The notes under the pieces are model-generated. The model was given only the letters and a program-made list of their open reading frames with translations. It was not told the origin of the DNA and made no database searches. A stretch of 64,000 bases of DNA from the IMG/VR virus record IMGVR_UViG_3300027749_000064, one strand, 5' to 3'. Made by a program: the position numbers and the translations under genes. Shown piece after piece: positions 1 to 64,000 of the stretch. This stretch comes from an uncultured virus (IMG/VR IMGVR_UViG_3300027749_000064). Its lineage: Duplodnaviria > Heunggongvirae > Uroviricota > Caudoviricetes. How positions within the stretch are numbered: the first letter of the stretch is position 1; each line of letters opens with the position of its first letter.

Positions 1-132
1 CCCCATATACAACATCATATAAGGAAACTGAGACATTAACCGAATTATAGCCAATATAGAACAGTGTAAACACAAATGGATCCTAGAGAATCAAAAGATC
101 ATATGTGAGTATTGCCAATCCCCCGCCAAATT

Positions 133-231
133 ATGATAGATGAAAATGACTGTAAGAAGCATCACTGGGTCATATTATTTCAAAGAAAATTATGCGATAT
201 ATGTGGCAAAGAGTGGATCAAAGTGGAGTAA
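133..231 (+). CDS. Possible Zn-ribbon micro-protein (MIDENDCKKHHW...CDICGKEWIKVE)
   Basis: Manual translation, 32 aa with C..H.W...CxxC pattern. A similar frame (EQCKHKW...CEYC, stop 134-136) lies just upstream and overlaps by ATGA but has no ATG. Confidence 0.35.
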   Translation: MIDENDCKKHHWVILFQRKLCDICGKEWIKVE

Positions 232-238
232 AGTGGAG
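203..238 (+). promoter_or_regulatory. GTGG repeats with 10-bp period, MraZ-box-like
   Basis: GTGG at 203, 213, 223, 233 (AAAGTGGAG twice); partly inside a micro-ORF. Confidence 0.4.
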
Positions 239-354
239 AATATATTCAATAGATGATGAATAATATCAGTTAATAATTATATATACATTGTTACTGGTTA
301 TAGAGCATATCATAATGCCCATCGTAATGTCAAATTTGCACACACATAAAATTA

Positions 355-370
355 TGTGATAAAAATCACA
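355..370. promoter_or_regulatory. CRP-type box
   Basis: TGTGA-TAAAAA-TCACA; second perfect box at 442-457. Confidence 0.7.
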
Positions 371-677
371 CTTTTTTGTGCATATTTTAGACAATTTTGA
401 TACAAATGTACACAATATGTTCACATTTTGAGATTATTCTGTGTGATTTTGATCACATTTTAAATATATTTATTTTTAGATACATTTATAAGATCATATA
501 CACAAACTTCCAGAGAATTTTATTATGCGTTCGTAATGTCTGGAAAAATATATAGCTCTTCGTAATGTTTATTATATGTATATGGATTAAGATTAAAAAA
601 GTTCCAGAGAAATTCCCGCCGAGTTCGTAATGTCTGATTAATTAATTAGCACGACACGACATTTTATATATTTAAAT

Positions 678-712
678 AAAGAAAAGCCCCGAGCAACATG
701 AAACTCGGGGCT
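678..712 (-). terminator. Intrinsic terminator
   Basis: AGCCCCGAG/CTCGGGGCT stem followed by a T-run on the minus strand, just after ORF 734-1030. Confidence 0.8.
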
Positions 713-733
713 AGGACTTAGTGTAGCGTCCCT

Positions 734-1030
734 TTATACTTGTAGGTACTCAACAGATCTCGGCACCTGTCTACCTACATTCCCCGTCAGACCCAACTCC
801 TCTAGGGAAAGATTTAAGTATTTACATATAGATTGTGTTTCTGCTAAGTGGAATGGAACTATTTTGGCTGTTGCCATTATGTTTATGTAGTTAACCATAT
901 ACTGAAGCAATGATTCATTTACATAAGCACTCTCGTGAAGCATTTTGTAAGCCAAAGCAGCAGGCGATAGGTCAGCGTGGCCTAGGCCCTCAACTATCTG
1001 CTTGTGTAACTTCTCGCTACGCACTGTCAT
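734..1030 (-). CDS. Hypothetical phage protein
   Basis: ORF track; translationally coupled to neighbour. Confidence 0.7.
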   Translation of the reverse strand: MTVRSEKLHKQIVEGLGHADLSPAALAYKMLHESAYVNESLLQYMVNYINIMATAKIVPFHLAETQSICKYLNLSLEELGLTGNVGRQVPRSVEYLQV

Positions 1031-1326
1031 TACTCTGTCTCCTCAACTGCTAAGATTAAATTTTCCTTAACTAGCCAGTCTACTACATCAGAGCCCTCTA
1101 TGTCAAACCCGCCCCAAGGTGTTGCCCAGAATGTATTCCAGATTGTTTTTAGATCTGTGTTAGGGGCCAAGATTGAATCCCATTCGTCTAGTTCCAGGAC
1201 CACATCACGTATGGTGTCCCATACAAACAGCCAACCCAGCGAGAAACCGACGGGGAGTGTCTGAAGATCATCTAGAATACTATTAAACTTATCATACAAC
1301 TCATCACCTAGATTTTCATTAACCAT
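1030..1326 (-). CDS. Hypothetical phage protein
   Basis: ORF track; start trimmed to MVNENL, which follows a GGAG SD. Confidence 0.7.
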   Translation of the reverse strand: MVNENLGDELYDKFNSILDDLQTLPVGFSLGWLFVWDTIRDVVLELDEWDSILAPNTDLKTIWNTFWATPWGGFDIEGSDVVDWLVKENLILAVEETE

Positions 1327-1549
1327 TTGCCTTCTCCAAATCTGATTGATAGAATATGATATCATAGCACATATTGTAGATATTTTCAATAGCGTCTAGA
1401 TAACCAATTGCCCATTGTTCATTTCCAAAATCCTTATGTTGCCATTCATACATAATGTTTTTCAGCTCCCCCTGCAGTACATCAATTAAAGGAACATTAT
1501 GTTCTATGGCCTTTTTCATTTGTGGAGATAAATCATTGTAATTAAGCAT
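1319..1549 (-). CDS. Hypothetical phage protein
   Basis: ORF track; overlapping start and stop with neighbours. Confidence 0.7.
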   Translation of the reverse strand: MLNYNDLSPQMKKAIEHNVPLIDVLQGELKNIMYEWQHKDFGNEQWAIGYLDAIENIYNMCYDIIFYQSDLEKANG

Positions 1550-2273
1550 TTGTCATCTCCCTATGATCTTCGCACTTGTCTATATCTGCACCATAGAAGC
1601 AATTGCGGCATACTTCATTTTCACAATCTTCACACCACATATCAGAAGGGTCTCCAATATATTTGTAATCACATTCATTGCATTGCCAGTTCCAAGATGT
1701 ATCTGATATTACTTCACCTCTAAGGATTTCCATTTCCCCGCCCCAGCCTGTCTCCTCTTCATATGAAAGCGTAAAGAGTAGTTCAGGATACTGAGAAGAT
1801 AGATTAGTTAATGCTTCATTAGGAACACCCCAAGCAGTATTAAAGTTATAATAAACTACTTTGTTATCGCCATTGTCAACAGGACCTTCCATACGTGTAT
1901 CAGGATATTGTTCTTCACTAGACACGGCAACGTCCCACTTAACACCCCAGTTGCGGAGATTCCAGTTGTACCAATCATTGCCGACCTCTTGTTCGGCGTG
2001 GACTTCTTTCCACATATCTTCGCCTTTGGCCTCAAGGTTAACTTTTGCCTTTGCGTGATTGTGATACGCCTCTAAGTCTGTTGGTTTAATTATATTCCAG
2101 AATGCGAAAAGCGGGGCGGGATAAAGAATATCTTTTGCAACACTTGTCTTAGTATTAATATCCCAAGCGTGGGGATGAAATACTTTAAATGGTTGATTCA
2201 TTTGATTTACTAATTTAGTTACAGATTCAGGATTACCTTCTATAGTTAATCCATTAAATACCCAGTTTGGCAT
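1542..2273 (-). CDS. DUF1281/YubB ferredoxin-like domain protein with C-terminal Cys-rich segment
   Basis: MPNW start; WYNW...NWGVKWD, FNTAWGVP, YPEL.F.L.YEE.G motifs. Confidence 0.75.
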   Translation of the reverse strand: MPNWVFNGLTIEGNPESVTKLVNQMNQPFKVFHPHAWDINTKTSVAKDILYPAPLFAFWNIIKPTDLEAYHNHAKAKVNLEAKGEDMWKEVHAEQEVGNDWYNWNLRNWGVKWDVAVSSEEQYPDTRMEGPVDNGDNKVVYYNFNTAWGVPNEALTNLSSQYPELLFTLSYEEETGWGGEMEILRGEVISDTSWNWQCNECDYKYIGDPSDMWCEDCENEVCRNCFYGADIDKCEDHREMTNA

Positions 2274-2455
2274 TATTTATTCTCCTCATCAAAGGCTCCA
2301 TAACTTGGAGTTATTCCGCTAAGCCACTCATAATAACTTAATTTTCCCCCTAATTCCCAGCATTGTAAACAGAAAGTGCCAAATTGTTGTGCTACAACAT
2401 AAGCAGGAATTGGAGAAATTGTTTTACAATTAGTACAAGTTATTCTTTCAGTCAT
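2273..2455 (-). CDS. Small CxxC...CxxC protein
   Basis: ORF track; AAAGGA SD and promoter upstream. Confidence 0.7.
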   Translation of the reverse strand: MTERITCTNCKTISPIPAYVVAQQFGTFCLQCWELGGKLSYYEWLSGITPSYGAFDEENK

Positions 2456-2482
2456 TATTGTCCTTTCGTTGGGTAGGGTCTT

Positions 2483-2504
2483 ATTGTAGCATAGGGTACT
2501 GACA
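2483..2504 (-). promoter_or_regulatory. PafBC/RecA-NDp-type promoter 1
   Basis: TGTCAG-TACCCTATGC-TACAAT. Confidence 0.8.
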
Positions 2505-2509
2505 TTTGG

Positions 2510-2743
2510 CTAGTCCCGCACCTTGTCAGTAGCCTCATCGTAAAGCAACCAGTCTATATCTATAGAATAGACAATCGTAATTGATTTGTCTAAAAGCTGG
2601 AGAACCACATGGTCCCCCTCTGTGTATCCAATTAGTTTAGCATCTTGAATTTGTTCACGACTAAAAGATCTATCTTCGTAAACGGCGGGAATGTGATTAA
2701 AGTAATAAGTATCACTATGAATACTATCCATTATATCAAGCAT
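2510..2743 (-). CDS. Hypothetical phage protein
   Basis: ORF track; start trimmed to MLDIMD. Confidence 0.6.
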   Translation of the reverse strand: MLDIMDSIHSDTYYFNHIPAVYEDRSFSREQIQDAKLIGYTEGDHVVLQLLDKSITIVYSIDIDWLLYDEATDKVRD

Positions 2744-2957
2744 TAGAATACTCCAATTCATTTTGTGATAAAGTAAATACAGTAAAATTAACACCATTGT
2801 TATAACAGAAGTTAACACAATTTATCAGAGATTCTGATTCATATAGTGGATATCCACCTGTATCGTAATCATTATCTAAATCAGGATATACTTCAAACAT
2901 ATTTATACCCCCTGGTGATACTGAATAATCTATTTCATATATTCTAAAGGTTTCCAT
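2736..2957 (-). CDS. Hypothetical phage protein
   Basis: ORF track; begins just after a sigmaA-like promoter (TAGACT-N18-TAAAAT), possibly leaderless. Confidence 0.65.
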   Translation of the reverse strand: METFRIYEIDYSVSPGGINMFEVYPDLDNDYDTGGYPLYESESLINCVNFCYNNGVNFTVFTLSQNELEYSNA

Positions 2958-3000
2958 AGGTAGATTTTAGCATATCGTAATCGTAAAAGTCTAATCGTAA

Positions 3001-3106
3001 TCTCATATTTTGAGATATATTTCAGTGATATATATCACATATCGTAAAGTGTGATTTTAATCACACCCCCGCGCCCAGCTGTCCCACTTTGTCAAGTGGG
3101 ACACGC
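3001..3106. promoter_or_regulatory. Regulatory cassette: TCTCA-N5-TGAGA palindrome, two CRP-type boxes (3024-3039, 3050-3065), 10-bp inverted repeat (3080-3103), GACACGC
   Basis: Read directly from sequence. Confidence 0.65.
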
Positions 3107-3112
3107 AAGGTT

Positions 3113-3316
3113 TTACATATAACTTACTATAAATTCCATAGTCATATGCAAATTACAATCACAATCATTTTTTGCAGAATCAAAGTGATCTTGATATTGC
3201 TCATAGATAAGTGTTACAAGTTCATCTATAGTGTATGGTTTATGTGTTGTGGTAATTGTGAACCTCTTCCATATATGAAATAAAACTTTCAAAACTGTGC
3301 CAATGTCCATTATCAT
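3113..3316 (-). CDS. Hypothetical protein (start uncertain)
   Basis: ORF track; overlaps upstream ORF. Confidence 0.4.
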   Translation of the reverse strand: MIMDIGTVLKVLFHIWKRFTITTTHKPYTIDELVTLIYEQYQDHFDSAKNDCDCNLHMTMEFIVSYM

Positions 3317-3605
3317 TTACCATTTGAGTAGTGAAATCTATTTCTACTACTTCGTCCATATAAGGTGTGTCAGCATTTGCTACATAGATACCGAAGCCTG
3401 TTTCGCTATCCCGCCCATCTTTTGTTAGTTGGTCAATTACAATGCGGAGAGCATACGGAACATCTCCCATATCAGTACGCTTTTTTGCGGCGGTAAGTGC
3501 TAACGCTAAATCCTCACGCCAAGTTGTTTCGCCCCAATGTGAATATAGCACAATGTTAGGCATATCTAACTCTGTTTTAAATACGAAATTAACTCTTGCT
3601 CCCAT
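3240..3605 (-). CDS. Hypothetical phage protein (LYSHWG motif)
   Basis: ORF track; start trimmed to MGARVNF after AGGAGG SD. Confidence 0.75.
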   Translation of the reverse strand: MGARVNFVFKTELDMPNIVLYSHWGETTWREDLALALTAAKKRTDMGDVPYALRIVIDQLTKDGRDSETGFGIYVANADTPYMDEVVEIDFTTQMVNDNGHWHSFESFISYMEEVHNYHNT

Positions 3606-3701
3606 TAAAGTATTCCTCCTATCGCTATAAATACTCCAAGTAATACTGCTAAGATTAAAACTACTGCCGTTGAGTTCATTATCATATCCTATCAAATAAG
3701 T

Positions 3702-3728
3702 GGCGGGAAGTCAATTACCCTTCCCGCC
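3702..3728 (-). terminator. Hairpin, probable terminator
   Basis: GGCGGGAAG/CTTCCCGCC just after the stop of 3737-4153. Confidence 0.55.
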
Positions 3729-3736
3729 CAAGTTAA

Positions 3737-4153
3737 TTAGAGATATTGAGCGATAGACTTCATAGTGGAAGCATTAACTGTTTCCTCATCTGTCATACGC
3801 AAGATGTTAAGAGCGTTTGTGATTTCCTCTTTGGAATTTTTGTATTCATAATTTGCCATTTGGTTAAACTCACGGGTTGGCTCAACAGGGAAGTTAGAGC
3901 CTTTTGTGCTGACATCAAAATCAACATTTAGAGTTTCACTCCAAGAACGATACCCTGTGCGAAGGTTAGTTGCGGTTGCGATATTAGCGAGAGCGAAGTC
4001 TTTTAGACTATCTTGCCAAGCCTTGTATGCTTCTTGGAACTTTGCTTCGTTGGCTTCTTGACCAGCGTAGTCTATCTCAATTTGGGCTAACTTAGCCTCT
4101 AGTGCCTTGATTACCTTTGGTGTTGCCACCTTTACTGTTATTGCTCTAGCCAT
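3737..4153 (-). CDS. Hypothetical phage protein
   Basis: ORF track; SD and dedicated promoter. Confidence 0.8.
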   Translation of the reverse strand: MARAITVKVATPKVIKALEAKLAQIEIDYAGQEANEAKFQEAYKAWQDSLKDFALANIATATNLRTGYRSWSETLNVDFDVSTKGSNFPVEPTREFNQMANYEYKNSKEEITNALNILRMTDEETVNASTMKSIAQYL

Positions 4154-4186
4154 TTGGTTTCCTTTGTTAGTTGGGTTGGTAGGATT

Positions 4187-4208
4187 ATTATATCAGGGGG
4201 GTCTGACA
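4187..4208 (-). promoter_or_regulatory. PafBC-type promoter 2
   Basis: TGTCAG-ACCCCCCTGA-TATAAT. Confidence 0.8.
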
Positions 4209-4216
4209 TAAACTTA

Positions 4217-4277
4217 AGTGCTAGTTCTTACTTACGACATTGGGCTAGAACTCTAGCAAACTGCCCCTGTTTCGTTG
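4217..4277 (-). ncRNA. Candidate small pseudoknotted RNA
   Basis: Own promoter, no ORF seen; GGGC/GCCC crossing UGCUAG(A)GUUCU/AGAACUAGCA. Confidence 0.4.
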
Positions 4278-4283
4278 TCCCCT

Positions 4284-4305
4284 ATTATATCATAGGGGTC
4301 TGACA
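4284..4305 (-). promoter_or_regulatory. PafBC-type promoter 3
   Basis: TGTCAG-ACCCCTATGA-TATAAT. Confidence 0.8.
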
Positions 4306-4533
4306 TTATGCTTCGTGCTTGGGCAAATCAACACGCACATTTTTCTGTATGTTAGAACTAATTAACTTACCTTGAAAAGCGACCATCATTTTTGCCAATT
4401 TCATTTCATCACCAGATGATAGTTCAATCTGGTTATCATTTAAGACTACATATTCAACGCCATATTGAATAGCCTTGCCCAATCCATAGCCCATTTGGGC
4501 TTTGGACGGGACTTCTAAAGTAATAACTGCCAT
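4306..4533 (-). CDS. Hypothetical phage protein
   Basis: ORF track. Confidence 0.7.
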   Translation of the reverse strand: MAVITLEVPSKAQMGYGLGKAIQYGVEYVVLNDNQIELSSGDEMKLAKMMVAFQGKLISSNIQKNVRVDLPKHEA

Positions 4534-4534
4534 A

Positions 4535-5158
4535 TTAGGATTCCTCTCTTACATCATAAATAGAATAATCATTTACATCTACATCAGCACCATAAGTGGA
4601 TACTGAAAGTTCATCATTTAACATAGTTTCTAAATCATAATTATCGGTTAAAGATACACGCATAATTCCACTTACTTCTATTGTGGCAGAAAACTCTATT
4701 TCTTTACTTAGTTCAAGATTAAATAAATCTGCGATAGTTGTTAAAGTATCTTGGTCATTACTGTCATCATAAGCGTCAATAATTATGTTATGAAGTGTAA
4801 CTAACTTGTTGTTGAAATCAGCAACATCACTCTTAAGTTGACGGGCTTCACGAAGTTTCCACTCTAAATCATTAACTTTATCAGTTTGATAAGTTGTTTC
4901 GTTATTCTCAATTATCTTGTAGGTAACGAGTAGGTTTGGGTTATATTCTGTTGAAATATCCATTTGTTCCTCTTTCTTTGTAGTTGGGTCTATTGTAACA
5001 TCTACCACCGACATCAGTATCATTTGTGTATCTGTCATACATTTTGGACACATATCACTTTGTGGAAGTCCATTAGATTTAATAGTCATTACAATATGGC
5101 TATCGCAATTTGGGCATACATAATCCCATTTAAACCAGGTTTCATTTTTATTTGTCAT
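4535..5158 (-). CDS. Hypothetical protein with N-terminal CxxC...CxxC ribbon; probable internal start at 4963
   Basis: ORF track; internal promoter and GAGGA SD before MDISTEY. Confidence 0.7.
   Translation of the reverse strand: MTNKNETWFKWDYVCPNCDSHIVMTIKSNGLPQSDMCPKCMTDTQMILMSVVDVTIDPTTKKEEQMDISTEYNPNLLVTYKIIENNETTYQTDKVNDLEWKLREARQLKSDVADFNNKLVTLHNIIIDAYDDSNDQDTLTTIADLFNLELSKEIEFSATIEVSGIMRVSLTDNYDLETMLNDELSVSTYGADVDVNDYSIYDVREES
4992..5013 (-). promoter_or_regulatory. PafBC-type promoter 4 (intragenic)
   Basis: TGTCGG-TGGTAGATGT-TACAAT. Confidence 0.75.
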
Positions 5159-5165
5159 AGCGAGT

Positions 5166-5194
5166 ATTTTAGCAGGTTACTCACGGGTAATCAA
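5166..5194 (-). promoter_or_regulatory. sigmaA-type promoter with palindrome in spacer and GACACGCC next to -35
   Basis: TTGATT-N17-TAAAAT with TGn. Confidence 0.7.
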
Positions 5195-5239
5195 ACGACA
5201 CGCCGTAAAACTCAGGGTGATTTTTATCACACTCGTAAC

Positions 5240-5266
5240 GACACGCCCGACCTCGGGGGGCGCGGC
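5240..5266. repeat. GC-rich dispersed repeat, copy 1 (one extra G)
   Basis: GACACGCCCGACCTCGGGGG(G)CGCGGC; CRP-type box at 5216-5231. Confidence 0.95.
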
Positions 5267-5267
5267 C

Positions 5268-5305
5268 CATGCATAATTATACATTGCAATGCATATTTAT
5301 ACATT
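5268..5305. promoter_or_regulatory. Tandem ARG (ArgR) boxes
   Basis: CATGCATAATTATACATT-GC-AATGCATATTTATACATT (18+2+18). Confidence 0.7.
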
Positions 5306-5314
5306 GAAGCTTTG

Positions 5315-5390
5315 CGATCCGTACGGGATTTGAACCCGTGGTCTCTACAGTGACAGTGTAGTGAATTAAACCAAACTATTCTAACGGACC
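5315..5390 (-). tRNA. tRNA-Asp (GTC), CCA not encoded
   Basis: Manual cloverleaf: acceptor GGTCCGT/ACGGATC, D arm GAAT/ATTC, anticodon arm CTACA-CTGTCAC-TGTAG, T arm ACGGG-TTCAAAT-CCCGT, discriminator G. Confidence 0.95.
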
Positions 5391-5396
5391 TTGCGG

Positions 5397-5421
5397 TGAG
5401 CAGTTTTTACACTTGCTCAGG
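5397..5421 (-). other. Conserved hairpin motif, copy 1
   Basis: CCTGAGCAAGTGTAAAAACTGCTCA; other copies at 10812-10836 and 11356-11380. Confidence 0.65.
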
Positions 5422-5432
5422 TGTTGCGAATT

Positions 5433-6461
5433 TTATTTCGCTAGTGCTAAGACTTGCTTAACAATTTTATTTTTTTCAGCAGTTACAACAGGGTCAAAAC
5501 CACTTGCGCCTGCCATTAGGCTATCGCCATCTTTTCGGGCTGTGCGATAATAATCTAGGCGTTCTGTGAGAGCATTTACAACACCCCACGCAGTACCCTT
5601 GATATTATTATTGGTAGGCGAATTGTGATAAAGTTCATCAAGCAATACAACCTTATTTTCCCATTTCTTGATTGAACCCTTTTTGTCCAATTCAGGCTTT
5701 GGGTACATCTTGTTAATGATTTCTGAAAACTTTTTATCAGTAACAGAAATTGCGAATAGTTCTTGCGCTTGCTTTTCAAATTCATCAGCATATGCGAAAG
5801 TTAATCCGAGAGCCTCTCGTGCTTGAGCAATTTTACCATCAACAGTTTGTGTATGACGGATTTTGAAACTCTGCTTTGCTTTTTTCATAGCAAAATTAAG
5901 AGTGTTTTGGCACATAACACGAACAGGGGTAATAGCAGATTGAACCGCTACTGAGCCATCGTGTGAAGTCCAAACAATTAGATAAAGTTTTGTTTCATCG
6001 TTCACACCTTTAGGGTCTAATACGATTGTGCGGGGAACGGACATTGTGCCAAACACAACATTGCCACCCTTGAGAGAGCCTGCGCTTTCCCAAAATACAT
6101 CTTGATTTCCATCGTGTAAGTTATCAGCAAACGAAAATAATTCCTCGTTTTGAACTTCTTTATAGCGTGAACCTACAACGGAGAGAACATCAGTTTGTCC
6201 CGCAGTATAAGGGTTATCACGAATTACAAGTTGATTATCCTTGAGAGAGTTCCAATTCTCAGGGAGATAATCAGCAACAGGAGCAAGGCGAACGTTCCAA
6301 TTAGATAGTTTAGCACCATCTAACATTTGAGCAGTTGTTACTGCTTCATCTTGATTGAATACCTTATTGGCAAAAGAGTGCCAAGCGGGTACTGTGCGGA
6401 GATTTACGGCAAGAGAAACTTCTCCGCCTTCAACCTCTGATTTATGAGCCAAGTTGGTCAT
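5433..6461 (-). CDS. DUF932 family phage/plasmid protein
   Basis: PAWH, VGSRYKEVQN, ESAGSLKGG, SHDGS, TPVRVMCQNTL, GTAWGVVNALTE motifs. Confidence 0.9.
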   Translation of the reverse strand: MTNLAHKSEVEGGEVSLAVNLRTVPAWHSFANKVFNQDEAVTTAQMLDGAKLSNWNVRLAPVADYLPENWNSLKDNQLVIRDNPYTAGQTDVLSVVGSRYKEVQNEELFSFADNLHDGNQDVFWESAGSLKGGNVVFGTMSVPRTIVLDPKGVNDETKLYLIVWTSHDGSVAVQSAITPVRVMCQNTLNFAMKKAKQSFKIRHTQTVDGKIAQAREALGLTFAYADEFEKQAQELFAISVTDKKFSEIINKMYPKPELDKKGSIKKWENKVVLLDELYHNSPTNNNIKGTAWGVVNALTERLDYYRTARKDGDSLMAGASGFDPVVTAEKNKIVKQVLALAK

Positions 6462-6490
6462 ATGATTTCCTTTCTTTGTTTGTTAAATTG

Positions 6491-6512
6491 AGTATAACAT
6501 ATGGCACCGACA
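6491..6512 (-). promoter_or_regulatory. PafBC-type promoter 5
   Basis: TGTCGG-TGCCATATGT-TATACT. Confidence 0.8.
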
Positions 6513-6604
6513 TTTGTCCACTTTAAATAATCATTTTAAGACACATTCAACCAATTTTGCGTGTGAGAAATATCACAGAGATTTTTTCGGCGTGTCGTAA
6601 ATGC

Positions 6605-6630
6605 GACACGCCCGACCTCGGGGGCGCGGC
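6605..6630. repeat. GC-rich dispersed repeat, copy 2
   Basis: Exact 26-mer; CRP-type box at 6562-6577; inverted GGCGTGTCG at 6589. Confidence 0.95.
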
Positions 6631-6777
6631 CCAAAAATTTAATTTTGTCAAGTCAACACGCAGCTATTTTTTAAATAAAAAAAATATTTTTAATATAACA
6701 ATAATGGCCACCGTGTAAAATAATTGTGAAAACACGTTGACCATTAATTGCATTTTATCCCCTCGTTTAAATATATT

Positions 6778-6933
6778 TTATAAGATCTTTTGTTTTTCTA
6801 CAATTTTTCTAGCCTTTGCAGATAACGGTTTACCTGGGCAGTTCATATGAAAATAAGTTATTAGCATATCTTCTTCATTTGTTGTTGTGGCCCCGCATTT
6901 ATGGCAGGACCACGATTCTTTTTTATTCTTCAT
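6778..6933 (-). CDS. Small Cys/His protein (MKNKKESWSCHKCG...), not in ORF track
   Basis: Manual translation, 51 aa, overlaps stop of upstream gene. Confidence 0.45.
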   Translation of the reverse strand: MKNKKESWSCHKCGATTTNEEDMLITYFHMNCPGKPLSAKARKIVEKQKIL

Positions 6934-7246
6934 CAGTGTACACGCATTCTGCACAGTCGCATTCCCATGAATGCGGTAGCCATGCGTCTAAGTGATGCGC
7001 TTCTGCAATTGCGGATGCGGGAGCACTTTCTTCTCCACGCCATGACACGCCTTCGGGAAGTTTAATCAAGCGAGAATAATCTTCTTCATGATATGCATCA
7101 ATTGCATCTAGGCAAGGTTGCACCATTGAAGAGGGGACGGGTGGGTAGTGATTACCCTTCAAGTGAATTTTTAATTGTGTGCGAATATCTATAGCCATAT
7201 CCGCTAGATCATTTGCAAAAACACTTCCCATATTAGTTATCTCCAT
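6923..7246 (-). CDS. Hypothetical phage protein (HLxGNHYPP motif)
   Basis: ORF track. Confidence 0.75.
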   Translation of the reverse strand: MEITNMGSVFANDLADMAIDIRTQLKIHLKGNHYPPVPSSMVQPCLDAIDAYHEEDYSRLIKLPEGVSWRGEESAPASAIAEAHHLDAWLPHSWECDCAECVYTDEE

Positions 7247-7517
7247 TTTCTATTGAATCAAACATATTTTGAATTTCTAGGGCTTCATCCGCCATTTTAT
7301 CAAAGTCCTCACCCATTAGCAAGTGCGACACTCTAGTAGCGACTACACTAGCAAGTAAAGTAGAATAAGCAAACATCATTTCAGAAATACGATCTAATTT
7401 TTCTGAATTACCTTCAGCATAGTCCCAAGCAATTTCACGAGCAGCATTCATCACTTCAATATCAATTACTGAATCAGCAGTCGCTTCTCTAATTTCAAAG
7501 AAAGTAGAAATACTCAT
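7233..7517 (-). CDS. Hypothetical phage protein
   Basis: ORF track. Confidence 0.7.
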   Translation of the reverse strand: MSISTFFEIREATADSVIDIEVMNAAREIAWDYAEGNSEKLDRISEMMFAYSTLLASVVATRVSHLLMGEDFDKMADEALEIQNMFDSIENGDN

Positions 7518-7723
7518 TATTCCACCACCTTTAATAATGCGTAAGAATTATTTTCGTTTAATTCATCTAAGATATCTGTTAGTTTAGGAACGATTAACGC
7601 CTTAAGCATATCCTCAAGCATAGCCACTTGTTGTTCATATGGGAGAGATAGTAGACGGCGGGCAGTAGGATTATTTTCATCCAATTCTGTTTCAAACTTT
7701 AGCGTGTGAGGGATTTTTACCAT
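7517..7723 (-). CDS. Hypothetical phage protein
   Basis: ORF track; SD. Confidence 0.7.
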   Translation of the reverse strand: MVKIPHTLKFETELDENNPTARRLLSLPYEQQVAMLEDMLKALIVPKLTDILDELNENNSYALLKVVE

Positions 7724-7757
7724 TTATTTATTGTCCTTTTCTTTGTTGGGAGTAGTT

Positions 7758-7779
7758 AGTATATCACGAGCCACCGACA
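7758..7779 (-). promoter_or_regulatory. PafBC-type promoter 6
   Basis: TGTCGG-TGGCTCGTGA-TATACT. Confidence 0.8.
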
Positions 7780-7843
7780 TTAGTTCGGTGGAGAAAGTGT
7801 TATCTATGAAATTATTCCATAGTGTATCAAGTTGATTATTCAT

Positions 7844-8047
7844 TTATTCCCCTTCGTCATATTCTAGGGACATAGGGAAGGCATCTAGCCCCATAAATCC
7901 CATATCTTCTTGATCATAGCACTCAGGGCAGACATAGTCATCGCCATATATTTCATATTCATCTACGGAGTAAAAAGTTTCTTTAGCCCCGCATATTTCA
8001 TAGTATAGACACGCTACTACAAAAATTTCATCTTGTTGATTTATCAT
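7844..8047 (-). CDS. Small acidic Cys-containing protein
   Basis: Start trimmed to MINQQD, downstream of promoter and AAAGG SD. Confidence 0.65.
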   Translation of the reverse strand: MINQQDEIFVVACLYYEICGAKETFYSVDEYEIYGDDYVCPECYDQEDMGFMGLDAFPMSLEYDEGE

Positions 8048-8078
8048 AAGTTTACCTTTCTTGTTGTTGATATTGGCA

Positions 8079-8100
8079 AGTATAACATAGGGCACCGACA
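8079..8100 (-). promoter_or_regulatory. PafBC-type promoter 7
   Basis: TGTCGG-TGCCCTATGT-TATACT; CRP-type box at 8129-8144. Confidence 0.8.
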
Positions 8101-8337
8101 CGATCAAACAACACGCCGCAAAACTCAGGGTGATTAAAATCACACTCGTAACACGGCGTGTCGGCTTGACAGCCGCGGCAAAAAATTTGCAGCTTTTGCA
8201 AACTACAAATTTATTTTTTTATTTATTCAAATTTATTTTTATATTTATTTTTTCTTGAATAAATTTTTTTATTTTTAATTGGTGTTGCCGCATTACTGCG
8301 ACGCAATTCTTGAATGCGTTTTACTTTTTCCATAATT

Positions 8338-8541
8338 TTATTTACCCCCAATTTTACCACCACGATACAAAATTTTTGTATGTAATTTCCCGCTTGGCTC
8401 TAATAAATTAACAGTTGCGTATTCATTAGCAAATCCCCAATCAACAAAACTGCGATAAGAATTTACTGCGTCTAACGCATTATCTAACACCATTGACCAA
8501 TGCGGTGCTTTGCCATCATAGGCACAAGTTATTTTGTACAT
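8338..8541 (-). CDS. Hypothetical phage protein
   Basis: ORF track. Confidence 0.7.
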   Translation of the reverse strand: MYKITCAYDGKAPHWSMVLDNALDAVNSYRSFVDWGFANEYATVNLLEPSGKLHTKILYRGGKIGGK

Positions 8542-8633
8542 TAGTTATTTCTCCAAACATTTATTGCATAGGGCATAATTATTTGAGAAATAAACACGAT
8601 AACATCTAACGCATTTGCTTAGTTTAGTTTTCA

Positions 8634-8822
8634 TTAGTTATTCTCCCAATTCTTGAATAGTTGGTGAAAATCTGCAATTTTTTCCGCAGAAATTTGAGTT
8701 GGATTACACTCACAATAATCAAAATCAAAATCTCCGTCTGGTGATGACCAACCTGTGAAACCTTGACCATAGCACTCAGGGCAAGTTAAAATTTCGGTGA
8801 TTACTTCTTTTACTTTAGACAT
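8634..8822 (-). CDS. Small protein with CPECYGQG...CEC motif
   Basis: Start trimmed to MSKVKE after AAAGGA. Confidence 0.7.
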   Translation of the reverse strand: MSKVKEVITEILTCPECYGQGFTGWSSPDGDFDFDYCECNPTQISAEKIADFHQLFKNWENN

Positions 8823-8864
8823 TAGTTGTCCTTTCTTGTTTGACATTTACACTTTGTTAATTGT

Positions 8865-8886
8865 ATTCTATCACCCACCACCGACA
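8865..8886 (-). promoter_or_regulatory. PafBC-type promoter 8
   Basis: TGTCGG-TGGTGGGTGA-TAGAAT. Confidence 0.8.
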
Positions 8887-8925
8887 AGGTGGCGAGTGTT
8901 GAACAGTTATCGCATAAGTAAATCA

Positions 8926-9147
8926 TTACTCATCTACTTTGATATAAACAGTTGCGAAAAAATCAGGCTTAGGGTAACCTTCGCCTGTGTAAGTTGGGCG
9001 AACTTTACAAGCGAACGCATAAACGCCTTCGCTTAAACCGCAAATATCTTTTCGCAATTTTGCGTATTGGATAATTCCGTCTTGACCTGTTCGGGCATAA
9101 GAACGGCTACGATAGTATTTTCCCTCTAGGGCTTCTGAGATTAGCAT
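8926..9147 (-). CDS. Hypothetical phage protein
   Basis: ORF track; SD. Confidence 0.7.
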   Translation of the reverse strand: MLISEALEGKYYRSRSYARTGQDGIIQYAKLRKDICGLSEGVYAFACKVRPTYTGEGYPKPDFFATVYIKVDE

Positions 9148-9254
9148 TATTTGCTACCTTCTTTCTTTGTTGAGTTAATTATAACATTTACCACCGACAC
9201 GGCAGACTGACGGCGGGTTTCAAGTACGTGTGCCTTGAATTCATCTAGGTTCAT
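9147..9254 (-). CDS. Micro-protein MNLDEFKAHV...
   Basis: Trimmed start after GAAGG SD and promoter 10. Confidence 0.5.
   Translation of the reverse strand: MNLDEFKAHVLETRRQSAVSVVNVIINSTKKEGSK
9178..9199 (-). promoter_or_regulatory. PafBC-type promoter 9
   Basis: TGTCGG-TGGTAAATGT-TATAAT. Confidence 0.8.
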
Positions 9255-9285
9255 TATTTGACCTTCTTTCTTTCTTGTTATGGCA

Positions 9286-9307
9286 AGTATACCAAAACCC
9301 ACTGACA
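9286..9307 (-). promoter_or_regulatory. PafBC-type promoter 10
   Basis: TGTCAG-TGGGTTTTGG-TATACT. Confidence 0.8.
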
Positions 9308-9426
9308 TTATTCTACTTACTAGCCAGTAATTCCATATTTTGAGACGCTCAAGCGGTGTGATAAATATCACACGACACGCCCGAAAGATGAATTTTAGAT
9401 GAATTTTAATCCACACGTAATCCACA

Positions 9427-9452
9427 GACACGCCCGACCTCGGGGGCGCGGC
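9427..9452. repeat. GC-rich dispersed repeat, copy 3
   Basis: Exact 26-mer; CRP-type box at 9357-9372. Confidence 0.95.
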
Positions 9453-9517
9453 AAAAAATTTGCAGCTTTTTAATTCTGCAAATCTTTTTTATTTTTATTT
9501 ATTTTTATTTATTTTTT

Positions 9518-9631
9518 TTATTTAAAATTTTTAAAAATTTCTTCAACAATTTTTAACTGTTCATCGTTAAGATGTTCAATTTGAATTGCATCTGCAAATC
9601 CAAAAATATCTTTTTGATTTTCATTAGTCAT
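9518..9631 (-). CDS. Micro-protein MTNENQKDIFGFAD..., not in ORF track
   Basis: Manual translation, 37 aa, overlaps upstream stop. Confidence 0.45.
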   Translation of the reverse strand: MTNENQKDIFGFADAIQIEHLNDEQLKIVEEIFKNFK

Positions 9632-9818
9632 TGAAACATGCTTCCCAAAAACGATCCGCATCAAAATTTGGATTATCGTTTTCAAAAATTGTTATGAAAC
9701 GATTTACCAAACCATTTTCAAATTCATTTGTAAAAGATGGGCGGGTTTCCAAATTATTTTCTTTTAAATAATCATTAAGGATTTTAGCCGTAGCGATATA
9801 AGTTTTTCTAGTCATCAT
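9624..9818 (-). CDS. Small protein, paralog of 10847-11026
   Basis: MMTRK.Y.ATA.ILN...DN..FD.DRFWE.CF shared. Confidence 0.8.
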   Translation of the reverse strand: MMTRKTYIATAKILNDYLKENNLETRPSFTNEFENGLVNRFITIFENDNPNFDADRFWEACFND

Positions 9819-9911
9819 TTATTTATTCTCTTCAATCTCATCTAGTAGTTCCCAAAGAATTGGCTCTAACGCTTTTGCGCTTTCATCTAATTTTTCTTGT
9901 AGTGTTTTCAT
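9819..9911 (-). CDS. Micro-protein MKTLQEKLDESAKALEPILWELLDEIEENK, not in ORF track
   Basis: Fills the gap between neighbours exactly. Confidence 0.6.
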   Translation of the reverse strand: MKTLQEKLDESAKALEPILWELLDEIEENK

Positions 9912-10118
9912 TTATTTATAGTATTCCATTTCTGTTAGTAAGTGAGCATAACCATCTTTATTAGACTTTAGCGATAATTCGCAAGGCTCGCATTTCCATT
10001 CATATTTTAATGTTCTACCTGTTCCCAATGTTGCAACAGCCCAATGGGTCATTTTACGAGAACACACAGGGCAGTAGCAAGAAATTTCTTGCCCTAGCCC
10101 ACCAATTTTAATAGTCAT
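9912..10118 (-). CDS. Small Zn-ribbon protein
   Basis: CPVC...CEPC. Confidence 0.7.
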   Translation of the reverse strand: MTIKIGGLGQEISCYCPVCSRKMTHWAVATLGTGRTLKYEWKCEPCELSLKSNKDGYAHLLTEMEYYK

Positions 10119-10312
10119 TATTTAACCACGCTTTCTTTAAATTCTTTTTGATTACAAGTTAAGGCAAGGATTTCACCCTTAGCATTTACGATACGAGCAT
10201 TTACTATATCGTGTTCATCACTAACATTAGTGATTTCATTTATTAGGTAATTCTCATTTTTCCAAATAAAGAGACACCCTACGAATAATTTATTTATAAG
10301 TGTTAAAGTCAT
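10118..10312 (-). CDS. Hypothetical phage protein
   Basis: ORF track; start trimmed to MTLTLI. Confidence 0.6.
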   Translation of the reverse strand: MTLTLINKLFVGCLFIWKNENYLINEITNVSDEHDIVNARIVNAKGEILALTCNQKEFKESVVK

Positions 10313-10506
10313 TAGATACACACCACGCATTCACACTTAGGGGCATTAACAGATAATAAAATTTTTAACAACGCTTTACGCTGTCCAAAATTTAAGCCAT
10401 AAGTGGATTTACACCCACCATTATTAAAATCGTGTATGATACGATTTTCTAATTCCGCACTAATATTTAGTGCCTTACCTATATTTATTTTATTTAGTGT
10501 AGTCAT
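10312..10506 (-). CDS. Hypothetical phage protein
   Basis: ORF track; AAAGGTGG SD. Confidence 0.7.
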   Translation of the reverse strand: MTTLNKINIGKALNISAELENRIIHDFNNGGCKSTYGLNFGQRKALLKILLSVNAPKCECVVCI

Positions 10507-10541
10507 CTTAGACCACCTTTCTTTATTGTTTAACTATCGTT

Positions 10542-10570
10542 AGTTTAGCAGACTTTCTGCCGAAAATCAA
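10542..10570 (-). promoter_or_regulatory. sigmaA-type promoter with adjacent GACACGCC
   Basis: TTGATT-N17-TAAACT; a second promoter TAGACA-N17-TACAAT at 10627-10655. Confidence 0.7.
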
Positions 10571-10738
10571 GGCGACACGCCGTAGATTTCTAACTTTTTT
10601 TTCTATATTTAATTTTCTATAATGGAATTGTAACATAAAAAATCGCTACTGTCTAGTATACTCGTGAGTAGTCTCAATATATGGAGCGTGGGCTTTGTGA
10701 TAAAAATCACAAAGATTTTTTTAATCGTACGTAAATGC

Positions 10739-10764
10739 GACACGCCCGACCTCGGGGGCGCGGC
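10739..10764. repeat. GC-rich dispersed repeat, copy 4
   Basis: Exact 26-mer; 34-bp identity with 6597-6630; CRP-type box at 10696-10711. Confidence 0.95.
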
Positions 10765-10770
10765 GAAAAA

Positions 10771-10784
10771 CGAACAGATGTTCG
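10771..10784. promoter_or_regulatory. Gram-positive-type LexA (SOS) box
   Basis: CGAAC-AGAT-GTTCG. Confidence 0.75.
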
Positions 10785-10846
10785 CATTAAAAAAATAGCT
10801 GTAAAAAAAATTAAGCAGTTTTAAAACTTACTTAGGTTTTTATTTT

Positions 10847-11026
10847 TTAAACGTTTAAATTTTTAAAACACTCTTCCCAAAATCTATCGCTATCAAATCT
10901 TTCGTTATCAGCGAAAAACATTTCGGAAAAATCATTTACTAAATCTTCAAACACTTCTAATTTCATTTCGCCACCATAAGAATTTAAAATCTCTGCGGTT
11001 GCTACGTAGTCTTTTCTTGTCATCAT
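10847..11026 (-). CDS. Small protein, paralog of 9624-9818, not in ORF track
   Basis: MMTRKDYVATAEILNSY...FADNERFDSDRFWEECF; AAGGA SD. Confidence 0.8.
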   Translation of the reverse strand: MMTRKDYVATAEILNSYGGEMKLEVFEDLVNDFSEMFFADNERFDSDRFWEECFKNLNV

Positions 11027-11057
11027 TTTTGTTCTTTTCCTTTTCTTTAGTTAATAG

Positions 11058-11136
11058 ATTAAGTGGGGCATAGGTTGATTACGGAGACTTACTCGCACTC
11101 TTGCCTTAAGACTCAGCGAAGCCCGACCCACTTAAT
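11058..11136 (-). ncRNA. Candidate structured intergenic RNA
   Basis: Closing stem AUUAAGUGGG/CCCACUUAAU around nested helices. Confidence 0.4.
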
Positions 11137-11152
11137 TATATTTATTATAGCA

Positions 11153-11323
11153 TTACTTAGATGTTTTAACCATTGCTAAACGCTTTGAGCCATTTGCTAA
11201 AGTTAAACCAACACGAGTTACTTTGTTAGAAATTGGAGCGAAAGAATTTATTCGTCCAGTAATTCCAGTTGTTGATGTTGTGAATAAATCACCGATTTGG
11301 TAAGTGTATCCTTGTATTGTCAT
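11153..11323 (-). CDS. Small beta-rich protein, paralog of 11404-11568, not in ORF track
   Basis: MTIQGYTYQIGDLFTT...TGRI...PIS..TRV; SD. Confidence 0.8.
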   Translation of the reverse strand: MTIQGYTYQIGDLFTTSTTGITGRINSFAPISNKVTRVGLTLANGSKRLAMVKTSK

Positions 11324-11403
11324 TTATTTTATATCCTTTTCTTTTGTTGGGTTGTTGAGCAGTTTTATATCTTGCTCAGGATATTTAGGGTATTTCCCTA
11401 AAC

Positions 11404-11568
11404 TTATGCGAGTGAAACTGTTGTGTAACGCTCTGTTCCATCAACATCAAGCAGAACACGAGTTAGTGTTTTGCTAATTGGTTCAATAGCCTTGATAACG
11501 CCTGTTACCTTGCTTTTTTGTGTAGTGAATAAATCACCGATTTGGTAAGTCTTGTTATTTATAGTCAT
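11404..11568 (-). CDS. Small beta-rich protein, paralog of 11153-11323, not in ORF track
   Basis: MTINNKTYQIGDLFTT...TGVI...PIS..TRV; SD and promoter. Confidence 0.8.
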   Translation of the reverse strand: MTINNKTYQIGDLFTTQKSKVTGVIKAIEPISKTLTRVLLDVDGTERYTTVSLA

Positions 11569-11600
11569 TTTTTTCCTTTTCTTTTGTTGTTGTTAGTGAT

Positions 11601-11622
11601 AGTCTACCATAGACTACCGACA
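11601..11622 (-). promoter_or_regulatory. PafBC-type promoter 11
   Basis: TGTCGG-TAGTCTATGG-TAGACT. Confidence 0.8.
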
Positions 11623-11630
11623 TTTGCTTT

Positions 11631-11816
11631 CTATCTTTGATTTAATAAAGATTTACAACCTGCGAAGGGGCATCTTATATGTTGCGCCCTATGGATTTTA
11701 TAAGTATATTTTCCGACATTAGAAAGGCGGGGGCTATGGTGAGTGCTACCATAAGCGGGGGCGGGAATTAGTAGTGCTATTAGAATTACTATAACTATTC
11801 TTTTAATCATTTCCAC
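11631..11816 (-). CDS. Small protein with signal-peptide-like N-terminus
   Basis: KRIVIVILIALLIPAPAYG. Confidence 0.6.
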   Translation of the reverse strand: MEMIKRIVIVILIALLIPAPAYGSTHHSPRLSNVGKYTYKIHRAQHIRCPFAGCKSLLNQR

Positions 11817-11910
11817 CCCTTAACTTCTTTAGCCATATAGTAAAACATCATACCAAAGAAAGGCAAAGATATCAACATTATAGCCCGTAGGGCATAGGTG
11901 AGATATATCA

Positions 11911-12075
11911 CTAGAGTACCTCATCTATATCAAAATTATCTACGGCTAGAAAGACATCTGCCATTTCATCAGCGTCAGATTTAGCCTCTGCTAATTCATC
12001 TAACATAGTATCAAAGGTATCGGCAAGTGTTTCCCACTTGTCTGTCTTTCTATCAAACGAATATGAGTAAGTCAT
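11911..12075 (-). CDS. Small acidic protein
   Basis: Start trimmed to MTYSYS. Confidence 0.6.
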   Translation of the reverse strand: MTYSYSFDRKTDKWETLADTFDTMLDELAEAKSDADEMADVFLAVDNFDIDEVL

Positions 12076-12218
12076 TATTTGACCCCCGCACAATTCATAT
12101 TGCCACTTCCGAGAGTAGCATAAGCAGAAAGTGGTCTACCATTTTGATAGATGATTTTTTCACTACAACGAGAGCAGGTTGTAACCTGTTCGGTAGGTTG
12201 AGTAGGATTGTGTAACAT
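12075..12218 (-). CDS. Small CxxC protein, first gene of the leftward arm
   Basis: Start trimmed to MLHNPT after GAGGT SD. Confidence 0.6.
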   Translation of the reverse strand: MLHNPTQPTEQVTTCSRCSEKIIYQNGRPLSAYATLGSGNMNCAGVK

Positions 12219-12279
12219 ATTAGTTACCTCTATTCTTTTAATTAGATTGAGAACCTTTCTCAATTTCTTTAATACTGTA

Positions 12280-12308
12280 ATTATAGCACACAAAATCGGA
12301 AAAGTCAA
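12280..12308 (-). promoter_or_regulatory. Consensus sigmaA promoter
   Basis: TTGACT-N17-TATAAT with TGn; GACACGCC at 12311. Confidence 0.8.
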
Positions 12309-12482
12309 GCGACACGCCGTTAATTACACGCTTGTAATTAGTGATATACACCACAAAACGCCCTATTTCTAGACATACTGGCGAGTAATGTCTAATATTC
12401 GGGCGCACTATTATTTTTTTATTTTTTTATTTAAAAAGTGTATCATGCATTTTAAAAATCCATTCACATTTTGACCAAATGT

Positions 12483-12498
12483 GGTTTCACGTGAAACA
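12483..12498. promoter_or_regulatory. parS-like site
   Basis: GGTTTCACGTGAAACA, 15/16 match to TGTTTCACGTGAAACA, intergenic. Confidence 0.8.
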
Positions 12499-12557
12499 AT
12501 TTTGAGGGGAGTGGCATAATGTTTTCTATTAACTATCTTAGAAAAATATCGTGGCAT

Positions 12558-13346
12558 TTAAATCTTCAAATCCAAATCTGTAATGTAATAGGTTTCATAG
12601 AAGTTTTGAGAAATTCTACGATTTAATATATAGTAGAAAATCTGGCGGGATATAGAAAGCTCATCAAAATCAAAACTATCCAGATACTCTATAGCTATTT
12701 TAGCATCATTACTATCTATAGCATGTTTTCCATTAAGAGGACTGGCACTTATTTTATCAAAACACTTATTTACTATGCTAAGATCACGCAATATTTTGTC
12801 GGGAGACCAAGAATCTTCCCCCCGATCCCTTAAAGCTGGATAAATATGACATGGAGAAATAGCAAAAGTACCTCTTGTCCAATGTACATTAGGATATTTT
12901 GTTCTAATTACAGATTCTTCTTCTTCAAAATATTCTATAAGGCGTAAAACCCTAGAATTTTCATTTTTTATAGCATTTTTCCATCTTGTATCAGCAATAT
13001 GTTGTTTTCCATTACGATTTCGTGATTGTGAAAAGACAGGAAGGCGAGAAATTAAATCATTTGCTTTAATTTCTTTAGAATTATAAGACTTTCTCTCTAT
13101 TTGATAATTAACTTCTTCTATAGAGGTTCTTTTTGGCCTAATTTTGCTTAATTCAGACAGTTCTGCATCTGTGCATGATAATAAATACTCATTTTGAGTA
13201 TAATGAGCTTCTAAACCATATTGTAAGTGTTTAAAACCAGATGCGGGGATTATAAAAAAATATTTATCAGTATAAATATGATAAGAATCTTCACTAGATA
13301 CATGTAAATATTTAATATTGTGACATAAATCACTAATTGGTTTCAT
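12558..13346 (-). CDS. Hypothetical protein
   Basis: ORF track; start trimmed to MKPISD. Confidence 0.65.
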   Translation of the reverse strand: MKPISDLCHNIKYLHVSSEDSYHIYTDKYFFIIPASGFKHLQYGLEAHYTQNEYLLSCTDAELSELSKIRPKRTSIEEVNYQIERKSYNSKEIKANDLISRLPVFSQSRNRNGKQHIADTRWKNAIKNENSRVLRLIEYFEEEESVIRTKYPNVHWTRGTFAISPCHIYPALRDRGEDSWSPDKILRDLSIVNKCFDKISASPLNGKHAIDSNDAKIAIEYLDSFDFDELSISRQIFYYILNRRISQNFYETYYITDLDLKI

Positions 13347-13905
13347 TTTTCCTAATCCATAGTTGATATCCTGAATGAATAATTTCAATTTTATCTTTAT
13401 AGCATGCAAGAAAAGCATCTATAGCAATTTTTGGTTTTTGATACTCTGGGTATGGTGGAGGCCATCCATAATCATCAAATGCAATAATTCCTCCATGCTT
13501 TAAATTTTCAAAAGAATTTATTGCATCTTTTAAAACTTGTGGAGCTAAATGGCTTCCATCTACATATATAAAATCATACATTGGGCGTGGGTATTTAAAA
13601 AACTCATCGCTAGTCATTTTATACTTGTTGATTGTATTATTAGCAATATAAAGATCTAATTTTTCATTATAGATTTGCTCTACTTCATTAAAATTAAATC
13701 CCTCATGCTCCATAGATCCACTCCATGTATCTACATCATCAAGGCGGGAATCTGGATGAGTCAATACATTCTCACATAACCATAAAGAACAATCTCCAGT
13801 ATATGCACCTACCTGTAAAACATGTATAGGAGTTCCAGATAATGGAACTAATTTTTCTTTAAATGTAGACATCATTCCAGCAAACCAATTAGGATATTGA
13901 TTCAT
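13333..13905 (-). CDS. Class I SAM-dependent methyltransferase (Methyltransf_24-like)
   Basis: LQVGAYTGDCS, VDTWSGS, YDFIYVDGSH, LKHGGIIAFDDY. Confidence 0.9.
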   Translation of the reverse strand: MNQYPNWFAGMMSTFKEKLVPLSGTPIHVLQVGAYTGDCSLWLCENVLTHPDSRLDDVDTWSGSMEHEGFNFNEVEQIYNEKLDLYIANNTINKYKMTSDEFFKYPRPMYDFIYVDGSHLAPQVLKDAINSFENLKHGGIIAFDDYGWPPPYPEYQKPKIAIDAFLACYKDKIEIIHSGYQLWIRKNETN

Positions 13906-14174
13906 TATTCTTTATCCATTTCAAATAGAGAGTCCTGCAGATCTTGATCTGCTGTTTCATCTTCAAATATAAAAGACGGGGCGGGAGCAAGAATCTGTCC
14001 AGATTCGTGTAAAGAGAACAATCCCTTAGCATCAGCACCTAATTTATCTGCAATAATAGATAACATATCATAATTTCTCTGTTCTTGTATAAATATAGCT
14101 CCTAGCAATTCACGGGTATTGGACAAAATATCCAATATCTCCCTAGTTTCCAACTCTTCTCCTAGATTTCCCAT
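13905..14174 (-). CDS. Hypothetical protein
   Basis: ORF track. Confidence 0.65.
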   Translation of the reverse strand: MGNLGEELETREILDILSNTRELLGAIFIQEQRNYDMLSIIADKLGADAKGLFSLHESGQILAPAPSFIFEDETADQDLQDSLFEMDKE

Positions 14175-14404
14175 ATATGTTCTCCTTTACTATTTAATAT
14201 CTCTTTGGTTATATGATCCCATTTATTGGCTTCCATTCCCGCCGAATTATTTATAACTAAATCCCCATCTTCATTATTTATAGTATACAGCCATTTAAAA
14301 GGGTGATCTAATTCTACCCTACCGATCAATATTTTGTCTACATGTATCTCAATAGCAAGATTTTGATCATCATTCTCATCATATGACTCTATATAGGCTT
14401 TCAT
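14162..14404 (-). CDS. Hypothetical protein
   Basis: ORF track. Confidence 0.65.
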   Translation of the reverse strand: MKAYIESYDENDDQNLAIEIHVDKILIGRVELDHPFKWLYTINNEDGDLVINNSAGMEANKWDHITKEILNSKGEHIWEI

Positions 14405-14420
14405 TTCTACTTTTTCGGCC

Positions 14421-15287
14421 TCAATTGCTTTCCCGCACGAATGTGATAGCTCGTGAATTATGAATTAAAGATGTATGGCCAGTTTGTTGAGGAGTAAAAT
14501 CTTCACCATGAAGATAAACTAAAGGTACATTCTGTTTTTCCAAAAATTCTATTAAATTGGGATTTCTTGTCATAGAGCCTAAAACTATAAGATCAAATTG
14601 ATTTATATCTTCAGCATTTTTTAATCCGCTTATGGTATTGGCTTTAAGTACTTTAGAATAGCCAAATCCCCGCCCATAAAGAGTTTTTGTGTCCATTTGA
14701 TAGTTGTCATATAAATAAGGAGTTATAAAAGCCTCTACGCACTTTTGTCCAAATAATTGCTTAAACCCTATTAAAGTCATTATACTTAGATAATCTTCAG
14801 TTTGAGGAAGTGATTGATCTATAAATAAAACATTTTTTGGAGTTACTTTTGCTGATTTCATAATATATTTTGCCATTGCGCTACATGTAAGGTTATTTAT
14901 AAAATTAGCAGATATTAATTGTCTTTCTTCTACCGACGGCGGCTCATTTGTTCGCTGAAAACGTTCGTATATATCCATATATAATTCTTTAAGATGATGA
15001 GTCATTGTGTATTTAGGTATTTGAACAGCATCTGCCATAAGTGGCATTGTTCCAGAAACCATAATTTCCAAATGACGCATACAATCCCAACCTGCTTTTT
15101 TCATTGTTACGCCATAATAAGATTTTTGATATTCTGCTAAATATAAAGATTCATCGCTATACGAATAAGAATTGCCAGGTACTATATCAGCTATTAATTT
15201 TTCCTTTATGTATAAATATGGAGTTTTTGGATAACTAAAAGATATTGGATAATATCCATTTTCTTTATAACAATCTTCAAATATCAT
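14421..15287 (-). CDS. Glycosyltransferase-like protein
   Basis: Y..SYYGVTMKKAGWDCMRHLEI...G..P resembles a GT-B donor-binding segment. Confidence 0.55.
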   Translation of the reverse strand: MIFEDCYKENGYYPISFSYPKTPYLYIKEKLIADIVPGNSYSYSDESLYLAEYQKSYYGVTMKKAGWDCMRHLEIMVSGTMPLMADAVQIPKYTMTHHLKELYMDIYERFQRTNEPPSVEERQLISANFINNLTCSAMAKYIMKSAKVTPKNVLFIDQSLPQTEDYLSIMTLIGFKQLFGQKCVEAFITPYLYDNYQMDTKTLYGRGFGYSKVLKANTISGLKNAEDINQFDLIVLGSMTRNPNLIEFLEKQNVPLVYLHGEDFTPQQTGHTSLIHNSRAITFVRESN

Positions 15288-15291
15288 TTTT

Positions 15292-15768
15292 TTATATACT
15301 ATTTACTAACGGATAATCTTCTGCCATCATTTTATTAAATTCTTCATTACCAATCCAAAATATATTTCCTAATACCCGCCATGCAAAATTAGTTCCTTCA
15401 GATAAATGTTTTTCTATTGCCCAAGATAATACTTCTGAATCTAGTTTCCGTCCCGCCTCAATCAGCATCGTATATTCAATATCTTTAATTTTACGAGTAG
15501 TAAATATAGCGTTTGATTTTGAAGGTTTAAAACTATCAGGCATTGTTTTATCTGTTAAATAATCACATTTAAATATTTGACATGGATTCATTGGTCTTGT
15601 ATTATATTCCCCACAACCTTCTCCGACTTTAACAAAAGGACAAGGAACAATAGAACCATCATCTGCCATACCCATAAAATTACCCTTTATATCAGCCCTT
15701 AAATGCCCTTCACAGCACTTTGTACAACCTTCACAGGATCTTCCATCAACTATGGGTAAAAAGTTCAT
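15292..15768 (-). CDS. CxxCxxCC (YkgJ-like) metal-cluster protein
   Basis: CEGCTKCC...CPF...GC..Y..RP..PC..FKC. Confidence 0.8.
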   Translation of the reverse strand: MNFLPIVDGRSCEGCTKCCEGHLRADIKGNFMGMADDGSIVPCPFVKVGEGCGEYNTRPMNPCQIFKCDYLTDKTMPDSFKPSKSNAIFTTRKIKDIEYTMLIEAGRKLDSEVLSWAIEKHLSEGTNFAWRVLGNIFWIGNEEFNKMMAEDYPLVNSI

Positions 15769-15782
15769 TTCTTACTTTTGTC

Positions 15783-16274
15783 TCACTGATAAATTAATCT
15801 AAATGCTAAATCTTTAGGCGTAACAAGTGCATGTTTCTTTTCTGAAACTTTAACTCCCCCGACAGAATATGCCCATGCTACTAATTGTGAACAAATTACT
15901 GAATTTTCATTTTCTGCTCTTTTAATTAAATTAGGTAATACTTTAAGCCCAATAGATTTAACTCCTAATACAAATATTGACCATTTGCCATATCTATCAC
16001 CTACAAAGCCTTTTGCTCTTTCTACAATTCTTTGTCTTTGTTCAAATGGAGTAATAAATTTTTCATGTTGATTCCAAGCTATTTGATATCCATCATATTT
16101 AGAAAGATCAGAAATTGTTACTCCCTGCGGACGTGCCTCAATAATTTTTCCATCTCCTATATATATACCTGCATGATTCCAATCTGAAAATGTTCCAATT
16201 CTAATTAACATTCCTACAAGTCCATGCGTCTTAACTACAAAGTAGTCCCCCGCAATTGGTGTATATTTATTCAT
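15783..16274 (-). CDS. Permuted NlpC/P60 (YiiX/YaeF-like) amidase
   Basis: GD near N-terminus; WNHAGIY..IIEA; C-terminal ICSQLV and VTPKDL. Confidence 0.85.
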   Translation of the reverse strand: MNKYTPIAGDYFVVKTHGLVGMLIRIGTFSDWNHAGIYIGDGKIIEARPQGVTISDLSKYDGYQIAWNQHEKFITPFEQRQRIVERAKGFVGDRYGKWSIFVLGVKSIGLKVLPNLIKRAENENSVICSQLVAWAYSVGGVKVSEKKHALVTPKDLAFRLIYQ

Positions 16275-16506
16275 TTTCTACTTCCTTAATTTTATTTAAT
16301 ATATTTTCATATAATTGTAGTCCAACAACTTGTTCATACCCACATGCTGTACAGTATAGCATAATTTTATCATCTTGATCTTTATGATTAAGCCAATAAA
16401 TTACATCTGTAAATCCATAATCTTCTTTATGTCCAGGGCAAGCGAGAGGTTTTACCCTACCCGCCTGCGCTAGATTATAATACTGAGAAAATATTTGAAT
16501 TCTCAT
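16267..16506 (-). CDS. Small Zn-ribbon protein
   Basis: CPGH...CTAC. Confidence 0.7.
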   Translation of the reverse strand: MRIQIFSQYYNLAQAGRVKPLACPGHKEDYGFTDVIYWLNHKDQDDKIMLYCTACGYEQVVGLQLYENILNKIKEVENE

Positions 16507-17177
16507 CAGTATGCTATGTTTGCTTTTCTAAATACAGATGTGACATATTGGTATACCGTAGGATTTCCAGGAACTGGTTTGTTCCAAGATCCAATATCAC
16601 CCGCTCTTGATGGATATAGATGTGCTGCAACTGCTTTTCTCCAGTCTTGATACTTTGCATAAGAAGCTTTTAATTCGCCAATCATGCGTTTATCTTGTAC
16701 CCATTCTGGTGCATCACAGGCGCTTTTATAGCCCATATAGTTATTCCATGATACGTTCATATATTGAAATGCTCCACATGCACTACTGGAATAAGACTTG
16801 CGATAATATGCTCCAACTCCGCCAGTTTCTTGGCTCTTGATTGCATTCGCTAGTCTTGAAATTATTACCCTGTTGTCTACTCTTTGTTTTAGATTTAGCT
16901 TTATGCTATATGAGGGCATTGTAAAAGTTGAACCATCTGTTAAATCGTTTACACGATAAACAACATTCTTCTTTTTACTGATATCAATATTTATAGCGTT
17001 CTTAATATTAACTAAGTTTATATATTTATTGATATACAATATATCGCTGCTGTACGATATAGTTGGTGCTGTTAGCGCATGGGCTTGTTCAGAATCTAAT
17101 CCAAACATCAATGTAAGAATACTTACACATATCATAGTCCATACTGTTCTTATCCTTGCTTTGTTCATATTATTCAT
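16506..17177 (-). CDS. Secreted lysozyme-like/lytic transglycosylase protein
   Basis: Signal peptide ending AHA; I..QETGG, ACGAFQY...W, PE.VQD. Confidence 0.75.
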   Translation of the reverse strand: MNNMNKARIRTVWTMICVSILTLMFGLDSEQAHALTAPTISYSSDILYINKYINLVNIKNAINIDISKKKNVVYRVNDLTDGSTFTMPSYSIKLNLKQRVDNRVIISRLANAIKSQETGGVGAYYRKSYSSSACGAFQYMNVSWNNYMGYKSACDAPEWVQDKRMIGELKASYAKYQDWRKAVAAHLYPSRAGDIGSWNKPVPGNPTVYQYVTSVFRKANIAY

Positions 17178-17208
17178 ATGTACCTCCTGGGGTAAAGAGT
17201 AGAGCTTA

Positions 17209-17280
17209 ATCGTACCATGTATTAAAATTCATGTCAAGGTTTACGCTTGTTAGACATGTACAATAATAGTATGATACAAT
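17209..17280. promoter_or_regulatory. Divergent sigmaA promoters
   Basis: Minus strand TTGACA-N17-TACGAT (17209-17237); plus strand TAGACA-N18-TACAAT (17251-17280). Confidence 0.7.
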
Positions 17281-17285
17281 CAGGA

Positions 17286-17410
17286 TAGGTTTGTGGGGGC
17301 TTTTCACTAGAACTCATAATGATGGAAATATTTTTCCAGATTTGTTTGGTGAAGCACTCTTTCTCTAATTTTTCAATTTTTGAAAATGAGGGGAGGGGGA
17401 GCTTTGCCTA
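17286..17410 (+). ncRNA. Candidate branched structured RNA
   Basis: Follows promoter; several helices with G-U pairs; no ORF in track. Confidence 0.45.
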
Positions 17411-17510
17411 GAATCTTTAAATCAGGAAATAATTATTTAAAATAAATTTAATATATATAATATGATTATATTTCTAAAATGCTATACTTAGTTTTGTTGG
17501 AAGGTTTTAA

Positions 17511-18509
17511 TTGAAAATTTCATTTACTGGTGCTCCAGAATATATGGATCGTAATGTTGGTTACGGAGAAGCATCATGGCAAATATGGAAAGAATTTGAA
17601 AAACAAGGAATAGAATGCCTTATTGGTTCGCCAAAAGCTAAAATTGGAATTTCTTTTATTCAACCTCAAATGTATAGATTTGGTAAAGCTCAATATAAAA
17701 TTGGATATAGTCCATGGGAATCAACTGAAATTCCAGATGTATGGAAACCAAATCTTATAAATGGTATAGATGAATTATGGACAACTTCTCCATGGTGTGC
17801 AGATATTTTAAAAAATTTTACTTCAAAGCCAATTTTTGTTTATGAACACGGTATTAATGATAATTGGGTGCCTTTAAAAAGAAATATCAATCCTTCCCGC
17901 CCATTTAGATTTTTACATATAGGAGAGCCGTATTTTAGAAAAGATGCTCAAAGAGTAGTAGAAGCATTTATTAATACTTTTGGAGACGATCCAAATTATG
18001 AATTAATTTTAAAATGTACAAGAATGAACACAACTAGAATTTCAGATCCTGTAACTGGAAAAATTCAAGGTTCTCCAGGAGCATTTTATAAAAATATTAA
18101 AACTATTGAAGGAATGCTTACAACAGAACAAATGAATGGTCTATATGATTTATGTGATGTTTTTGTTTACCCATCTTGGGGAGAAGGATTTGGTTTAAAT
18201 CCACTTCAAGCAATGGCAAAAGGGATTCCAACAATTTGCACAAAAGATTGGGCTTCTTATTCAAGATACATTACTATGCCTTTAAATTCAGAATTAGTTC
18301 CGTCTCCTTGGCCCAATTTACATCCTGGCAATATGTATAAATCTAATTTTGAACAGATTATGTTTTACATGAAAGACGTATCTGAAAACTACGATAAATA
18401 CAGCGACTTATCTTACAAAAATGCATTTTTAATTCATAAAGATTATAATTGGAATAAAGTTACCAAACCAGCAATTCAAAGGTTAAAAAAAATACATGAA
18501 AATTTATAA
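17511..18509 (+). CDS. Glycosyltransferase, GT4/GT-B
   Basis: PWEST, DELWTTS, RKD, CDVFVYPSWGEGFGLNPLQAMAKGIPTI. Confidence 0.9.
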   Translation: MKISFTGAPEYMDRNVGYGEASWQIWKEFEKQGIECLIGSPKAKIGISFIQPQMYRFGKAQYKIGYSPWESTEIPDVWKPNLINGIDELWTTSPWCADILKNFTSKPIFVYEHGINDNWVPLKRNINPSRPFRFLHIGEPYFRKDAQRVVEAFINTFGDDPNYELILKCTRMNTTRISDPVTGKIQGSPGAFYKNIKTIEGMLTTEQMNGLYDLCDVFVYPSWGEGFGLNPLQAMAKGIPTICTKDWASYSRYITMPLNSELVPSPWPNLHPGNMYKSNFEQIMFYMKDVSENYDKYSDLSYKNAFLIHKDYNWNKVTKPAIQRLKKIHENL

Positions 18510-18572
18510 AATTTTGATTTTAAAACAATCAGTATGATACACTTAAGATCTTAATCTAAAAAACCTAGGAGC

Positions 18573-20510
18573 ATGATGTCTAACACTATTAAAAACCCAT
18601 ATGAAAATTTTATTGCACTTTCTCGCTACGCCCGTTGGCTAGAAGAAGAAAATCGTCGTGAAACTTGGGGTGAAACAGTAGACCGATACTTTAAGTTTAT
18701 GGTTATACAGTTACGTGAAAAACATGGGTATGTTCCTAATGATAAAATTCTTACAGAATTGCGTGATGCAGTTTTTAATCGTAATGTAATGCCATCAATG
18801 CGTTCTGTAATGACAGCAGGAGTAGCGTTAGAAAGAGAAAATGTTTCTGGATATAACTGTGCATTTCTTCCAGTAGATAATGCTAGATCATTTGATGAAG
18901 CTATGTATATCTTAATGTGTGGAACTGGTGTTGGATTTTCTGTTGAGTATAAGTATATTAATAAACTCCCGCCACTTCCTGAAACGCTTGAAAAATCTTC
19001 TACTACAGTTATTGTAGGAGATTCAAAAGAAGGTTGGGCAAAAGCATATCGTGAATTTTTAGGATTACTTTGGGCAGGACAAATTCCACAAATTGATGTT
19101 AGTAAAGTTCGCCCTGCAGGTGCACGTCTTAAAACAATGGGCGGAAGATCATCTGGTCCACAACCATTGGTTAATCTTTTTGATTTTACAGTACAAATAT
19201 TTAAGGGAGCGCTTGGTCGCAGCCTTAAACCAATTGAATGTCATGACATTATGTGTAAAGTTGGAGAGGTTGTAGTTGTTGGCGGTGTTCGTCGTTCTGC
19301 AATGATATCTCTTTCAAATATAAACGATATTGAAATGGCAGCAGCAAAATCTGGAAATTGGTGGGAAAAAAATTCTCAAAGATCTTTGTCAAATAATTCA
19401 GTTGCATATTCTCGCAAACCAGAAATGGCTCAATTTATTGCAGAATGGAAATCTTTATATGATTCTAAATCAGGAGAAAGAGGGATTTATAATGTTGCCG
19501 CAGCACAATCTCAAGCCGCAAAATATGGAAGAAGAAGTGCTGATATACATTATGGAACTAACCCATGTTCTGAAATTATTTTAAGACCATATCAATTTTG
19601 TAATCTTTCAGAAGTTGTTCTTCGTGAAAAAGATACAGTTGATGATGTTGCAAATAAAGTTCGTCTTGCATCTATTTTGGGTACATGGCAATCAACACTT
19701 ACAGACTTTAAATACATTCGTAAAATTTGGAAAGACAATACAGAAGAAGAACGTTTACTTGGAGTTTCTTTAACTGGCCAATTTGGGCATAAGTTTTTTT
19801 CAGGACAAGAGGGAACAGAAAAACTTTCTTTAGTACTTGACAGACTTCGTATGCTTGCGGTTGAAACAAATGTTGAAGAAGCAGAGAAAATTGGGATTCC
19901 ATCTTCAGCAGCAGTAACTTGTGTTAAACCATCAGGCACAGTATCTCAATTGGTCGGGGTAAGTTCAGGAATGCACCCATGGCATTCAGATTATTATATT
20001 AGAACTGTAAGAGGTTCTAAAAATGATCCTATTTCACAATTTTTAAAAGACTCTGGAATTCCAACAGAAGATGATGTAATGAAACCAAATGAAACATATG
20101 TATTTTCATTTCCAGTAAAATCTCCATCACATGCTATTACTAGAAATAAATTAACAGCATTACAACAACTTGAAATTTGGCTAACATATCAAAGACATTG
20201 GTGTGAACACAAACCATCTATAACCGTATCTGTAAAAGAAGAAGAATGGATGGAAGTAGGCGCTTGGGTTTATAAGCATTTTGATGAAGTTTCTGGAATA
20301 TCATTTTTACCATATTCTGAGCATACATATGTTCAAGCTCCTTATCAAGAAATTGAAAAAGAACAATACTTGGCTCTTGAAGAAAAAATGCCTAAAAATA
20401 TTGATTGGAATGCATTGTCTTTATACGAACTGGAAGATTCTACAACTGGGTCTCAAGCTCTAGCTTGCGTAAGCGGAGAATGTGAAATTGTAGATATTGG
20501 TCAAAATTGA
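18573..20510 (+). CDS. nrdJ: Class II (adenosylcobalamin-dependent) ribonucleotide reductase
   Basis: RRETW.ETV.R, YNC, GGVRRSA, TNPCSEI, VKPSGTVS, C-terminal ACVSGEC. Confidence 0.95.
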   Translation: MMSNTIKNPYENFIALSRYARWLEEENRRETWGETVDRYFKFMVIQLREKHGYVPNDKILTELRDAVFNRNVMPSMRSVMTAGVALERENVSGYNCAFLPVDNARSFDEAMYILMCGTGVGFSVEYKYINKLPPLPETLEKSSTTVIVGDSKEGWAKAYREFLGLLWAGQIPQIDVSKVRPAGARLKTMGGRSSGPQPLVNLFDFTVQIFKGALGRSLKPIECHDIMCKVGEVVVVGGVRRSAMISLSNINDIEMAAAKSGNWWEKNSQRSLSNNSVAYSRKPEMAQFIAEWKSLYDSKSGERGIYNVAAAQSQAAKYGRRSADIHYGTNPCSEIILRPYQFCNLSEVVLREKDTVDDVANKVRLASILGTWQSTLTDFKYIRKIWKDNTEEERLLGVSLTGQFGHKFFSGQEGTEKLSLVLDRLRMLAVETNVEEAEKIGIPSSAAVTCVKPSGTVSQLVGVSSGMHPWHSDYYIRTVRGSKNDPISQFLKDSGIPTEDDVMKPNETYVFSFPVKSPSHAITRNKLTALQQLEIWLTYQRHWCEHKPSITVSVKEEEWMEVGAWVYKHFDEVSGISFLPYSEHTYVQAPYQEIEKEQYLALEEKMPKNIDWNALSLYELEDSTTGSQALACVSGECEIVDIGQN

Positions 20511-20538
20511 TATAATATAAAAGCACACCGATCCGCAT

Positions 20539-20571
20539 AATCCCGCCCACTTCCACGGGGCGGGATTTTCT
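20539..20571 (+). terminator. Intrinsic terminator
   Basis: AATCCCGCCC/GGGCGGGATT followed by T-run. Confidence 0.8.
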
Positions 20572-20632
20572 ATGTTTTATAACCTTTAAATGGTAGAATG
20601 ACTATATAAATCTTTACATATGAGGTGCATAA

Positions 20633-20977
20633 ATGGCAATTCAAGAAATTAATTATGATGTTATTCAAAATGATACATGGTCTGTTGATATAACCGTTAA
20701 AGATTCAACTGGAACATTGATAAATTTTAGTGGATATAACTTCTTAATGGAAGTAAGAGATAGAGAAGGCGGGAATGTTCTTTGTGCTTCTGCTAGTCTA
20801 GGTAATGGAATAACAGTTACTGGAACAGGCATAATTCATGTTGAATTAACCCCCGCTCAAACAAATAAATTTAATTTACCAAAATCTAAATATCAAATCA
20901 TATCCATAGACGGAAGTTCAAGACGCAGAACTCTTGTTCAAGGATGGTTTCAAGTTAGGGCTAATACAATAATATAA
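20633..20977 (+). CDS. Virion structural protein (BppU-N-like Ig fold)
   Basis: Q.DT...I.VKD..G..INFSGY....VR, LTPAQT, YQI pattern. Confidence 0.6.
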   Translation: MAIQEINYDVIQNDTWSVDITVKDSTGTLINFSGYNFLMEVRDREGGNVLCASASLGNGITVTGTGIIHVELTPAQTNKFNLPKSKYQIISIDGSSRRRTLVQGWFQVRANTII

Positions 20978-21630
20978 TGACAGATAATATTTATGTTACT
21001 CAACAAAATAATGAAATAACTGTTACAGAATCTAATAATGAAGTAATAGTAGCAACCTCTGGGTATCAAGGAGCAAAAGGCTCACAGATATTAACTGGAA
21101 ATGGTGCTCCATCTTCAAGCCTAGGACTTCAAGGAGACTTTTATATTGATAAAAGTTCTTATTATGTTTATGGTCCAAAAATATCAAATACACAATGGGA
21201 TTATACTCCAGCTATAAGCTTGGCTGGAACAAATGGAAAATCATTTTTAACGGGTTCTGGTGCACCAGCACAATCTCTTGGTAGCAACGGAGATAGCTAT
21301 TTAAATACTTCAACTGGAGACCTTTATTTAAAATCTTCACCAATAGATTTTTCTCAAGGAACTTGGTCAATAACTACAAATATCATTAATCCCGCAAGAA
21401 TTTCTTTTGTTTTTGAACAACAAAGTGCCTCAAAGGGCGGAAGGACGCCAGCAGATGGCGGGACTGGTAATGGAGGCTGGTATGTATACCATAACTTAGG
21501 CTATAAACCAGCCGTTACAATTTCAGATTATGGAAATAATAATGTAGAATGTGATATAGAGCATGTAAATGTTAATTTACTTATACTTACTTTTTCAACA
21601 AGCATATCTGGTTACGCATACTGCTCATAA
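20977..21630 (+). CDS. Fibre-associated structural protein
   Basis: Two LTG.GAP..SLG..GD.Y repeats; W.V.HNLG..P C-terminus. Confidence 0.65.
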   Translation: MTDNIYVTQQNNEITVTESNNEVIVATSGYQGAKGSQILTGNGAPSSSLGLQGDFYIDKSSYYVYGPKISNTQWDYTPAISLAGTNGKSFLTGSGAPAQSLGSNGDSYLNTSTGDLYLKSSPIDFSQGTWSITTNIINPARISFVFEQQSASKGGRTPADGGTGNGGWYVYHNLGYKPAVTISDYGNNNVECDIEHVNVNLLILTFSTSISGYAYCS

Positions 21631-21655
21631 AAAAAATAAATAGGGGAACAAATAA

Positions 21656-24382
21656 ATGGCAAAAGTATTTTTAACAAATATAAATCTTAAAGGTAATCAG
21701 CTTTTAAATGCTGTACTTGCTCCAGGATCTCAACCAACTGGTTTAGCGGCTGGTCAAGTTTATTATAATACTACATCAAATCTCCTATACACATACAATG
21801 GAAGCGCCTGGAACCCTGTTAATGGCGGTATAATTACTGGTGGTTCAACATTTTATGGTGTAACAACACTTGCAGGAACTTCAAATCAAATTACTTTAAC
21901 ACCTTCTGGATCAACCCCATCTGGAACAGTTACTTTTTCTATCCCCTCTGCATTTACATTTCCAGGAACAGCGGCATTAACATCAGGTAACACATTAACA
22001 TTAGGCGCATCAACAACAGCAGGAGCATCATTAAATATGCCTGCAGGTTCTGCACCAACTACACCAAATACTGGTGATGCATGGCTTACAGCTTCAGGAT
22101 TAAATATTCGTTATGGTGGAACTCCAGCAAACCATACACTTGCAGATCTTGATACAACACAAACTTTAACTAATAAAACTTTAACATCTCCATCGCTAAC
22201 AACACCAACTGTTGGATCAGCGGGAGCAAACTTTGCAGGATCAACTTCAGGTAACACAACACTTGCAGCATCCGCAATTGCTTCAGGAACACTTACACTT
22301 CCTGCAACAACTGATACTCTTGTAGGTGCAGCATTTACACAAACCCTTACAAACAAAACTTTAACATCCCCAACATTAACAACCCCAGCAATTGGTTCAG
22401 GTGGCCTTACACTTGCAGGCTCAACATCTGGAACTATCACAGTGGTTCCACAAACAGGTATCGTATCTGGAACAATTACAGTTCCTTCGGTTGCATCAAC
22501 TGACACTGTAGCACTTGTTGGACTTGCTCAAACACTTACAAATAAGACTTTAACTGCACCAACAATTAATGGTGGTACTCACACAGCAGTTACTTCTCTT
22601 GGAATAAGAGACACATCTGCTGCATTTGATGTAACGCTTGCTGCATCTTCATCTGTAGCATTAACTGCTGGAAGAACATTAACTCTTGATCTTCAAAATG
22701 CTGCAAGAACAGTATCACTTGCTGGAAATATTTCACTTGCTGGTAATTTAACTACAGCAGGTGCATTTACAACTGCAGGTGCTTTTGGACTTACACTTAC
22801 AGCAACAAATACTACAAATGCTACAATTCCAGCGGGAACTGTAACACTTGTTGATCTTGCTTCATCTCAAGCATTAACAGGTAAGACTTATAACGGTCTT
22901 TCATTAACATCAAATGCAACTGGATTCTCAATTGCTGGCGGAACTACATCAAAGACTCTTACTGCTAATAACTCTCTAACATTAGCTGGTACAGATTCAA
23001 CAACAATTACATTCCCATCAGCTAACCTATCATTCTCATTACCTACAGCTACAGCAACTACATTAAATATACCAGCTACTGGTACAGTATCTTTAGTTGA
23101 TCTTTCAACATCTCAATCTCTTACTAATAAAACAATTAGTGGATTAACAGTATCTACAACAACTGGTACTTTGACAATTCCAAATGGTACAACTCTTGCG
23201 CTTTCAGGTGCAAATAACCTTACATTTACAACAACAGGTGCTACAAACGTAACATTGCCTACAACTGGCACAATTGCTACACTTGCTGGTACTGAAACAC
23301 TTACAAATAAAACTCTTACTACCGCAACACTTGGCTCAGCCCTTGCTGCAGGTGGATTTAAGATTACAGGTCTTGCAGATCCAACATCTGCTCAAGATGC
23401 TGCAACTAAGGCTTACGTAGATGCATCAACTCAAGGACTTAACGTTCATGATGCTGTAAAGTATGCAACAACAACCAGTTTAACTGCAACATATGCTAAT
23501 GGAACTTCAGATGCTAGCCAGGGACTTGGAGTAGGTGCAACACTTACTAACTCAGGAACTCAAGCAGCATTTGTTATTGATACAAAGACTGTAGTTGTTG
23601 GAGACAGAATTCTTGTTAAAAATCAAGCAACTGCTACTCAAAATGGTCTTTATACAGTTACAGTAGTTGGAACAGGATCAACTAACTGGATACTTACTCG
23701 TGCAACAGATGCAGATAACCATATAGCAGGACAACTTCTTGCTGGTGACTTTGTGTTTGTATCAGATGGATCTGCAAATCTTTCAACTGGATATGTAATG
23801 TCATCACAAGGTACTGCAACAACTCCTGTAAATGGAATTAAAATTGGTACAGATAGTATTGCCTATACACAGTTCTCTGGTACAGGTACATATTCTGCAT
23901 CAAATGGCGTATTATTAACTGGTACTAACTTTACCTTTGCACCACTTACAAATGGTGGTTTGCAAACAGCATCAGGTGGAGCATCTATCTTACTCCCAGC
24001 AAACTCAGGTTTGTCAACAACTTCTTCAGGTTTGGCAGTTGGAGTTGGAACTGGTCTTACAGTTTCAGGTTCAACAGTATCTTATTCAACTGGTACAACT
24101 ACACAAACTGGATCGGGAATTACTGGAGGAGCATATACTTATGCAACACAAAAACAAGTTGCAACAATTACGGGTAATGGAACACTAACAAGCTTTGCAG
24201 TAAACCATAACCTTAACTCTCAAGATATGACAGTTCAAGTTTATCAAACATCTGCAACTCCAGATACTCAATATTCTGAGGTTGAAGCTGATATTGTAAG
24301 AACTTCTACCTCTGTGGTTACAGTATCATTTGCTGCAGCCCCAGCATCTGGTGTTACTTATAACGTGGTAATGGTTGGATAA
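21656..24382 (+). CDS. Tail/head fibre protein
   Basis: Thr/Ser/Gly-rich; QTLTNKTLT repeats; LADPTSAQDAATKAYVD, GDRILVKNQ...NGLY. Confidence 0.8.
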   Translation: MAKVFLTNINLKGNQLLNAVLAPGSQPTGLAAGQVYYNTTSNLLYTYNGSAWNPVNGGIITGGSTFYGVTTLAGTSNQITLTPSGSTPSGTVTFSIPSAFTFPGTAALTSGNTLTLGASTTAGASLNMPAGSAPTTPNTGDAWLTASGLNIRYGGTPANHTLADLDTTQTLTNKTLTSPSLTTPTVGSAGANFAGSTSGNTTLAASAIASGTLTLPATTDTLVGAAFTQTLTNKTLTSPTLTTPAIGSGGLTLAGSTSGTITVVPQTGIVSGTITVPSVASTDTVALVGLAQTLTNKTLTAPTINGGTHTAVTSLGIRDTSAAFDVTLAASSSVALTAGRTLTLDLQNAARTVSLAGNISLAGNLTTAGAFTTAGAFGLTLTATNTTNATIPAGTVTLVDLASSQALTGKTYNGLSLTSNATGFSIAGGTTSKTLTANNSLTLAGTDSTTITFPSANLSFSLPTATATTLNIPATGTVSLVDLSTSQSLTNKTISGLTVSTTTGTLTIPNGTTLALSGANNLTFTTTGATNVTLPTTGTIATLAGTETLTNKTLTTATLGSALAAGGFKITGLADPTSAQDAATKAYVDASTQGLNVHDAVKYATTTSLTATYANGTSDASQGLGVGATLTNSGTQAAFVIDTKTVVVGDRILVKNQATATQNGLYTVTVVGTGSTNWILTRATDADNHIAGQLLAGDFVFVSDGSANLSTGYVMSSQGTATTPVNGIKIGTDSIAYTQFSGTGTYSASNGVLLTGTNFTFAPLTNGGLQTASGGASILLPANSGLSTTSSGLAVGVGTGLTVSGSTVSYSTGTTTQTGSGITGGAYTYATQKQVATITGNGTLTSFAVNHNLNSQDMTVQVYQTSATPDTQYSEVEADIVRTSTSVVTVSFAAAPASGVTYNVVMVG

Positions 24383-24402
24383 TATTTAAAGTAGTACAAT
24401 TG

Positions 24403-24432
24403 GGGGTGGGACTAAACATCCTGCCCCTTTTT
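24403..24432 (+). terminator. Intrinsic terminator
   Basis: GGGGTGGGA/TCCTGCCCC followed by TTTTT. Confidence 0.7.
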
Positions 24433-24446
24433 AATATAGGAGAAAA

Positions 24447-24908
24447 ATGACAAAGCAGTTTAAAGTATCCATACAGGTACCGTCTATTTCAATTATTGAT
24501 GGTACTTCAAGTCAATATCTTATGGCTGATGGATCCACAACCACAACCACTTCAAGTTATACTGCCCCAGATATTATTCCGTTAGATAATTTACAATATG
24601 AATTTGATGGAGTTGGATCAAGATTCTATCCAAAAAATGCAGGAATAGTTCAAACTATTACTAACCCTTTTAAGCTTTTATTGACCTTAAATGGTATAAT
24701 ACAAAGTGTAAGCTTTCAGGAAGTTGTTTGGGGAACTCCATTCAGTTATGATGGCTTTACAATAGATTCAGATGGCTACATTGCATTTTCTGAAGCACCA
24801 CCAGCAGGTTCTACATTTCACGCAAGAGTAATGGCGGGACCTACAACACAAAGCAGTACAAATACTTATCCATTCAAAGCAATGGACATTTTACTAGGAG
24901 CATATTAA
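24447..24908 (+). CDS. Putative virion structural protein
   Basis: FDG...F, LNGIIQ, I.FSEAPPAGS motifs typical of baseplate/fibre repeats. Confidence 0.6.
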   Translation: MTKQFKVSIQVPSISIIDGTSSQYLMADGSTTTTTSSYTAPDIIPLDNLQYEFDGVGSRFYPKNAGIVQTITNPFKLLLTLNGIIQSVSFQEVVWGTPFSYDGFTIDSDGYIAFSEAPPAGSTFHARVMAGPTTQSSTNTYPFKAMDILLGAY

Positions 24909-24909
24909 T

Positions 24910-27900
24910 ATGGCAAGAAAGATTATATTAGAAACAGGTTATACGTTTAGCCCATCTTTAAAGACGGTGGTAATTCCAAGAATTGTTGATCAAGAACGTT
25001 TAGTACTTATAACTAATACCACTAAAAATAAAGTCATTTATAATTTTTCTGATGCATCGCTCCTTGCAACAACATATACAACATATGGAGAAAATTATCT
25101 AACAGCGGGTATTATTTCAGCCACAGCTTCTGGTTCTGCAATAACATTTACCGCAAACAACTCTTTTACAGTTGGACAAAATGTAACAATTACTGGTGTA
25201 ACACCAGCATCATTTAATATTTCAGGAACTATTACAGCAACAACTTCAACTACATTTACTGTTTCATCAACAGTTGTTGGAACATATGTTTCAGGTGGTC
25301 AAGCAGCAATTTCTGAAAATACTGTTTTAGTTTTTAACTATAATACATCTGCAATGGCAGCAACAGATAAGTTGCAAATTACAATTGATGAATATGCAGA
25401 AAAATTTGAGCCATCACAAGAATTAACAGACCCAGTTGGAAAACTAAGAACTTCTTCTGCACAAGCTCTTATTGATACTGACTTTGAATATGGCCCACAA
25501 ACTTCTAAATGGGAAAATTTAGGTTTAATTAATCAAAAGCCTTTTTCTTATGCATTTAACTTTAACGCTCTTTTAATTTCAGATATTCAATCAGGCGCAG
25601 CTGGAACCAAAACAATTACGGTAACGCTTACCACATCTACAGCAACAGCTTCAAATGCAATTGGTAACGGAACAACAGCTGTTTACACAACATCTTCTGC
25701 ACACGGATTTTCAGTGGGACAACTTGTTACAGTCGGCTCTGGTTTTACTGGAGGTTCTTATGCAACAACTTCAGGATTTCCAAGTCCAATTCTAGCAATT
25801 CCATCACCAACATCGTTTATTATTGCAAATGCAACTGCAGCAAATACGCCAACTACGGCAGGAACTGCAACAGTAACGGCGGGAGTAGCTCCAGCAATTG
25901 GTTCTCCAATTTCAATTATTGATACTCTTACACCAACAGCAACTGGAAACTATACAGTTGAAACTCGTGCAAATGAAACAACATTTACATATACAGCAAA
26001 AGGCTCAACACCTACAGGTTGGGCATCACAAACAATTTTTGATACAAATAAAACACTTATAGCTCTAGGCAACCTTTATTCTGGATCAGCAATTACAGCT
26101 TCTTCAATTACAAACTCTTCAAACTTAGTAACAGTTACAACTAATTATCCTCACGGATTGCATATTGGAAATGAAATTTCACTTATTGGGTCAACAGCAA
26201 CAACAAATGCACCTAATGGCAACTGGACGGTAGCTGGCGTAACATCTCCAACAGTATTTACATTTTATGCAACAAGCGCACCAACAGGAACAATAGCAGT
26301 CAGCCAAACAGCAACAACAGCATCAGGATCTTCATCTTCTAATATTATTACAGTTGCTTCAGCAACAAATATTGTTGTTGGAATGATTGTTGCAGCAGCA
26401 GGTATTCCAACAGGAACAATTGTTACGGGTGTACAAGGAACTGTTATAACATTATCACAAAACTTAACAGCTGCATTGTCTACAACATCAACAACATTTT
26501 ATACATCAATTTATGTTCGTTCTCAAGCACAGGTAAAGCATCGTGCATTTGATGGTGGAGTTTTGTTTTCAAGTAATGGAACTTCAAATAACGTATCACA
26601 AGTTCGTCAAACACGTCGTTACTTTAGATATCAATCAGGTAAAGGCATTCAAATTTCTTCAGGAACAATTCTTAAGCCAACTTATGGAATTGACTCTTTA
26701 ACTTATTCAAGCCCATATGTTTCAGTTCAAACAAAAGAAGCACACGGATTGCAACCAGGTTATCAAGTTACAATTTATGGCGCAAATGAAAATGGATATA
26801 ATGGAGCATTTGCGGTAGCTTCAGTTACTGGTGTTACTACATTTACATACATTCCATTGACAGCACCAGCTACAGCAATTGCATCAGGATCTTATTATGC
26901 ATCAGTTTCAGGTTGGAATGGTGCTTCAAATAGACTAGGAATGTTTGATCAGCAAAATGGTGTATTTTTTGAGTTTGATGGCACTACTTTAAATGCGGTA
27001 CGTCGTTCATCTATTTATCAAACAGCAGGTAAAGTTTCTATAACTCAAGGACAGAATACTGTATCACAAACAAGCACAAATTATCCAACATCATTTAATA
27101 AGCAGTTAGTTCCAGGAGACTATATTGTTCTTCGTGGACAATCTTATAAGATTACAGATATTGCTTCTGATACATCTCTTACAATTCAACCAGCATATCG
27201 TGGAGCATCAGCTACAAACGTAATTGTGTCTAAAACAATTGATACCAAGATTCCACAATCACAATGGAATATTGACAAGTGCGATGGAACTGGTCCTTCA
27301 GGATACAATATTGATCTTACAAAGATGCAAATGTTTTATATTGATTACTCTTGGTATGGAGCGGGTGCAGTAAGATGGGGATTTAGAGGTCCAAAGGGAC
27401 AGATTATTTACGTACATAAGCAAGCAAATAATAATCAAAATGCTACAGCATACATGCGTTCTGGTAACTTGGCGGGTCGTTATGAATCTACAACTCTTCC
27501 ATCAACCACACAAACAACAGCAACTTTTGCAACAACTGATACAACAATCAGCGTTGCAGGCACAGGCGGACTTTATGTTCCATCTTCAATCACACAAACA
27601 CTAACAGGTGGATCATCTGGAACAAATACAGTAACAGTAGGCTCTACAGCGGGCATAACAGTTGGAATGTTTGCTTCAGGAACAGGAATTGCTGCTGGAG
27701 CACTAGTTACAGCAATTAATACATCAACATCAACAATTACACTTTCAATTAATAACACAGGAACAGTTTCGGGAACTGGAACATTCCAAACATATCCAGG
27801 AACAGCAGTAATTAGAAATGGATCAAACTGGGAGTATATTAACTACACAGGAATAACATCCAATACTCTAACTGGTATTACTCGTGGACAAGCAGGAGCA

Positions 27901-29082
27901 ACAGCAGTTGCAACTACACTTGCAGTTGGATCTAATATAGCAACTGTAACTTCTACAGCAGGATTACAAGTGGGCATGAGAGCAATCAGCCCAGCACTTC
28001 CAGATGGAACAAAGATTGAGTATATTGCAGGAACAACGACATTGGTTTTGTCAGCATCTCCAACAACTGCTAATCCAACTATTTGGTTCCCAGCTATGGG
28101 CACCACGTCTGGAACACCAGGCTCTACTTCGGGCACAACAGTAACAACAGGAGCAAATGCATTTGCATATTCAGCAACTGCACCAACAGTTGTAGAACAA
28201 GCATTTCCAACATTTGGACCTTCAATATCACACTGGGGAACATCTGTTATTATGGATGGTCGTTTTGATGATGATAAATCACTTCTCTTTACTTATGGTC
28301 AAACAGCAGCCACAACTTTGGGTGGAACTACTCCAGCAACATATGTTTATGCATCAGGTGGAGCATCAGGTCAAGCAACTGTAGTTGTAACAGTAACTGC
28401 AGGAACTGTTATTCCAATAGGCTCTCTAATTTCAGGAACAGGTGTTTCAACAGGAACTATTATTACAAACGTAGTTCAAACAACCACAACTACATATACG
28501 CTAACTCTATCTGCAAACTTAACAACACAAGCTGCAAATAATTATGTAGTTTCAGGTGCAACATCTAAAGCATTGCTATCAATCCGCATTGCACCTTCTG
28601 TAGATAATGGTTTTGCAGCAGCATTTGGTGCTCGTGAACTTCTTAATAAGATGCAATTACAAACAAAGGCACTAGATATTTCATTGCTTGGTTCTACAAA
28701 TGGTAACGTGCTTGTACAGGCTTATCTAAATGGATCAGTATATAATCAAATTGCAACAACAAATACAGCATGGACAAATGCTGTAAGAAACTCTGTAAAT
28801 ACTCCAAACTCTTCTCTTGCTCAGATTGCTGATTATTCAGGATCATCTTATTTGATTCAGGGCGGTGAAGTTACAGGTGGATTCTTTGCTAACTCAACAG
28901 GAACAATTGACTTCTCTCAGGTTCGTGATTTAGGAAATGCAGTTCTTGGTGGAGGTTCTGGATACTCAAATACACAGGTTTACCCAGATGGTCCAGATAC
29001 ACTTACTATTGTTGTAACAAATGTAGGTACAACTCCTCAGTCAGTTCTAGGTCGTATTTCTTGGACTGAAGCACAAGCTTAA
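24910..29082 (+). CDS. Large Thr-rich virion fibre/structural protein
   Basis: 1390 aa; repeated HG(L/F)xxG.V.I.G modules; RQTRRYFRYQSGK, IDYSWYGAG core. Confidence 0.75.
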   Translation: MARKIILETGYTFSPSLKTVVIPRIVDQERLVLITNTTKNKVIYNFSDASLLATTYTTYGENYLTAGIISATASGSAITFTANNSFTVGQNVTITGVTPASFNISGTITATTSTTFTVSSTVVGTYVSGGQAAISENTVLVFNYNTSAMAATDKLQITIDEYAEKFEPSQELTDPVGKLRTSSAQALIDTDFEYGPQTSKWENLGLINQKPFSYAFNFNALLISDIQSGAAGTKTITVTLTTSTATASNAIGNGTTAVYTTSSAHGFSVGQLVTVGSGFTGGSYATTSGFPSPILAIPSPTSFIIANATAANTPTTAGTATVTAGVAPAIGSPISIIDTLTPTATGNYTVETRANETTFTYTAKGSTPTGWASQTIFDTNKTLIALGNLYSGSAITASSITNSSNLVTVTTNYPHGLHIGNEISLIGSTATTNAPNGNWTVAGVTSPTVFTFYATSAPTGTIAVSQTATTASGSSSSNIITVASATNIVVGMIVAAAGIPTGTIVTGVQGTVITLSQNLTAALSTTSTTFYTSIYVRSQAQVKHRAFDGGVLFSSNGTSNNVSQVRQTRRYFRYQSGKGIQISSGTILKPTYGIDSLTYSSPYVSVQTKEAHGLQPGYQVTIYGANENGYNGAFAVASVTGVTTFTYIPLTAPATAIASGSYYASVSGWNGASNRLGMFDQQNGVFFEFDGTTLNAVRRSSIYQTAGKVSITQGQNTVSQTSTNYPTSFNKQLVPGDYIVLRGQSYKITDIASDTSLTIQPAYRGASATNVIVSKTIDTKIPQSQWNIDKCDGTGPSGYNIDLTKMQMFYIDYSWYGAGAVRWGFRGPKGQIIYVHKQANNNQNATAYMRSGNLAGRYESTTLPSTTQTTATFATTDTTISVAGTGGLYVPSSITQTLTGGSSGTNTVTVGSTAGITVGMFASGTGIAAGALVTAINTSTSTITLSINNTGTVSGTGTFQTYPGTAVIRNGSNWEYINYTGITSNTLTGITRGQAGATAVATTLAVGSNIATVTSTAGLQVGMRAISPALPDGTKIEYIAGTTTLVLSASPTTANPTIWFPAMGTTSGTPGSTSGTTVTTGANAFAYSATAPTVVEQAFPTFGPSISHWGTSVIMDGRFDDDKSLLFTYGQTAATTLGGTTPATYVYASGGASGQATVVVTVTAGTVIPIGSLISGTGVSTGTIITNVVQTTTTTYTLTLSANLTTQAANNYVVSGATSKALLSIRIAPSVDNGFAAAFGARELLNKMQLQTKALDISLLGSTNGNVLVQAYLNGSVYNQIATTNTAWTNAVRNSVNTPNSSLAQIADYSGSSYLIQGGEVTGGFFANSTGTIDFSQVRDLGNAVLGGGSGYSNTQVYPDGPDTLTIVVTNVGTTPQSVLGRISWTEAQA

Positions 29083-29099
29083 TAAAGGGGGAATAGTAA

Positions 29100-29714
29100 A
29101 TGGCTTTAAACAAGCTACAACATCAATATACTGAACCCTTTAAAGTATCTGCATTAAATGTTGACAGTAATTTAAACGTTGGCGGAATTGTAAATGCTTC
29201 TAATTTTACAATAAATGGTAAACCATTAAGTGTTGATCTATCTGGAGTAATTAATAATAGTCTTACAACCACTACTGGAGATTTAATTTATGCTTCTTCA
29301 GCTAATACCCCCGCTCGTTTAGGAATTGGTTCTACAAATCAAGTTCTTACAGTAGTAGGTGGCGTACCAGCATGGGCCGCAGCAACTGGAGGCGGGGCAA
29401 CAACCACTACATTTACTTTATCTTCAAATACAATTACAACTGTAGAAACTGTAGCATTATCTACATTTACCACAATTGAATATACATTATCAATTAAACA
29501 AGGAACAAAAATAAGAAGTTCTAAGATATATGTACAAACTGATGGATCAAGCAATGTTGATTATGTAGAATATGCAGTAATGTCAACTGGAGGAACAATG
29601 ACGGGAATTTCAATAGTTTCCGCCCTATCTAGCACAAATATGATTTTACAAGCAACAATAACAGATGCTGCTTCAACAAATGCTACAATTAAATATCAAA
29701 AAGTGACAATATAA
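29100..29714 (+). CDS. Putative fibre protein
   Basis: TTTGDLIYAS..TPARLGIG...QVL. Confidence 0.65.
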   Translation: MALNKLQHQYTEPFKVSALNVDSNLNVGGIVNASNFTINGKPLSVDLSGVINNSLTTTTGDLIYASSANTPARLGIGSTNQVLTVVGGVPAWAAATGGGATTTTFTLSSNTITTVETVALSTFTTIEYTLSIKQGTKIRSSKIYVQTDGSSNVDYVEYAVMSTGGTMTGISIVSALSSTNMILQATITDAASTNATIKYQKVTI

Positions 29715-29715
29715 A

Positions 29716-31938
29716 ATGGCAATTCAACCATTTGAAATTACAGGCAATTTAACAGTAGATGGAAATTATAAAAACCCTGTTGTAACTAATCCATTATTTG
29801 TTGCAGTATCAAACTCAACAACAGCCGTATCATCAACAGATAGCATAACCTGGACGTTACGTACTATGCCATCATCTGCAAATTGGAGTTCAATAACCTA
29901 TGGCAATGGAGTATTTGTTGCAATAGCAGGATCTCCATCAACCTCAGCAGCCTCATCAATTGATGGAATAACATGGTCTTTAAGAACTATGCCGTCATCT
30001 GCAAATTGGATAGCAGTAACTTATGGCAATGGAGTATTTGCTGCAGTAACATTTAGTTCATCATCAGCAGCCTCATCAACTGATGGCATTACTTGGTCTT
30101 TAAGAACTTTGCCAGTAGCTGCAGGTTGGCAATCAGTAACTTATGGCAATGGAGTATTTTTTGTAGTAGTATATGCCTCTACAACAGCAGCTTCATCAAC
30201 TGATGGTATAACTTGGGCCTTACGTACTTTGCCATCATCTGCAGCATGGTATTCAGTAACTTACGGCAATGGAGTATTTGCTGCAGTAGCAAATAGCTCA
30301 AACTCAGCCGCCTCATCAACCAATGGCGTAACTTGGACATTACGCACTTTGCCAGTATCTGCAACCTGGTATTCAGTAACTTATGGCAACGGAGTATTTG
30401 CTGCAGTAACAAACAGCTCAACAGCAGCAGCTTCATCAACTGATGGCATAACTTGGTCCTTACGTACTTTGCCATCATCTCCAGCATGGTATTCAGTAAC
30501 TTACGGCAATGGAGTATTTGCTGCAGTAGCAAATAGCTCAACAGCAGCAGCTTCATCAACCAATGGTATTACTTGGGCCTTACGTACTTTGCCATCAACT
30601 GCAACTTGGCAATCAGTAACCTATGGCATTTCAACTCAAATTAATTTAGTTCCTGCATCTACTTTAATCCCAAATAATCAAAATGTAACTTCTAACATTC
30701 AAACACAATTAAATGCATTAGCACCTTTAAATAACCCAACATTAACATCTGCAAGTTTAATATCAAGTAATTTACAAAGTAATGTATTTGCTGCAGTAGC
30801 ACAATCCTCAACCTCAGCAGCTTCATCAACCGATGGTATAACATGGACTCTAAGAACTATGCCATCATCTACAACTTGGATAGCAGTAACTTATGGCAAT
30901 GGAGTATTTGCTGCAGTAGCATATAGCTCAACAGCAGCAGCTTCATCAACCGATGGTATTACTTGGGCCTTACGCACTTTGCCAGCATCTGCAATTTGGG
31001 TTTCAATATCTTATGGCAATGGAGTATTTGCTGCAGTAGCACAAAGCTCAACCTCAGCCGCCTCATCAACCAATGGCGTAACTTGGACATTACGCACTTT
31101 GCCATCATCTGCAACTTGGCAATCATTAGCTTATGGCAATGGAGTATTTGTTGCAGTAGCACTTAGCACAACAGCAGCAGCTTCATCAACCGATGGTATT
31201 ACTTGGGCCTTACGTACTCTGCCATCATCTACAGGTGCAGTAACTTATGGCAATGGAGTATTTGCTGCAGTATCAAATGGCACATCATCAGCAGCCTCAT
31301 CAACTGATGGTATAACCTGGACGTTACGTACTATGCCATCAGCTACAGCATGGTTTTCAGTAACTTACGGCAACGGAGTATTTGCTGCAGTAGCAAATAG
31401 CTCAACAACAGCAGCCTCATCAACCAATGGCATAACATGGACTCTAAGAACTTTGCCAGTATCTGCAAATTGGTATTCAGTAACTTATGGCAATGGAGTA
31501 TTTGCTGCAGTTGTACAAGGTTCAACTTCGGCAGCCTCATCAACTGATGGAATAACATGGTCTTTAAGAACTATGCCAGTATCTGTATTTTGGCAATCAG
31601 TAACTTCAGCACCAACCCAATTTTCAATAAATTCACAATCAATTCAAGGGCAATATGTAGGCCCAATTACAACTCCAACATATACTGTAGGGCCATATGA
31701 TAAATATATAACTATTAATACAACAGCAACGCATACTATAACCCTTCCCGCCCCAGGTTTATATCCAAATAGAGAAATAACAATAAAACAAATTGCTGCG
31801 TTTACTGTTGTTTCCGCATCTTCTAACGTAATTCCGCTTACATCAAATACGGCGGGAACTGCAATACTTTCTGGATTAGGTAAATTTGCAACATTAATAT
31901 CTGACGGTTATAACTGGATAATAAGGGAATCTAATTAA
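29716..31938 (+). CDS. Asp-box/BNR-like repeat fibre protein 1 (2 x 7 repeats)
   Basis: 14 ~40-aa S(S/T)DGITW..RTLP...W..VTYGNGVF repeats. Confidence 0.85.
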   Translation: MAIQPFEITGNLTVDGNYKNPVVTNPLFVAVSNSTTAVSSTDSITWTLRTMPSSANWSSITYGNGVFVAIAGSPSTSAASSIDGITWSLRTMPSSANWIAVTYGNGVFAAVTFSSSSAASSTDGITWSLRTLPVAAGWQSVTYGNGVFFVVVYASTTAASSTDGITWALRTLPSSAAWYSVTYGNGVFAAVANSSNSAASSTNGVTWTLRTLPVSATWYSVTYGNGVFAAVTNSSTAAASSTDGITWSLRTLPSSPAWYSVTYGNGVFAAVANSSTAAASSTNGITWALRTLPSTATWQSVTYGISTQINLVPASTLIPNNQNVTSNIQTQLNALAPLNNPTLTSASLISSNLQSNVFAAVAQSSTSAASSTDGITWTLRTMPSSTTWIAVTYGNGVFAAVAYSSTAAASSTDGITWALRTLPASAIWVSISYGNGVFAAVAQSSTSAASSTNGVTWTLRTLPSSATWQSLAYGNGVFVAVALSTTAAASSTDGITWALRTLPSSTGAVTYGNGVFAAVSNGTSSAASSTDGITWTLRTMPSATAWFSVTYGNGVFAAVANSSTTAASSTNGITWTLRTLPVSANWYSVTYGNGVFAAVVQGSTSAASSTDGITWSLRTMPVSVFWQSVTSAPTQFSINSQSIQGQYVGPITTPTYTVGPYDKYITINTTATHTITLPAPGLYPNREITIKQIAAFTVVSASSNVIPLTSNTAGTAILSGLGKFATLISDGYNWIIRESN

Positions 31939-34163
31939 TGGCTAATTTATCATTTGAAATTACAGGAGATATACAAGCAGATGCAAATTATAGATATCCT
32001 AGTCTACCCACTCCATTATTTGTTTCAGTAGCAAACGGCTCAACATCAGCAGCCTCATCAACCGACGGCATAACATGGTCTTTGCAAACTTTGCCATCAT
32101 CTGCATTTTGGGAATCATTAGCTTATGGCAATGGAGTATTTGTTTCAGCAGCAAATAACTCAACCACAGCAGCCTCATCAACTGATGGCATTACATGGTC
32201 TTTAAGAACTTTGCCAGTATCTGCAAACTGGTTTTCATCAGCTTATGGCAATGGAGTATTTGCTGCAATAGCATATGGCACAACAGCAGCCGCCTCATCA
32301 ACTAATGGTATTACATGGACTTTACGTACTATGCCATCATCTGCATTTTGGGAATCATTAGCTTATGGCAATGGAGTATTTGTTTCAGCAGCAAATAACT
32401 CAACCACAGCAGCCTCATCAACTGATGGCATTACATGGTCTTTAAGAACTTTGCCAGTATCTGCAAATTGGCTTACAACAACTTATGGTAATGGAGTATT
32501 TATTGCAGCAGCAAACAGCTCAACATCAGCAGCCTCATCAACCGATGGTATTACATGGTCCTTACGTACTTTGCCAACATTGGCATATTGGTATTCAATA
32601 ACTTATGGCAATGGAGTATTTGTTGCAGCAGCAAACAGCACAACCACAGCAGCCTCATCAACTGATGGCATTACTTGGTCTTTAAGAACTTTGCCAGTAG
32701 CTGCAGCTTGGTCTTCAACAGCTTATGGCAATGGATTATTTATTGCAGTAGCACAAAGCTCAACATCAGCTTCATCAACCAATGGTATTACTTGGAATCT
32801 ACGCACTTTGCCATCAGATACAGGTTGGTATTCAGTAACTTATGGCACTCAACCTCCATTAATTGTCCCCGCATCTACTTTAATCCCAAATAATCAAAAT
32901 GTTACATCAAATATTCAAACACAAATAAATCAATTAGCACCTTTAAATAACTCAACATTAACATCTGCAAGTTTAATATCAAGTAATTTACAAAGTAATG
33001 TATTTGCTGCAGTAGCATATAGCTCAACATCAGCAGCAACATCAACTGATGGTATAACTTGGACTTTACGTACTTTGCCATCATCTGCAAACTGGCAAGC
33101 AATAACTTATGGCAATGGAGTATTTGCTGCAGTAGCAACAACATCATCAACTACAGCAACCTCATCAACTGATGGTATAACTTGGACTTTAAGAACTTTG
33201 TCATCATCTGCATATTGGCAATCATTAGCTTATGGCAATGGAGTATTTGTTGCAATATCAAACTCAACAACAGCCGTATCATCAACAGATGGCATAACTT
33301 GGACTACAAGAACTTTTCCATCATCTGCAAACTGGCAAGCAATAACTTATGGCAATGGAGTATTTGCTGCAGTAGCAAATGGCATAACAACAGCAGCCTC
33401 ATCAACTGATGGTATTACTTGGTCTTTAAGAACTTTGCCAGTAGCTGGAAACTGGTATTTAATAACTTACGGCAATGGAGTATTTGCTGCAGTAGTAAGT
33501 AGCTCAACCACAGCAGCCTCATCAACTGATGGAATAACATGGGCTTTAAGAACTTTACCAGTATCTACACTTTGGTATTCAATAACTTATGGCAATGGAG
33601 TATTTGCTGCAGTAGCAGGTAGCACAACCACAGCAGCCTCATCAACCGATGGCATAACATGGTCTTTAAGAACTATGCCAGCATCTGCAACTTGGGGTTC
33701 AATAACTTACGGTAATGGAGTATTTGTTGCAGCAGGATATAACTCAACCACAGCAGCCTCATCAACCAATGGAATAACTTGGTCTTTAAGAACTTTGCCA
33801 TCATCTGCAGCATGGCAATCAGTAACTTCAGCACCAACCCAATCTTCAATAAATTCACAATCAATTCAAGGGCAAACAATTCAATATGTATCAACCAATA
33901 CATATGTTGTAGGATTATATGATAAAAGTATAACATTTAATGGAACCGCAACATGTACAGTAACTTTACCAATTGCAGGACAATATCCAGGAAGAGAAAT
34001 ACATTTAAAAACAATTGCTGCATTTACTGTGATTTCTGCTTCTTCTAACGTATTCCCGCTCGCAACAAATACGGCGGGAACTGCAATATTATCAGCAACA
34101 GCAGGAAAATATGCTAAATTAGTATCAGATGGATATTTCTGGGTTATAATGGAGGCTAACTAA
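31938..34163 (+). CDS. Asp-box/BNR-like repeat fibre protein 2 (2 x 7 repeats)
   Basis: Paralog of protein 1. Confidence 0.85.
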   Translation: MANLSFEITGDIQADANYRYPSLPTPLFVSVANGSTSAASSTDGITWSLQTLPSSAFWESLAYGNGVFVSAANNSTTAASSTDGITWSLRTLPVSANWFSSAYGNGVFAAIAYGTTAAASSTNGITWTLRTMPSSAFWESLAYGNGVFVSAANNSTTAASSTDGITWSLRTLPVSANWLTTTYGNGVFIAAANSSTSAASSTDGITWSLRTLPTLAYWYSITYGNGVFVAAANSTTTAASSTDGITWSLRTLPVAAAWSSTAYGNGLFIAVAQSSTSASSTNGITWNLRTLPSDTGWYSVTYGTQPPLIVPASTLIPNNQNVTSNIQTQINQLAPLNNSTLTSASLISSNLQSNVFAAVAYSSTSAATSTDGITWTLRTLPSSANWQAITYGNGVFAAVATTSSTTATSSTDGITWTLRTLSSSAYWQSLAYGNGVFVAISNSTTAVSSTDGITWTTRTFPSSANWQAITYGNGVFAAVANGITTAASSTDGITWSLRTLPVAGNWYLITYGNGVFAAVVSSSTTAASSTDGITWALRTLPVSTLWYSITYGNGVFAAVAGSTTTAASSTDGITWSLRTMPASATWGSITYGNGVFVAAGYNSTTAASSTNGITWSLRTLPSSAAWQSVTSAPTQSSINSQSIQGQTIQYVSTNTYVVGLYDKSITFNGTATCTVTLPIAGQYPGREIHLKTIAAFTVISASSNVFPLATNTAGTAILSATAGKYAKLVSDGYFWVIMEAN

Positions 34164-34164
34164 T

Positions 34165-36393
34165 ATGGCTAATTTACCTTTTGAAATTACATCAGATATA
34201 GCAGTAGATGGAAGTTATATTGATCCTACAGGAACTGTTTTAGTTCCCGCATCTACATTAATTACAAATAATCAAAATGTAACTTCAAATATTCAAACAC
34301 AAATAAATGGATTAGCAACTACAAATAACTCAACATTAACATCTCCAAGTTTAATATCAAGTAATTTACAAAGTAATGTATTTGTTGCAGTAGCACAAAG
34401 CTCAACAACAGCAGCCTCATCAACCGATGGTATTACATGGACGCTACGTACTTTGCCAGTATTTGCAAGTTGGTATTCAGTAACCTACGGCAATGGAGTA
34501 TTTGCTGCAACAACAATTACCTCAACCTCAGCAGCTTCATCAACTGATGGCATAACTTGGTCCTTAAGAACTTTGCCAGTATCTGCAGCTTGGTATTCAG
34601 TAACCTATGGCAATGGATTATTTGCTGCAATATCAGGTAACTCATCAGCAGCTTCATCAACTGATGGCATAACTTGGTCCTTAAGAACTTTGCCAGCAGC
34701 TTTAGGTTGGAATTCAGTAACTTATGGCAATGGAGTATTTGCTGTAGTTGTAATAGATTCAATTTCGGCAGCCTCATCAACTGATGGCATAACATGGACG
34801 CTACGCACTTTGCCAGCATCTGCAATTTGGACTTCAATAACTTATGGCAACGGAGTATTTGCTGCAGTAGCACAAAGCTCAACATCAGCAGCTTCATCAA
34901 CTGATGGCATAACATGGACGCTACGCACTTTGCCATCATCTGCAAGTTGGTTTTCAGTAATTTATGGCAATGGAGTATTTGCTGCAGTAGCATATAGCTC
35001 AACCTCAGCAGCCTCATCAACTGATGGCATAACATGGACGCTACGCACTTTGCCAGCATTTGCAACTTGGCAATCAGTATCTTATAGTAATGGAGTATTT
35101 GTTGCAATAGCACAAAGCTCAACAACAGCAGCCTCATCAACCGATGGCATTACATGGTCTTTAAGAACTTTGCCAGCAAATGCATTTTGGAATTCAGTAA
35201 CTTCAGCACCAATTCAATCTTCAATAAATTCTCAATCAATTCAAGGGCAAGTTATTAATTCAATTACAACTCCATCTTATACCGTAGGACCTTATGATAA
35301 ATATATTATTTATAATAGTTCAAACCTTAGTTCTACTGGAATATTTGCTGCAGTATCACAAGTCTCATCAACAACAGCAGCTTCATCAACTGATGGCATA
35401 ACATGGACTTTAAGAACTTTGCCAACAGCTGCAGGTTGGTATGCAATATCTGCAGGAAATGGAGTATTTATTGCATTAGGATCTAGTACAACCACAGCAG
35501 CCTCATCCTTCAACGGCACAACTTGGACTTTAAGAACTTTGCCAGTATCTACAAACTGGAAAAATTCAATTTATGGTAATGGATTATTTGTTGCGCCATC
35601 ATTTGGTAACTCAACAACAGCAGTTTCATCAACTGATGGTATAACTTGGTCACTACGCACTATGCCAGCAGCACTAAACTGGTCTTCAATAACTTATGGT
35701 AATGGAGTATTTGCTGCAGTATCAAGCAACAACATCACAACAGCAGCCTCATCAACCGATGGCATAACATGGACTTTAACAACTTTACCAGTATCTGGCC
35801 TCTGGAGCTTAGCAACTTATGGTAATGGATTATTTGTTGCAGTAGCACAAAGCTCAACAACAGCAGCCTCATCAACTGATGGCATAACTTGGGCCTTACG
35901 TACTCTGCCAACAAATGCAATTTGGACATCAGCAGCTTATGGCAATGGAGTATTTGTTGTAGGAGGTGGAGCAAGTGGAACAACATCAACAGATGGAGTT
36001 ACTTGGACTTTAAGAACTTTGGGTTTTATTTCACAGTCATTATCTTATGCCAATGGAATATTTGTTGGAATAGAATATAACTCAACAACAGCAGCCTCAT
36101 CAACCAATGGCATAACATGGACTTTAAGAACTTTGCCAACATTGGCATATTGGACTGGAGTATCTTACGGCAACGGAATACTTGATGCAACAATAACTCT
36201 TCCAAATGCTGGTATATACCCAGGTCGGGAAATTACAATAAAATCTTTAGGCAATGGCAGTATAAATTCAAATTCTTCTAACGTAATTCCGCTTACATCA
36301 AATACGGCGGGAACTGCAATACTTTCTGGTGCAGGTAAGTTTGCCAGATTAGTTAGTGATGGATACAATTGGGTAATTGTCAGATCAAATTAA
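34165..36393 (+). CDS. Asp-box/BNR-like repeat fibre protein 3 (2 x 7 repeats)
   Basis: Paralog with repeat blocks at different scaffold positions. Confidence 0.85.
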   Translation: MANLPFEITSDIAVDGSYIDPTGTVLVPASTLITNNQNVTSNIQTQINGLATTNNSTLTSPSLISSNLQSNVFVAVAQSSTTAASSTDGITWTLRTLPVFASWYSVTYGNGVFAATTITSTSAASSTDGITWSLRTLPVSAAWYSVTYGNGLFAAISGNSSAASSTDGITWSLRTLPAALGWNSVTYGNGVFAVVVIDSISAASSTDGITWTLRTLPASAIWTSITYGNGVFAAVAQSSTSAASSTDGITWTLRTLPSSASWFSVIYGNGVFAAVAYSSTSAASSTDGITWTLRTLPAFATWQSVSYSNGVFVAIAQSSTTAASSTDGITWSLRTLPANAFWNSVTSAPIQSSINSQSIQGQVINSITTPSYTVGPYDKYIIYNSSNLSSTGIFAAVSQVSSTTAASSTDGITWTLRTLPTAAGWYAISAGNGVFIALGSSTTTAASSFNGTTWTLRTLPVSTNWKNSIYGNGLFVAPSFGNSTTAVSSTDGITWSLRTMPAALNWSSITYGNGVFAAVSSNNITTAASSTDGITWTLTTLPVSGLWSLATYGNGLFVAVAQSSTTAASSTDGITWALRTLPTNAIWTSAAYGNGVFVVGGGASGTTSTDGVTWTLRTLGFISQSLSYANGIFVGIEYNSTTAASSTNGITWTLRTLPTLAYWTGVSYGNGILDATITLPNAGIYPGREITIKSLGNGSINSNSSNVIPLTSNTAGTAILSGAGKFARLVSDGYNWVIVRSN

Positions 36394-36429
36394 ATATGCT
36401 ACAATATACTAAACAACAAGGAGAAATAA

Positions 36430-36723
36430 ATGTCAGCAAGATATGAAATAGAAGAAGGAACAAATGCAGTAATGGTATTTTATGGGGAGTCCCCGCAACC
36501 TTCTCTTTATCAACCAAATTGGCCAGGAGGGGATCCTTGGGCAGATATTGCAGAAGCAGAAACATGGGCAAAACTTTATATTGCATCAGTTACAGATGAG
36601 TCTGCTCCATACGCACCAAATCATCCAGGGGAAGAAGGCGCACCAAAGCCAACTCCAGAAGAAATTGCTGCAATGCAAGCCGAAATTGAAGCTCGTAAAA
36701 ATCCTGCCCTTCCAAATGCTTAA
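36430..36723 (+). CDS. Small acidic Pro-rich protein, possible fibre chaperone
   Basis: ORF track; SD; position after fibre genes. Confidence 0.6.
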   Translation: MSARYEIEEGTNAVMVFYGESPQPSLYQPNWPGGDPWADIAEAETWAKLYIASVTDESAPYAPNHPGEEGAPKPTPEEIAAMQAEIEARKNPALPNA

Positions 36724-36750
36724 ATAGTTTTAATTAAACAAAGGATTTAA

Positions 36751-37416
36751 ATGGAACACTATGACGTGTTGATTGCAACACCTGGATCCGTGTTAGAAGC
36801 ACAATATGTAAAAAGTTTAGTTTTAACATTAGCCGAATGTGATAAACGTGGCATTTCTTATAAATGGCTTAATGCTTATTCTTCTTTAGTGCATCATGCA
36901 CGGGAATTAACTGCATCGGGCGGTACTGGATTAGAATTAAATCCAGATCATAAAGGTCCTGTAGGAGATTCTGTAACATATAAAAAGATATTCTGGATAG
37001 ATTCAGATATTGCATGGACACCAGAACAATTTTTTAAAATTTATGATTCTGAATATGATGTAATTGCAGGATGTTATTTGTTAGCAGATGGAATTACAAC
37101 TACAATACATCCATGGGGTAATAATAATGGAATTCCCGTCAATGAAATTTTACAAATGAAAGAACCTTTAAAAGTACAAAGTATAGGGTTTGGATTTGTT
37201 GCAATGAAATCAGGAGTATTTGAAAAATTACCAAGACCCTGGTTTAAACATTTTGATCAAGCAGTAATGACATCTATGGGAAATCAAATTGTAGATTCTA
37301 TAGGTGAAGACATATCTTGGTGTATTAAAGCATATCAGGCAGGAATAAATATTTATTTTGATCCCGCCGTTCTAGTCAATCATATGAAGAAAATGGAAAT
37401 TAAATGGCCGAAGTAA
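36751..37416 (+). CDS. GT-A fold glycosyltransferase-like protein
   Basis: IATP, FWIDSDI, GFGFVAM, GEDISWC, H near C-terminus. Confidence 0.85.
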   Translation: MEHYDVLIATPGSVLEAQYVKSLVLTLAECDKRGISYKWLNAYSSLVHHARELTASGGTGLELNPDHKGPVGDSVTYKKIFWIDSDIAWTPEQFFKIYDSEYDVIAGCYLLADGITTTIHPWGNNNGIPVNEILQMKEPLKVQSIGFGFVAMKSGVFEKLPRPWFKHFDQAVMTSMGNQIVDSIGEDISWCIKAYQAGINIYFDPAVLVNHMKKMEIKWPK

Positions 37417-38117
37417 AAAAGAAAAGTATTTATATAGCAACACCAATGTATAACTCTACATGTAGTGGGTATTATGCAAGAAGTCTAACAGATTTAGTAA
37501 TCACATTATTACAAAATGGACATGAAGTACATTTTCAAGATGTATACAATTCCAGTTTAATAACAGAAGCTAGAAATTTTCTTACAGAAGATTTCCTTAG
37601 AAAAGGCTATGATTATATGTTATTTATAGATGCAGATCAAGGTTTTAATCCTATGGGTGTATTAAAAATGATTGAAGAAGATGAAGATGTTATTGCTGGT
37701 GTAGTCCCGCTTAAAATTATAAATTGGGATGGTGTACTACAAGCATCAAGGCAAGGTAAAATAGATTTACAAAATTATACAACTGCACATAATGTTGTTC
37801 CTTTAAATGATTTACAAGCAGACAGAAACAAAAAAATTGAAGTAAAATCAGCGGGGACAGGATTACTTCTTATAAGTCGTAAAGTATTTGAAATTTTAAA
37901 ACCCCTAGTAAAAACATATAAATTTTCAGGTACACCTTGTTTAAATCTTAATCAAGGAGATTCTATTTCTAATTTTTGGGATTTGTACATTGATGATGAT
38001 GGAAATAAATTTGGAGAAGATGTTAATTTTTGTAAACTTTGGCGGGGAACTGGCGGAAAAGTTTATACAACATTTTGGCCACAAGCTACACACATAGGAA
38101 ATCACGTATATCGTTAA
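37404..38117 (+). CDS. GT-A fold glycosyltransferase-like protein
   Basis: IATPMY, ARN, LFIDAD, GTGLLLI, GEDVNFC, HIG. Confidence 0.85.
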   Translation: MAEVKKKSIYIATPMYNSTCSGYYARSLTDLVITLLQNGHEVHFQDVYNSSLITEARNFLTEDFLRKGYDYMLFIDADQGFNPMGVLKMIEEDEDVIAGVVPLKIINWDGVLQASRQGKIDLQNYTTAHNVVPLNDLQADRNKKIEVKSAGTGLLLISRKVFEILKPLVKTYKFSGTPCLNLNQGDSISNFWDLYIDDDGNKFGEDVNFCKLWRGTGGKVYTTFWPQATHIGNHVYR

Positions 38118-38225
38118 TGAATTTAGTTCAAAGATCTGTTGAAAAAGGTGGAAAATTAGCCTATATATCAGTAAAAATGGCATTGAATTGTTCACTTTTT
38201 AAGAATTAGATGGTATTATTGGCAT

Positions 38226-38564
38226 ATGAGCAAAATGAAAGTAACACCTATTGATGAGGTAAATTGGGGTCTATACGCCTGGATGATGCCAGATGAAACA
38301 CTTGTTATGGATGAAGAAGGTGGATATTTAAGTATTCCTTCTATGAAAGGCGATATCCGTCAAATAAAAAAACTTAAAGATGCAGCAAAGCACTACGGCT
38401 TAGAGGATGGTCATCCAGTATTTTTTGCGGGGCATAGACCAGTAGACAATGAAGAACTTGAAACGCAAAAACAAAGAATGGAATTGGGTCTTGTACCAGA
38501 TGTTATGGACACTCCAGCAATGCTTGAATATTATAAAGAAATGAAAGAGATGAAAATTGGCTAA
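38226..38564 (+). CDS. Hypothetical protein upstream of portal
   Basis: ORF track; ATG immediately after TGGTATTAT extended -10, probably leaderless. Confidence 0.75.
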   Translation: MSKMKVTPIDEVNWGLYAWMMPDETLVMDEEGGYLSIPSMKGDIRQIKKLKDAAKHYGLEDGHPVFFAGHRPVDNEELETQKQRMELGLVPDVMDTPAMLEYYKEMKEMKIG

Positions 38565-40137
38565 TTTAACTATAGATGACAGTATTGACGATGATGAGAG
38601 TGGAATTACAGTTAAGTTAGATGCTCCATCTCATACAGTAGAGCATGATTTTAATGATCCATTTAATGCTCCGTGGGAAGATATTAGAAAAGCAGAAGGT
38701 TTAAGTCCTAATTTTCGCAGACAAGCATCAAGACTTGAAAAGTCATTTGTGGGGCAGGGTGATGCAAAATCTAAAAAGCTTGATCCACTTGATTTAACAG
38801 GTTATTCTTTATTCCAAATTGTTCAACCACCATACAATGTTCTTTACTTAGCACAATTATATGATGTGTCTCCATATCATCATTCTGCTGTTAATGCTAA
38901 AGCAGCAAATGTCGTGGGTTTAGGATATAAATTTGAAAATACATGGAGCACAACTTCTAAAATTGAAGAAGTTATGGATACTCCAAAAAAACTTGATAAG
39001 CTACGTTCAAAAATTGAGGGGTTAAAAGAACAGTTAAGAAACTATTTAGAATCACTTAATTCAGATGATTCATTTACAGAAACAATGAAAAAGATTTTTA
39101 TTGATTTAGAATCAACTGGTAATGCATACATGGAAGTTGGTCGGATGACAAATGGAAAGATTGGTTATATTGGCCATGTTCCTACAACCACTATGCGTAT
39201 CCGCCGTCATCGTGATGGTTTTGTACAAGTTGTTTATAACCGCTATACATTTTTTAGAAACTTTGGAGATACTGAAACTCCAGATCAAATAGGTACAGAT
39301 CCACAACCAAATGAAATAATTCATTTTAAAGTATTTACTCCTTCAAATACATATTATGGAGTGCCAGATGTTCTTTCTGCAAAAAATGCAGTTGCAGGAG
39401 ATGAATTTGCACAGCGTTTTAACTTAGATTATTTTGAAAATAAAGCTGTTCCACGTTATATTATTACAGTAAAGGGAGCAAAACTTACTGCTGATTCAGA
39501 GCGTAAATTGCTTGAATTTTTTCAAACAGGATTAAAGGGAAGAAATCATAGAACTCTTTATATTCCATTGCCTTCAGATGGAGAACAAGGTCGTGTTGAG
39601 TTTAATATGGAACCAATTGAAGCTGGTATTCAAGACTCATCATTTAGAAATTATGCTGTAGAAAATAGAGATCGTATTCTTCTTTCTCATCGGGTTCCAG
39701 TATCAAAGCTGGGAATGCCAGCAAATGTATCATTGGCAAATGCTAAAGATGCAGATAAAACATTTAAAGAACAAGTTTGTCGTCCACGTCAAGAAGAACT
39801 TGAGTTTAAAATTAATTTGATTATTAGAGAATTTACAGATGCATTTGTTTTAAGATTTAATGAACTTGCACTTACAGATGAAGAAACTCAATCACGAATT
39901 GATGATCGTTATCTTAAAGATCAAGTTATTACTCCTAACGAAGTTCGTCAACGTCGTGGAATGGCTCCCCTTGAAGGCGGAGATGCGGTTCTTGTTCTTA
40001 ATCCAAAACAACTACAAGATGCAGCCTCTGATGCAAGTGGAAATAAAACTCGTGATCAAAATAGAACTTTAAATGCTCCAGATAAGATGGGAACTGCCCG
40101 TAATGCTAAGGGCGAAGGACGGCAAGAAGGAAATTAA
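38557..40137 (+). CDS. Portal protein
   Basis: GNAY.E, EIIHFK, YYGVP, YFEN.A.P, ITPNEVRQRRGMAPLEGGD. Confidence 0.92.
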   Translation: MANLTIDDSIDDDESGITVKLDAPSHTVEHDFNDPFNAPWEDIRKAEGLSPNFRRQASRLEKSFVGQGDAKSKKLDPLDLTGYSLFQIVQPPYNVLYLAQLYDVSPYHHSAVNAKAANVVGLGYKFENTWSTTSKIEEVMDTPKKLDKLRSKIEGLKEQLRNYLESLNSDDSFTETMKKIFIDLESTGNAYMEVGRMTNGKIGYIGHVPTTTMRIRRHRDGFVQVVYNRYTFFRNFGDTETPDQIGTDPQPNEIIHFKVFTPSNTYYGVPDVLSAKNAVAGDEFAQRFNLDYFENKAVPRYIITVKGAKLTADSERKLLEFFQTGLKGRNHRTLYIPLPSDGEQGRVEFNMEPIEAGIQDSSFRNYAVENRDRILLSHRVPVSKLGMPANVSLANAKDADKTFKEQVCRPRQEELEFKINLIIREFTDAFVLRFNELALTDEETQSRIDDRYLKDQVITPNEVRQRRGMAPLEGGDAVLVLNPKQLQDAASDASGNKTRDQNRTLNAPDKMGTARNAKGEGRQEGN

Positions 40138-40139
40138 AA

Positions 40140-41006
40140 ATGGCAACAGGACTAGATGTTTTAAATGTTGCCAGAACACAAATAGGCTTTGTTGAAGGCC
40201 CAAATAATGAAAGTCCTTATGGAACATGGTTTGGAATCCCAAATCAACCTTATTGCGCTATGGGAATTAGTTGGTGTTTTGCACAAGTTGGTTTATCACA
40301 TTTAGTTGCGGGACAAACAATAAAGGGATTTGCTTCTTGTCAAGTTGGGTTAAGTTGGTTTCAACGTCAAGGTAAAGTTGTAAACAAATTTCAAGGACAA
40401 CCAGGAGATATTGTATTTTTTTCATTTTCAAATAACGGTCAGGCAGACCACGTAGAACTTCTTGAAGCGGCTTCTCCAAATGGAATAACAACTATTGGAT
40501 TTAATACAAGCCCAGATCATGTAGATGGAAGCCAAAGCAATGGCGGTGGCTGTTATAGAAGACATAGGCCGTATTTAAATGTTATTGCAATAGTAAGACC
40601 AGCCTATCCAGTATTGCTTAAACCAACAATTGCAGTTTCTAAAACTAAAAAAGCAACTGCAGGTGTTGCAACAACTGGAGCTTTAGTTGCGGGAGCAACA
40701 GGAGCAGTAACAACTGGACCTACATCTAGTTCACCTACTCCCACCCCCAGCCCTACTGTATGGGCCGCACCACCGTTTCCAATAGATAAAACTTCTTTTA
40801 TAATTGGTGCAAAAAGTGATGCAGTATTGGCAGTAGAAATGGCTTTAGCAAAATCGGGTTTATTGCCTACAGAATATGTTGATGCTTTAATGGATGCACA
40901 CACTGTATCTGCTTTAAAGAAATATGAAATTAAAAACCCTAAACTTGGCATCAAAGATGGGTCTGTAAATCAAAAAGTTTATGATGCATTAAAGGCAACA
41001 ATATGA
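40140..41006 (+). CDS. CHAP-domain endolysin
   Basis: A..QIG..EGPNN..Y..W, PYCAM..SW, PGDIVFF, DHV; Pro/Thr linker and possible cell-wall-binding C-terminus. Confidence 0.8.
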   Translation: MATGLDVLNVARTQIGFVEGPNNESPYGTWFGIPNQPYCAMGISWCFAQVGLSHLVAGQTIKGFASCQVGLSWFQRQGKVVNKFQGQPGDIVFFSFSNNGQADHVELLEAASPNGITTIGFNTSPDHVDGSQSNGGGCYRRHRPYLNVIAIVRPAYPVLLKPTIAVSKTKKATAGVATTGALVAGATGAVTTGPTSSSPTPTPSPTVWAAPPFPIDKTSFIIGAKSDAVLAVEMALAKSGLLPTEYVDALMDAHTVSALKKYEIKNPKLGIKDGSVNQKVYDALKATI

Positions 41007-41353
41007 AGTTAAAACATCATTTTAAGTTTAATATATCAGATGCAAAACAGCTTGGAATCGCTCTTATAAGCTCGTATGGAATGTGGGCAGCTACTGGGTT
41101 TCAAAAAAGCATTACAGGCTTAATGTATCCAATAATGGGGTTTGTTACTGGAGGTTTGGCTTCCCACCATAGCACCTCTAGTCCAAATATTTTGCCAGAA
41201 AATCATATTGAAACCCCTTATGTAAACAATATAAATGATGGAAATAAAGGGTCTCCAATGACAAATACAGAAATAAAAACATATGCTCCCGAAGTTGCGG
41301 ATGTAAAAAAAGTCATTAAAATAAACAGCAATATTATAAAAAATATTAGTTAA
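41003..41353 (+). CDS. Putative holin/membrane protein
   Basis: Two hydrophobic segments; overlaps lysin stop. Confidence 0.5.
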   Translation: MKLKHHFKFNISDAKQLGIALISSYGMWAATGFQKSITGLMYPIMGFVTGGLASHHSTSSPNILPENHIETPYVNNINDGNKGSPMTNTEIKTYAPEVADVKKVIKINSNIIKNIS

Positions 41354-41395
41354 AATTATGAGTTAGTTATAAATCCTGCTATTATTTATTTACAT

Positions 41396-42832
41396 ATGGA
41401 TATTCAAAAAACTTATTGGTCAAACAGCGAATCATCTATGGCTCTGGCTTTTCCTATTTCTAAGGTTAATAAGGAAAAGAGAACAGTCTCAGGTTTCGCA
41501 TCCCTGGACAATTTAGATCGTCATGGAGATATTGTAACATCAGAAGCAAACAAAAAAGCTTTTGAAAGATTTAGAGGAAATATTCGTGAAATGCACGGAC
41601 CAGTGGCAGTTGGTAAAATGCTTAATTTTAAAGAAGACAATTTTTTTGATCCAGAAACAAATAAAAAATATAATGGTATTTATGTAACTGCTTATATTTC
41701 AAAGGGCGCCCAAGATGCTTGGGAAAAAGTTCTTGATGGAACATATTCAGGATTTTCAATTGGTGGAAATATTGTTGATGCTAAAATGGAAAAATCTGAT
41801 GATGGTTCAAATAAAGATCGCAGAGTAATTCATGATTATGATTTACATGAACTATCGCTAGTAGATTCTCCAGCAAATCAACTTGCAAACTTTTTTTCTA
41901 TTGAAAAAAATACAGATGGAAGTACTTTTGTAAAAGGTATGATTGCAGACGTTACATTAGAAAATGTTTTTTGGTGTAAGCAAGATGAAATTGCTTCAAC
42001 ATCAAATGCAACAACAAAAGACTGCGTTGTATGCGATGCACAAATGATTAATATTGGTTGGGTAGAACAAGCAGATATTGAAAAGTTTGAAGCAATTGAA
42101 AAAGTAATTGATTCTTATTTTAAGAAAGATGATGCGCCAACATCAGCACATGAAGCAACAGAGACAGCGTCTCCAGGTTTGGCGGGGAATGTAATTGATA
42201 GCAATGCTACAATTAATCTTTATCCCGATCAAAATAAAACAAAACAAAAAGTTACGTTTGATAACGGACTTAAAAAGAGTGATGATATTTCACTCACAGA
42301 AGGAGGTAACAAAATGGCAGAAGATACAAATGCAGCAATTGAGAAGTCAATTGATGTAGAGACTCCAGCCGAAGAAGTTTCAATTGTTTCCGAAACTCCA
42401 GATGCTACACTTGAAAAAGCTGTAGAAATTTCAGAGGTTGAAGATACACTTGATTTAACAAAGATGGTCACTGACCTCAAGACCTTCTTTGGTGAGTCTA
42501 TTACAAAATCTAATGAGAACTATGCTACACACGCAGCAACAGTTCAAGATATGTACAACATTGTTAACGAAACTAGAGCTGAAATGGCTCGTTTGTCAAA
42601 GGGATATGAGGATATCTCAAAGTCAAATGAAGAAATCGTTGCAAAGTATGAAGCATTAAATAAGTCAGTAACTGATATGTTCGGAAAAATTGAGTATGTT
42701 GATCATGCTTTAAAGAACTTTGAAGCAGCTACTGCAGTACAGAAGTCCGTTGGGGTACAAGCTCCAATGGGTCAAACAAAACCAAAACAAAGTGTATGGC
42801 AAGGTGCTTTCCTCAGTGCTTCAAACATATAA
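41396..42832 (+). CDS. HK97-type prohead protease fused to scaffold-like C-terminus
   Basis: V.GFAS...DRHGD, REMH...AVG, GFSIGG, ELSLVDSPAN. Confidence 0.9.
   Translation: MDIQKTYWSNSESSMALAFPISKVNKEKRTVSGFASLDNLDRHGDIVTSEANKKAFERFRGNIREMHGPVAVGKMLNFKEDNFFDPETNKKYNGIYVTAYISKGAQDAWEKVLDGTYSGFSIGGNIVDAKMEKSDDGSNKDRRVIHDYDLHELSLVDSPANQLANFFSIEKNTDGSTFVKGMIADVTLENVFWCKQDEIASTSNATTKDCVVCDAQMINIGWVEQADIEKFEAIEKVIDSYFKKDDAPTSAHEATETASPGLAGNVIDSNATINLYPDQNKTKQKVTFDNGLKKSDDISLTEGGNKMAEDTNAAIEKSIDVETPAEEVSIVSETPDATLEKAVEISEVEDTLDLTKMVTDLKTFFGESITKSNENYATHAATVQDMYNIVNETRAEMARLSKGYEDISKSNEEIVAKYEALNKSVTDMFGKIEYVDHALKNFEAATAVQKSVGVQAPMGQTKPKQSVWQGAFLSASNI
42314..42832 (+). CDS. Nested in-frame scaffold-like protein
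   Basis: GAAGGAGGT SD before in-frame ATG; acidic, helical-looking sequence. Confidence 0.6.
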   Translation: MAEDTNAAIEKSIDVETPAEEVSIVSETPDATLEKAVEISEVEDTLDLTKMVTDLKTFFGESITKSNENYATHAATVQDMYNIVNETRAEMARLSKGYEDISKSNEEIVAKYEALNKSVTDMFGKIEYVDHALKNFEAATAVQKSVGVQAPMGQTKPKQSVWQGAFLSASNI

Positions 42833-42866
42833 AAAAATATAAAAAAACAAGGTGGTGAAATAATAA

Positions 42867-44015
42867 ATGAGTAATGAACTTCTACAAAAAGTCATTGATA
42901 CAACAAATCTTGGTTCTTCAGCTGTTAACGCTTCTGGCGATTCATCTAACCTCTCTGGTAATGGTTTACTATATCCAGATCAGGCTAATCGTTTCCTAGA
43001 TTACATGTGGGATGCTACGATTCTTGCTAAGGCAGCTCGTACAATCCGTATGCGTTCAAACACAACCGAAATTGATCGTGTTGCAGTTGGACAACGTATC
43101 ATGACAGTTGCACAGGAAGATAATCCACGTAATTTCGTGGCAAGTGGAGATAGCTATACAAATGCTAATTCTACAACTTTCTCTGCACAAAATGCAACAT
43201 TCAACAAGGTTTCGCTTACTACTCGTAAGCTACGTCTTGACTGGGAACTTTCAGCAGAATCTCTAGAAGATAACGTTGAGGGTCCAGATCTTGAAGATCA
43301 CATTGCACGTCTTATGGCTACCCAAGCTGGTAACGATATTGAGGATACCCTTATTAACGGTACTGGTTCTGGTAGTGGTTTGATGTCAGCATTTGCAGGC
43401 TTCCGTTCACTAGCATTAAGCAACGCACACGTTGTTGATGCTGCTGGATATGGACTTGACAAAACAATTTTCAACCAAGCAATTAAGACTTTGCCTCGTA
43501 AGTACAAGCAACGTCGTAACCAACTACGTTTCTTCACAGGATCTAACTTGGTACAGGACTACTTGTTCAACTTGACAGCCAACGCTGGTAACGGAAACCC
43601 ATTTGATATCGCTTCAGGTATCATTCGTGGTGATGTTGCTGCTAACGATGGTGGTCCAGGCACAGTAACTCCGTTTGCCTTTGGCATTCCAGTTATCAAC
43701 GTTCCTTTGATTGATGAGACTCGTGCGGGAGATTATTCTTCTCCTTCAGGATCACACGGTGATGTCCACTTGACATTCCCACAAAACTTCATTATTGGTA
43801 TCAAGCGTGATGTAACAGTCTATCGTTTGTTCCAGCCAAAGAAGGACACAATTGAATACACTCTATTCATTCGTGTCGGTTGCGTAATGGAAAACTACGA
43901 TGCACACGTTATCGTTAAAAACGTTAAGGTTGCAGGTTCAGTATCTAGCATTACATTTGGAACTCCATATAATGGTTCAAATGTAACTGGTGGAACTAAC
44001 GGAAATACATACTAA
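42867..44015 (+). CDS. Major capsid protein
   Basis: G.L.PDQANRFLD, ELSAESLEDN, NDIEDTLINGTG; position; terminator after. Confidence 0.92.
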   Translation: MSNELLQKVIDTTNLGSSAVNASGDSSNLSGNGLLYPDQANRFLDYMWDATILAKAARTIRMRSNTTEIDRVAVGQRIMTVAQEDNPRNFVASGDSYTNANSTTFSAQNATFNKVSLTTRKLRLDWELSAESLEDNVEGPDLEDHIARLMATQAGNDIEDTLINGTGSGSGLMSAFAGFRSLALSNAHVVDAAGYGLDKTIFNQAIKTLPRKYKQRRNQLRFFTGSNLVQDYLFNLTANAGNGNPFDIASGIIRGDVAANDGGPGTVTPFAFGIPVINVPLIDETRAGDYSSPSGSHGDVHLTFPQNFIIGIKRDVTVYRLFQPKKDTIEYTLFIRVGCVMENYDAHVIVKNVKVAGSVSSITFGTPYNGSNVTGGTNGNTY

Positions 44016-44033
44016 TTTTTAATTAGTTGCAAG

Positions 44034-44069
44034 CGTAAGGGAGATAGAAATATCTCCCTTACGTATTTT
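44034..44069 (+). terminator. Intrinsic terminator
   Basis: 13-bp stem CGTAAGGGAGATA/TATCTCCCTTACG, GAAA loop, T-run. Confidence 0.9.
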
Positions 44070-44102
44070 CTGATATAATAAACAATGACGAGAGGAAGTC
44101 AA

Positions 44103-44501
44103 ATGTCATTTACAGATCTAAAAATTACAGAATTAAGAAAAGTTGCAGATTCTTTTGCTATTGATGCTAAAGAATTAAAAACAAAACAAGAAATTATTGC
44201 AATTCTTGAAGAAGAAGGAATTAGCTATCAAATGTATGCTAAGTTTAATAAAGCTGAAAAAGAAGAAATTAAAGTTCCTGAAAATGAAAAGAAAAAGAGA
44301 GAGCAAAAAATTATGAAAACAGCAAATCAGATTTTAGTAAGAATGGTTAGAGATAATCATTCATATCAAACAGGTGGATATGAATTTACACAAGAACATC
44401 CATTTGTTGCCATGTCAGAAACAGATGCTCAAAGAATTTTTGATACTCAAGAGGGATTTCGCATAGCGACCCCTAGAGAAGCTCAAGAATACTACGCATA
44501 A
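44103..44501 (+). CDS. Protein with Rho-N/HeH-like N-terminus
   Basis: LKITELRKVA..F.I......K..II; start trimmed to MSFTDL. Confidence 0.6.
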   Translation: MSFTDLKITELRKVADSFAIDAKELKTKQEIIAILEEEGISYQMYAKFNKAEKEEIKVPENEKKKREQKIMKTANQILVRMVRDNHSYQTGGYEFTQEHPFVAMSETDAQRIFDTQEGFRIATPREAQEYYA

Positions 44502-44524
44502 AAAATAAATAGGGGGTGTTGTAA

Positions 44525-45481
44525 TTGCAAACAATCAACACAAATAGTCAAGTAAAGATTTATCTGCGAGTATACAAAGATGGAGTTCTATCTCAAGTAG
44601 ATTCTGCAACAAATCCTACTTTATCAATTTTTAATGCTGATAGCGATACAAATGCAATTACAAATTTTTCATCTTTAAATTCTATTAATGAAGCCCCTTC
44701 AGGAGTATATTCTTATCTTTTAACCCCCGCTATAACTAATATAAACAGAATCTTAGAAGTAAGATGGTCTTATATCATTGGCGGGGTTACAACAACTCAA
44801 ACAGATTATTATCAAGTTGAAACTCCATATGCTACAATTTCAGAAGTTGTTGATTTTCTTCAATTTGGGTCAGATCCAGCAAGTTTAAATTATGTTGACT
44901 CAAACAGTATAATCAATGCAGAAAAAGTCGCCAGAACCATCGTAGAGGGCTATACAGGTATAAAATTTTATACATACTATGGAAGTCAAGAAGCTCATGC
45001 AATTGGCGCTAATACAATTCAATTAACAGAAAAAATGTTAACAGTTGATAAAATGTATGAAAATCAAATTCTTGTATATGATGGAACGCAAAACCCTGTA
45101 TACGATACATTTGGTTACAATACGGAAATCAGTCCTAGCGGATATCAATTAAGAATTTGGTACCCCGCCTTCCCTACTGGCTGGAATAATGAAATGGATC
45201 CTACTATTTATGAAGCGGGACGTTTTAGGGATAATTATCTTTATAAATTTGTAGGGCAAATTGGTTATAAGTATGTTCCAGAAGATATTAAATTGGCGAC
45301 TATGCTTTTAATCAATGATGTTCTTTCAAATGATTACAATTGGAGGAATAAATATTTGTCAAAAGTTAACCTAAGCGAAATTTCATTTGAAATGGCTAAA
45401 GGTGCTTTTAATGGTACAGGAAATATTACAGTTGATAATATTCTTGATCAATATCGTAAAACAAATATTGTTATCATTTAA
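44525..45481 (+). CDS. Head-tail adaptor
   Basis: YATISEV, A...VEGYTG..F, GY..VPEDIKLA, DNILDQYR. Confidence 0.75.
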   Translation: MQTINTNSQVKIYLRVYKDGVLSQVDSATNPTLSIFNADSDTNAITNFSSLNSINEAPSGVYSYLLTPAITNINRILEVRWSYIIGGVTTTQTDYYQVETPYATISEVVDFLQFGSDPASLNYVDSNSIINAEKVARTIVEGYTGIKFYTYYGSQEAHAIGANTIQLTEKMLTVDKMYENQILVYDGTQNPVYDTFGYNTEISPSGYQLRIWYPAFPTGWNNEMDPTIYEAGRFRDNYLYKFVGQIGYKYVPEDIKLATMLLINDVLSNDYNWRNKYLSKVNLSEISFEMAKGAFNGTGNITVDNILDQYRKTNIVII

Positions 45482-45939
45482 TGTTTAATAAAAATTATTC
45501 AAATTCATTTGTAGGGTCAGTTTTGAATATGTCTGCTGATATATATACACAACAAAATACACAAGATCCAGATACGGGGGCTATAAAGCGTTCCTGGGTA
45601 TATTCAAAAACTATACAATGTAAAATTTCTCCTGTTAAAATAAAAGGCGCCTCAACTAGAACCGATAATAAAAGTTTTGGGAATACATCTGATTTAAATT
45701 ATAATGAAAAAATACAACTAAAAATGTATTGTTTTGAATTATTAAGTAAGCGTTCACGCATTGAAAATATTCGTACAAGCAATAATGCTCCAATTTTTAT
45801 TGAAATTGATAAAATAAATAATCCAGATACTAAGTTTGAAGTTACAGGCTCCCATGCTGTTATGGACCCATTTGGAAAAATTGCTTATTACGAAACATCT
45901 CTTTTAAGAACCGAGTTACAAGATGACTCTCAAGCTTGA
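45481..45939 (+). CDS. Head closure/stopper (putative)
   Basis: Synteny and size. Confidence 0.55.
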   Translation: MFNKNYSNSFVGSVLNMSADIYTQQNTQDPDTGAIKRSWVYSKTIQCKISPVKIKGASTRTDNKSFGNTSDLNYNEKIQLKMYCFELLSKRSRIENIRTSNNAPIFIEIDKINNPDTKFEVTGSHAVMDPFGKIAYYETSLLRTELQDDSQA

Positions 45940-46642
45940 AATTGACACAAAACAATTAGTTAATGAACTTAGCGGTTTAGTTGTTGGGCTAGAAGAACTT
46001 ACAAAGCCAACAGTATTATCTGAAATATCTAAAGCAGTATTTTCAATTACTGGAGAAAGATTTATGTTGGCTGCCGATAATTATGCAAGATTAAATCCTA
46101 AAAAAATGCATCATGTTTATGAATGGGGCGGTATTGGTAGACCTACATCAAGACTTTTTGTTTTAGAAAGAAGTCAAATTATTTATGGAAATCTTATAAT
46201 TTCTGCAAATTTTTTGCCATCTAGGATACCAGTTCCAATTAACCCTGAGTTGTTACAACCTGGCAGAACTGGGAAAATTGTATCTAGAAAAAATATATTT
46301 AGAAATAAAGCAGAAATTATGGAAAGAGGAACTCCTGTTTCTTTTTCTGCAAAAAGAGTATTAGCTTTTATGGGAAATGATGGAATAGCTTTTATATCAC
46401 CAGGAACACAAGTTAACATTTTACATCCAGGTGGCATAAATACAACAAATTCATTTACAAAATATTTAGTTGAATGGTATACTAAAAAGGGTAATGTTAT
46501 AATGGAATCTTCTGGATTTTATGAAAAATTATCTAATAACGTAGCTTTAGCATTAAGTTCTAATAAACCTAATATTTCTACAGTACGTGCAGCAGTTACA
46601 AAAATTGTAAATCAAATTGATTTGGGAGTAATTATAAAATGA
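45923..46642 (+). CDS. Neck/tail completion protein (putative)
   Basis: Synteny; A.IME.GT motif. Confidence 0.5.
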   Translation: MTLKLEIDTKQLVNELSGLVVGLEELTKPTVLSEISKAVFSITGERFMLAADNYARLNPKKMHHVYEWGGIGRPTSRLFVLERSQIIYGNLIISANFLPSRIPVPINPELLQPGRTGKIVSRKNIFRNKAEIMERGTPVSFSAKRVLAFMGNDGIAFISPGTQVNILHPGGINTTNSFTKYLVEWYTKKGNVIMESSGFYEKLSNNVALALSSNKPNISTVRAAVTKIVNQIDLGVIIK

Positions 46643-47166
46643 CAACAGATTATTCAAGAGTTGCGGTATTTGATGTAAGAAATGCTATGTGGGCATCTCT
46701 TCAAAGTGCGGGAATTTTAAATAGCAATGACTATATTGCAGAAGGCTTTACAACACCATTAATTCCAATTATTCCATCTCAACAAGTTCCAGAATTTAAT
46801 AATTTATTACCAGGTAAAACATATATGACATACGATATAGTCCAAAAAAATTATGGCAGTCAATGGTGGATTTCAGAAGAAACCATGGTTATGCAAATAA
46901 TTTCAAGAAGTAATTCTCAAATTCTTACAATAATTAATTTTCTTACAGACCTAGTTAGAAGATATGAGCTTTCAGCAATTGATGTAAATTCTGCAGCTAG
47001 TTCTTCAGCAAGTCCATTTAAATTTCTTTATTTTAGGCTAGAATCAGCAAATCCCGTTCAACCTTTTATAGATGAAGGTGGATTTATGAGCGGGGACTTC
47101 GCATTTGTTTATACATATACCCGTCAAGTAGATGAAGGAATATCAAATACTGGTAAGTATATCTAA
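46639..47166 (+). CDS. Tail terminator (putative)
   Basis: Position before tail tube gene. Confidence 0.5.
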   Translation: MTTDYSRVAVFDVRNAMWASLQSAGILNSNDYIAEGFTTPLIPIIPSQQVPEFNNLLPGKTYMTYDIVQKNYGSQWWISEETMVMQIISRSNSQILTIINFLTDLVRRYELSAIDVNSAASSSASPFKFLYFRLESANPVQPFIDEGGFMSGDFAFVYTYTRQVDEGISNTGKYI

Positions 47167-47265
47167 ATTTGACTTATTAGGTTTTAATGATATGATTTTA
47201 CATGAGGAAGCAAGTTGTCATCTTCTTTTGTTTTAATAAAATAAATAAGGTGGTGAAATAAATAA

Positions 47266-48084
47266 ATGGCTACAAATACTAAAAACGTAATCGTTGGTGC
47301 CGCAGCACTCTTTACTAGCGTTGGAAACAGCTCTAATAATTCAGGTCGTCCATCAACAAACCAAGCAGCTCTTTCAGCTTTAATGCCAGCAAATACATCT
47401 GCTCGCACAGCACTTCTTAATTCAAACACAGGTGCTGGAATAGGATACCGTGAAGTTGGTTACACAACTACTGGTATTGAAATTTCATACGAACCATCAT
47501 ATGGTGAAGTAATGGTTGATCAACTTCTTGATGCAGCTCGTATTTTTAAGCAAACTCTTAAGGTAATGCTAAAAACAGAACTAACAGAAGCAACTCTTGA
47601 AAACATGCAGTTTTCATGGGGTCAAATGGATAGCGTATATGTTGCTAATGCTAATAACTCAGTTGTTAACGTTCCAACATTGCTTAATAATGATTCTGCT
47701 GTTAACAGCACACCAGATACTCCAGCAGCAACATTAAATATTGCAGCAGGTGCTTTAGGTGATGCTCCAGTAGAGCGTGTATTAATTGCAGTTGGACAAG
47801 CTCCAGCACAAATTGGTACATCAGCAGCATTTAATGATCCAGCAGCTACAGGTTCAACACCAGTAGTTTCAGTTGGAACAGGTGCAAATACTACTGTTGC
47901 TCGCAATAAAGAGCGTGTATATGTTGCACGTCGTGTTGTTTCAATTGATACAACAATGCATTCTTTGAAGCGTGATTCAGCAACTGTGTTCCCAGTGAAC
48001 TTCCGTTGTTTGCCTGATTCAGATGGATCTTATGCAGGTTCAGAATACGGTGTCGTTATTGACCGCGTATACGGAACATTCTAA
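47266..48084 (+). CDS. Major tail tube protein
   Basis: NVIVGAA, VGYT..GIE..Y.P, VDQ, T.L.EATLEN; terminator after. Confidence 0.85.
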   Translation: MATNTKNVIVGAAALFTSVGNSSNNSGRPSTNQAALSALMPANTSARTALLNSNTGAGIGYREVGYTTTGIEISYEPSYGEVMVDQLLDAARIFKQTLKVMLKTELTEATLENMQFSWGQMDSVYVANANNSVVNVPTLLNNDSAVNSTPDTPAATLNIAAGALGDAPVERVLIAVGQAPAQIGTSAAFNDPAATGSTPVVSVGTGANTTVARNKERVYVARRVVSIDTTMHSLKRDSATVFPVNFRCLPDSDGSYAGSEYGVVIDRVYGTF

Positions 48085-48102
48085 AAAAACTTAATATATA
48101 TT

Positions 48103-48141
48103 TCAGACCCCTGCCGAAAGGCGGGGGTTCTGAGTTTGTTT
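48103..48141 (+). terminator. Intrinsic terminator
   Basis: ACCCCTGCC-GAAA-GGCGGGGGT followed by T-rich tail. Confidence 0.85.
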
Positions 48142-48189
48142 ATACTAATATTCTTGGTATAATTTAATTAATAACAAAGGAGCAATAAA

Positions 48190-48525
48190 TTGGCAACAAC
48201 CGTATATGATGTAGTAGAAATTGAATTAAGTGATGGATCAACACTTACACTAAAGCCATTGCCTATAAAGCAATTAAGAAAATTTATGGATATTGTAAAT
48301 TCCATGTCAGTTGATGAAGGTAAAAGTGAATTAGATGCCATGGATCTTTTTGTAGATGCAGCAATAATTTGCTTGCAAGGACTTGGAAGACCAGACCTTT
48401 CAGATAAAGATAAATTTGAAGATGTAATAGAAGTTCCTACTATGATGAAAATTCTTGAAGTTGCTGGTGGTTTAAAGTTGACTGACCCAAACCTTCTGGG
48501 AGCGGCTCTAGTTGGGACGAACTAG
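48190..48525 (+). CDS. Tail assembly chaperone (gpG-like)
   Basis: Between tube and tape measure; AAGGAG SD, TTG start. Confidence 0.8.
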   Translation: MATTVYDVVEIELSDGSTLTLKPLPIKQLRKFMDIVNSMSVDEGKSELDAMDLFVDAAIICLQGLGRPDLSDKDKFEDVIEVPTMMKILEVAGGLKLTDPNLLGAALVGTN

Positions 48526-48797
48526 ACCTAAGCTCCTTGGAGTCTGAAGTTTTTCTTGCAGGTCATTGGAAGAATTTTGATGAGCTGGAAGAAAGTCTTT
48601 CTATCAATGAACTTAATGCTTTAGTAAAAGCTTTAAGAGAAAAAGAAGAAAGAAGTATGAAGTTTCATGCAGCAATTAATGGCGTTGATCTTGAAGAAAA
48701 AGAGCCAGAAGATGTTGCGGTACTTAAGAGTTCAAGTATAGCATCAAAAGAAGGTTTCGGTGTTGGCGAAGGACTCGGCTTTATGTCACAAGAATAA
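48486..48797 (+). CDS. Tail assembly chaperone -1 frameshift extension (gpT-like)
   Basis: Slippery C CCA AAC at 48486-48492; -1 frame opens right after TGA 48483-48485. Confidence 0.75.
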   Translation, partial: PKPSGSGSSWDELDLSSLESEVFLAGHWKNFDELEESLSINELNALVKALREKEERSMKFHAAINGVDLEEKEPEDVAVLKSSSIASKEGFGVGEGLGFMSQE

Positions 48798-48812
48798 TGG
48801 AGTAGATAATTA

Positions 48813-51800
48813 ATGGCAAAAATAGAATTAAATATAGTTGCCCTTGGTGATTTTTCCGCAGTCAATGCACAAATAAAAGCTCTTCAAGTACAAGTTGATT
48901 CACTTAATAAAGGCGTCGCTGGTGTTGGATTAGGATCAACACTAACTAAAGATTTAGCTAACGCACAAGCAGCATTTAAATCAACAATGCTATCAACTGG
49001 ACAGTTTACAATGCAAACTGTTAAAATGGCTTCTGAAACAGAAAAATTTGGAAGAGCGCTTACTTCAGGTAAATTAAAACTTTCAGAGTATTTTAATATA
49101 ATAACTGGAAAAGCAGGTCAAGCAACAGCATCAATGAATGCTCTTGCTGAATCACAAATAAGATTACAAAATTCTGTTGTTGTTAGAAACAAAAATGGAT
49201 TTTTAGATGTTTATACACCAACTGCATTTAATAAAGTTGCACAGGCTGAAGAACTTGTAGCAATGAAAGCTATGGTAATGCAAAAGGCTATTGATGGTGG
49301 ATCAATGGCACTTATTAATTTTGGTAAAAATACGCAATGGGCAGGACGACAGCTTACTGTTGGTTTAACAATGCCTATGGTTTTGTTTGGTGCAGCAGCA
49401 GTTAAATCTTTTAAAGAAACAAATATTGAATTAACAAGATTACAAAGACTTTATGGAGAAGGTTTAACACCACCATCTCAAACACAAATTAATCAAATTT
49501 CAAGTCAAGTCTTAAAACTTGGAACGACCATAGCACAAACAATGGGAATAGCTCAAACCGAAACAGTTAAAGCAGCAGCAAATTTTGCAGCTATGGGTCG
49601 GGAAGGACAAAATCTTATTGATACAACGGCACAAACAATGCGTCTATCAAAATTAGGAGCAGTAAGTACAGCAGATGCAACAAATACTGTTGTTGCTTTA
49701 CAAAATGTTTATAAGGTAAGTACAAATGATTTAGCAACTGCAGTTAACTTTTTATCAGATATACAGAAGCAAACAACAATGACTTTAAATGATATGACAC
49801 AAGCTATTCCACGTGTTGGTCCAATTATGCAACAACTCGGAGGAACATATAAAGATACTGCAGTTATGCTTGTTGCAATGCGTGAATCAGGTATTCCTGC
49901 TGCACAAGCTGCTAACGCAATAAAATCTGCAATGGCATCTATAATTGCTCCAACTTCAGCAGCTACTAGAGAATTTGCTAAATTTGGAATTAATTTAGAT
50001 TCTATAAAAAATGCTGGTGGACCAGTACAAATGATAGAACAATTACAAGCAGGACTTTCAAAATTATCTCCACTTGTTAGAGAACAACTTATTGAAAAAT
50101 TATTTGGTAAATTTCAATTTGCTCGTGTATCAGCACTTATTGAAAACTTTGGTAAAGCGGGAAGTCAAACAGTAAATGCTCTTAAAATTGCAGGAGCAAC
50201 ATCAAATCAATTAGCAGTACTTGCAAATCAAGAAATGAAACAAGCAACAGAATCTACAACAGCTAAATGGCAAAGATCGTTAGAAGGATTTAAAGCAACA
50301 TTATATCCAATTGGACAAAAATTTCTTGAAATGGGAACAATAATTTTAAATGTTGCAAATAAAATTGGACATGCATTTAGTAGCTTACCATCACCATTAA
50401 AAGGATTTTTTGGATTTTTAGCAATAGGAGCAGCATTAGCGGGACCTCTTATTATGTTAACTGGATTATTATCAAATTTTGCGGGGTATTTGTTAAAAGC
50501 TGGAGGATTTATATTAAAACTAGCTAATGGTGGAATGTCACTAAAAGAATTACTTACTCCCGAAATTATTGCATCTCAAAAAGCAGCAGAACTATTTTCA
50601 AATCAAATAGTTAATGATGTAGATGCTGTTGATCTATTAAATCAAGCAATTGAAAGACTTACAATATCATTATCTGAAATGTCTGGTGCTATGGTTACGG
50701 GTACAGGTGATGTAGCTACTAAAGTTGCAGCAGCAAATGCTTTAAATATAAAACCTGGAAAAGAAATGTATGGAGCTATGTCTGGAGCAGAATACCGATA
50801 TCTATCTTCAATGGGACTTGCAGGAACAAATACTCTTTATAAATCAGGAACTTCAATAGGGCAAAAACCAAAATTTTTAAATGTTCCTGAAAATGAAGCT
50901 ATCTATGCTAAACCAACTACAGGAATTTTTGCTAAAACTGATACGGGAGTAAGCAATACAGCATTAACTGGAGCTGGAGTAGAGCCAAGAGCATATTTAG
51001 CAGCAGCAGCAGGAGCAACAGGAGCAGATGTTTTAAGTAAAGAGTATGCAACAAAATATAAAACTAGCACAAGTTTATTTTTAGATGCATTAACAAAACA
51101 AACAGTAACCTTAGAAAATGGAACAAAAGTACAATTATTAAATGATGAAAAAGCAAATATGCTTAAAGCACAACTTAATAAAGAGCTTGAAACACAAGTA
51201 CTTGGTTTGGAAAAAATTAATGACATAAATAATCCTTTGGCAGCAGTTGAAAAACAAATTCTTGCAAAACTAGAAGAAGAAGGAATGTTAATAGGATTAA
51301 GTATAGAACAAACTAGAGAATTAATTAATCAAATAAGATTTGGAATGAGTAATGTTCACGATATTAACGCAGCAGGGGGAGCTGGTGCTTGGCTTGGAGG
51401 AGGAAATACTGGACTTTCTAGGTTTAAATTAGATTTTACAGGTTTAAAAAGTCAAAATATAGAATTTTGGCATGCATTTAATGCTGAAGCAAAAGCAGCC
51501 TGGGAAGCAGTTCTTGTTGATATGCGTGGTGCGGGTGCACAGATTATAGAATATCAAGGTGAATTAGGAAAAGATGCAGCACTAAAATTTACAGAATCTG
51601 AAATTGAAATGTTAAGAAAATTAAATCCAGAACTATTATCACAATCTGTAATATTAGAAGAAGAAGTTGGAAAAGCAAGAGCTGATATGGCTGCTGCATC
51701 AGGAAAACTAGTTGCTAAAATATTTTCAGAATCTGAAATTGCAACATTAAAACAGGTATATCCAAGTATATTGACGGCTACAGTATTAAATGAAGAAGAA

Positions 51801-54800
51801 ATTGCAAATGCTAAAATAGCTATACAAGAATCTACGTTAGCAAAAGAAAAAATAATTGCTGAAGAAGAAATTGCAGTACGTAGTGGGATGCTTGGTCGTT
51901 TGGGTGGTCGTTTAGGTGTAGGCACTGGAAAACCAAGCGGCATGGGCGCTATGGGCATTGCAATGGCTGGCATGATGATTGGTATGCCAATGTCTAGTAG
52001 TAAAAATCAAGCAGTAAGTACGGCGGGATCAGGAATTATGATGGGTGCTAATGCCGCAATGATAGCTTCATTTTTGCCTATAGCACCAGAATTAATAATT
52101 CCAATAGCGTTAGCTGTTGGAGGACTTACTGTAGCTTATAAAGCTCTTTCTAAAGTTATGGCTGATCAAAAAGCACATAATGATGCCATAGAAGCATCAT
52201 TTAAATCATCATCAAGTGTTATATCAGCATACGGCGGAACAATGATTACTGCAAAACAAGCAGTATATAACTTTATTGATGCTAACAAAGAATCAAAAGA
52301 TGTATTAAGTAAAACAGCACAAGATGTTGCTGAAATTAAAAAATTAGGAACATCTGATCCATTAAAACAAGTTGGAGAATTATTAAAAGGCGGGACTACG
52401 GCAAGTGGAGTTATAGGAACATTAAATCAATTTGCTGCAGCACAAGTAGCAAATGGTATGGATCCAAAAGCTGTATCTCAAATGGTTACAGATTTATTAA
52501 CATATTCTGGACAAACAAAATATCTTAATCAAGCATTAAAAGAAATTACAAATAATACAAAAGACATGTCTACTGCTACTGCAACAATGATTAATAAATT
52601 AAAAAATAATGGAGATGCAAATCTTATTACTGCAACAACTTATAAAGATTTGTCTAAAGCACAAAAAGCATTTGCTGATGGATTGCTTACAACAACAAAT
52701 ATAATATCTGATCAAGCCACTCCATTTCAAGTTGCAGCAGATAAAATTAAAGCTTTGCGAGATACTTCAGATAATAGTATAGGTTCTGTAAACGCCCTAG
52801 CTTTAGCATTAAAAAATGCGGGGGCATCTGCAGAAACTCTTACTGCAATGGCTAATTTAGCTAAAATAGGTGTTACTAATTTAGGTGAAATTTCAACAAT
52901 ATTAATGCTTAATGCCGCAGGAATTAAAGTTAATACAACAGATGCTACAAAAACTACTAAAGATGTTACAAATGGTATTGTAGAATATGTTAAACAAAAA
53001 CAAAAAGCATTAATAGCAGCTGATAAAGATGCTTTAAAAATTGAAGAAAATAAAGTTGTTGCAGCTAAAAAAGCTGCAGAAACTGCTGCAAAAACTGCTA
53101 CAACTAAACAATTAAAAAATGAACAAGCGGCTTTAGGAATAGAAGGCGCAAAACAATATGAAACAGATCAAAAACAAGTAAAAGTATTAGAAGCACAATT
53201 AGCAACATTAAAATTACAAACTTCAGAATTACAAAAACAACAACAATATCAACTAAATCAACAAGATTTAGAAAATCAAGCAAAACAAGCAGAAATGTCA
53301 GGAAATTATTTACAAGCAGCAATGCTTAATCAACAAAAAGCTTATAATACTTCACAATATAATCAAAATAATTCACAAGATGAATTACAAAAAGAATTAG
53401 ATAATTTAAAACAAAGTCTTGCAGATCGTGCATTATTAATTCAAAATGAAACAGATAGTACATCTTCATCTACTGTTGATACATCAGGTGTGATTCTAGC
53501 TAAGCAAAAACTTAAGGATGATAAATTAATTGGAACACAATTAGCTTCTGAAATGACTACGTTATTGGCTGACTCTGGTTTAACTGGATTTAAAGCAATG
53601 GTTGATGGTAAAGGTAATTATATAATTACAACTACAGGTAACGTAAATGTAAATGGAACATCAGAAAGAACATTGGGAAGTGCTTCTAATCCAATTTCGC
53701 TTTCAGGAAATATAGCCAACGATGAAAAAGTAGGTCGCAGTCCTTCTTCTGATTTGACACAATGGAATAGTCCATTAGGTAACACTAGATCAGTAGTTCA
53801 TCAATATGCAAATGATAATAAAATAACTAAAAATCAATATTTTTCAATAGATCAGTATAATGTGCATTATGTTTTTTATGAAGATGCAGATGGAAATATA
53901 ACAATGATTTCTGCTGATGGAGCCTATAATGGGCCAAATACAATACTTAGATTACCAAAAAATGCTAATGTTACAAAGGCCAAAGCTGTAAAAAAAGCAA
54001 CAGGTGGACATATATCTGGACCAGGAACGGGGACTTCAGATTCAATTCCCGCATATCTTTCAAATGGCGAATATGTAATTAAAGCAGATGCTGTATCTCA
54101 TTATGGACCAAGTTTTTTTGATTCTGTAAATGCAAAGAAATTTGCAAATGGTGGAGAAGTAACTAAAAATGGATGGCTTCAAAAATGGGCTAAGAGTTTA
54201 ACTGGAATGCCTGCTGCAGAAATGTTTGGCACAGCATCAATATTAAGAAAGTTTGCGGGTCTTGGCAAACCTGGAGATAATCTAGCCACAGCTTTATTCC
54301 CGCTTAATTTTATGGGTATGGGCGGAGGAAAAAGTTTATTCCTTGGTATGCCTCGTGGCGTGAAAGATTTAGAAGAAGCACTTAAAGCTGAAAAAATAAT
54401 GCAAGATATACACGCTTCTATTCAAGCAAGCAATTTTAAAAGCCTACCAATTACAAAACTAGGCGAACAGTTAGAGGCAACAGTTGGAAAAAGTTTTCCA
54501 GTAAGCGGTATTGGTGGGTTGTATAAAGGCGCTAATGGAACAAAAGAATTTGTCAAGCCAGTAACAGATGCGTTATCTGGTCTATCTGAAATTAGATCTA
54601 ATCAGATTGCAAGAGATGTACAAGGCTTAGATACACCAATTCAAGAATTAATAAAAATCATGGACCCTTCAGATCCTAAAGGAAAGAGAACACTGTTAGC
54701 ATTAAGATCTGCTTTTAACCCAGAATTTGCAAATCCAACTGGGAAGTTTACAAAAGATCAGTATTTTAGACAGTTAGTTTCTTCTTTATTAAGAGGAGAT

Positions 54801-56468
54801 AAAGACTTACAAATAGCAAATTTATCAGGCAATAACCTTGTTGATGCTGGAACTTCAGGGGTATTTAACCTAGCTTCTGGAATAAGAACGTTATCTAAAT
54901 CAATGCCGTCAATGCAAGAGCAAGCTACTATAAATTTATTAGGTGTTAAAGGTGGAGCAAAAAGATTCTTTGCTGAATCTACAGCATCAATTGCAAAATC
55001 AATGACTCCAAAAGAATATCATGATGCAATTGTGGCAGAAATTAAAAGAGAAATTCCTTTATTAGAAAAAACAATAGCTTCATTTAAACTTACAGATCCA
55101 GATGAAATTGAAGCATATGCTAATATGTTGGAAAGATTAAAGGCGGGAGCAAAACCAGGAGTAGATTGGTCATCATTCCAAACAATGGCAGCAAGCGTAG
55201 TTCCAGCTCCACCAAAAACACCAACAGCAGCAGCACTTGCTAAAAAAGCTGAAGAACTAACATTAAAGAAAAGACAATCTGGACATGCCGTAGGTTTTTC
55301 TGATATTATGTTTAAAGATCAACTTGGCGGGTATGCAAATGGTGGAGCAGTAAATTCAATGTCAAAAAATGGTTGGTTACAAAAATACTCTAAATCACTT
55401 GATAAATCTGGTCCAGATATTATGGGAACTCATGCATTAATAAGATTATTAGCAGGTTTAAGTAATGGTAAATCAGATTTTCTTTCTGCCGCTTTAATTC
55501 CATTAAATTTTACGGGTATAGGTAGAGGACTAAAAGGTGCAAAAATTGGTGCAGAAGTTGCTGCAGAAATTGGTGCAAAAATTGGTGCAGAAGTTGATGC
55601 ATCTAAATTATCTAAGTATTTCTTACATGCTAGTTCCGATGGAGACATAACGGGCATAGATACAATTATGTCTACTATGACTTATAAAGGTGATAGAACT
55701 ATAGCAGGTTGGTCACGATTAGCACATGATCCACTTGGAGATGGCTCAAAATTATTCTCTATGGGAAATCTATATGACAATATGGGAACCAGAGATCTTC
55801 TAGCATTATCATTGATGCAAGCAGCAAAAGAATCTGGATTTACAAAAACTGGAATAAATCTTGCTGCTTCACCTGATAGATCAATTTTTAGTCAAGCAAT
55901 GGTTTCATCATTAAAAAAGAGAGGACTTGGAAATGTAATTGGTTTACCAGAACTAGAAGCACAATCTGTAGGTAATACAGCAATTGAAGCTCAATCTTGG
56001 TTCTTTAAAGAATTAAGTAGTATGAATAGAAATAATTCTTTATTAAGTGATGCATCTCCTATTTCAAATGTATCTTTAGATGCAGCCAGAAAAGCATTAC
56101 ATCAAATTTTTATGAAAGAGTACAATCAAAAAGAATTTGCTTCTTTACTAAAAACTTATGTAAAGGGACACGCTTTAGGAGGACAAGTTAAATTGCCTTC
56201 ATTTGCCGTTGGAACAAATTTTGTTCCAAATGATATGATTGCTCAAATACATAAAGGTGAAAGAATTATACCTGCATCTCAAAATAATGGTACAATGGAT
56301 GGATCAACATATAATATTTCTGTATTAGTTAATAATAAAGATGCAAATGAGATAGCAAATGTTATAATGGATAAGATAAAAAGCGTTAACGCTGGAGCAC
56401 CAAGCATTGCAAAAGCAACAACAAATGGCAAGCCCGTACTAGTTAGTAATGCACCACAGTATAATTGA
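48813..56468 (+). CDS. Tape measure protein with C-terminal cargo modules
   Basis: 2551 aa, Ala-rich helical; TP901-like core; GPGTGTSDSIPAYLSNGEYV and VP.DM.AQIHKGERIIPA motifs. Confidence 0.92.
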   Translation: MAKIELNIVALGDFSAVNAQIKALQVQVDSLNKGVAGVGLGSTLTKDLANAQAAFKSTMLSTGQFTMQTVKMASETEKFGRALTSGKLKLSEYFNIITGKAGQATASMNALAESQIRLQNSVVVRNKNGFLDVYTPTAFNKVAQAEELVAMKAMVMQKAIDGGSMALINFGKNTQWAGRQLTVGLTMPMVLFGAAAVKSFKETNIELTRLQRLYGEGLTPPSQTQINQISSQVLKLGTTIAQTMGIAQTETVKAAANFAAMGREGQNLIDTTAQTMRLSKLGAVSTADATNTVVALQNVYKVSTNDLATAVNFLSDIQKQTTMTLNDMTQAIPRVGPIMQQLGGTYKDTAVMLVAMRESGIPAAQAANAIKSAMASIIAPTSAATREFAKFGINLDSIKNAGGPVQMIEQLQAGLSKLSPLVREQLIEKLFGKFQFARVSALIENFGKAGSQTVNALKIAGATSNQLAVLANQEMKQATESTTAKWQRSLEGFKATLYPIGQKFLEMGTIILNVANKIGHAFSSLPSPLKGFFGFLAIGAALAGPLIMLTGLLSNFAGYLLKAGGFILKLANGGMSLKELLTPEIIASQKAAELFSNQIVNDVDAVDLLNQAIERLTISLSEMSGAMVTGTGDVATKVAAANALNIKPGKEMYGAMSGAEYRYLSSMGLAGTNTLYKSGTSIGQKPKFLNVPENEAIYAKPTTGIFAKTDTGVSNTALTGAGVEPRAYLAAAAGATGADVLSKEYATKYKTSTSLFLDALTKQTVTLENGTKVQLLNDEKANMLKAQLNKELETQVLGLEKINDINNPLAAVEKQILAKLEEEGMLIGLSIEQTRELINQIRFGMSNVHDINAAGGAGAWLGGGNTGLSRFKLDFTGLKSQNIEFWHAFNAEAKAAWEAVLVDMRGAGAQIIEYQGELGKDAALKFTESEIEMLRKLNPELLSQSVILEEEVGKARADMAAASGKLVAKIFSESEIATLKQVYPSILTATVLNEEEIANAKIAIQESTLAKEKIIAEEEIAVRSGMLGRLGGRLGVGTGKPSGMGAMGIAMAGMMIGMPMSSSKNQAVSTAGSGIMMGANAAMIASFLPIAPELIIPIALAVGGLTVAYKALSKVMADQKAHNDAIEASFKSSSSVISAYGGTMITAKQAVYNFIDANKESKDVLSKTAQDVAEIKKLGTSDPLKQVGELLKGGTTASGVIGTLNQFAAAQVANGMDPKAVSQMVTDLLTYSGQTKYLNQALKEITNNTKDMSTATATMINKLKNNGDANLITATTYKDLSKAQKAFADGLLTTTNIISDQATPFQVAADKIKALRDTSDNSIGSVNALALALKNAGASAETLTAMANLAKIGVTNLGEISTILMLNAAGIKVNTTDATKTTKDVTNGIVEYVKQKQKALIAADKDALKIEENKVVAAKKAAETAAKTATTKQLKNEQAALGIEGAKQYETDQKQVKVLEAQLATLKLQTSELQKQQQYQLNQQDLENQAKQAEMSGNYLQAAMLNQQKAYNTSQYNQNNSQDELQKELDNLKQSLADRALLIQNETDSTSSSTVDTSGVILAKQKLKDDKLIGTQLASEMTTLLADSGLTGFKAMVDGKGNYIITTTGNVNVNGTSERTLGSASNPISLSGNIANDEKVGRSPSSDLTQWNSPLGNTRSVVHQYANDNKITKNQYFSIDQYNVHYVFYEDADGNITMISADGAYNGPNTILRLPKNANVTKAKAVKKATGGHISGPGTGTSDSIPAYLSNGEYVIKADAVSHYGPSFFDSVNAKKFANGGEVTKNGWLQKWAKSLTGMPAAEMFGTASILRKFAGLGKPGDNLATALFPLNFMGMGGGKSLFLGMPRGVKDLEEALKAEKIMQDIHASIQASNFKSLPITKLGEQLEATVGKSFPVSGIGGLYKGANGTKEFVKPVTDALSGLSEIRSNQIARDVQGLDTPIQELIKIMDPSDPKGKRTLLALRSAFNPEFANPTGKFTKDQYFRQLVSSLLRGDKDLQIANLSGNNLVDAGTSGVFNLASGIRTLSKSMPSMQEQATINLLGVKGGAKRFFAESTASIAKSMTPKEYHDAIVAEIKREIPLLEKTIASFKLTDPDEIEAYANMLERLKAGAKPGVDWSSFQTMAASVVPAPPKTPTAAALAKKAEELTLKKRQSGHAVGFSDIMFKDQLGGYANGGAVNSMSKNGWLQKYSKSLDKSGPDIMGTHALIRLLAGLSNGKSDFLSAALIPLNFTGIGRGLKGAKIGAEVAAEIGAKIGAEVDASKLSKYFLHASSDGDITGIDTIMSTMTYKGDRTIAGWSRLAHDPLGDGSKLFSMGNLYDNMGTRDLLALSLMQAAKESGFTKTGINLAASPDRSIFSQAMVSSLKKRGLGNVIGLPELEAQSVGNTAIEAQSWFFKELSSMNRNNSLLSDASPISNVSLDAARKALHQIFMKEYNQKEFASLLKTYVKGHALGGQVKLPSFAVGTNFVPNDMIAQIHKGERIIPASQNNGTMDGSTYNISVLVNNKDANEIANVIMDKIKSVNAGAPSIAKATTNGKPVLVSNAPQYN

Positions 56469-56489
56469 TAAACAATGAGGAGGTAAAAA

Positions 56490-57029
56490 ATGACATATGC
56501 AATTCCACAAGGAGTACAAGTATCTTTAGGATTAGATATTAATGGAAGTGCTACAATTGTTCCAGCAAATATGGTTTGGTATAAATTATCTGATCATAAT
56601 CGTCAACCAATAAATGTTACTTATCACCTTATTGAAGCAACAGATAGAATGGCAAACGGAACTTTAAGAAAATTTATTATTGCTCGTAAATTTGTTATTA
56701 AGATAGATTGGCAAAATTTTCCAACTTTAGACAGCAATCTAGTTGATTATAATGGCGGTAATTCATACGGAGCAGCTTGGTTTAAAGCGTTTTATGAAGG
56801 AAATGCATTTAATCCAATTTATGTAAAGTTGATATATGCCCTTGATACAGCACAATCAAACTCAATACCAGTATCAGGAAGTTATGTAGATTCTAAAAAT
56901 TCAACAGGGCAAGTATATAATGCTTATATGACTACTTTTACATATGATGTAATGAAAAGAATGGTTGCAACATCTGGTACAACAGGATATGATTATGTAA
57001 ACTTATCAGTAGAGTTTACGGAGATTTAA
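56490..57029 (+). CDS. Distal tail protein (putative)
   Basis: Follows tape measure; RMANGTLR motif. Confidence 0.6.
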   Translation: MTYAIPQGVQVSLGLDINGSATIVPANMVWYKLSDHNRQPINVTYHLIEATDRMANGTLRKFIIARKFVIKIDWQNFPTLDSNLVDYNGGNSYGAAWFKAFYEGNAFNPIYVKLIYALDTAQSNSIPVSGSYVDSKNSTGQVYNAYMTTFTYDVMKRMVATSGTTGYDYVNLSVEFTEI

Positions 57030-60000
57030 TGCTAAATAATGTCAGTTCTGATATTTTTTCTAATTCTAGTGCTATTGAAATTCAACCAATAGTTTCTGCT
57101 GAATGGAATCATAATTTATTCAATGCACCGTACGTTACTGTTGCTGGAACAGGCACTCTTATTACCCCCACTTTATCTTCTGGAACAATAACAACAGGAG
57201 GTACAGACAGTACACTCCCTGGATTTAGCATAAATAATTTTATTTTAACGGCGGGATCAACAAGCGCTTATGGAAATGTAGTATATACAGCAAGTTCTTT
57301 AAGTTCTCCAGCATATAAAATAGTAACTTATTTTAAAACAAACAATAATTTGCCAGTTTCTGTAAATGCATATGCAAAAGGTGGATCTTCTACTCAAGCG
57401 GGATCTGCATATACAGAAGTAAATTCATATGGGTGGACTAAACTTGAAGCTTATGTAGGTGGATATAGTTCTTCGGATACAATATCTTCTTTAACTTATA
57501 CCATATCTGTAAATTCATTAAATTCTGATAATAATGCCACAACTATATACTTTACACCCCCTCAAATTTTTGAAACAACATTTTATAATTATCAAAATAA
57601 TTCTTTATGGCCAACTGATAGCGCATTTACTTATTTTAGACCAGGAGAAACTTATGTGACAACTGGTAATATAAATGTTGCAACTCCTTCTAATTTTAGA
57701 AAAATAAATAGATCTTCAAGTATTTTAAATGGTTTTAGCGGATCAGCTTATGCACCTATAAGTTCAATATCTCAATCGCCAAGTTTTACAATGGCAAAAC
57801 ATTCTTTGCCATTGTATAAAAATTCTTTACCAAACGAAATGGCAATTTATAAATATTTTGTTTCAGATACATCTACATTAACTAATCCAAAAATTGCAGC
57901 GTTATATGCTCAAAATATTAATGTAAATAAAATTGTTATTAAGTTTAATACTTTAATGAGTGTGCCAACATTTAATTTATATATTGATGGCTCAATTATA
58001 ACTGTAGATGGAAGTACAACACTTACTACCCCGACAAATTCTGATAGCATTGCAACAGGGGTTTTAGTCTTATATTGGACAGGATCGGCATGGACTAAAA
58101 CAAAATGGTCAACAATGCCAGCATTTGATTCATCAGGTGTATTATCTAAATATACTTCATTTAAAAAAATATCTATAACTCAAACAAATGCTACAGCTAC
58201 ATCTCAATTTTCTTCATATAACAATTCAAACTTTACCTCAGACCTTACTAGAATGCAACTGATAGAGCTGTCACCTAGACTTGAAATTGATGTTTCAGAT
58301 TTTGTTAAAGATGTCACTATAAATAAATCGTTAGATAGCAAAAATAACTTTGTTCCAATATCTTCAATAAATGCAAATGATGTTTCAATTAATCTTTCAG
58401 CAATTCCTATAGCATTAAATAATGGATTTATTCCAATTTTTTCAAGTCAGAGTAATTTATCAACAAACGTGCTAGCAAATATGCTTAGAAAAAATATTAA
58501 ATTTTATGTAAATTTTACATTAAAATCTTATTATGATGCTACAACAAATAATTTTGTTCAATTAAATATACAAAGTGGCAAAACAGTTGGGACGCATATT
58601 CCTGGAGGAATATTTTACTCAGATTCATGGGATGAAACAGATATTAAAGATGTTAAAATTGTAGCGTATGATATTACAAGATATTTGCAGACTACAGCTG
58701 TTTCAGATTATGTTGCTAATTTAAAACCAGTATTTGATGTAATAACTAATATGCTGGATCTATCGGGCTTTACTGATTATGATGTAGATTCATTATATGA
58801 TGTTTGCAATGATTACACTTCCCCGCTTGATCTTGCATATTTTTATACAAACGGGCGGGACACAACAATTGTTGATACCCTAGCAGGGATATTCCTAGCA
58901 TATCAAATAGGTGCATATATTGATGAATATGGGGTAATGAAATTTAAAAGTTTATCTCAAATATTAAATAATAATACATCTAATTTAACTATATCCGATT
59001 CATCAATTTTAGTGGGTGGTTATTCTATTATAAATAAAGCTAAACCTGGAAAACTTTCATTAAGATATCAAGTGCCTAAAATTAAACAAACATTATCTTT
59101 ACAAAATGCTGCTACTCCAGATCAAAAAAATAGTCCATCTTTTATTATAACAACATCAACAGATATTATGTGGTCTCAAGAAACATCAGATGCAGTAGGA
59201 TTTAATTATTTAAATTCAACTATGCAAGAAACAGATAATTTTTATACTATTAATACAAACGATCTTCTTGATATATTTCATACTTTTAATTTAAGTAATA
59301 ATGGATATGCGGTAATTGAGGATGAATTAGTTTCATTTGTATATAAAGAGTATAAAATACAACAGTATTCAAATTCATCAAATTATGTTTATGTTTCTGT
59401 AAAAAATGACCTTGAGCTTAATTCAGAAGTTAATAGATTTGTTAAAAAATATTCAGCAGGATTAGTAAGTTCAAATTATGGCAATATAACTAATGCTTCT
59501 GGTGATGGTACAACTATGACTTTTACATGTAATAACAATTTTAAAGCAGGTCTAAAGATTTATGTAACTGGTGTAACTCCAGCAGGATATAATGGGAATG
59601 GAAAAATTATTTCTGCAAATTCAACAACTTTTACAGTAAAAGGGGCAACTACTGGATCTTATGTTTCTGGCGGACAAGCAATTGTTGCTACAGATTACGA
59701 TGTAGTAGTTATTCCGACAGGAAGAATTACAAACACACAAAGAGGTCTTTTTGGCACAGTTCCTAAAACACATTCTATTGCTACAAGCGCTTCATCTAAA
59801 AATTTAATTGAAGCATCAATAAATGCAAGTAATGTAATGTCAACAGGAACAACAAGAACATCTATTGTAACAAACAGCTCGCCCTTACCCAACGTTACAA
59901 AACTTGCAATTACTGCACCAACTACCACCAAATGCCTAGTCTATCCATCATCTCAAGATATTGGATATCATACCTATTCAGTTAAATTTGACTTAACAAA

Positions 60001-61405
60001 TCAACAAGTTGCTACGGCGGGCTTATTTTTTAATAATAATGGATCAAATTCAAGTGGAACTTATTTTGTAGAATTATTACAATATAATACACCAACTGAA
60101 TCAGCAGGTGCTACAATGAATAATCCAGCAATCTATCAGTATATGATATCTATTTCACAAATTGTTAGCGGCACATTAACACAGTTAGCTTGGGCAGATG
60201 TAACAGGAACTGTAAAAAATATATTATTAAATAATCCAAAAGTATTTTCTAAAAATGGAACAACATATACCACTATATCTGACGATGTATTTCATTTAAA
60301 AGCAATTCATTGGACATCTGATGGTACTGACGCAACTAATTCAGAAGGTGAAGATGCTGGCCAATTAATTAAAGTCTTTTTAAATAACGCACTAGTAACT
60401 GGCTTTCAAGTACCAGGCAGTAGTTCAAACACATATTTAACATCTAGCTGGAAAGCAACAGATAAAAACTTAGTAACAGGGTTAAGAAAAAATGTAGTTT
60501 TAAATAGTAGTTTTTTTAATACGTCTGGGAAATACTTTGGATTTTGTACTTCAACTTCATTTTCTGGAATCAATGGAGGCAACCCAATTTATTCTTCTGT
60601 TTCATCTACCGTAATACCTGCAAATTTAAGAGAAATTTATGCAAATGAAAAAATATTATCAGAACGCAGTGTAAATTATTGGTATCAAGATAGAGAATTT
60701 TTAAATGGAGTTATTCAAAAACAAAATATATTTGGTAAATATCGTGGCTACATGATGCAAACAACACCAGAAGTTGTAGGAATAAATGTTTATGATGTTC
60801 AATATACTAATCCAGCTGCAGTAACTGCAGATGCTTATTGGGGCGGGTACTTATTACAGTATTACCCTGGGTCAGAAGTATATGATCAAGCATATAAACA
60901 ACAACAAGTAATTGATGAATATGGACTATCTTTTTCTACAGTATTAAATACAGGATTTAGAGCTAAATTTGCAGTTGCCAACAATAAAAGACAAATGGTA
61001 TATCTTGCACATAAGCCTGATACAAATATACAATTAGATTCAAGATTTACTATTTGGACTCATGAAATTGTAAGTCAATCAGATCCACAAATTTTTGAAA
61101 AAATTACAGATAGATCAAATATATCTGAAGTAGCACAAATTGATTCTGTGTGGATACAGTCTGAAGAAGCAGCAAATAAACTTTTAAAAGTAATTGAAAA
61201 AGGTTTTGACGGGTTTTCAAAAGATACTAAAATTCAACTATTTGGTAATCCATTAATTCAAGTAGGAGATGTTGTAACAATTAATTATTCATTATCTAAA
61301 TTAAATCAACAAAAATATGCCGTACATTCAGTTTCACAAGCATTTAATCAAGGTTTAAAAACAACTCTTGTCCTTAATCAAATTGATAAAGGGGTATCTT
61401 ATTAA
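57029..61405 (+). CDS. Large tail tip/hub protein
   Basis: YIDEYG..KF; C-terminal GNPLIQVGDVVTI. Confidence 0.75.
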   Translation: MLNNVSSDIFSNSSAIEIQPIVSAEWNHNLFNAPYVTVAGTGTLITPTLSSGTITTGGTDSTLPGFSINNFILTAGSTSAYGNVVYTASSLSSPAYKIVTYFKTNNNLPVSVNAYAKGGSSTQAGSAYTEVNSYGWTKLEAYVGGYSSSDTISSLTYTISVNSLNSDNNATTIYFTPPQIFETTFYNYQNNSLWPTDSAFTYFRPGETYVTTGNINVATPSNFRKINRSSSILNGFSGSAYAPISSISQSPSFTMAKHSLPLYKNSLPNEMAIYKYFVSDTSTLTNPKIAALYAQNINVNKIVIKFNTLMSVPTFNLYIDGSIITVDGSTTLTTPTNSDSIATGVLVLYWTGSAWTKTKWSTMPAFDSSGVLSKYTSFKKISITQTNATATSQFSSYNNSNFTSDLTRMQLIELSPRLEIDVSDFVKDVTINKSLDSKNNFVPISSINANDVSINLSAIPIALNNGFIPIFSSQSNLSTNVLANMLRKNIKFYVNFTLKSYYDATTNNFVQLNIQSGKTVGTHIPGGIFYSDSWDETDIKDVKIVAYDITRYLQTTAVSDYVANLKPVFDVITNMLDLSGFTDYDVDSLYDVCNDYTSPLDLAYFYTNGRDTTIVDTLAGIFLAYQIGAYIDEYGVMKFKSLSQILNNNTSNLTISDSSILVGGYSIINKAKPGKLSLRYQVPKIKQTLSLQNAATPDQKNSPSFIITTSTDIMWSQETSDAVGFNYLNSTMQETDNFYTINTNDLLDIFHTFNLSNNGYAVIEDELVSFVYKEYKIQQYSNSSNYVYVSVKNDLELNSEVNRFVKKYSAGLVSSNYGNITNASGDGTTMTFTCNNNFKAGLKIYVTGVTPAGYNGNGKIISANSTTFTVKGATTGSYVSGGQAIVATDYDVVVIPTGRITNTQRGLFGTVPKTHSIATSASSKNLIEASINASNVMSTGTTRTSIVTNSSPLPNVTKLAITAPTTTKCLVYPSSQDIGYHTYSVKFDLTNQQVATAGLFFNNNGSNSSGTYFVELLQYNTPTESAGATMNNPAIYQYMISISQIVSGTLTQLAWADVTGTVKNILLNNPKVFSKNGTTYTTISDDVFHLKAIHWTSDGTDATNSEGEDAGQLIKVFLNNALVTGFQVPGSSSNTYLTSSWKATDKNLVTGLRKNVVLNSSFFNTSGKYFGFCTSTSFSGINGGNPIYSSVSSTVIPANLREIYANEKILSERSVNYWYQDREFLNGVIQKQNIFGKYRGYMMQTTPEVVGINVYDVQYTNPAAVTADAYWGGYLLQYYPGSEVYDQAYKQQQVIDEYGLSFSTVLNTGFRAKFAVANNKRQMVYLAHKPDTNIQLDSRFTIWTHEIVSQSDPQIFEKITDRSNISEVAQIDSVWIQSEEAANKLLKVIEKGFDGFSKDTKIQLFGNPLIQVGDVVTINYSLSKLNQQKYAVHSVSQAFNQGLKTTLVLNQIDKGVSY

Positions 61406-61455
61406 AATGACCAAAAAGTGGTATAATCTATATATAAATAAGAAAAGGTGGAATC

Positions 61456-61965
61456 GTGTCCTATATTAAAATTTCAGACCCTAATATTATTGACTTGGCT
61501 GCTTGGCATCAAGTTATTAATGTAATAAATCAGCACAGCGATAGCTTAGCCGCAATAACTAATAATTTCGGGGTGTCTAGCTCAGTAACTTGGGATGCAG
61601 CTGGCTATGCACATCAATATGACCCAGCGTCTCAAGCAATTATATTTGGACGAGCTTCAAACAGAACTGCAGACTCGGGAGTAGCAGGTGTTTATTATGG
61701 ATCAGTAACTTTTGCGGATTCAGCAACAGGCACAAATTCATTTTCGGGGACTCCAATAGTAACAGCAACAATTTTTACTGGCAATGCAACAACAGTTGCA
61801 GCAACACTTGAAGATGTTGTAATAAATGTTTACAATGTTTCATCTACAGGATTTAAGTATAGATTGTTTAAAACAGGAACTGGAACAACAGATACAACTC
61901 ACACAATATCTTCAGGAAGCACAATTTATATTAACTGGATGGCAATCGGTCCAAGATTAAGTTAG
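61456..61965 (+). CDS. Minor tail protein (H-type lectin/gp53-like C-terminus)
   Basis: VTF...FSGTPIVTAT...VSSTGF...INWMAIG. Confidence 0.65.
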   Translation: MSYIKISDPNIIDLAAWHQVINVINQHSDSLAAITNNFGVSSSVTWDAAGYAHQYDPASQAIIFGRASNRTADSGVAGVYYGSVTFADSATGTNSFSGTPIVTATIFTGNATTVAATLEDVVINVYNVSSTGFKYRLFKTGTGTTDTTHTISSGSTIYINWMAIGPRLS

Positions 61966-61975
61966 TGGGGGTAAG

Positions 61976-64000
61976 ATGAAATCTATACCAGGATCTAATA
62001 ATGATGCGGCTAAAAAACCAACGCTCTATATACCCGATGGTGATCCTCGGGCAGCAAATAGTCTTGCCGCAGCAAATGCAGCATCAAAAAGTAATGCAGA
62101 AGTTAAAAATATTTCATCAAGATCATTTTCTTTAACACAATTAAGTGGCGCAGCAGCTTCTGGAAGTCCAATTTCTACCGCTACATTACCTGCTACGCCA
62201 GGTAATTCACCATCAGTTAATATAGGTCCAATTATTAAGGGTTTAGTTTTACCAGGTGGAATTACTAATTTTACAGCAGTTTGGGATGGCGATAATCTTG
62301 TATTTACTTTTAATTGTGATCCTACGGCATCACAAAATCAATATCTTTCTAATTTTTATTTTTTATTTACTCCAACAGGTAGTTCTACTCAGTATGCCTG
62401 GAGTCCACAAGCTACTCAAGTAAATAATTCGGGCAGTACACAAACAATTACTTTTACATTAACCGATAATACAAATACATTTAATACACAAGTTACAAGT
62501 TTTTCTGCAATTAGTGTTTCTGCACAAGATGGATTTGGCAATAGAGGCGATTATGTTTCTTTAACAACAATTCCGACATATAGTAGTGGATTGCCTATTC
62601 CAGTATATACAATTTCAGCTATTAATAATGGATATTCTGTTGCGTGGACAGCAATTACAAATTCAAATTTTTATAGGATTCAAATACAGGAATATGTTTC
62701 AGATGCTACATCAGAACCAACAGGCGTTACTTATACAGAAACTTATAATGGCACATTAAATCCCGCCGTAGTAATTGCTCCAACATTAAATAAAAGATGG
62801 GTTAAAGTAAGATTTTGGGCAACATCAAATGTTCCAGGTCCTTGGGGTGCAGCACAAGCAGTTACTCCAACAGCACCAATTTCAGTAAATACTACAGTGC
62901 CCACAGAAGTAACAGTAGGAACAGTATCTTGGTCGGGGACAAATATTGTTATTCCATACACACTACCTTCTACAAATGCAGGAGTTAGATTTTTAGTTAA
63001 ATTAACAGCACCAAATTCACAAGTTGGATATTTTTATTTTTTCCCAGATGGCACAACAAATTTAAGTCAATCACACACTATTAGTTCTGCTGATTTATAT
63101 GCACAGTTTGGCGCATATTATTCTTCTTATTCTGGAGTTTTTGTTAGCTACTCATCTGTAGATGTAACTAGTAGCGGAGCCTCTTTTAATGTCCCCGCAC
63201 GATCAAATCCCTTAGCAGCAATTACTCCAAATCCAACAATAGTTGGAAACATTAATGGTTATAACGTAACATTTGATTTTTCTACAATCCCAGCAACTTA
63301 TGCTGAAATTTATCAAAAGTATACAAGTTCTGCTTGGTCTTCTAACCCACCTGATGCTATTACTGCATCTTATTCTTCAGGCGGGGCTTCAGGAGCAACA
63401 ACAATTGTAGTAAATACAGTAAAAGATAACGATGGGAATACATTAACTTCTATACAAGATGGATATTTAATTACTGGAACAGGAATTCCAACAAATACAT
63501 ATGTTTCTTCTGTTTCAGGAACTGCACCAACATTTACCTTAACATTAAGTAAGGCTTTAACTACACAAGCAGCGGGAACTTATACTATGCAAGGTTTAGT
63601 GTGGGCTGGGGTAAGTCCAGCAAATATATTTAGTAATTTATATATTCCTACATATGTAATTGTAAGATATTATGATAATTTTAATAATGCTTCTTTGCTT
63701 TCTTCTTCAACAACAGTTACTCCAATTGATCCATCTCTTTCTGTTATTAGCAATGCAGTACAAATAGGAAGCGGAGGAGCAATATATGTAGGAGCCAGTG
63801 CCACTAGTGGCGCAAGAGTAGTTTTAGGACCTTCTAAAAAAGCTCCAGATGGTTCGCAATATTCAGGCATATTTGCATTTGATTATGGATCAGCATCTGG
63901 AGATGCTGCAAGTACATCAATTATTACAAATCCTTCTGCGGGAGGATTTACATTTGAAACTATAAATGCAAAAATTGCAGACTGGACTATTTCAACAAAT
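61976..64000 (+). CDS. Large Ser/Thr-rich tail protein, truncated by window end, not in ORF track
   Basis: ATG at 61976 (MKSIPGSNND...); same frame reads INAKIADWTISTN at the window end; I translated both ends, not every codon. Confidence 0.8.
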   Translation, partial: MKSIPGSNNDAAKKPTLYIPDGDPRAANSLAAANAASKSNAEVKNISSRSFSLTQLSGAAASGSPISTATLPATPGNSPSVNIGPIIKGLVLPGGITNFTAVWDGDNLVFTFNCDPTASQNQYLSNFYFLFTPTGSSTQYAWSPQATQVNNSGSTQTITFTLTDNTNTFNTQVTSFSAISVSAQDGFGNRGDYVSLTTIPTYSSGLPIPVYTISAINNGYSVAWTAITNSNFYRIQIQEYVSDATSEPTGVTYTETYNGTLNPAVVIAPTLNKRWVKVRFWATSNVPGPWGAAQAVTPTAPISVNTTVPTEVTVGTVSWSGTNIVIPYTLPSTNAGVRFLVKLTAPNSQVGYFYFFPDGTTNLSQSHTISSADLYAQFGAYYSSYSGVFVSYSSVDVTSSGASFNVPARSNPLAAITPNPTIVGNINGYNVTFDFSTIPATYAEIYQKYTSSAWSSNPPDAITASYSSGGASGATTIVVNTVKDNDGNTLTSIQDGYLITGTGIPTNTYVSSVSGTAPTFTLTLSKALTTQAAGTYTMQGLVWAGVSPANIFSNLYIPTYVIVRYYDNFNNASLLSSSTTVTPIDPSLSVISNAVQIGSGGAIYVGASATSGARVVLGPSKKAPDGSQYSGIFAFDYGSASGDAASTSIITNPSAGGFTFETINAKIADWTISTN

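What the first reader, a model, noticed from the sequence alone, without database searches (positions are those of the whole stretch)
1..64000. Window-wide excess of GCGGG/CCCGC in AT-rich DNA
Seen: by eye I tallied roughly 100 occurrences, in both orientations and spread fairly evenly. A simple base-composition estimate (~1/3 GC) gives about 15-20. In genes that otherwise favour GCA/GCT and CCA/CCT, the rarer GCG, GGC and CCC codons recur specifically to form this pentamer. Inference: a selected DNA signal overlaid on coding sequence (modification target, Chi-like, primase or genome-organising protein site). Counts are approximate.
Basis: partly seen in the sequence, partly recalled or inferred. 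Interest (0 to 1): 0.7.

Follow-up and report, generated by a model that had tools for sequence, protein, structure and literature searches.

The report
Over-abundant GGCGGG word in lake actinophage
This AT-rich lake phage and its many uncultured relatives carry the short GC-rich DNA word GCGGG (best form GGCGGGA) several times more often than their proteins and codon habits predict, on both strands and in non-coding DNA too, a pattern not seen in the possible host bacteria sampled, so it looks like a phage-specific DNA signal whose reader is still unknown.

Summary
The window has 103 GCGGG/CCCGC sites against about 22 expected. After synonymous-codon shuffling, GCGGG is the most over-represented of all 1,024 pentamers (75 vs 18.6, z about 15), and CCCGC ranks fourth. 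All six frame-by-orientation classes are enriched, and non-coding density equals coding density, so this is a DNA-level signal. The best form is GGCGGG (13x) or GGCGGGA (about 28x).

The contig is about two-thirds of a roughly 108-kb freshwater, whiB-encoding siphophage related to Streptomyces Stanwilliamsviridae. At least 596 IMG/VR relatives exist. The 75 loci tested share the excess (GGCGGG 8.3x over shuffles), but cultured Streptomyces phage Coruscant does not (0.76x).

Sites are not conserved in position: they turn over, so the pressure acts on density. None of 770 actinobacterial genomes screened shows the excess, including GC-matched ones (about 1.0x). One closed genome shows no strand polarity.

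The pattern fails the features of Chi-rich phages (single orientation, terminal clustering, host mirror). No DNA methyltransferase or Vsr was found. Best reading (0.42): a word read by a phage-encoded factor, either the lineage's DnaG-type primase or a genome-marking binding protein. Mutation bias is not excluded. This scan found the same word before in a related genome (e1-6126217).

The parts
1..64000 (.). Field of 103 copies of the word. GCGGG on the + strand (62 sites) starts at 2111, 2116, 2685, 3703, 6030, 6385, 7017, 7658, 9213, 9741, 11727, 11755, 11761, 12645, 13243, 13744, 13981, 20560, 20769, 21458, 22220, 22832, 24834, 25105, 25879, 27361, 27472, 27649, 29392, 31852, 34074, 36307, 37851, 38042, 38427, 40308, 40689, 42182, 43725, 44781, 45215, 46708, 47090, 48121, 50157, 50439, 50481, 51531, 52023, 52390, 52818, 54255, 55143, 55327, 57251, 57398, 58855, 60017, 60843, 63381, 63572, 63938. 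CCCGC on the + strand (41 sites) starts at 122, 615, 1108, 1737, 2515, 3068, 3410, 3723, 6199, 6892, 7988, 8389, 12085, 14238, 14432, 14669, 15375, 15452, 16249, 16460, 16600, 17896, 18968, 20542, 20852, 21391, 29310, 31747, 32868, 34055, 34246, 36492, 37363, 37706, 44726, 45164, 54048, 54299, 58822, 62762, 63194.
   Evidence: Coordinates. Enrichment against Markov and codon-preserving nulls. Flanks: position -1 is G in 59, A in 30, T in 30 and C in 1 of 120 unique contexts; position +5 is A 66, G 35, T 15, C 4; no information further out.
1..17177 (-). Arm of mostly minus-strand small (early-type) genes. It has 17 GCGGG and 21 CCCGC on the + strand, the highest density of the three arms (2.19 per kb in genome coordinates 8900-25812).
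   Evidence: Gene calls; counts. Minority-strand genes of three genomes are enriched 3.1x and 2.9x in the two orientations.
17511..64000 (+). Plus-strand arm: glycosyltransferase, ribonucleotide reductase, portal, protease, major capsid protein, 2,551-aa tape measure and tail genes. It has 45 GCGGG and 20 CCCGC on the + strand, 1.42 per kb.
   Evidence: Annotation; counts. Majority-strand genes of three genomes: GCGGG 4.4x and CCCGC 2.8x over synonymous shuffles.
3703..3727 (.). Inverted pair of the word (GCGGG at 3703, CCCGC at 3723) that could form a GC-rich hairpin between genes. Similar pairs lie at 20542/20560 (just after the reductase gene), 34055/34074 and 58822/58855. Only these 4 pairs (8 of 103 sites) are of this kind.
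   Evidence: pairs within 40 nt; contexts printed.
2111..2120 (+). Two overlapping-adjacent copies (starts 2111 and 2116). A second such doublet is at 11755/11761. Short gaps are not in excess overall.
   Evidence: gap CV 0.96.

Best explanation
GCGGG (best form GGCGGG followed by A or G, never flanked by C) is a dispersed DNA-level recognition word of this phage lineage. It is held at about 1.6 sites per kb in genes (every frame, both orientations) and between genes. New sites are gained continually, mostly by synonymous changes such as GCA/GCT-GG to GCG-GG, and old ones are lost, so the pressure acts on how many sites the genome has, not on where they are. At Ala-Gly dipeptides the GCG codon is used about 8 times more often than elsewhere, which corresponds to a weak scaled advantage per site (roughly S = 2; this figure is inferred). 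Neither acI-type nor GC-matched actinobacterial chromosomes carry the excess, and neither does the cultured relative Coruscant. I see two candidates with about equal odds. (a) The clade's own DnaG-type primase, whose CHC2 zinc ribbon would read template CCCGC(C) and start GC-rich primers that are stable in 35% GC DNA. (b) A genome-coating or self-marking DNA-binding protein; the full heptamer is about 10-16 times denser in the phage than in the sampled actinobacterial chromosomes. Shown here: the excess, its DNA-level nature, its specificity, its turnover, its spread in the family, and its absence from the sampled hosts. Inferred: that selection maintains it, and who reads it.
For: The excess survives codon-preserving and palindrome-respecting nulls. 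All six frame-by-orientation classes are enriched 1.9-7.0x, and non-coding density (1.80 per kb) matches coding density (1.63 per kb). Specificity: only words overlapping (G)GCGGG are enriched among the 16 GC-only pentamer pairs, and single-substitution neighbours are at 0.5-1.5x; GGCGGG is 60 against 4.6 and GGCGGGA 36 against 1.3. Family: in 75 loci, GCGGG is 541 against 146.2, CCCGC 172 against 78.4, GGCGGG 274 against 33.2 and CCCGCC 50 against 8.4 over synonymous shuffles. Turnover: with amino acids conserved, our frame-0 sites are retained in 32 of 127 comparisons against 62.5% for other frame-0 pentamers. Relatives carry 280 GCGGG in aligned columns, of which only 48 are shared with ours. 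102 distinct columns carry the word, at a median frequency of 0.05. Not a host mirror: the GGCGGGA to reversed-control ratio is 9.0 in the phage (36 vs 4) and at most 2.1 and 2.8 in two screens of 401 actinobacterial genome rows each. acI-type samples give GCGGG 0.65x. A closed 1.35-Mb genome gives 0.91x with no polarity, 159 leading against 142 lagging. GC-matched genomes (34-38% GC) give about 1.0x. Coruscant gives 0.76x. The clade encodes its own replisome, including a primase with a CHC2 zinc ribbon plus Toprim.
Against: No reader has been identified. The replication module is not on this contig and is known only from relatives. Against the primase candidate: single-strand gaps reach 6.6 and 8.9 kb here and 14-18 kb on the minority strand of relatives, and spacing is not more even than random except in one of nine main tests. 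Coruscant has a homologous primase but no excess. As far as I recall, no primase word is known to be enriched in a genome. Against the binding-protein candidate: 5-7 bp is short and no candidate gene was found. Against selection in general: in close pairs, sites are only slightly and not significantly better kept than GC-rich controls (72 of 106 against 60-65%, p about 0.15). Enrichment strength co-varies with complete TCGA avoidance, a host-linked trait (Spearman rho -0.42, p 0.002, n = 51), which could point to a host factor instead. The true host is unknown.
Confidence: 0.42

Rival explanations
1. Chi-like word. A host end-processing helicase-nuclease (AdnAB or RecBCD type) recognises GCGGG, stops degrading phage DNA and switches to recombination. 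The AT-rich phage raises the density of a GC-rich word that its host has by chance.
For: [quoted passage not shown] Our sites also turn over. The phage density (1.65 per kb) is of the same order as the chance density in the sampled actinobacterial genomes (0.7-1.0 per kb). Enrichment co-varies with a host-linked trait. Circularly permuted ends could make both orientations useful; relative G406 assembles with a 127-bp end overlap.
Against: Chi-rich phages show extreme single-orientation bias (20 vs 3; 32 vs 0) and clustering toward the packaging end. Here both orientations are enriched (3.7x and 2.2x; 4.4x and 2.8x) and density is uniform across arms. Host Chi is over-represented in host genomes (O/E about 2.3-2.4). 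Here the sampled hosts give 0.65-1.0x, with no polarity in a closed genome. The clade also has its own RecA/UvsX-type recombinase.
Confidence: 0.15
2. No function. A context-specific mutation or repair bias, for example of the phage's DnaE-type polymerase or a host very-short-patch-like repair, converts GCWGG and similar words to GCGGG faster than it is lost.
For: Sites are not conserved in position, and the alternative state in relatives is mostly GCAGG (63) or GCTGG (33). Loss rates in close pairs do not differ significantly from GC-rich controls. Density is equal in coding and non-coding DNA.
Against: The effect is very large and sharply word-specific, with flank rules (13-28x for the 6- and 7-mers; neighbours about 1x). 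Both a transition (A to G) and a transversion (T to G) would be needed, in proportion to codon usage. The donor words are not depleted: GCAGG 1.19x, GCTGG 1.47x. No Vsr or DNA methyltransferase is encoded (0 of 5). Coruscant, with the same polymerase type, shows none.
Confidence: 0.15
3. Binding word for a host protein, such as a nucleoid, transcription or topology factor, that the phage recruits along its genome, for instance to counter silencing of AT-rich DNA.
For: The signal tolerates either orientation and is uniform. It co-varies with host-linked TCGA avoidance. It is absent in Coruscant, which infects a very different host.
Against: No excess in any sampled actinobacterial genome, where such a factor's sites would often be visible. 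No known actinobacterial factor with this word was found by me; the AdpA-like consensus that I recalled does not fit the strict GCGGG core.
Confidence: 0.1
4. Target of a DNA modification, made by a phage or host enzyme, that benefits the phage in proportion to the number of marked sites.
For: CCCGC is, from my recall, a known type IIS recognition word. The contig encodes a class-I SAM methyltransferase of unknown substrate (window 13333-13905).
Against: No C5 or N4/N6 DNA methyltransferase in 0 of 5 relatives, including a complete one. ThyX, dUTPase and GT25-type glycosyltransferases point to ordinary DNA. Total purging of TCGA and CCGG argues that the DNA is open to restriction. Restriction targets are normally avoided, not enriched.
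Confidence: 0.06

Closest known systems
Chi-rich phage genomes (RecBCD/AddAB Chi; lambdoid phages LLS and MD8; Bobay et al. 2013, PMC3784561; Genome Res 2025, PMC12315714; passages read)
   Same: A short word is over-represented several-fold beyond composition and codon usage, scattered through genes. It is thought to be gained and lost over time, and it is beneficial by number.
   Different: Chi in phages is almost all in one orientation, clustered toward the packaging end, identical to the host's Chi (itself over-represented in the host), and strongest in phages without a recombinase. Here both orientations are enriched, density is uniform, the sampled hosts lack any excess or polarity, and the clade has a RecA/UvsX-type recombinase.
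Primase recognition words of zinc-ribbon primases (T7 gp4 pentamers, bacterial DnaG trinucleotides; recalled, not read here)
   Same: Short words (3-5 nt) read on single strands by a CHC2-type zinc ribbon. They are needed many times per genome and on either strand, and are independent of the host. The clade encodes such a primase.
   Different: Known words are common by chance, and I know of no genome in which they are enriched. A GC-only pentamer or hexamer would be unprecedented. Per-strand gaps of 9-18 kb are awkward for this reading.
Host-mirroring iterated words (DNA uptake sequences, cyanobacterial HIP1, FtsK-orienting KOPS; recalled; KOPS abstract seen in the listing)
   Same: Very abundant short oligomers overlaid on coding sequence.
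   Different: Those are properties of the host chromosome that phages may inherit, and KOPS are highly skewed by strand. Here the host-type genomes are at or below expectation and the skew is mild.
Stoperators of Cluster A mycobacteriophages (recalled)
   Same: An actinophage-encoded protein reads many copies of one asymmetric word spread over the genome.
   Different: Stoperators are 13-bp sites, about 20-35 per genome, mostly between genes and oriented with transcription. Here a 5-7-bp word has about 120 copies, mostly inside genes, in both orientations.

Membership tests
Chi sites accumulated in phage genomes | Nearly all copies lie in the one orientation that is active for the nuclease entering from the packaging end | tested here: not met
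   Both orientations are enriched over synonymous shuffles: 3.70x and 2.19x in 75 family loci; 4.38x and 2.79x in majority-strand genes and 3.10x and 2.94x in minority-strand genes. Chi-rich phages show 20 vs 3 and 32 vs 0.
Chi sites accumulated in phage genomes | Copies are concentrated near the packaging end or between ori and cos | tested here: not met
   Density is 1.84, 2.19 and 1.42 per kb in the three arms. Gaps are Poisson-like, CV 0.96.
Chi sites accumulated in phage genomes | The word is the host's Chi, which is over-represented and polar in the host chromosome | tested here: inconclusive
   The host is unknown. Sampled actinobacterial genomes: at most 2.1x and 2.8x against the reversed control in 2 x 401 rows; 0.65x, 0.91x and about 1.0x by Markov models; 159 leading against 142 lagging in one closed genome.
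Chi sites accumulated in phage genomes | Strongest in phages that lack their own recombinase | tested here: not met
   Relative G405 encodes a RecA/UvsX-type recombinase, resolvases and a Cas4-like nuclease. The literature also reports O/E 2.5 for phages with a recombinase but no inhibitor, so this feature is weak.
Primase recognition words | The phage encodes a primase with a sequence-reading zinc ribbon | tested here: met
   G405 L132:5026-5979 has Zn_ribbon_DnaG at 42.5 bits (cut-off 24.9) plus Toprim and matches phrog_47. The gene is not on our incomplete contig.
Primase recognition words | Primer synthesis starts at the word on a single-stranded template | not testable with these tools
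   Needs an in vitro priming assay.
Primase recognition words | Sites are frequent enough on every lagging-strand template | tested here: inconclusive
   Own genome: one site per 933 nt on the + strand and per 1,594 nt on the - strand, but maximum gaps of 6,579 and 8,884 nt. On the minority strand of G405 and G406 the maximum gaps are 13,947 and 17,612 nt.
FtsK-orienting or other architecture-imparting polar words | Extreme strand skew that flips at defined points, and presence in the host chromosome | tested here: not met
   The orientation bias beyond coding constraints is mild (78% observed against 69% null). No skew in a host-type closed genome.
Restriction or methylation target with very-short-patch repair overshoot | A cognate DNA methyltransferase or Vsr nuclease exists, and the deamination-product words are depleted | tested here: not met
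   PF00145, PF01555 and PF03852 each hit 0 of 5 relatives while the control genomes were detected. GCAGG is 1.19x, GCGAG 0.76x, GCGGA 1.41x and ACGGG 1.37x. Host enzymes could not be tested.
Codon-pair or dipeptide bias | The effect is confined to one reading frame on the coding strand and explained by the protein sequence | tested here: not met
   All six frame-by-orientation classes are enriched with the protein sequence held fixed, and non-coding density is equal. The Ala-Gly dipeptide is only 1.12x and Pro-Ala 1.27x.

The most novel reading that the evidence does not exclude
The word is a self-mark. This clade writes a private heptamer-scale code into its own AT-rich genome, about 10-16 times denser than in the sampled actinobacterial chromosomes. 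A phage-encoded protein (primase, packaging or protection factor, or the partner of a host-DNA-degrading nuclease) can then tell phage DNA from host DNA by site density alone, without any chemical modification.
Probability: 0.15. Interest if true: 0.85.

Novelty: new variant of a known kind. Interest (0 to 1): 0.62.

Why it matters
Dispersed, number-selected DNA words are rare, and they are informative windows on DNA transactions; Chi is one example. Here such a word is very strong (8-28x for the 6- and 7-mer). It is shared by a large, globally sampled family of uncultured lake actinophages, and it does not behave like any described class. It is not mirrored in host-type genomes, it is enriched in both orientations, it is uniformly spread, and it turns over fast. 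If a phage protein reads it, that would reveal either an unusually long and GC-rich primase specificity or a modification-free way of marking self DNA. Both can be tested directly with oligonucleotide assays on proteins that can be made without culturing the phage. The word is also a practical signature for recognising members of this clade, including contigs mis-binned into bacterial MAGs.

Tried and rejected
1. Codon or dipeptide explanation: rejected.
2. Side effect of purging TCGA, CCGG, CGCG, GGCC, CATG and GCGC: rejected. The constrained shuffle gives 33 against 111 observed.
3. General excess of GC-only words or GC heterogeneity: rejected. GGGGG, GGGGC, GCGGC and CGGGC are about 1x.
4. 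Extended or bipartite motif: none found.
5. Excess of close or hairpin pairs: only 4 pairs.
6. Relic of a GC-richer ancestor: not supported. Coruscant is at 0.76x and sites are young, not conserved.
7. Host identification failed. The reductase search in genome contigs returned phage contigs mis-binned in MAGs of many phyla. The whiB gene is the vertically inherited phage copy, 47-49% identical to Streptomyces phages. The G2 actinophage accession named in PMC10202952 is not in the phage collection, so the test on unrelated phages of the same host could not be run.
8. Nick or cut test by read ends: impossible, because all 24 runs are kept as contigs; read laying was not used.
9. Even spacing, as a gap-limiting requirement: not seen. 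One nominal result (G405 top strand, CV 0.79, P 0.011) among 18 tests.
10. Purifying selection in close pairs: the direction is right but it is not significant.
11. Whether the polarity follows transcription or the genome strand: undecidable, with only 24 against 29 sites in minority-strand genes.
12. Literature. Searches for the word together with phage terms listed nothing about this motif in phages. That covers listings and abstracts only, and subscription journals are not covered.
Full report
**Observation.** The window holds 62 GCGGG and 41 CCCGC, 103 in all, against 21.7 expected from base composition at 35.2% GC. Markov-1 and Markov-2 models expect 19.5 and 23.1, and the word is the most deviant pentamer under Markov-2. 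The window is bases 8636-72635 of a single 73,470-bp contig. It differs from that file at 23 single bases. The whole contig has 79 plus 42 copies.

**Codon-preserving nulls.** I called 96 ORFs by a greedy scheme, giving 92% coding. I then shuffled synonymous codons within each gene, which keeps every protein and each gene's codon usage. Coding-strand GCGGG is 75 against 18.6 +/- 3.8 (maximum 28 in 200 shuffles). CCCGC is 36 against 13.1 +/- 2.7. These are ranks 1 and 4 of 1,024 pentamers, and the other top words are shifted versions of the same motif. Shuffling codon order gives 12.0 and 7.1. The genome also lacks several palindromes, so I ran a synonymous shuffle that may not create TCGA, CCGG, CGCG, GGCC, CATG or GCGC. 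It gives 33.4 +/- 3.7 against 111 observed. The result that would have refuted the finding was therefore not obtained.

**A DNA-level signal.**
- With proteins held fixed, each of the six frame-by-orientation classes is enriched. GCGGG in frames 0, 1 and 2 is 46/10.7, 17/5.1 and 12/2.4. CCCGC is 20/10.4, 7/1.4 and 9/1.3.
- Non-coding DNA has 1.80 sites per kb against 1.63 in genes.
- 46 of 110 GCG codons are followed by GG. 12 of 27 CGG codons and 20 of 66 CCC codons lie inside the word.
- The protein level is barely touched: Ala-Gly is 1.12x and Pro-Ala 1.27x.

**Motif definition.**
- Of the 16 GC-only pentamer pairs, only those overlapping (G)GCGGG(G) are enriched. GGGGG, GGGGC, GCGGC and CGGGC are about 1x.
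- All single-substitution neighbours lie between 0 and 1.5x; the two zeros contain CCGG.
- GGCGGG is 60 against 4.6, and GGCGGGA is 36 against 1.3.
- Only positions -1 (G 59, A 30, T 30, C 1 of 120) and +5 (A 66, G 35, T 15, C 4) carry information. There is no second half-site.

**Layout.**
- Gaps are Poisson-like (CV 0.96), and sites lie uniformly along genes and across the three gene arms at 1.84, 2.19 and 1.42 per kb.
- Only four inverted pairs could be hairpins.
- Per strand, spacing is no more even than random, with maximum gaps of 6.6 and 8.9 kb. Ignoring orientation, the maximum gap is 2,355 against a random median of about 3,100 (P about 0.06), and this is not repeated in two relatives.

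**What the genome is.**
- It is a siphovirus with a portal, protease, major capsid protein, a 2,551-aa tape measure, a CHAP endolysin and a class II-like ribonucleotide reductase.
- Just outside the window it carries a WhiB gene (38.1 bits against a cut-off of 23.6), GroES, thioredoxin and SSB.
- The nearest named phages are the 130-kb Streptomyces Stanwilliamsviridae. Portal and capsid are about 53% identical, the reductase 64% and WhiB 47-49%. Gene order matches phage Coruscant.
- The contig ends inside an open reading frame and lacks the replication and packaging block.
- Relative G406 is rated 100% complete at 108 kb and has a 127-bp end overlap. Our contig is therefore about two-thirds of a genome.
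- Runs holding it are freshwater or lake metagenomes.

**Relatives.**
- The capsid search found at least 596 IMG/VR loci, of which 80 were kept, at 63-96% identity and all 34-40% GC.
- In the 75 loci of at least 4 kb (5 shorter ones were dropped), synonymous shuffles give these ratios: GCGGG 541/146.2 (3.70x), CCCGC 172/78.4 (2.19x), GGCGGG 274/33.2 (8.25x) and CCCGCC 50/8.4 (5.92x).
- Some loci are duplicates or parts of one another, so the counts are not all independent, although the ratios are.
- Strength is graded. It is 3.9x (Markov-2) in the 21 loci with no TCGA at all, 2.5x in the other 54, and 1.5x in the eight most distant loci. TCGA avoidance and word excess correlate (rho -0.42, p 0.002, n = 51).
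- Coruscant (48% GC) has no excess: GCGGG 57/74.8 and GGCGGGA 3/5.6.

**Turnover.**
- Relatives align at 70-83% nucleotide identity.
- Where the overlapped amino acids are conserved, our frame-0 GCGGG is retained in 32 of 127 comparisons (25%). That compares with 62.5% for other frame-0 pentamers, 57.7% for those with G/C at the third position, and 49% for words with at least 4 G/C. Frame 1 gives 8 of 28 against 43%. CCCGC in frame 0 gives 6 of 20.
- At our sites the relatives mostly have GCAGG (63), GCGGG (48) or GCTGG (33).
- The relatives carry 280 GCGGG in aligned columns, of which 48 coincide with ours. 102 distinct columns bear the word, at a median frequency of 0.05.
- Sites are therefore gained and lost independently, and what is kept is the density.
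- In 60.8 kb of close-pair alignments (88-98.7% identity) the word is intact in 72 of 106 cases, against 59.9-64.7% for GC-rich controls. That is the direction expected under weak purifying selection, but p is about 0.15.

**Orientation.** In this genome alone the coding-strand bias (75:36) is not beyond the codon null (p 0.067). Pooled family loci show a real but modest bias (p 6e-10). In three genomes, majority-strand genes give 4.38x against 2.79x (p 0.007) and minority-strand genes 3.10x against 2.94x. That is too few sites to say whether the bias follows transcription or the genome strand.

**Host side.**
- The host is unknown; WhiB points to Actinomycetota.
- The GGCGGGA to reversed-word ratio is 9.0 in the phage (36 vs 4).
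- In 401 genome rows of the class and 401 of the phylum reached from an actinobacterial MAG (770 distinct handles), the highest ratios are 2.1 and 2.8. Both tallies include genomes flagged as unpublished, none of which is quoted here.
- Twelve 20-kb samples of ten small genomes (eight closed, 1.35-1.5 Mb, 47-48% GC) give GCGGG 0.65x, GGCGGG 0.61x, TCGA 1.06x and CCGG 0.89x.
- 400 kb from both replichores of one closed genome gives GCGGG 0.91x and GGCGGGA 0.030 per kb (the phage has 0.49 per kb). Leading against lagging is 159:142, rank 370 of 1,024 for skew.
- Four low-GC genomes (34-38% GC, matched to the phage) are at expectation; for example, G566 has 62/66.2, 13/15.4 and 5/5.2.
- The excess, and the purging of TCGA and CCGG, are properties of the phage and not of these chromosomes.

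**Phage-encoded functions.**
- The 90%-complete relative G405 has a DnaB-like helicase and a DnaG-type primase (CHC2 zinc ribbon 42.5 bits, plus Toprim). It also has SSB, a DnaE-like polymerase, a RecA/UvsX-type recombinase, resolvases, a Cas4-like nuclease and TerL.
- It also carries ThyX, dUTPase, a Dps-like protein and GT25-type glycosyltransferases.
- C5 and N4/N6 DNA methyltransferase and Vsr profiles hit 0 of 5 relatives, while the control genomes were detected.

**Interpretation.**
- The pattern is a sharply defined 5-7-bp word, enriched in both orientations and everywhere, under pressure on number rather than place. It is specific to one phage clade and is not mirrored in host-type genomes.
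- The pattern fails the features reported for Chi-rich phages: near-exclusive orientation, terminal clustering, and a host Chi that is itself over-represented (passages read).
- It also fails the features of polar architecture words, uptake sequences and methylation-linked repair.
- I therefore favour a reader encoded by the clade itself (confidence 0.42). The zinc-ribbon primase and an unidentified genome-marking DNA-binding protein are about equally likely candidates.
- The rivals are a Chi-like host interaction (0.15), a context-specific mutation or repair bias (0.15), a host DNA-binding factor (0.10) and a modification target (0.06).
My tests on this genome agree with it. They add the turnover, host-genome, Coruscant and palindrome-control results.

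**Limits.**
- Gene calls are greedy ORFs, not a trained gene finder.
- The replication module is inferred from relatives.
- No experimental or read-level data could be used.
- Primase word specificities, the type IIS site and stoperators are recalled from memory, not read here.

Noticed in passing
window 1-64000 (whole contig): TCGA and CCGG are completely absent (0 against about 101 and 0 against about 44 expected). CGCG (7/29), GGCC (42/108) and CATG (150/360) are depleted. Relatives vary: 21 of 75 loci have no TCGA at all. The sampled actinobacterial genomes do not avoid TCGA or CCGG. This is classic restriction-site avoidance, and it suggests the DNA is not protectively modified.
   Followed up: partly
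window 29716-36393 (+): Three tandem paralogous genes of about 740 aa are built from roughly 120-bp (40-aa) tandem repeats: about 33 copies at 29795-33828 and about 15 at 34378-36189. They show weak EPTP-like repeat hits. This explains the repeated 8-mers (for example 26 and 28 copies) seen in k-mer tables. They are probably tail-fibre or receptor-binding proteins.
   Followed up: partly
window 652-12310, mostly between minus-strand early genes: The heptamer CGACACG occurs 13 times against fewer than 1 expected, 12 of them in this arm. Three or four copies are followed by the same GC-rich hairpin-capable stretch (at 5239, 6604, 10738). This is a separate repeated intergenic element, possibly an early promoter, operator or terminator.
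   Followed up: partly
window 48813-56468 (+): The tape-measure gene encodes 2,551 aa. By the usual rule of thumb (recalled, about 0.15 nm per residue) that implies a very long tail of about 380 nm.
   Followed up: no
window 5314-5390 (-): A single tRNA-Asp (GTC) gene. Streptomyces relatives such as Coruscant carry about 40 tRNAs in a block that our contig lacks.
   Followed up: no
L083-L085, L088 and other loci: Contigs of this phage family, with reductase 79-89% identical, sit in MAGs labelled cyanobacterium, Bacteroidia, Saccharibacteria, Brevundimonas and others, so they are mis-binned viral contigs. In G003 the word's matches concentrate on such a contig (C6).
   Followed up: partly
Streptomyces phage Coruscant (L109-L111): Coruscant avoids a different set of words almost totally: CTGAAG is 1 against 142 expected, and GGATCC, CTCGAG, AGGCCT and CTGCAG are all 0. 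So each branch of the family purges the restriction words of its own hosts.
   Followed up: no
window 17511-18509, 36751-38117; 13333-13905 (-): Several glycosyltransferases flank the structural genes, and a class-I SAM methyltransferase (Methyltransf_24) lies in the early arm. Their substrates are unknown; virion glycosylation is a plausible guess.
   Followed up: no
relative G405, top strand: On the majority strand of G405 the word is spaced more evenly than random (CV 0.79, P 0.011). This is not seen in our contig or in G406, and it is one nominal hit among many tests.
   Followed up: partly

Follow-up and report, generated by a model that had tools for sequence, protein, structure and literature searches.

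The minus-strand arm at positions 200-12500 of this viral DNA carries a panel of regulator-binding motifs that is real, above chance and conserved in related phages. Its short transcription units are separated by a repeated regulatory cassette which appears, with moderate confidence, to be assembled from predicted sites for host proteins conserved in actinobacteria, and a set of host-factor-dependent promoters and operators is a somewhat favoured account of the arm, rather than a pure decoy. Because the sites copy those of the hosts' DNA-damage, ribosome, carbon, arginine and segregation regulators, the arrangement suggests that the phage times the arm through borrowed host transcription factors.

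The arm and its cassettes

The window, the whole analysed stretch of 64,000 nucleotides, is part of a 73,470-bp contig that is incomplete and ends in open frames; neither a terminase nor a DNA polymerase gene was seen on it. Its G+C content is 35% and its source type freshwater actinophage. The actinobacterial host assumed in the original prediction fits a WhiB gene on the contig, a portal 53% identical to those of Streptomyces phages and occurrence in freshwater metagenomes. Host-like genomes, as the term is used here, are small, freshwater-type Actinomycetes genomes selected for size from a class sample, and the phage's own host may differ. The arm had been called early. Since plain consensus sigma-A promoters are carried by the neighbouring plus-strand arm, which encodes GroES, WhiB, thioredoxin and SSB, the minus-strand arm is probably delayed-early or middle, not first-early. 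More than 40 of its small ORFs belong to no family, the products of the genes behind the PafBC-type promoters have no assigned function, and a tRNA-Asp gene (5314-5390, minus strand) lies between two cassettes.

Compared with 300 dinucleotide-preserving shuffles of the arm, TGTCRG-N10-TAnnnT occurs 11 times (shuffle mean 0.17, maximum 3), GTGA-N6-TCAC 10 times (0.15, maximum 2) and GACACGCC 11 times (0.11, maximum 2). Each of the three is found again in 11 related viral contigs, whose identity is only 65-86%; enrichment over shuffles and conservation in relatives, two of the checks proposed with the original prediction, both came out in its favour. The late region (17501-64000, 46.5 kb) holds no PafBC-type, CRP-core or GACACGCC motif, as had been noted for the structural region, although it does contain GAYACRCY (5 copies), GACAC (16) and GAAC-N4-GTTC, which is present once there and once in the arm (0.10 in shuffles) and is not significant alone. 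The promoter array is absent from three Streptomyces phages, cultured relatives by their portals (0, 6 and 1 matches versus 2, 3 and 0 in controls).

The proposed recurring order of motifs was confirmed along the coding strand. The cassette is entered through a terminator-like hairpin or an ARG or LexA box, followed by a 26-nt GC-rich element, the palindrome GTGAT-N6-ATCAC, GGCGTGTC with a -35 box and/or a PafBC-type promoter, and the gene. Identical counterparts exist in the host lineage for the SOS box (at recA), the WhiA site (at rpsL/rpsJ) and the PafBC promoter (recA type), and a near-identical one for the tandem ARG boxes (at argC).

The LexA and tandem ARG boxes and the parS site of the original prediction are all present and, as claimed, overlap no promoter. 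The SOS box CGAACAGATGTTCG (10771-10784) has the same sequence as the box near recA in host-like genomes and is lengthened to TTCGAACATCTGTTCGAA at the same cassette position in relatives. Tandem ARG-type boxes with a 20-bp period (5270-5303, minus strand) occupy a single locus in the arm and differ little from the pheT-argC operator in host-like genomes, in two of which the sole such locus, also with a 20-bp period, lies between pheT and argC-argJ; conservation in relatives is partial. The parS-like site, a perfect 14-bp palindrome (12483-12498) whose core TTTCACGTGAAA occurs once in the arm and 0.00 times in shuffles, is not conserved in six relatives. Two palindromes previously listed as unassigned (8183-8212 and 9453-9488) fold as A-run/hairpin/U-run structures and look like bidirectional terminators. 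A direct repeat of three AGTGGA units with a 10-bp period does exist (212-237, plus strand); its reading as a MraZ site is unsupported, with nothing similar in two host-like genomes.

Promoters and operators

PafBC promoters have the published consensus tGTCgg(N10)tA(N3)T and lack a -35 element (PMC8635444), and the trigger of PafBC is single-stranded DNA (PMC11804915). The phage motif equals this consensus, and across 71 non-identical instances from the window and the 11 related contigs the positions upstream of TGTC carry zero information content. All 11 copies anticipated in the arm were counted, each on the minus strand, where the genes also lie, and a start codon follows shortly downstream of 10. 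They are predicted to be the actual gene-proximal promoters. They precede ORF 11404-11568 (11601-11622, with a TGTCGG -26 element, N10 and TAGACT), a short ORF ending at 9147 (9286-9307), ORF 8926-9147 (9178-9199), ORF 8634-8846 (8865-8886), ORF 7517-7723 (7758-7779), the DUF932 gene 5433-6461 (6491-6512, conserved in three orthologous loci) and ORF 2273-2455 (2483-2504). Another lies within ORF 4535-5158 (4992-5013), ahead of a ribosome-binding site and an in-frame ATG (4964). The TGTCAGACC variant is found upstream of ORF 3737-4153 (4187-4208) and at 4284-4305, the one copy lacking a nearby start codon, before a conserved non-coding stretch. A composite promoter (8079-8117) combines a WhiA-like core (GGCGTGTT), the -35 box TTGATC, the PafBC -26 element and the -10 box TATACT. 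WYL genes are present in five of five host-like genomes, as adjacent, pafBC-like pairs in four, and TGTCAGTG-N8-TAnnnT occurs 5 and 9 times in such genomes (controls, 0 and 1), preceding genes for RecA, an OGG-like glycosylase, CarD and a LysM protein. Should the TGn-extended -10 alone suffice for sigma-A, as it might, TGTCRG would be an operator and not an activator site.

Eleven CRP-type boxes had been placed in the arm, of which 10 lie there: at 356-369, 443-456, 3025-3064 (two, 26 bp apart), 5217-5230, 6563-6576 (conserved in orthologous loci), 8130-8143, 9358-9371, 10697-10710 and 11898-11911. The eleventh is outside, at 13320-13333, where relatives have two. Distances from box to PafBC-type promoter fall into classes of 65.5, 75.5, 86.5 and 97.5, with a Rayleigh R of 0.79-0.80 at periods of 10-11 versus 0.18-0.35 at 7-8 in 23 non-identical contexts; common ancestry of the cassettes means that the phased spacings do not count as independent. 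The sequence between box and promoter is dissimilar across these contexts. A Crp-family gene was found in all five host-like genomes.

The GC element combines the core GACACGCC, which fits the WhiA core GAYACRCY (PMC11701221), with an extension of actinobacterial rpsL/rpsJ type. Its four copies (5240-5266, 6605-6630, 9427-9452 and 10739-10764) lie on the plus strand, opposite to the genes, and match the actinobacterial WhiA site upstream of rpsL/rpsJ. An exact 21-mer of the element was found at 56 genome loci (55 with Actinomycetota titles), and a 20-mer with at most one mismatch in 130 of 401 class genomes (one control match). All 30 of the 20-mer loci inspected are upstream of S12 (20) or S10 (10), with one of each confirmed by Pfam, and these sequences are among the rpsJ-operon WhiA binding sites of a published supplement (PMC11701221, Supplementary Table 3). 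The exact phage version is of the Nocardioides type; in host-like genomes the rpsL element differs from it at several positions and rpsJ is without the element.

Four GACACGCC cores abut -35 boxes, and GGCGTGTY stands 2-3 nt before the -35 in four phage promoters. In known promoters, the C-terminal domain of WhiA contacts GACAC upstream of the -35 and WhiB bridges to region 4 of sigma-A (PMC10243135). The best sigma-A promoter of the arm (12280-12318, minus strand; TTGACT-17-TATAAT with TG) has its WhiA core at 12311-12318, 2 nt upstream of the -35. Cores also accompany the minus-strand promoters TTGATT-17-TAAACT (10542-10581) and TTGATT-17-TAAAAT (5166-5204), and the transcript of the latter looks leaderless, as the ATG at 5158 is only 7 nt past the -10. 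The phage WhiB, the partner of WhiA, is divergent, with weak matches to WhiB4 and WhiB1 chains, and is encoded behind a consensus promoter 6.3 kb upstream of the window.

Readings of the arm

The motifs were observed, as were their enrichment, conservation and spacing, their identity with host-type sites and the corresponding factors in host-like genomes; from these we infer which factors bind, in what order, and the sign of their effects. The neighbouring plus-strand arm would first be read from its plain consensus promoters by host RNA polymerase with sigma-A, and the minus-strand arm would be switched on later via host activators. The 11 promoters that have TGTCRG at -26 and a TGn-extended -10 but lack a -35 would be driven by PafBC once single-stranded DNA has activated it, while WhiA and the phage WhiB would act on sigma-A promoters with GGCGTGTC ahead of the -35. 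A CRP-family dimer on GTGAT-N6-ATCAC, upstream on the same helix face, may tune the PafBC-type promoters. Full WhiA operators, the SOS box and the ARG operator at cassette entrances may gate read-through or, alternatively, add energy-state, DNA-damage and arginine inputs.

The two most abundant motifs could instead be read by phage-encoded factors, an activator or repressor on TGTCRG in the spacer of extended -10 promoters and a Cro/CI-like dimer on GTGAT-N6-ATCAC, with the likeness to PafBC and CRP sites due to mimicry or coincidence. Mycobacteriophage L5 stoperators and phiC31 CIR sites are precedents for such phage-dimer operators. We consider this unlikely. It gains from the density of the palindromes, 11 in 13 kb of phage versus 4-5 per 1.4 Mb in host-like genomes, from the many small ORFs without a family and from the incomplete contig, in whose missing part a WYL, CRP-like or Cro-like factor could lie, given the open ends and the unseen terminase and polymerase genes. 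ORF 734-1030, beside two palindromes, has HTH/HTH_3 look-alikes by language model (scores 0.91-0.93, 140-159 shared features), a lead only; its structure model is weak (pLDDT 66.7) and gave no fold match at E <= 0.001. The original claim that no cognate regulator is encoded stands for the window, where PafBC/WYL, CRP, ArgR, LexA, ParB, WhiA and MraZ domains were found in none of 78 ORFs by Pfam, nor by PHROGs (57 of 78 ORFs) or NCBIfam (30 of 78), and no HTH domain appeared in any ORF scanned; the upstream WhiB gene and the incomplete contig restrict it to that scope. The geometry, A/G alternation and missing -35 of the PafBC-type motifs are exactly those of host recA-type promoters, and phage factors would leave the letter-for-letter WhiA, SOS and ARG sites unexplained.

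That the cassettes are mainly recombination boundaries, held identical by gene conversion and shuffling gene modules among related phages, with transcription-factor likeness secondary, is very unlikely. Gene order around the cassettes does differ between the window and its relatives while cassettes remain at the junctions, and copies of the 26-nt element show 100% identity inside a genome and across genomes, against 65-86% for the genes. Such shuffling explains neither the identity to the host rpsL/rpsJ WhiA site, recA SOS box and argC operator nor the promoter geometry and phasing, and it is compatible with host-factor control without replacing it. Quite unlikely, too, is a sponge in which replicating phage DNA titrates WhiA, LexA, ArgR, ParB and CRP off host targets, possibly de-repressing the rpsL/rpsJ ribosomal operons and the SOS and arg regulons. 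The full WhiA operators, SOS box, ARG tandem and parS lie clear of recognisable promoters, each genome copy carries 11 WhiA cores, relative L004 packs an ARG-like box, a full SOS box and a WhiA operator into about 60 bp, and in Mycoplasma WhiA represses the rpsJ operon (PMC11701221). Yet single SOS, ARG and parS sites are weak sponges, parS is not conserved, and the commonest motifs, which lie close to genes, on one strand and in helical phase, are working promoter parts. Titration is moreover a by-product of any functional site, so separate selection for it is not needed. The original prediction offered reading of host physiology and decoy as alternatives; gene-proximal promoters, -35-abutting cores and phased CRP-type boxes favour the former, and the decoy half stays the less likely of the two.

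Comparison with known systems

Many operator copies across early-arm intergenic regions are familiar from the L5 stoperators and phiC31 CIR sites, and GIL01, CTXphi and 186 are controlled through host LexA. In these phages the operators are targets of phage repressors or of just one host factor; neither a repressor nor an integrase was seen here.

Like the middle promoters of T4, which are served by MotA/AsiA 'sigma appropriation' (PMC8635444), the PafBC-type promoters have no normal -35 and would depend on an adaptor that supplies upstream recognition and times middle genes; the T4 adaptors are phage-encoded, whereas the best candidate adaptor here is a host protein. With PafBC-dependent (RecA-NDp) promoters and their 'sigma adaptation', the phage copies share TGTCRG about 26 nt upstream, N10, TAnnnT and the missing -35, as described in the same source (PMC8635444). 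They differ in number (11 copies in 12 kb), in driving small genes and in the phased CRP-type box ahead of many of them, and their PafBC dependence is predicted. A literature search at the level of titles and abstracts found no published description of PafBC-type promoters in any phage.

The phage element shares the core GAYACRCY with the WhiA rpsJ operator and equals actinobacterial rpsL/rpsJ sites (PMC11701221), and GACAC just upstream of the -35, with a WhiB partner present, recalls WhiA/WhiB-activated promoters (PMC10243135). Unlike known WhiA sites, the phage copies are multiple and inverted relative to downstream genes, the orientation before rpsL/rpsJ being opposite. The WhiB is phage-encoded and divergent, and established cases of binding are limited to WhiA of Mycoplasma and GACAC sites of Streptomyces. 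Multiple sites for host global regulators are also found in cyanophages as NtcA sites and Pho boxes, with 1-16 NtcA sites per genome that the authors read as exploiting the host stress response (PMC3037559). The sites described there serve one or two regulators in a host of another phylum, whereas at least five are represented here, in a fixed, repeated cassette of which one site class is the core promoter itself.

Motif panel of the arm and the contig that carries it

Three motif classes are concentrated in the arm of small minus-strand genes at window 200-12500. Relative to 300 dinucleotide-preserving shuffles of this interval, the pattern TGTCRG-N10-TAnnnT is found 11 times (shuffle mean 0.17), palindromes of the form GTGA-N6-TCAC 10 times (0.15; an 11th lies just beyond the interval, at 13320), and GACACGCC 11 times (0.11), while none of the three appears in the 46.5-kb late region (window 17501-64000). 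The original prediction, which had described a panel of host-regulator sites confined to this arm, is borne out in its enrichment over both backgrounds. The recurring order that it had claimed is also confirmed on the coding strand, where the repeated regulatory block, or cassette, opens with an ARG or LexA box or a hairpin resembling a terminator, continues with a 26-nt G+C-rich element (the GC block), TTACGA and a palindrome, and then presents GGCGTGTC with a -35 box and/or a TGTCRG promoter ahead of the gene.

The same three motif classes recur in the same order in 11 related IMG/VR contigs. These contigs contain the exact GC-block 21-mer at 18 loci; their genes are 65-86% identical to those of the window and the GC block is 100% identical. 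Upstream of a DUF932 gene, the palindrome and the promoter form conserved islands at four orthologous loci. No promoter array was found in the three cultured Streptomyces phages whose portals are closest (0, 6, and 1 matches against 2, 3, and 0 for a reversed-pattern control), and a megablast comparison with 50,697 phage records gave no match for the arm. A degenerate promoter scan of IMG/VR gave at least 144 stretches, by rough estimate about the chance level for a collection of that size, and inference from it is limited to a few visibly clustered contigs.

Within a single virus contig of 73,470 bp, the window spans bases 8636-72635; the two differ at 23 positions, and the G+C content of the window is about 30-43% per kb. 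Small genes occupy the minus strand at 266-17177, and plus-strand genes begin at 17511, encoding a class II ribonucleotide reductase, large virion proteins, portal, protease, HK97-type capsid and a tape measure of 2551 amino acids. The 8.6 kb upstream of the window form a plus-strand arm with genes for GroES, a WhiB-family protein, thioredoxin, an HslV-like peptidase, and SSB. The contig is incomplete, as its ends fall in open frames and no terminase or DNA polymerase gene was seen in it. The WhiB gene and the portal, 52-54% identical to portals of Streptomyces phages of the Stanwilliamsviridae, point to an actinobacterial host. Sequence of the arm is present in freshwater and lake metagenomes, and three metatranscriptome runs contain 0.31, 0.27, and 0.17 of its sampled sequence words. 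An Rfam search of window 1-17500 found tRNA-Asp alone.

Several other features of the contig were observed. Three successive paralogous proteins of about 740 amino acids with EPTP-type repeats (29716-36393) are probably tail fibres or receptor-binding proteins. Tandem paralogous genes of 54-56 codons (11153-11323 and 11404-11568) have similar upstream regions, and a family search gave none for them. Four ACATTACGA-like and two TTCTCTGGAA repeats lie in the gene-free left end of the arm (250-740), along with two CRP-type palindromes and, at 685-712, a strong terminator; this region is a possible origin or arm boundary.

Promoters and phased palindromes

PafBC promoters are described as hybrids that combine a canonical -10 with a -26 element and have no -35, and their in vivo motif is given as tGTCgg(N10)tA(N3)T (PMC8635444). 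TGTC[AG]G-N10-TA...T, with PafBC letters and spacing, fits all 11 promoter motifs of the arm. Every one of these predicted PafBC-type promoters is confirmed on the gene strand, and 10 lie 25-45 nt ahead of a ribosome-binding site and start codon. When the window and its relatives are pooled, 71 non-identical instances yield the consensus aATGTCAGTgc....TG.TAtAaT, with an information content of about zero over the 23 positions upstream, and hence no -35; a minority of the motifs also have TTGAyy or TGGACA at that position. The phage and published promoters are alike in letters, in spacing and in the missing -35, and PafBC dependence is predicted from this likeness.

Five small Actinomycetes genomes (1.2-1.4 Mb), taken from a class-wide sample, served as presumed stand-ins for freshwater hosts. 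All five contain WYL genes, which in four form an adjacent pair of about 310-350 codons each. In two of these host-like genomes, TGTCAGTG-N8-TAnnnT occurs 5 and 9 times (control, 0 and 1), and the genes downstream include recA, an OGG-like glycosylase, a C5 methylase, CarD and a LysM protein. Because WYL genes coexist with the motif upstream of recA, the glycosylase and others, the candidate host lineage uses promoters of this type in its damage response.

Upstream of recA in host-like genomes (loci L146 and L150), the PafBC motif is preceded at 7 nt by a WhiA-like core, GACACACC, and an SOS box follows directly after the -10, so that three regulators would converge on one host promoter, as in the phage cassettes. 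In one small Actinomycetes genome, five PafBC-type motifs fall within 9 kb (G143:C1:443341-452560; loci L137, L139, L141, L143, and L145) in front of TPR, trypsin-like and unknown genes, a cluster that could represent a damage-controlled island or the remnant of a prophage under such control.

The motif at 4284-4305 (minus) precedes a conserved non-coding stretch in place of a start codon. Directly downstream, 4215-4283 (minus) is 87-91% identical in several relatives and its flanks 65-75%; the 80 nt at 4206-4285 fold at -12.8 kcal/mol, and the stretch may be a small RNA. Within the ORF at 4535-5158, an internal PafBC-type promoter (4992-5013) is accompanied by a ribosome-binding site and, at 4964, an ATG in frame, an arrangement shared by relative L020; a short C-terminal isoform is a possible second product.

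The CRP/GlxR consensus is the palindrome TGTGA-N6-TCACA, which the 11 GTGA-N6-TCAC sites of the window fit; its one-sided TGTGA form gives 15 strand-wise matches in the arm against 0.05 expected. A Crp-family gene is present in all five host-like genomes and none was found in the phage contig. Such palindromes number only 4-5 per 1.4 Mb in the host-like genomes. In the window and its relatives taken together, 23 non-identical contexts were measured from the centre of the palindrome to the start predicted for the next PafBC-type promoter. These distances group into classes of 64.5-65.5 (n=7), 75.5-77.5 (n=5), 84.5-86.5 (n=7), and 97.5 bp (n=2), with two outliers. The classes are about 10.5 bp apart, and the Rayleigh R is 0.79-0.80 at periods of 10-11 bp and 0.18-0.35 at 7-8 bp, values whose p-values are not literal since the cassettes share ancestry. 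As intervening sequences differ within a spacing class, the helical face itself seems to be kept. The phasing argues that a palindrome-binding protein, be it host CRP or a phage product, would cooperate with the promoter. The arrangement is class I-like, with absolute offsets that exceed the class I positions of E. coli by 3-4 bp.

Putative copies of host operators

The GC block occurs in four copies. Its exact 21-mer is found once in each of 56 genome loci which, by record title, comprise 41 Nocardioides, 14 other Actinomycetota and one Planctomycetaceae metagenome-assembled genome, the last a match that looks incidental. Allowing one mismatch, a 20-mer of the block is present in 130 of 401 sampled genomes of the class (124 of 395 once six genomes flagged unpublished are left out), and the reversed control gave a single match; copies are usually one per genome, or two about 4.6 kb apart. 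In all 30 further loci, the next gene downstream encodes ribosomal protein S12 (20) or S10 (10), with Pfam confirmation for one of each. This widely conserved rpsL/rpsJ upstream element is absent from Rfam, where the bacterial element gave nothing at gathering or E <= 5 thresholds, and a literature search by its sequence letters found no paper.

Upstream of the rpsJ operon, many phyla have been reported to share a conserved GAYACRCY core, and in Mycoplasma, which so far provides the only experimental support for function, WhiA binds this core and represses the operon (PMC11701221). In Supplementary Table 3 of that work, the same extended sequence is entered as a 'WhiA binding site' for species of Mycobacterium and of Streptomyces. 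Since GACACGCC fits the core, the 'GACAC sites' of the original prediction, which hold up with 11 occurrences against 0.11 expected, are now read as putative WhiA-type sites, the four GC blocks being full copies of the ribosomal-operon operator. In sequence, the copy on the phage is letter-perfect. A WhiA gene is found in four of the five host-like genomes, and WhiA is predicted to bind the phage sites. In these genomes the element at rpsL departs from the phage version, and rpsJ lacks it.

In Streptomyces, the C-terminal domain of WhiA reads GACAC upstream of the -35, and WhiB bridges WhiA to region 4 of sigma-A (PMC10243135). Four phage promoters have GGCGTGTY 2-3 nt ahead of a TTGAyy -35 box, among them the best sigma-A promoter of the arm (12280-12308). 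The phage WhiB gene, in the plus-strand arm, lies behind a consensus TTGACA-18-TACAAT promoter; its product matches WhiB4 and WhiB1 chains weakly and is for that reason left unplaced in the subfamily of WhiA partners.

The orientation of the GC block is opposite to that of the phage genes. As an intrinsic terminator it was rejected because it has no U-run and folds no better than shuffles (z = -0.44), and as a promoter because it lacks TAnnnT. A consensus fold of 24 bacterial leaders gave an invariant 5-bp stem, hence no covariation signal either way. The actinobacterial element (loci L022-L125) sits in the leader and exists in two forms with different possible hairpins, CCGACC/GGTCGG and CGCCC/GGGCG; hairpins further downstream in the leader covary.

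Single sites for other regulators were also compared with host sequences. The actinobacterial LexA palindrome is TCGAAC-N4-GTTCGA, and the predicted LexA box is upheld at 10771-10784 (CGAAC-N4-GTTCG), identical to the box abutting the PafBC-type promoter of recA in host-like genomes; at this point of the cassette, the full 16-mer is present in two relatives. No overlapping promoter-like site was found there, and a terminator was rejected on the weak RNA hairpin (-6.3 kcal/mol, z = -0.6). The parS consensus is a 16-bp palindrome; the site proposed as parS (12483-12498) retains a perfect 14-bp palindromic core but is absent from six orthologous loci in relatives. Each host-like genome carries two parS sites at one mismatch, and the contig showed no ParB. 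ARG operators consist of two tandem ARG boxes separated by 2 nt (PMC3293853). The tandem predicted in the arm, at 5270-5303, is substantiated by the expected 20-bp period and by its match to the sole such locus in two host-like genomes, between pheT and argC-argJ, with 26 of 28 box positions equal to the G143 operator in a string comparison. Relatives have one related ARG box or none. Each of the two 'unassigned palindromes' folds into a hairpin of 13 bp flanked by an A-run and a U-run (-12.6 and -13.3 kcal/mol), and both are read as putative bidirectional terminators. The possible MraZ repeats found no support: a triple AGTGG repeat with a 10-bp period and at most one mismatch is missing from both host-like genomes scanned (G098 and G143), though the true host MraZ motif may differ.

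Proposed host factors, alternatives and known systems

On balance, the arm is likely to be a regulatory architecture dependent on host factors, with binding predicted from its motifs. The most numerous motifs behave as working promoter parts, and sites without promoters may have a decoy role. A phage-encoded factor may act in place of the host factors, which is conceivable because the contig is incomplete. The ORF at 734-1030 is a possible HTH protein according to a language-model lead, yet none of its 29 homologues has a name, and its structural model (pLDDT 66.7) gave no fold match. The plus-strand arm has one GACACGCC and is free of PafBC-type and CRP-type motifs. Near-consensus TTGACA-18-TAnnnT promoters lie there at 1476-1505, 3875-3904, 6102-6131, and 6369-6398 (coordinates of locus L001, outside the window); their presence without PafBC-type or CRP-type cassette motifs suggests that this arm is read first.

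Dependence on host factors can be extended into a joint scenario, speculative and rather improbable as a whole, in which a freshwater actinophage lineage gave up phage-specific activators of its middle genes, host PafBC became the timer, and the WhiA-operator copies act with phage WhiB. Single-stranded DNA switches PafBC on (PMC11804915), and the start of phage DNA replication or the breakdown of host DNA would then fire the 11 promoters. Together with phage WhiB, the operators would either couple phage transcription to the energy and translation status of the host, or strip WhiA from rpsL/rpsJ and increase ribosome supply. In a bolder variant, transcripts that read through would include 26 nt antisense to the leader of host rpsL/rpsJ.

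The main promoter class of the phage appears to be the promoter type of a host DNA-damage activator. If PafBC dependence is true, it would provide a simple timing route for actinobacterial phages, from single-stranded DNA through PafBC to middle genes; phage WhiB proteins would gain a concrete role, and the promoters would offer natural test substrates for sigma adaptation. Among the papers listed in literature searches on PafBC and phage, RecA-NDp, and actinobacteriophage WhiB/WhiA, none was found to describe a phage with PafBC-type promoters or WhiA operators; an ACS Infect Dis 2025 paper on PafBC and mycobacteriophage resistance may bear on this.

Phages that exploit the sites of a host regulator are already known. 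Some temperate phages borrow LexA, and cyanophages borrow host PhoB. NtcA sites have been reported in 16 cyanophage genomes, with 1-16 in each (PMC3037559). Whereas these cyanophage and temperate-phage cases borrow one host regulator, the whole gene arm described here seems to be composed of host sites for five regulators or more.

Follow-up and report, generated by a model that had tools for sequence, protein, structure and literature searches.

Eleven predicted promoters with the architecture TGTCRG-N10-TANNNT precede the small genes of one block in the genome of an uncultured phage and, in our best reading, to which we give an even chance, host PafBC would adapt σA RNA polymerase to them. 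The window analysed (the whole stretch of 64,000 nucleotides, with a GC content of 35%) was scanned for this pattern. Its 11 matches all lie on the minus strand within positions 2483–11622, with 0.89 expected by chance (100 shuffles preserving dinucleotides; sd 0.91, largest value 3). The same 11 matches, and no others, are found in the whole 73,470-base virus record, where a back-to-front control pattern gives one match. The sites, termed class II promoters here, and the neighbouring elements are:

11601..11622, minus strand: predicted class II promoter, TGTCGG-N10-TAGACT; first in the block, 54-aa gene 11404–11568 downstream
9286..9307, minus strand: predicted class II promoter, TGTCAG-N10-TATACT; short ORF starting near 9254 downstream
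9178..9199, minus strand: predicted class II promoter, TGTCGG-N10-TATAAT; gene 8926–9147 downstream
8865..8886, minus strand: predicted class II promoter, TGTCGG-N10-TAGAAT; gene 8634–8822 downstream
8079..8100, minus strand: predicted class II promoter, TGTCGG-N10-TATACT; gene 7844–8047 downstream
7758..7779, minus strand: predicted class II promoter, TGTCGG-N10-TATACT; genes 7517–7723, 7233–7517 and 6923–7231 downstream
6491..6512, minus strand: predicted class II promoter, TGTCGG-N10-TATACT, with −35-like TGGACA; DUF932 gene 5433–6461 and tRNA-Asp 5314–5390 downstream
4992..5013, minus strand: predicted class II promoter, TGTCGG-N10-TACAAT; inside ORF 4535–5158
4284..4305, minus strand: predicted class II promoter, TGTCAG-N10-TATAAT; no ORF ahead of the next promoter
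4187..4208, minus strand: predicted class II promoter, TGTCAG-N10-TATAAT; 138-aa gene 3737–4153 downstream
2483..2504, minus strand: predicted class II promoter, TGTCAG-N10-TACAAT; genes 2273–2455, 1542–2273 (DUF1281_C), 1319–1549, 1030–1389 and 734–1030 downstream
685..712, minus strand: terminator-like hairpin of 10 pairs, including 7 G-C, with a T-run; downstream end of the minus-strand block
734..11568, minus strand: gene block behind the 11 predicted promoters, with about 30 small genes, most of them unnamed

The geometry of the sites is strict. When spacings between box and −10 from 6 to 15 were scanned, spacing 10 gave the 11 sites in the block and every other spacing none or one. Relaxing the hexamer by one position, whichever the position, never gained the block more than one site, and no credible site was gained by relaxing its T, G, T or C. 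A TGTCTG at 7913–7934, the only plausible extra site, was rejected; it falls within a Cys-Pro-Glu-Cys coding stretch. The −26 element with its invariant GTC is present in the 11 sites and in all 84 clustered, co-oriented sites collected from seven phage records, whose hexamer has A (43 sites) or G (41 sites) at the fifth position. TGn directly precedes the −10 in every site of the block, giving an extended −10, and in 63 of the 84. A GAAAGGA-type Shine-Dalgarno sequence and an ATG are found 27–42 nt past the −10 in ten sites; the exception is 4284–4305, where the next promoter lies 97 nt further on and an 83-nt downstream stretch folds no better than shuffles (z = −0.73). The original prediction of 11 minus-strand sites with an exact 10-nt spacing, an extended −10 and, in most cases, a Shine-Dalgarno sequence behind them is borne out in each of these respects. 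Its assignment of the sites to the PafBC architecture also holds, the match being exact to the consensus published for PafBC, tGTCgg(N10)tA(N3)T with a −26 element at −28 to −23 (PMC8635444, in the text available). We infer from the sequence that the eleven sites are promoters.

The genes behind the 11 promoters are small unnamed phage genes and those for DUF932, a DUF1281_C protein and a weak DpnI-like protein; no DNA-damage-response gene was found among them. The 54-aa and 138-aa genes are conserved in every motif-bearing relative tested. Promoter 9286..9307 has orthologous sites in relatives G003 and G005, and 8079..8100 additionally has a GGCGTGTTG box upstream and a −35-like TTGATC. Behind the intra-ORF promoter 4992..5013 stand a Shine-Dalgarno sequence and, at 4963, an ATG in frame, from which a shorter isoform of the ORF 4535–5158 product would start; the same arrangement recurs at 63222 in the complete relative G001. 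Canonical −35/−10 promoters are also predicted in the block (17237–17209, 12308–12280, and those at the GGCGTGTCG sites 10573 and 5196). GGCGTGTCG is a second repeated box, which contains GACAC and sits just upstream of −35 hexamers, and a further operator-like element of the block is TGTGA-N6-TCACA.

The phage is an uncultured, lake-type, WhiB-encoding, distant relative of the Streptomyces phages of the Stanwilliamsviridae; Streptomyces phages are its nearest cultured kin, with about 53% portal identity. The mycobacterial frame in which the sites had been placed originally is wrong in view of the GC content of the window, this kinship and the absence of arrays from five mycobacteriophages; the phage is not a mycobacteriophage. 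An actinobacterial host is likely because of WhiB, the Streptomyces-phage kin, a leaderless-type TANNNT placement and a PASTA-domain protein found in G001. WhiB (PF02467) is encoded here, and a search of 10 records found it in 8; it is described as confined to Actinobacteria and the phages that infect them (PMC10202952; likewise PMC6282962, in the portion available). The leaderless-type placement of TANNNT, 6 nt ahead of the start codon, is enriched, with 37 cases against 7–32 at other distances. The RecA-NDp promoter itself reaches beyond mycobacteria into other Actinobacteria, according to the accessible part of PMC8223512.

Records with as little as 48–65% portal identity to the one studied here also have co-oriented arrays, of 9–21 sites. 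A Shine-Dalgarno sequence and a start codon lie within 14–80 nt of the site in 74 of the 84 cases, and sites are kept ahead of non-homologous genes in distant relatives. G007 retains the extended −10 in only 8 of its 20 sites and still keeps the box and the N10 spacing. The arrays of distant relatives, the placement before Shine-Dalgarno and start codon and the G007 pattern indicate that the box is under selection while its surroundings drift. Two cultured Streptomyces relatives lack arrays; in one cultured relative, Streptomyces phage Jay2Jay, the pattern matches twice and the control pattern 5 times.

The position of the block matches that of the long terminal repeat of Jay2Jay, the synteny being based on DUF932 and on downstream glycosyltransferase, ribonucleotide reductase and portal genes. 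The Jay2Jay repeat is likewise a one-direction block of about 11 kb with many small genes, nearly each with its own promoter, and early promoter arrays in long terminal repeats are found in SPO1 and T5. Unlike the TGTCRG class, the promoters of the syntenic Jay2Jay block are of an ordinary type (TTGTAT/TTGCAT-17-TAGACT), so that host polymerase alone probably reads it, which suggests early transcription.

In the reading that we favour, which retains the hijack of the host response proposed originally, the housekeeping σA RNA polymerase of the host would read the eleven promoters by “sigma adaptation”. Host PafBC, bound to single-stranded DNA, would be placed between σ region 4 and DNA and would read TGTCRG at −28 to −23 instead of a −35 element, σ reading the TGnTAnAnT −10. 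The block of about 11 kb of small early-type genes would be tied in this manner to the appearance of single-stranded DNA in the infected cell, with resected phage ends, breaks in host DNA and the onset of phage replication as possible sources, and the phage would need no activator of its own. We infer here an actinobacterial host that has PafBC, the action of PafBC at the sites, and the timing. This reading is favoured because sequence and spacing equal the published consensus at 11 sites where 0.89 are expected, because no phage-encoded reader was found (see below), and because the box is conserved across a diverse phage group. The likely actinobacterial host, the sites that lack a −35 (see below) and the early transcription suggested by the Jay2Jay block also speak for it.

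PafBC (RecA-NDp) promoters of Mycobacterium and other Actinobacteria have the same 22-nt layout, tGTCgg-N10-tA-N3-T, in the available text of PMC8635444, PMC11804915 and PMC8223512, and share with the phage sites the invariant GTC, the box at −28 to −23 and a σA-type −10. They precede chromosomal repair genes, whereas the phage carries 11 co-oriented copies in 9 kb ahead of small unnamed genes, with A about as frequent as G at the fifth position and an extended −10 as the usual state. Published PafBC promoters are without a −35. Most phage copies have none either, the −35 match being at most 2/6 in 19 of 37 sites, but a −35-like hexamer is present in a third: the match is at least 4/6 in 13 of 37, compared to 14% of 20,000 control positions. 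The class II promoters are not strictly −35-less.

Several observations count against PafBC. The extended −10 at all 11 sites possibly makes them active without any activator, and the −35-like hexamers also count against it. The promoters do not serve DNA-repair genes, and waiting for single-stranded DNA would be an odd start for the earliest genes. The host-PafBC reading is weakened further by the array-free Streptomyces phages and mycobacteriophages, whose hosts have PafBC, and by a scan of cellular genome bins, in which the only two matches were phage-like contigs binned with Bacteroidetes.

The original prediction had allowed for a PafBC mimic encoded by the phage outside the window, a suggestion that the search for a reader does not sustain. 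The WYL domain (PF13280, six-frame search, E ≤ 1) was found in none of ten phage records, this one included and three of them 99–100% complete, which makes a phage-borne PafBC copy unlikely. Pfam identified no HTH or sigma factor, only WhiB, among the 152 ORFs of G001, and no MotA- or AsiA-like family was found among these ORFs or those of the window. It is unlikely, in our judgement, that a phage-encoded activator or sigma appropriator of the MotA/AsiA kind, with a fold absent from libraries, reads TGTCRG; the promoters would then form a “middle” class, with their likeness to the PafBC box due to convergence or mimicry. In T4, a single temporal gene class is under the control of many middle promoters; their MotA box is centred at −30 and T4 itself supplies the MotA/AsiA factors. 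The layout of those promoters, with a box in place of the −35 at a fixed distance from a good σ70-type −10, is the same as here (a parallel named in the part of PMC8635444 available), although box sequence and position differ. The canonical promoters, those at GGCGTGTCG sites included, could fire first, and other repeated control motifs in cultured relatives suggest that the block switches promoter class readily. Candidates for such a factor would be four ORFs common to the motif-bearing G001, G006, G007 and G009 and not found in motif-free Jay2Jay (54 aa, 138 aa, 296 aa and a 59-aa FmdB zinc ribbon). However, the 54-aa and 138-aa genes are themselves behind class II promoters; for the model of the 138-aa protein (pLDDT 80.6), the PDB gave nothing at E ≤ 0.001, and the model of the 54-aa protein (pLDDT 92.7) is a generic SH3/KOW-like barrel without significant match. 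Besides the lack of WYL, HTH and sigma domains in the phages searched, an unrelated factor would have to match the PafBC hexamer and the exact 10-nt spacing by chance.

The sites could also be self-sufficient extended −10 σA promoters in which TGTCRG is a spacer operator for a phage or host repressor, or for a timing factor, that shuts the early block off. We find this improbable: the box is asymmetric, 6–9 nt long and at one fixed position in 84 of 84 sites, which better fits a polymerase contact, and the 12 of 20 G007 sites without an extended −10, most of them without a −35, would be weak on their own. The prevalence of TGn, the usable −35 in a third of sites and the richness of the block in operator-like elements (GGCGTGTCG and TGTGA-N6-TCACA) are consistent with it.

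It is quite improbable that another host factor reads the box, be it host WhiA with phage WhiB, ClgR, or a lineage-specific feature of the host polymerase. WhiA/WhiB co-activated promoters, as described in the available text of PMC10243135, are also an actinobacteria-specific adaptation of σA polymerase, and WhiB is encoded by the phage; the box reads GACA on its opposite strand, and GACA forms the core of GACAC, the WhiA motif given there. According to an earlier report, cited in the accessible part of PMC5656591, ClgR binds this same RecA-independent promoter. WhiA boxes vary in orientation and in how far upstream of the −35 they lie (PMC10243135, same text), whereas the TGTCRG box is fixed in the spacer; of the 84 sites, 62 have A before TGTC and just 11 have G, so that GACAC is mostly not formed, and WhiB is present in motif-free Jay2Jay too. 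The WhiA/WhiB description fits the second class in the block, the separate GGCGTGTCG-TTGAY promoters, which do have GACAC upstream of the −35. Finally, that the sites are not promoters and represent a repeated element kept for packaging, recombination or as copies of a duplicated cassette is hardly credible, given their orientation with the genes, their near-consensus −10 located 27–42 nt before a Shine-Dalgarno sequence and start codon, the dissimilar flanks outside motif and leader, and their maintenance before non-homologous genes in distant relatives.

No published description of such phage arrays of PafBC-type promoters was found in the literature. More tentatively, and at rather less than an even chance, we propose that a family of abundant uncultured 95–112-kb phages of low-GC freshwater actinobacteria has no activator of its own for its early-type block and uses the single-stranded DNA alarm of the host, PafBC, as a switch through 9–21 copies of the DNA-damage promoter of the host. 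Neighbouring promoters would be wired to host WhiA (with phage WhiB) and to a CRP-type regulator, the start-up programme being drawn largely from host regulator sites. If PafBC does read the promoters, they would be the first example found in which a host DNA-damage activator, acting by sigma adaptation, controls a temporal class of genes in a lytic-type phage; to our knowledge, known phages rely instead on a sigma factor, appropriator or polymerase that they supply themselves. The arrays would also provide a compact natural set of about 100 PafBC-type promoter variants for structure-function work and a sequence signature to assign uncultured phages to actinobacterial hosts, and PafBC biology would be extended beyond mycobacteria to streamlined lake actinobacteria.

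The window carries eleven minus-strand TGTCRG-N10-TANNNT sites between 2483 and 11622, exactly at the coordinates of the original prediction, where 0.89 would be expected by chance (sd 0.91, maximum of 3 in 100 shuffles). It corresponds to bases 8636-72635 of a 73,470-base IMG/VR record rated 66% complete, in which no copy of the pattern was found beyond these eleven and a back-to-front control pattern occurs once. Alignment of the sites gives aTGTCRGtgS-N4-mTGnTAnAmT. The fixed 10-nt distance proposed for the two boxes was borne out: among spacings of 6 to 15 nt, the minus-strand small-gene block (734-11568) has its array at N10 alone (11 sites), against 0-1 at each other spacing, and relaxing the TGTCRG hexamer at any one position adds at most one site in the block. 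A TGTCTG copy at 7913-7934, although kept in the complete relative G001, was rejected as a twelfth site because it falls within the part of gene 7844-8047 that codes for Cys-Pro-Glu-Cys. The predicted surroundings of the boxes are also present, with a TGn ahead of the -10 (extended -10) in 11 of 11 sites and a GAAAGGA-type Shine-Dalgarno sequence plus ATG, 27-42 nt downstream, in ten. We infer from their sequence that the eleven sites are promoters (class II promoters hereafter). The block ends at the following element:

685-712, terminator-like hairpin

The next element downstream of site 4284-4305 is another class II promoter, and the stretch after this orphan promoter folds no better than shuffled sequences. 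Another site, 4992-5013, is internal to a minus-strand ORF of 207 aa (4535-5158) that has a canonical promoter upstream, at about 5196. It is followed by a Shine-Dalgarno sequence and an in-frame ATG at 4963, and would thus yield a 142-aa isoform; the same layout is found in G001. A search for the complement of the class II leader, as in an anti-leader small RNA, gave no convincing minus-strand match. Three lake-water RNA runs contain 0.31, 0.29 and 0.18 of the words sampled from window 2400-11700.

The GC content of the window is 30-40% throughout; it is therefore not that of a mycobacteriophage, and the mycobacterial frame in which the array was first placed has to be given up. The window codes for a portal, a prohead protease, a capsid protein, a 2551-aa tape measure, a class II ribonucleotide reductase and glycosyltransferases. 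In tblastn the portal comes closest to those of Stanwilliamsviridae phages of Streptomyces, among them Beuffert and Blueeyedbeauty, with ~53% identity across 97% of its length. The same Streptomyces phages match the DUF932 protein of 5433-6461 (~50%); in them its gene is found close to the left end in minus orientation, and twice per record. Megablast of window 2000-12000 against phages gave no match. In Jay2Jay, a cultured Streptomyces phage related to the window phage, the left genome end corresponds to the DUF932 position, and its genes come again at the right end, which suggests a ~11-kb terminal repeat. Window and Jay2Jay share their gene order: a minus-strand small-gene block, further minus-strand genes, then a divergent plus-strand part with glycosyltransferase, ribonucleotide reductase and portal genes. 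This common order puts the promoter block at the place of the putative Jay2Jay terminal repeat. The window has a ~15-kb insert, absent from Blueeyedbeauty, that separates the ribonucleotide reductase gene from the portal gene and includes three tandem plus-strand paralogues of ~740 aa each with EPTP-type repeats (29716-36393).

The portal has 463 relatives in IMG/VR, and five longer ones (G001-G005) were scanned for the motif:

G001 (108 kb, 100% complete): 9 sites in a one-strand cluster, 56462-63243
G005: 15 sites, 273-9467
G003: 6 sites, 285-2923
G002 and G004 (fragments): 2 and 3 sites

When a 14-base version of the motif was run against IMG/VR, at least 141 stretches matched. Among the 80 loci examined of these, 55 show the general pattern 2-8 times in one orientation over ~3 kb and have a GC content of 37-47%, while the 25 single matches range from 28% to 68% GC. 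Five records among the matches listed carry arrays of 9-21 co-oriented sites, whereas the control pattern gives 0-2. The portals of three are 65%, 50% and 48% identical to that of the window, the other two being fragments without a portal; the distance of these records from the window phage is therefore as great as that of the Streptomyces phages. Across a pooled set of 84 clustered sites from seven records, the fifth hexamer position is A in 43 and G in 41, and a Shine-Dalgarno sequence with a start codon follows 74 sites. In the older RecA-NDp consensus (the promoter type of the actinobacterial DNA-damage activator PafBC) 'gtg' continues after TGTCR. TG directly follows the hexamer in 51 of the 84 sites. 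The extended -10 varies, being present in 63 sites overall and in merely 8 of 20 in G007, so the conserved core of the class II promoters is the box and its spacing.

No array was found in the cultured relatives Jay2Jay (two pattern matches, five for the control) and Blueeyedbeauty (none, two for the control), and the mycobacteriophages Bxz1, L5, TM4, Omega and Barnyard have 0-1 matches each, equal to controls. The small-gene block of Jay2Jay uses promoters of the form TTGTAT/TTGCAT-17-TAGACT. At the right end of Blueeyedbeauty (112001-130473) almost all small genes have a GC-rich hairpin and then AAGCTTCC in front of them, ~20 nt before the start codon, a repeated control element unlike that of the window.

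Several features bear on the host. A WhiB-like protein is encoded outside the window, at G000:C1:2095-2268 of the whole record, and WhiB was found in three of five related records and in all of a further five, the two apparently WhiB-less ones being 66-77% fragments. According to PMC10202952, WhiB is confined to Actinobacteria and their phages. Strong Shine-Dalgarno sequences at genes were counted as a further sign of an actinobacterial host. A TANNNT exactly 6 nt ahead of the start codon, the leaderless layout, is enriched, occurring 37 times where other distances give 7-32; with a TGnTATAAT -10 it is found at many genes of G001, G006, G007, G009 and the window's own record (e.g., G006:C1:16039-17199), and gene 6940-7332 of G006 is a gene of this layout driven by a predicted class II promoter. 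G001 also encodes a PASTA-domain protein. We consider an actinobacterial host likely. An alignment of WhiB to cellular genome bins matched solely two phage-like contigs (WhiB 78-85% identical) in MAGs labelled Bacteroidetes/Bacteroidia. Since WhiB, strong Shine-Dalgarno use and TATAAT-type promoters are unlike Bacteroidetes, these are probably phage contigs mis-binned by composition and give no host evidence either way. A protein-cluster atlas searched with WhiB returned viral WhiB clusters only and no host clue.

The published in vivo consensus of PafBC is tGTCgg(N10)tA(N3)T, in which, as described there, the PafB HTH reads GTC at -28 to -23, the '-26 element', while PafC touches σA region 4 at promoters without a -35 consensus (PMC8635444). 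The RecA-NDp type is reported to reach past mycobacteria to other Actinobacteria (PMC8223512). The phage sites fit the published sequence and spacing exactly, but agree with the absence of a -35 consensus only in part: TTGACA is matched at two or fewer positions in 19 of 37 sites and at four or more in 13 of 37, against 14% of control positions. We judge it most likely, with moderate confidence, that a putative host PafBC adapts σA polymerase to the class II promoters. This is preferred because the match of a 6-nt box and its exact spacing to the only -26 element known in the likely host phylum is hard to ascribe to chance and because the phages have no recognisable reader. Against it, both the host and its PafBC are presumed, the genes behind class II promoters are not repair genes, and arrays of this kind were not found in phages whose hosts are known to carry PafBC. 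None of the titles and abstracts listed in a literature search on PafBC or RecA-NDp together with phages dealt with TGTCRG-N10-TANNNT promoters in phages.

It is possible, if doubtful, that a phage-encoded appropriator reads the box, perhaps with a fold not yet in libraries. The suggestion that a PafBC mimic is encoded outside the window found no support, as a six-frame WYL search at E≤1 returned nothing in ten records, including G001 (100% complete), G006 (100%) and G009 (99%). Pfam identified WhiB as the sole transcription factor among 152 G001 ORFs of at least 50 aa, and none in the window ORFs; WhiB is not motif-specific, since the motif-free Jay2Jay has it too. When ORFs of the non-structural part of G001 (52-108 kb) were compared by tblastn with the motif-bearing G006, G007 and G009 and with Jay2Jay, four were common to all motif-bearing genomes and not found in Jay2Jay:

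11404-11568, minus, 54-aa protein
3737-4153, minus, 138-aa protein
296-aa protein
59-aa FmdB-type zinc ribbon

The 54-aa and 138-aa proteins, presumably early ones, recur in every motif-bearing relative tested, with identity falling to 26-51%; their genes adjoin each other in G006, G007 and G009 and are themselves behind class II promoters. The 138-aa model (pLDDT 80.6) had a best Foldseek E-value of 0.61, with no PDB match or fold assignment, and the 54-aa model (pLDDT 92.7), which forms a small SH3/KOW/Tudor-like barrel, had no match at E≤0.001; neither predicted fold gave a DNA-binding assignment. Self-sufficient extended -10 promoters, with the box as an operator, are unlikely. That the extended -10 is universal among the window sites counts against host PafBC.

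Other control elements are found in the block. The GGCGTGTCG box has 15 copies at ≤1 mismatch against 1.46 expected, 14 of them at 652-12318. As a rule a TTGAY -35 follows the box at 1-2 nt and is itself followed, after a 17-nt spacer, by a TGn -10. A CRP/GlxR-like palindrome, TGTGA-N6-TCACA, has 11 copies, where 2.73 are expected and shuffled sequences reach 7 at most. Ten of the copies are in the block, at 355-10711, often between two GGCGTGTCG boxes:

12310-12318, 10573-10581, 5196-5204 and 8109-8117, minus, examples of GGCGTGTCG
355-370, 442-457, 3050-3065, 6562-6577, 9357-9372 and 10696-10711, TGTGA-N6-TCACA, besides five one-mismatch copies
5239-5265, 6604-6630, 9426-9452 and 10738-10764, four copies of a GC-rich hairpin-forming element in a 35% GC genome, CGACACGCCCGACCTCGGGGGCGCGGC on the plus strand

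No T-run follows the CGACACGCCCGACCTCGGGGGCGCGGC hairpin on either strand. Two GGCGTGTCG boxes make a perfect inverted repeat at 6589-6612, and G001 carries GGCGTGTCG-NN-TTGACA on both strands. As GGCGTGTCG contains GACAC, the WhiA motif reported upstream of the -35 in WhiA/WhiB-activated promoters (PMC10243135), and the phage encodes WhiB, host WhiA and phage WhiB may activate this promoter class. That a different host factor, such as WhiA with phage WhiB, reads the class II box is quite unlikely. It is very improbable that the class II sites are not promoters at all.

For PafBC to join polymerase, the DNA is reported to need a promoter of the PafBC type, and PafBC itself must have bound single-stranded DNA (PMC11804915). 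If a host PafBC indeed serves the class II promoters, the small-gene block would be expressed once the infected cell contains single-stranded DNA.
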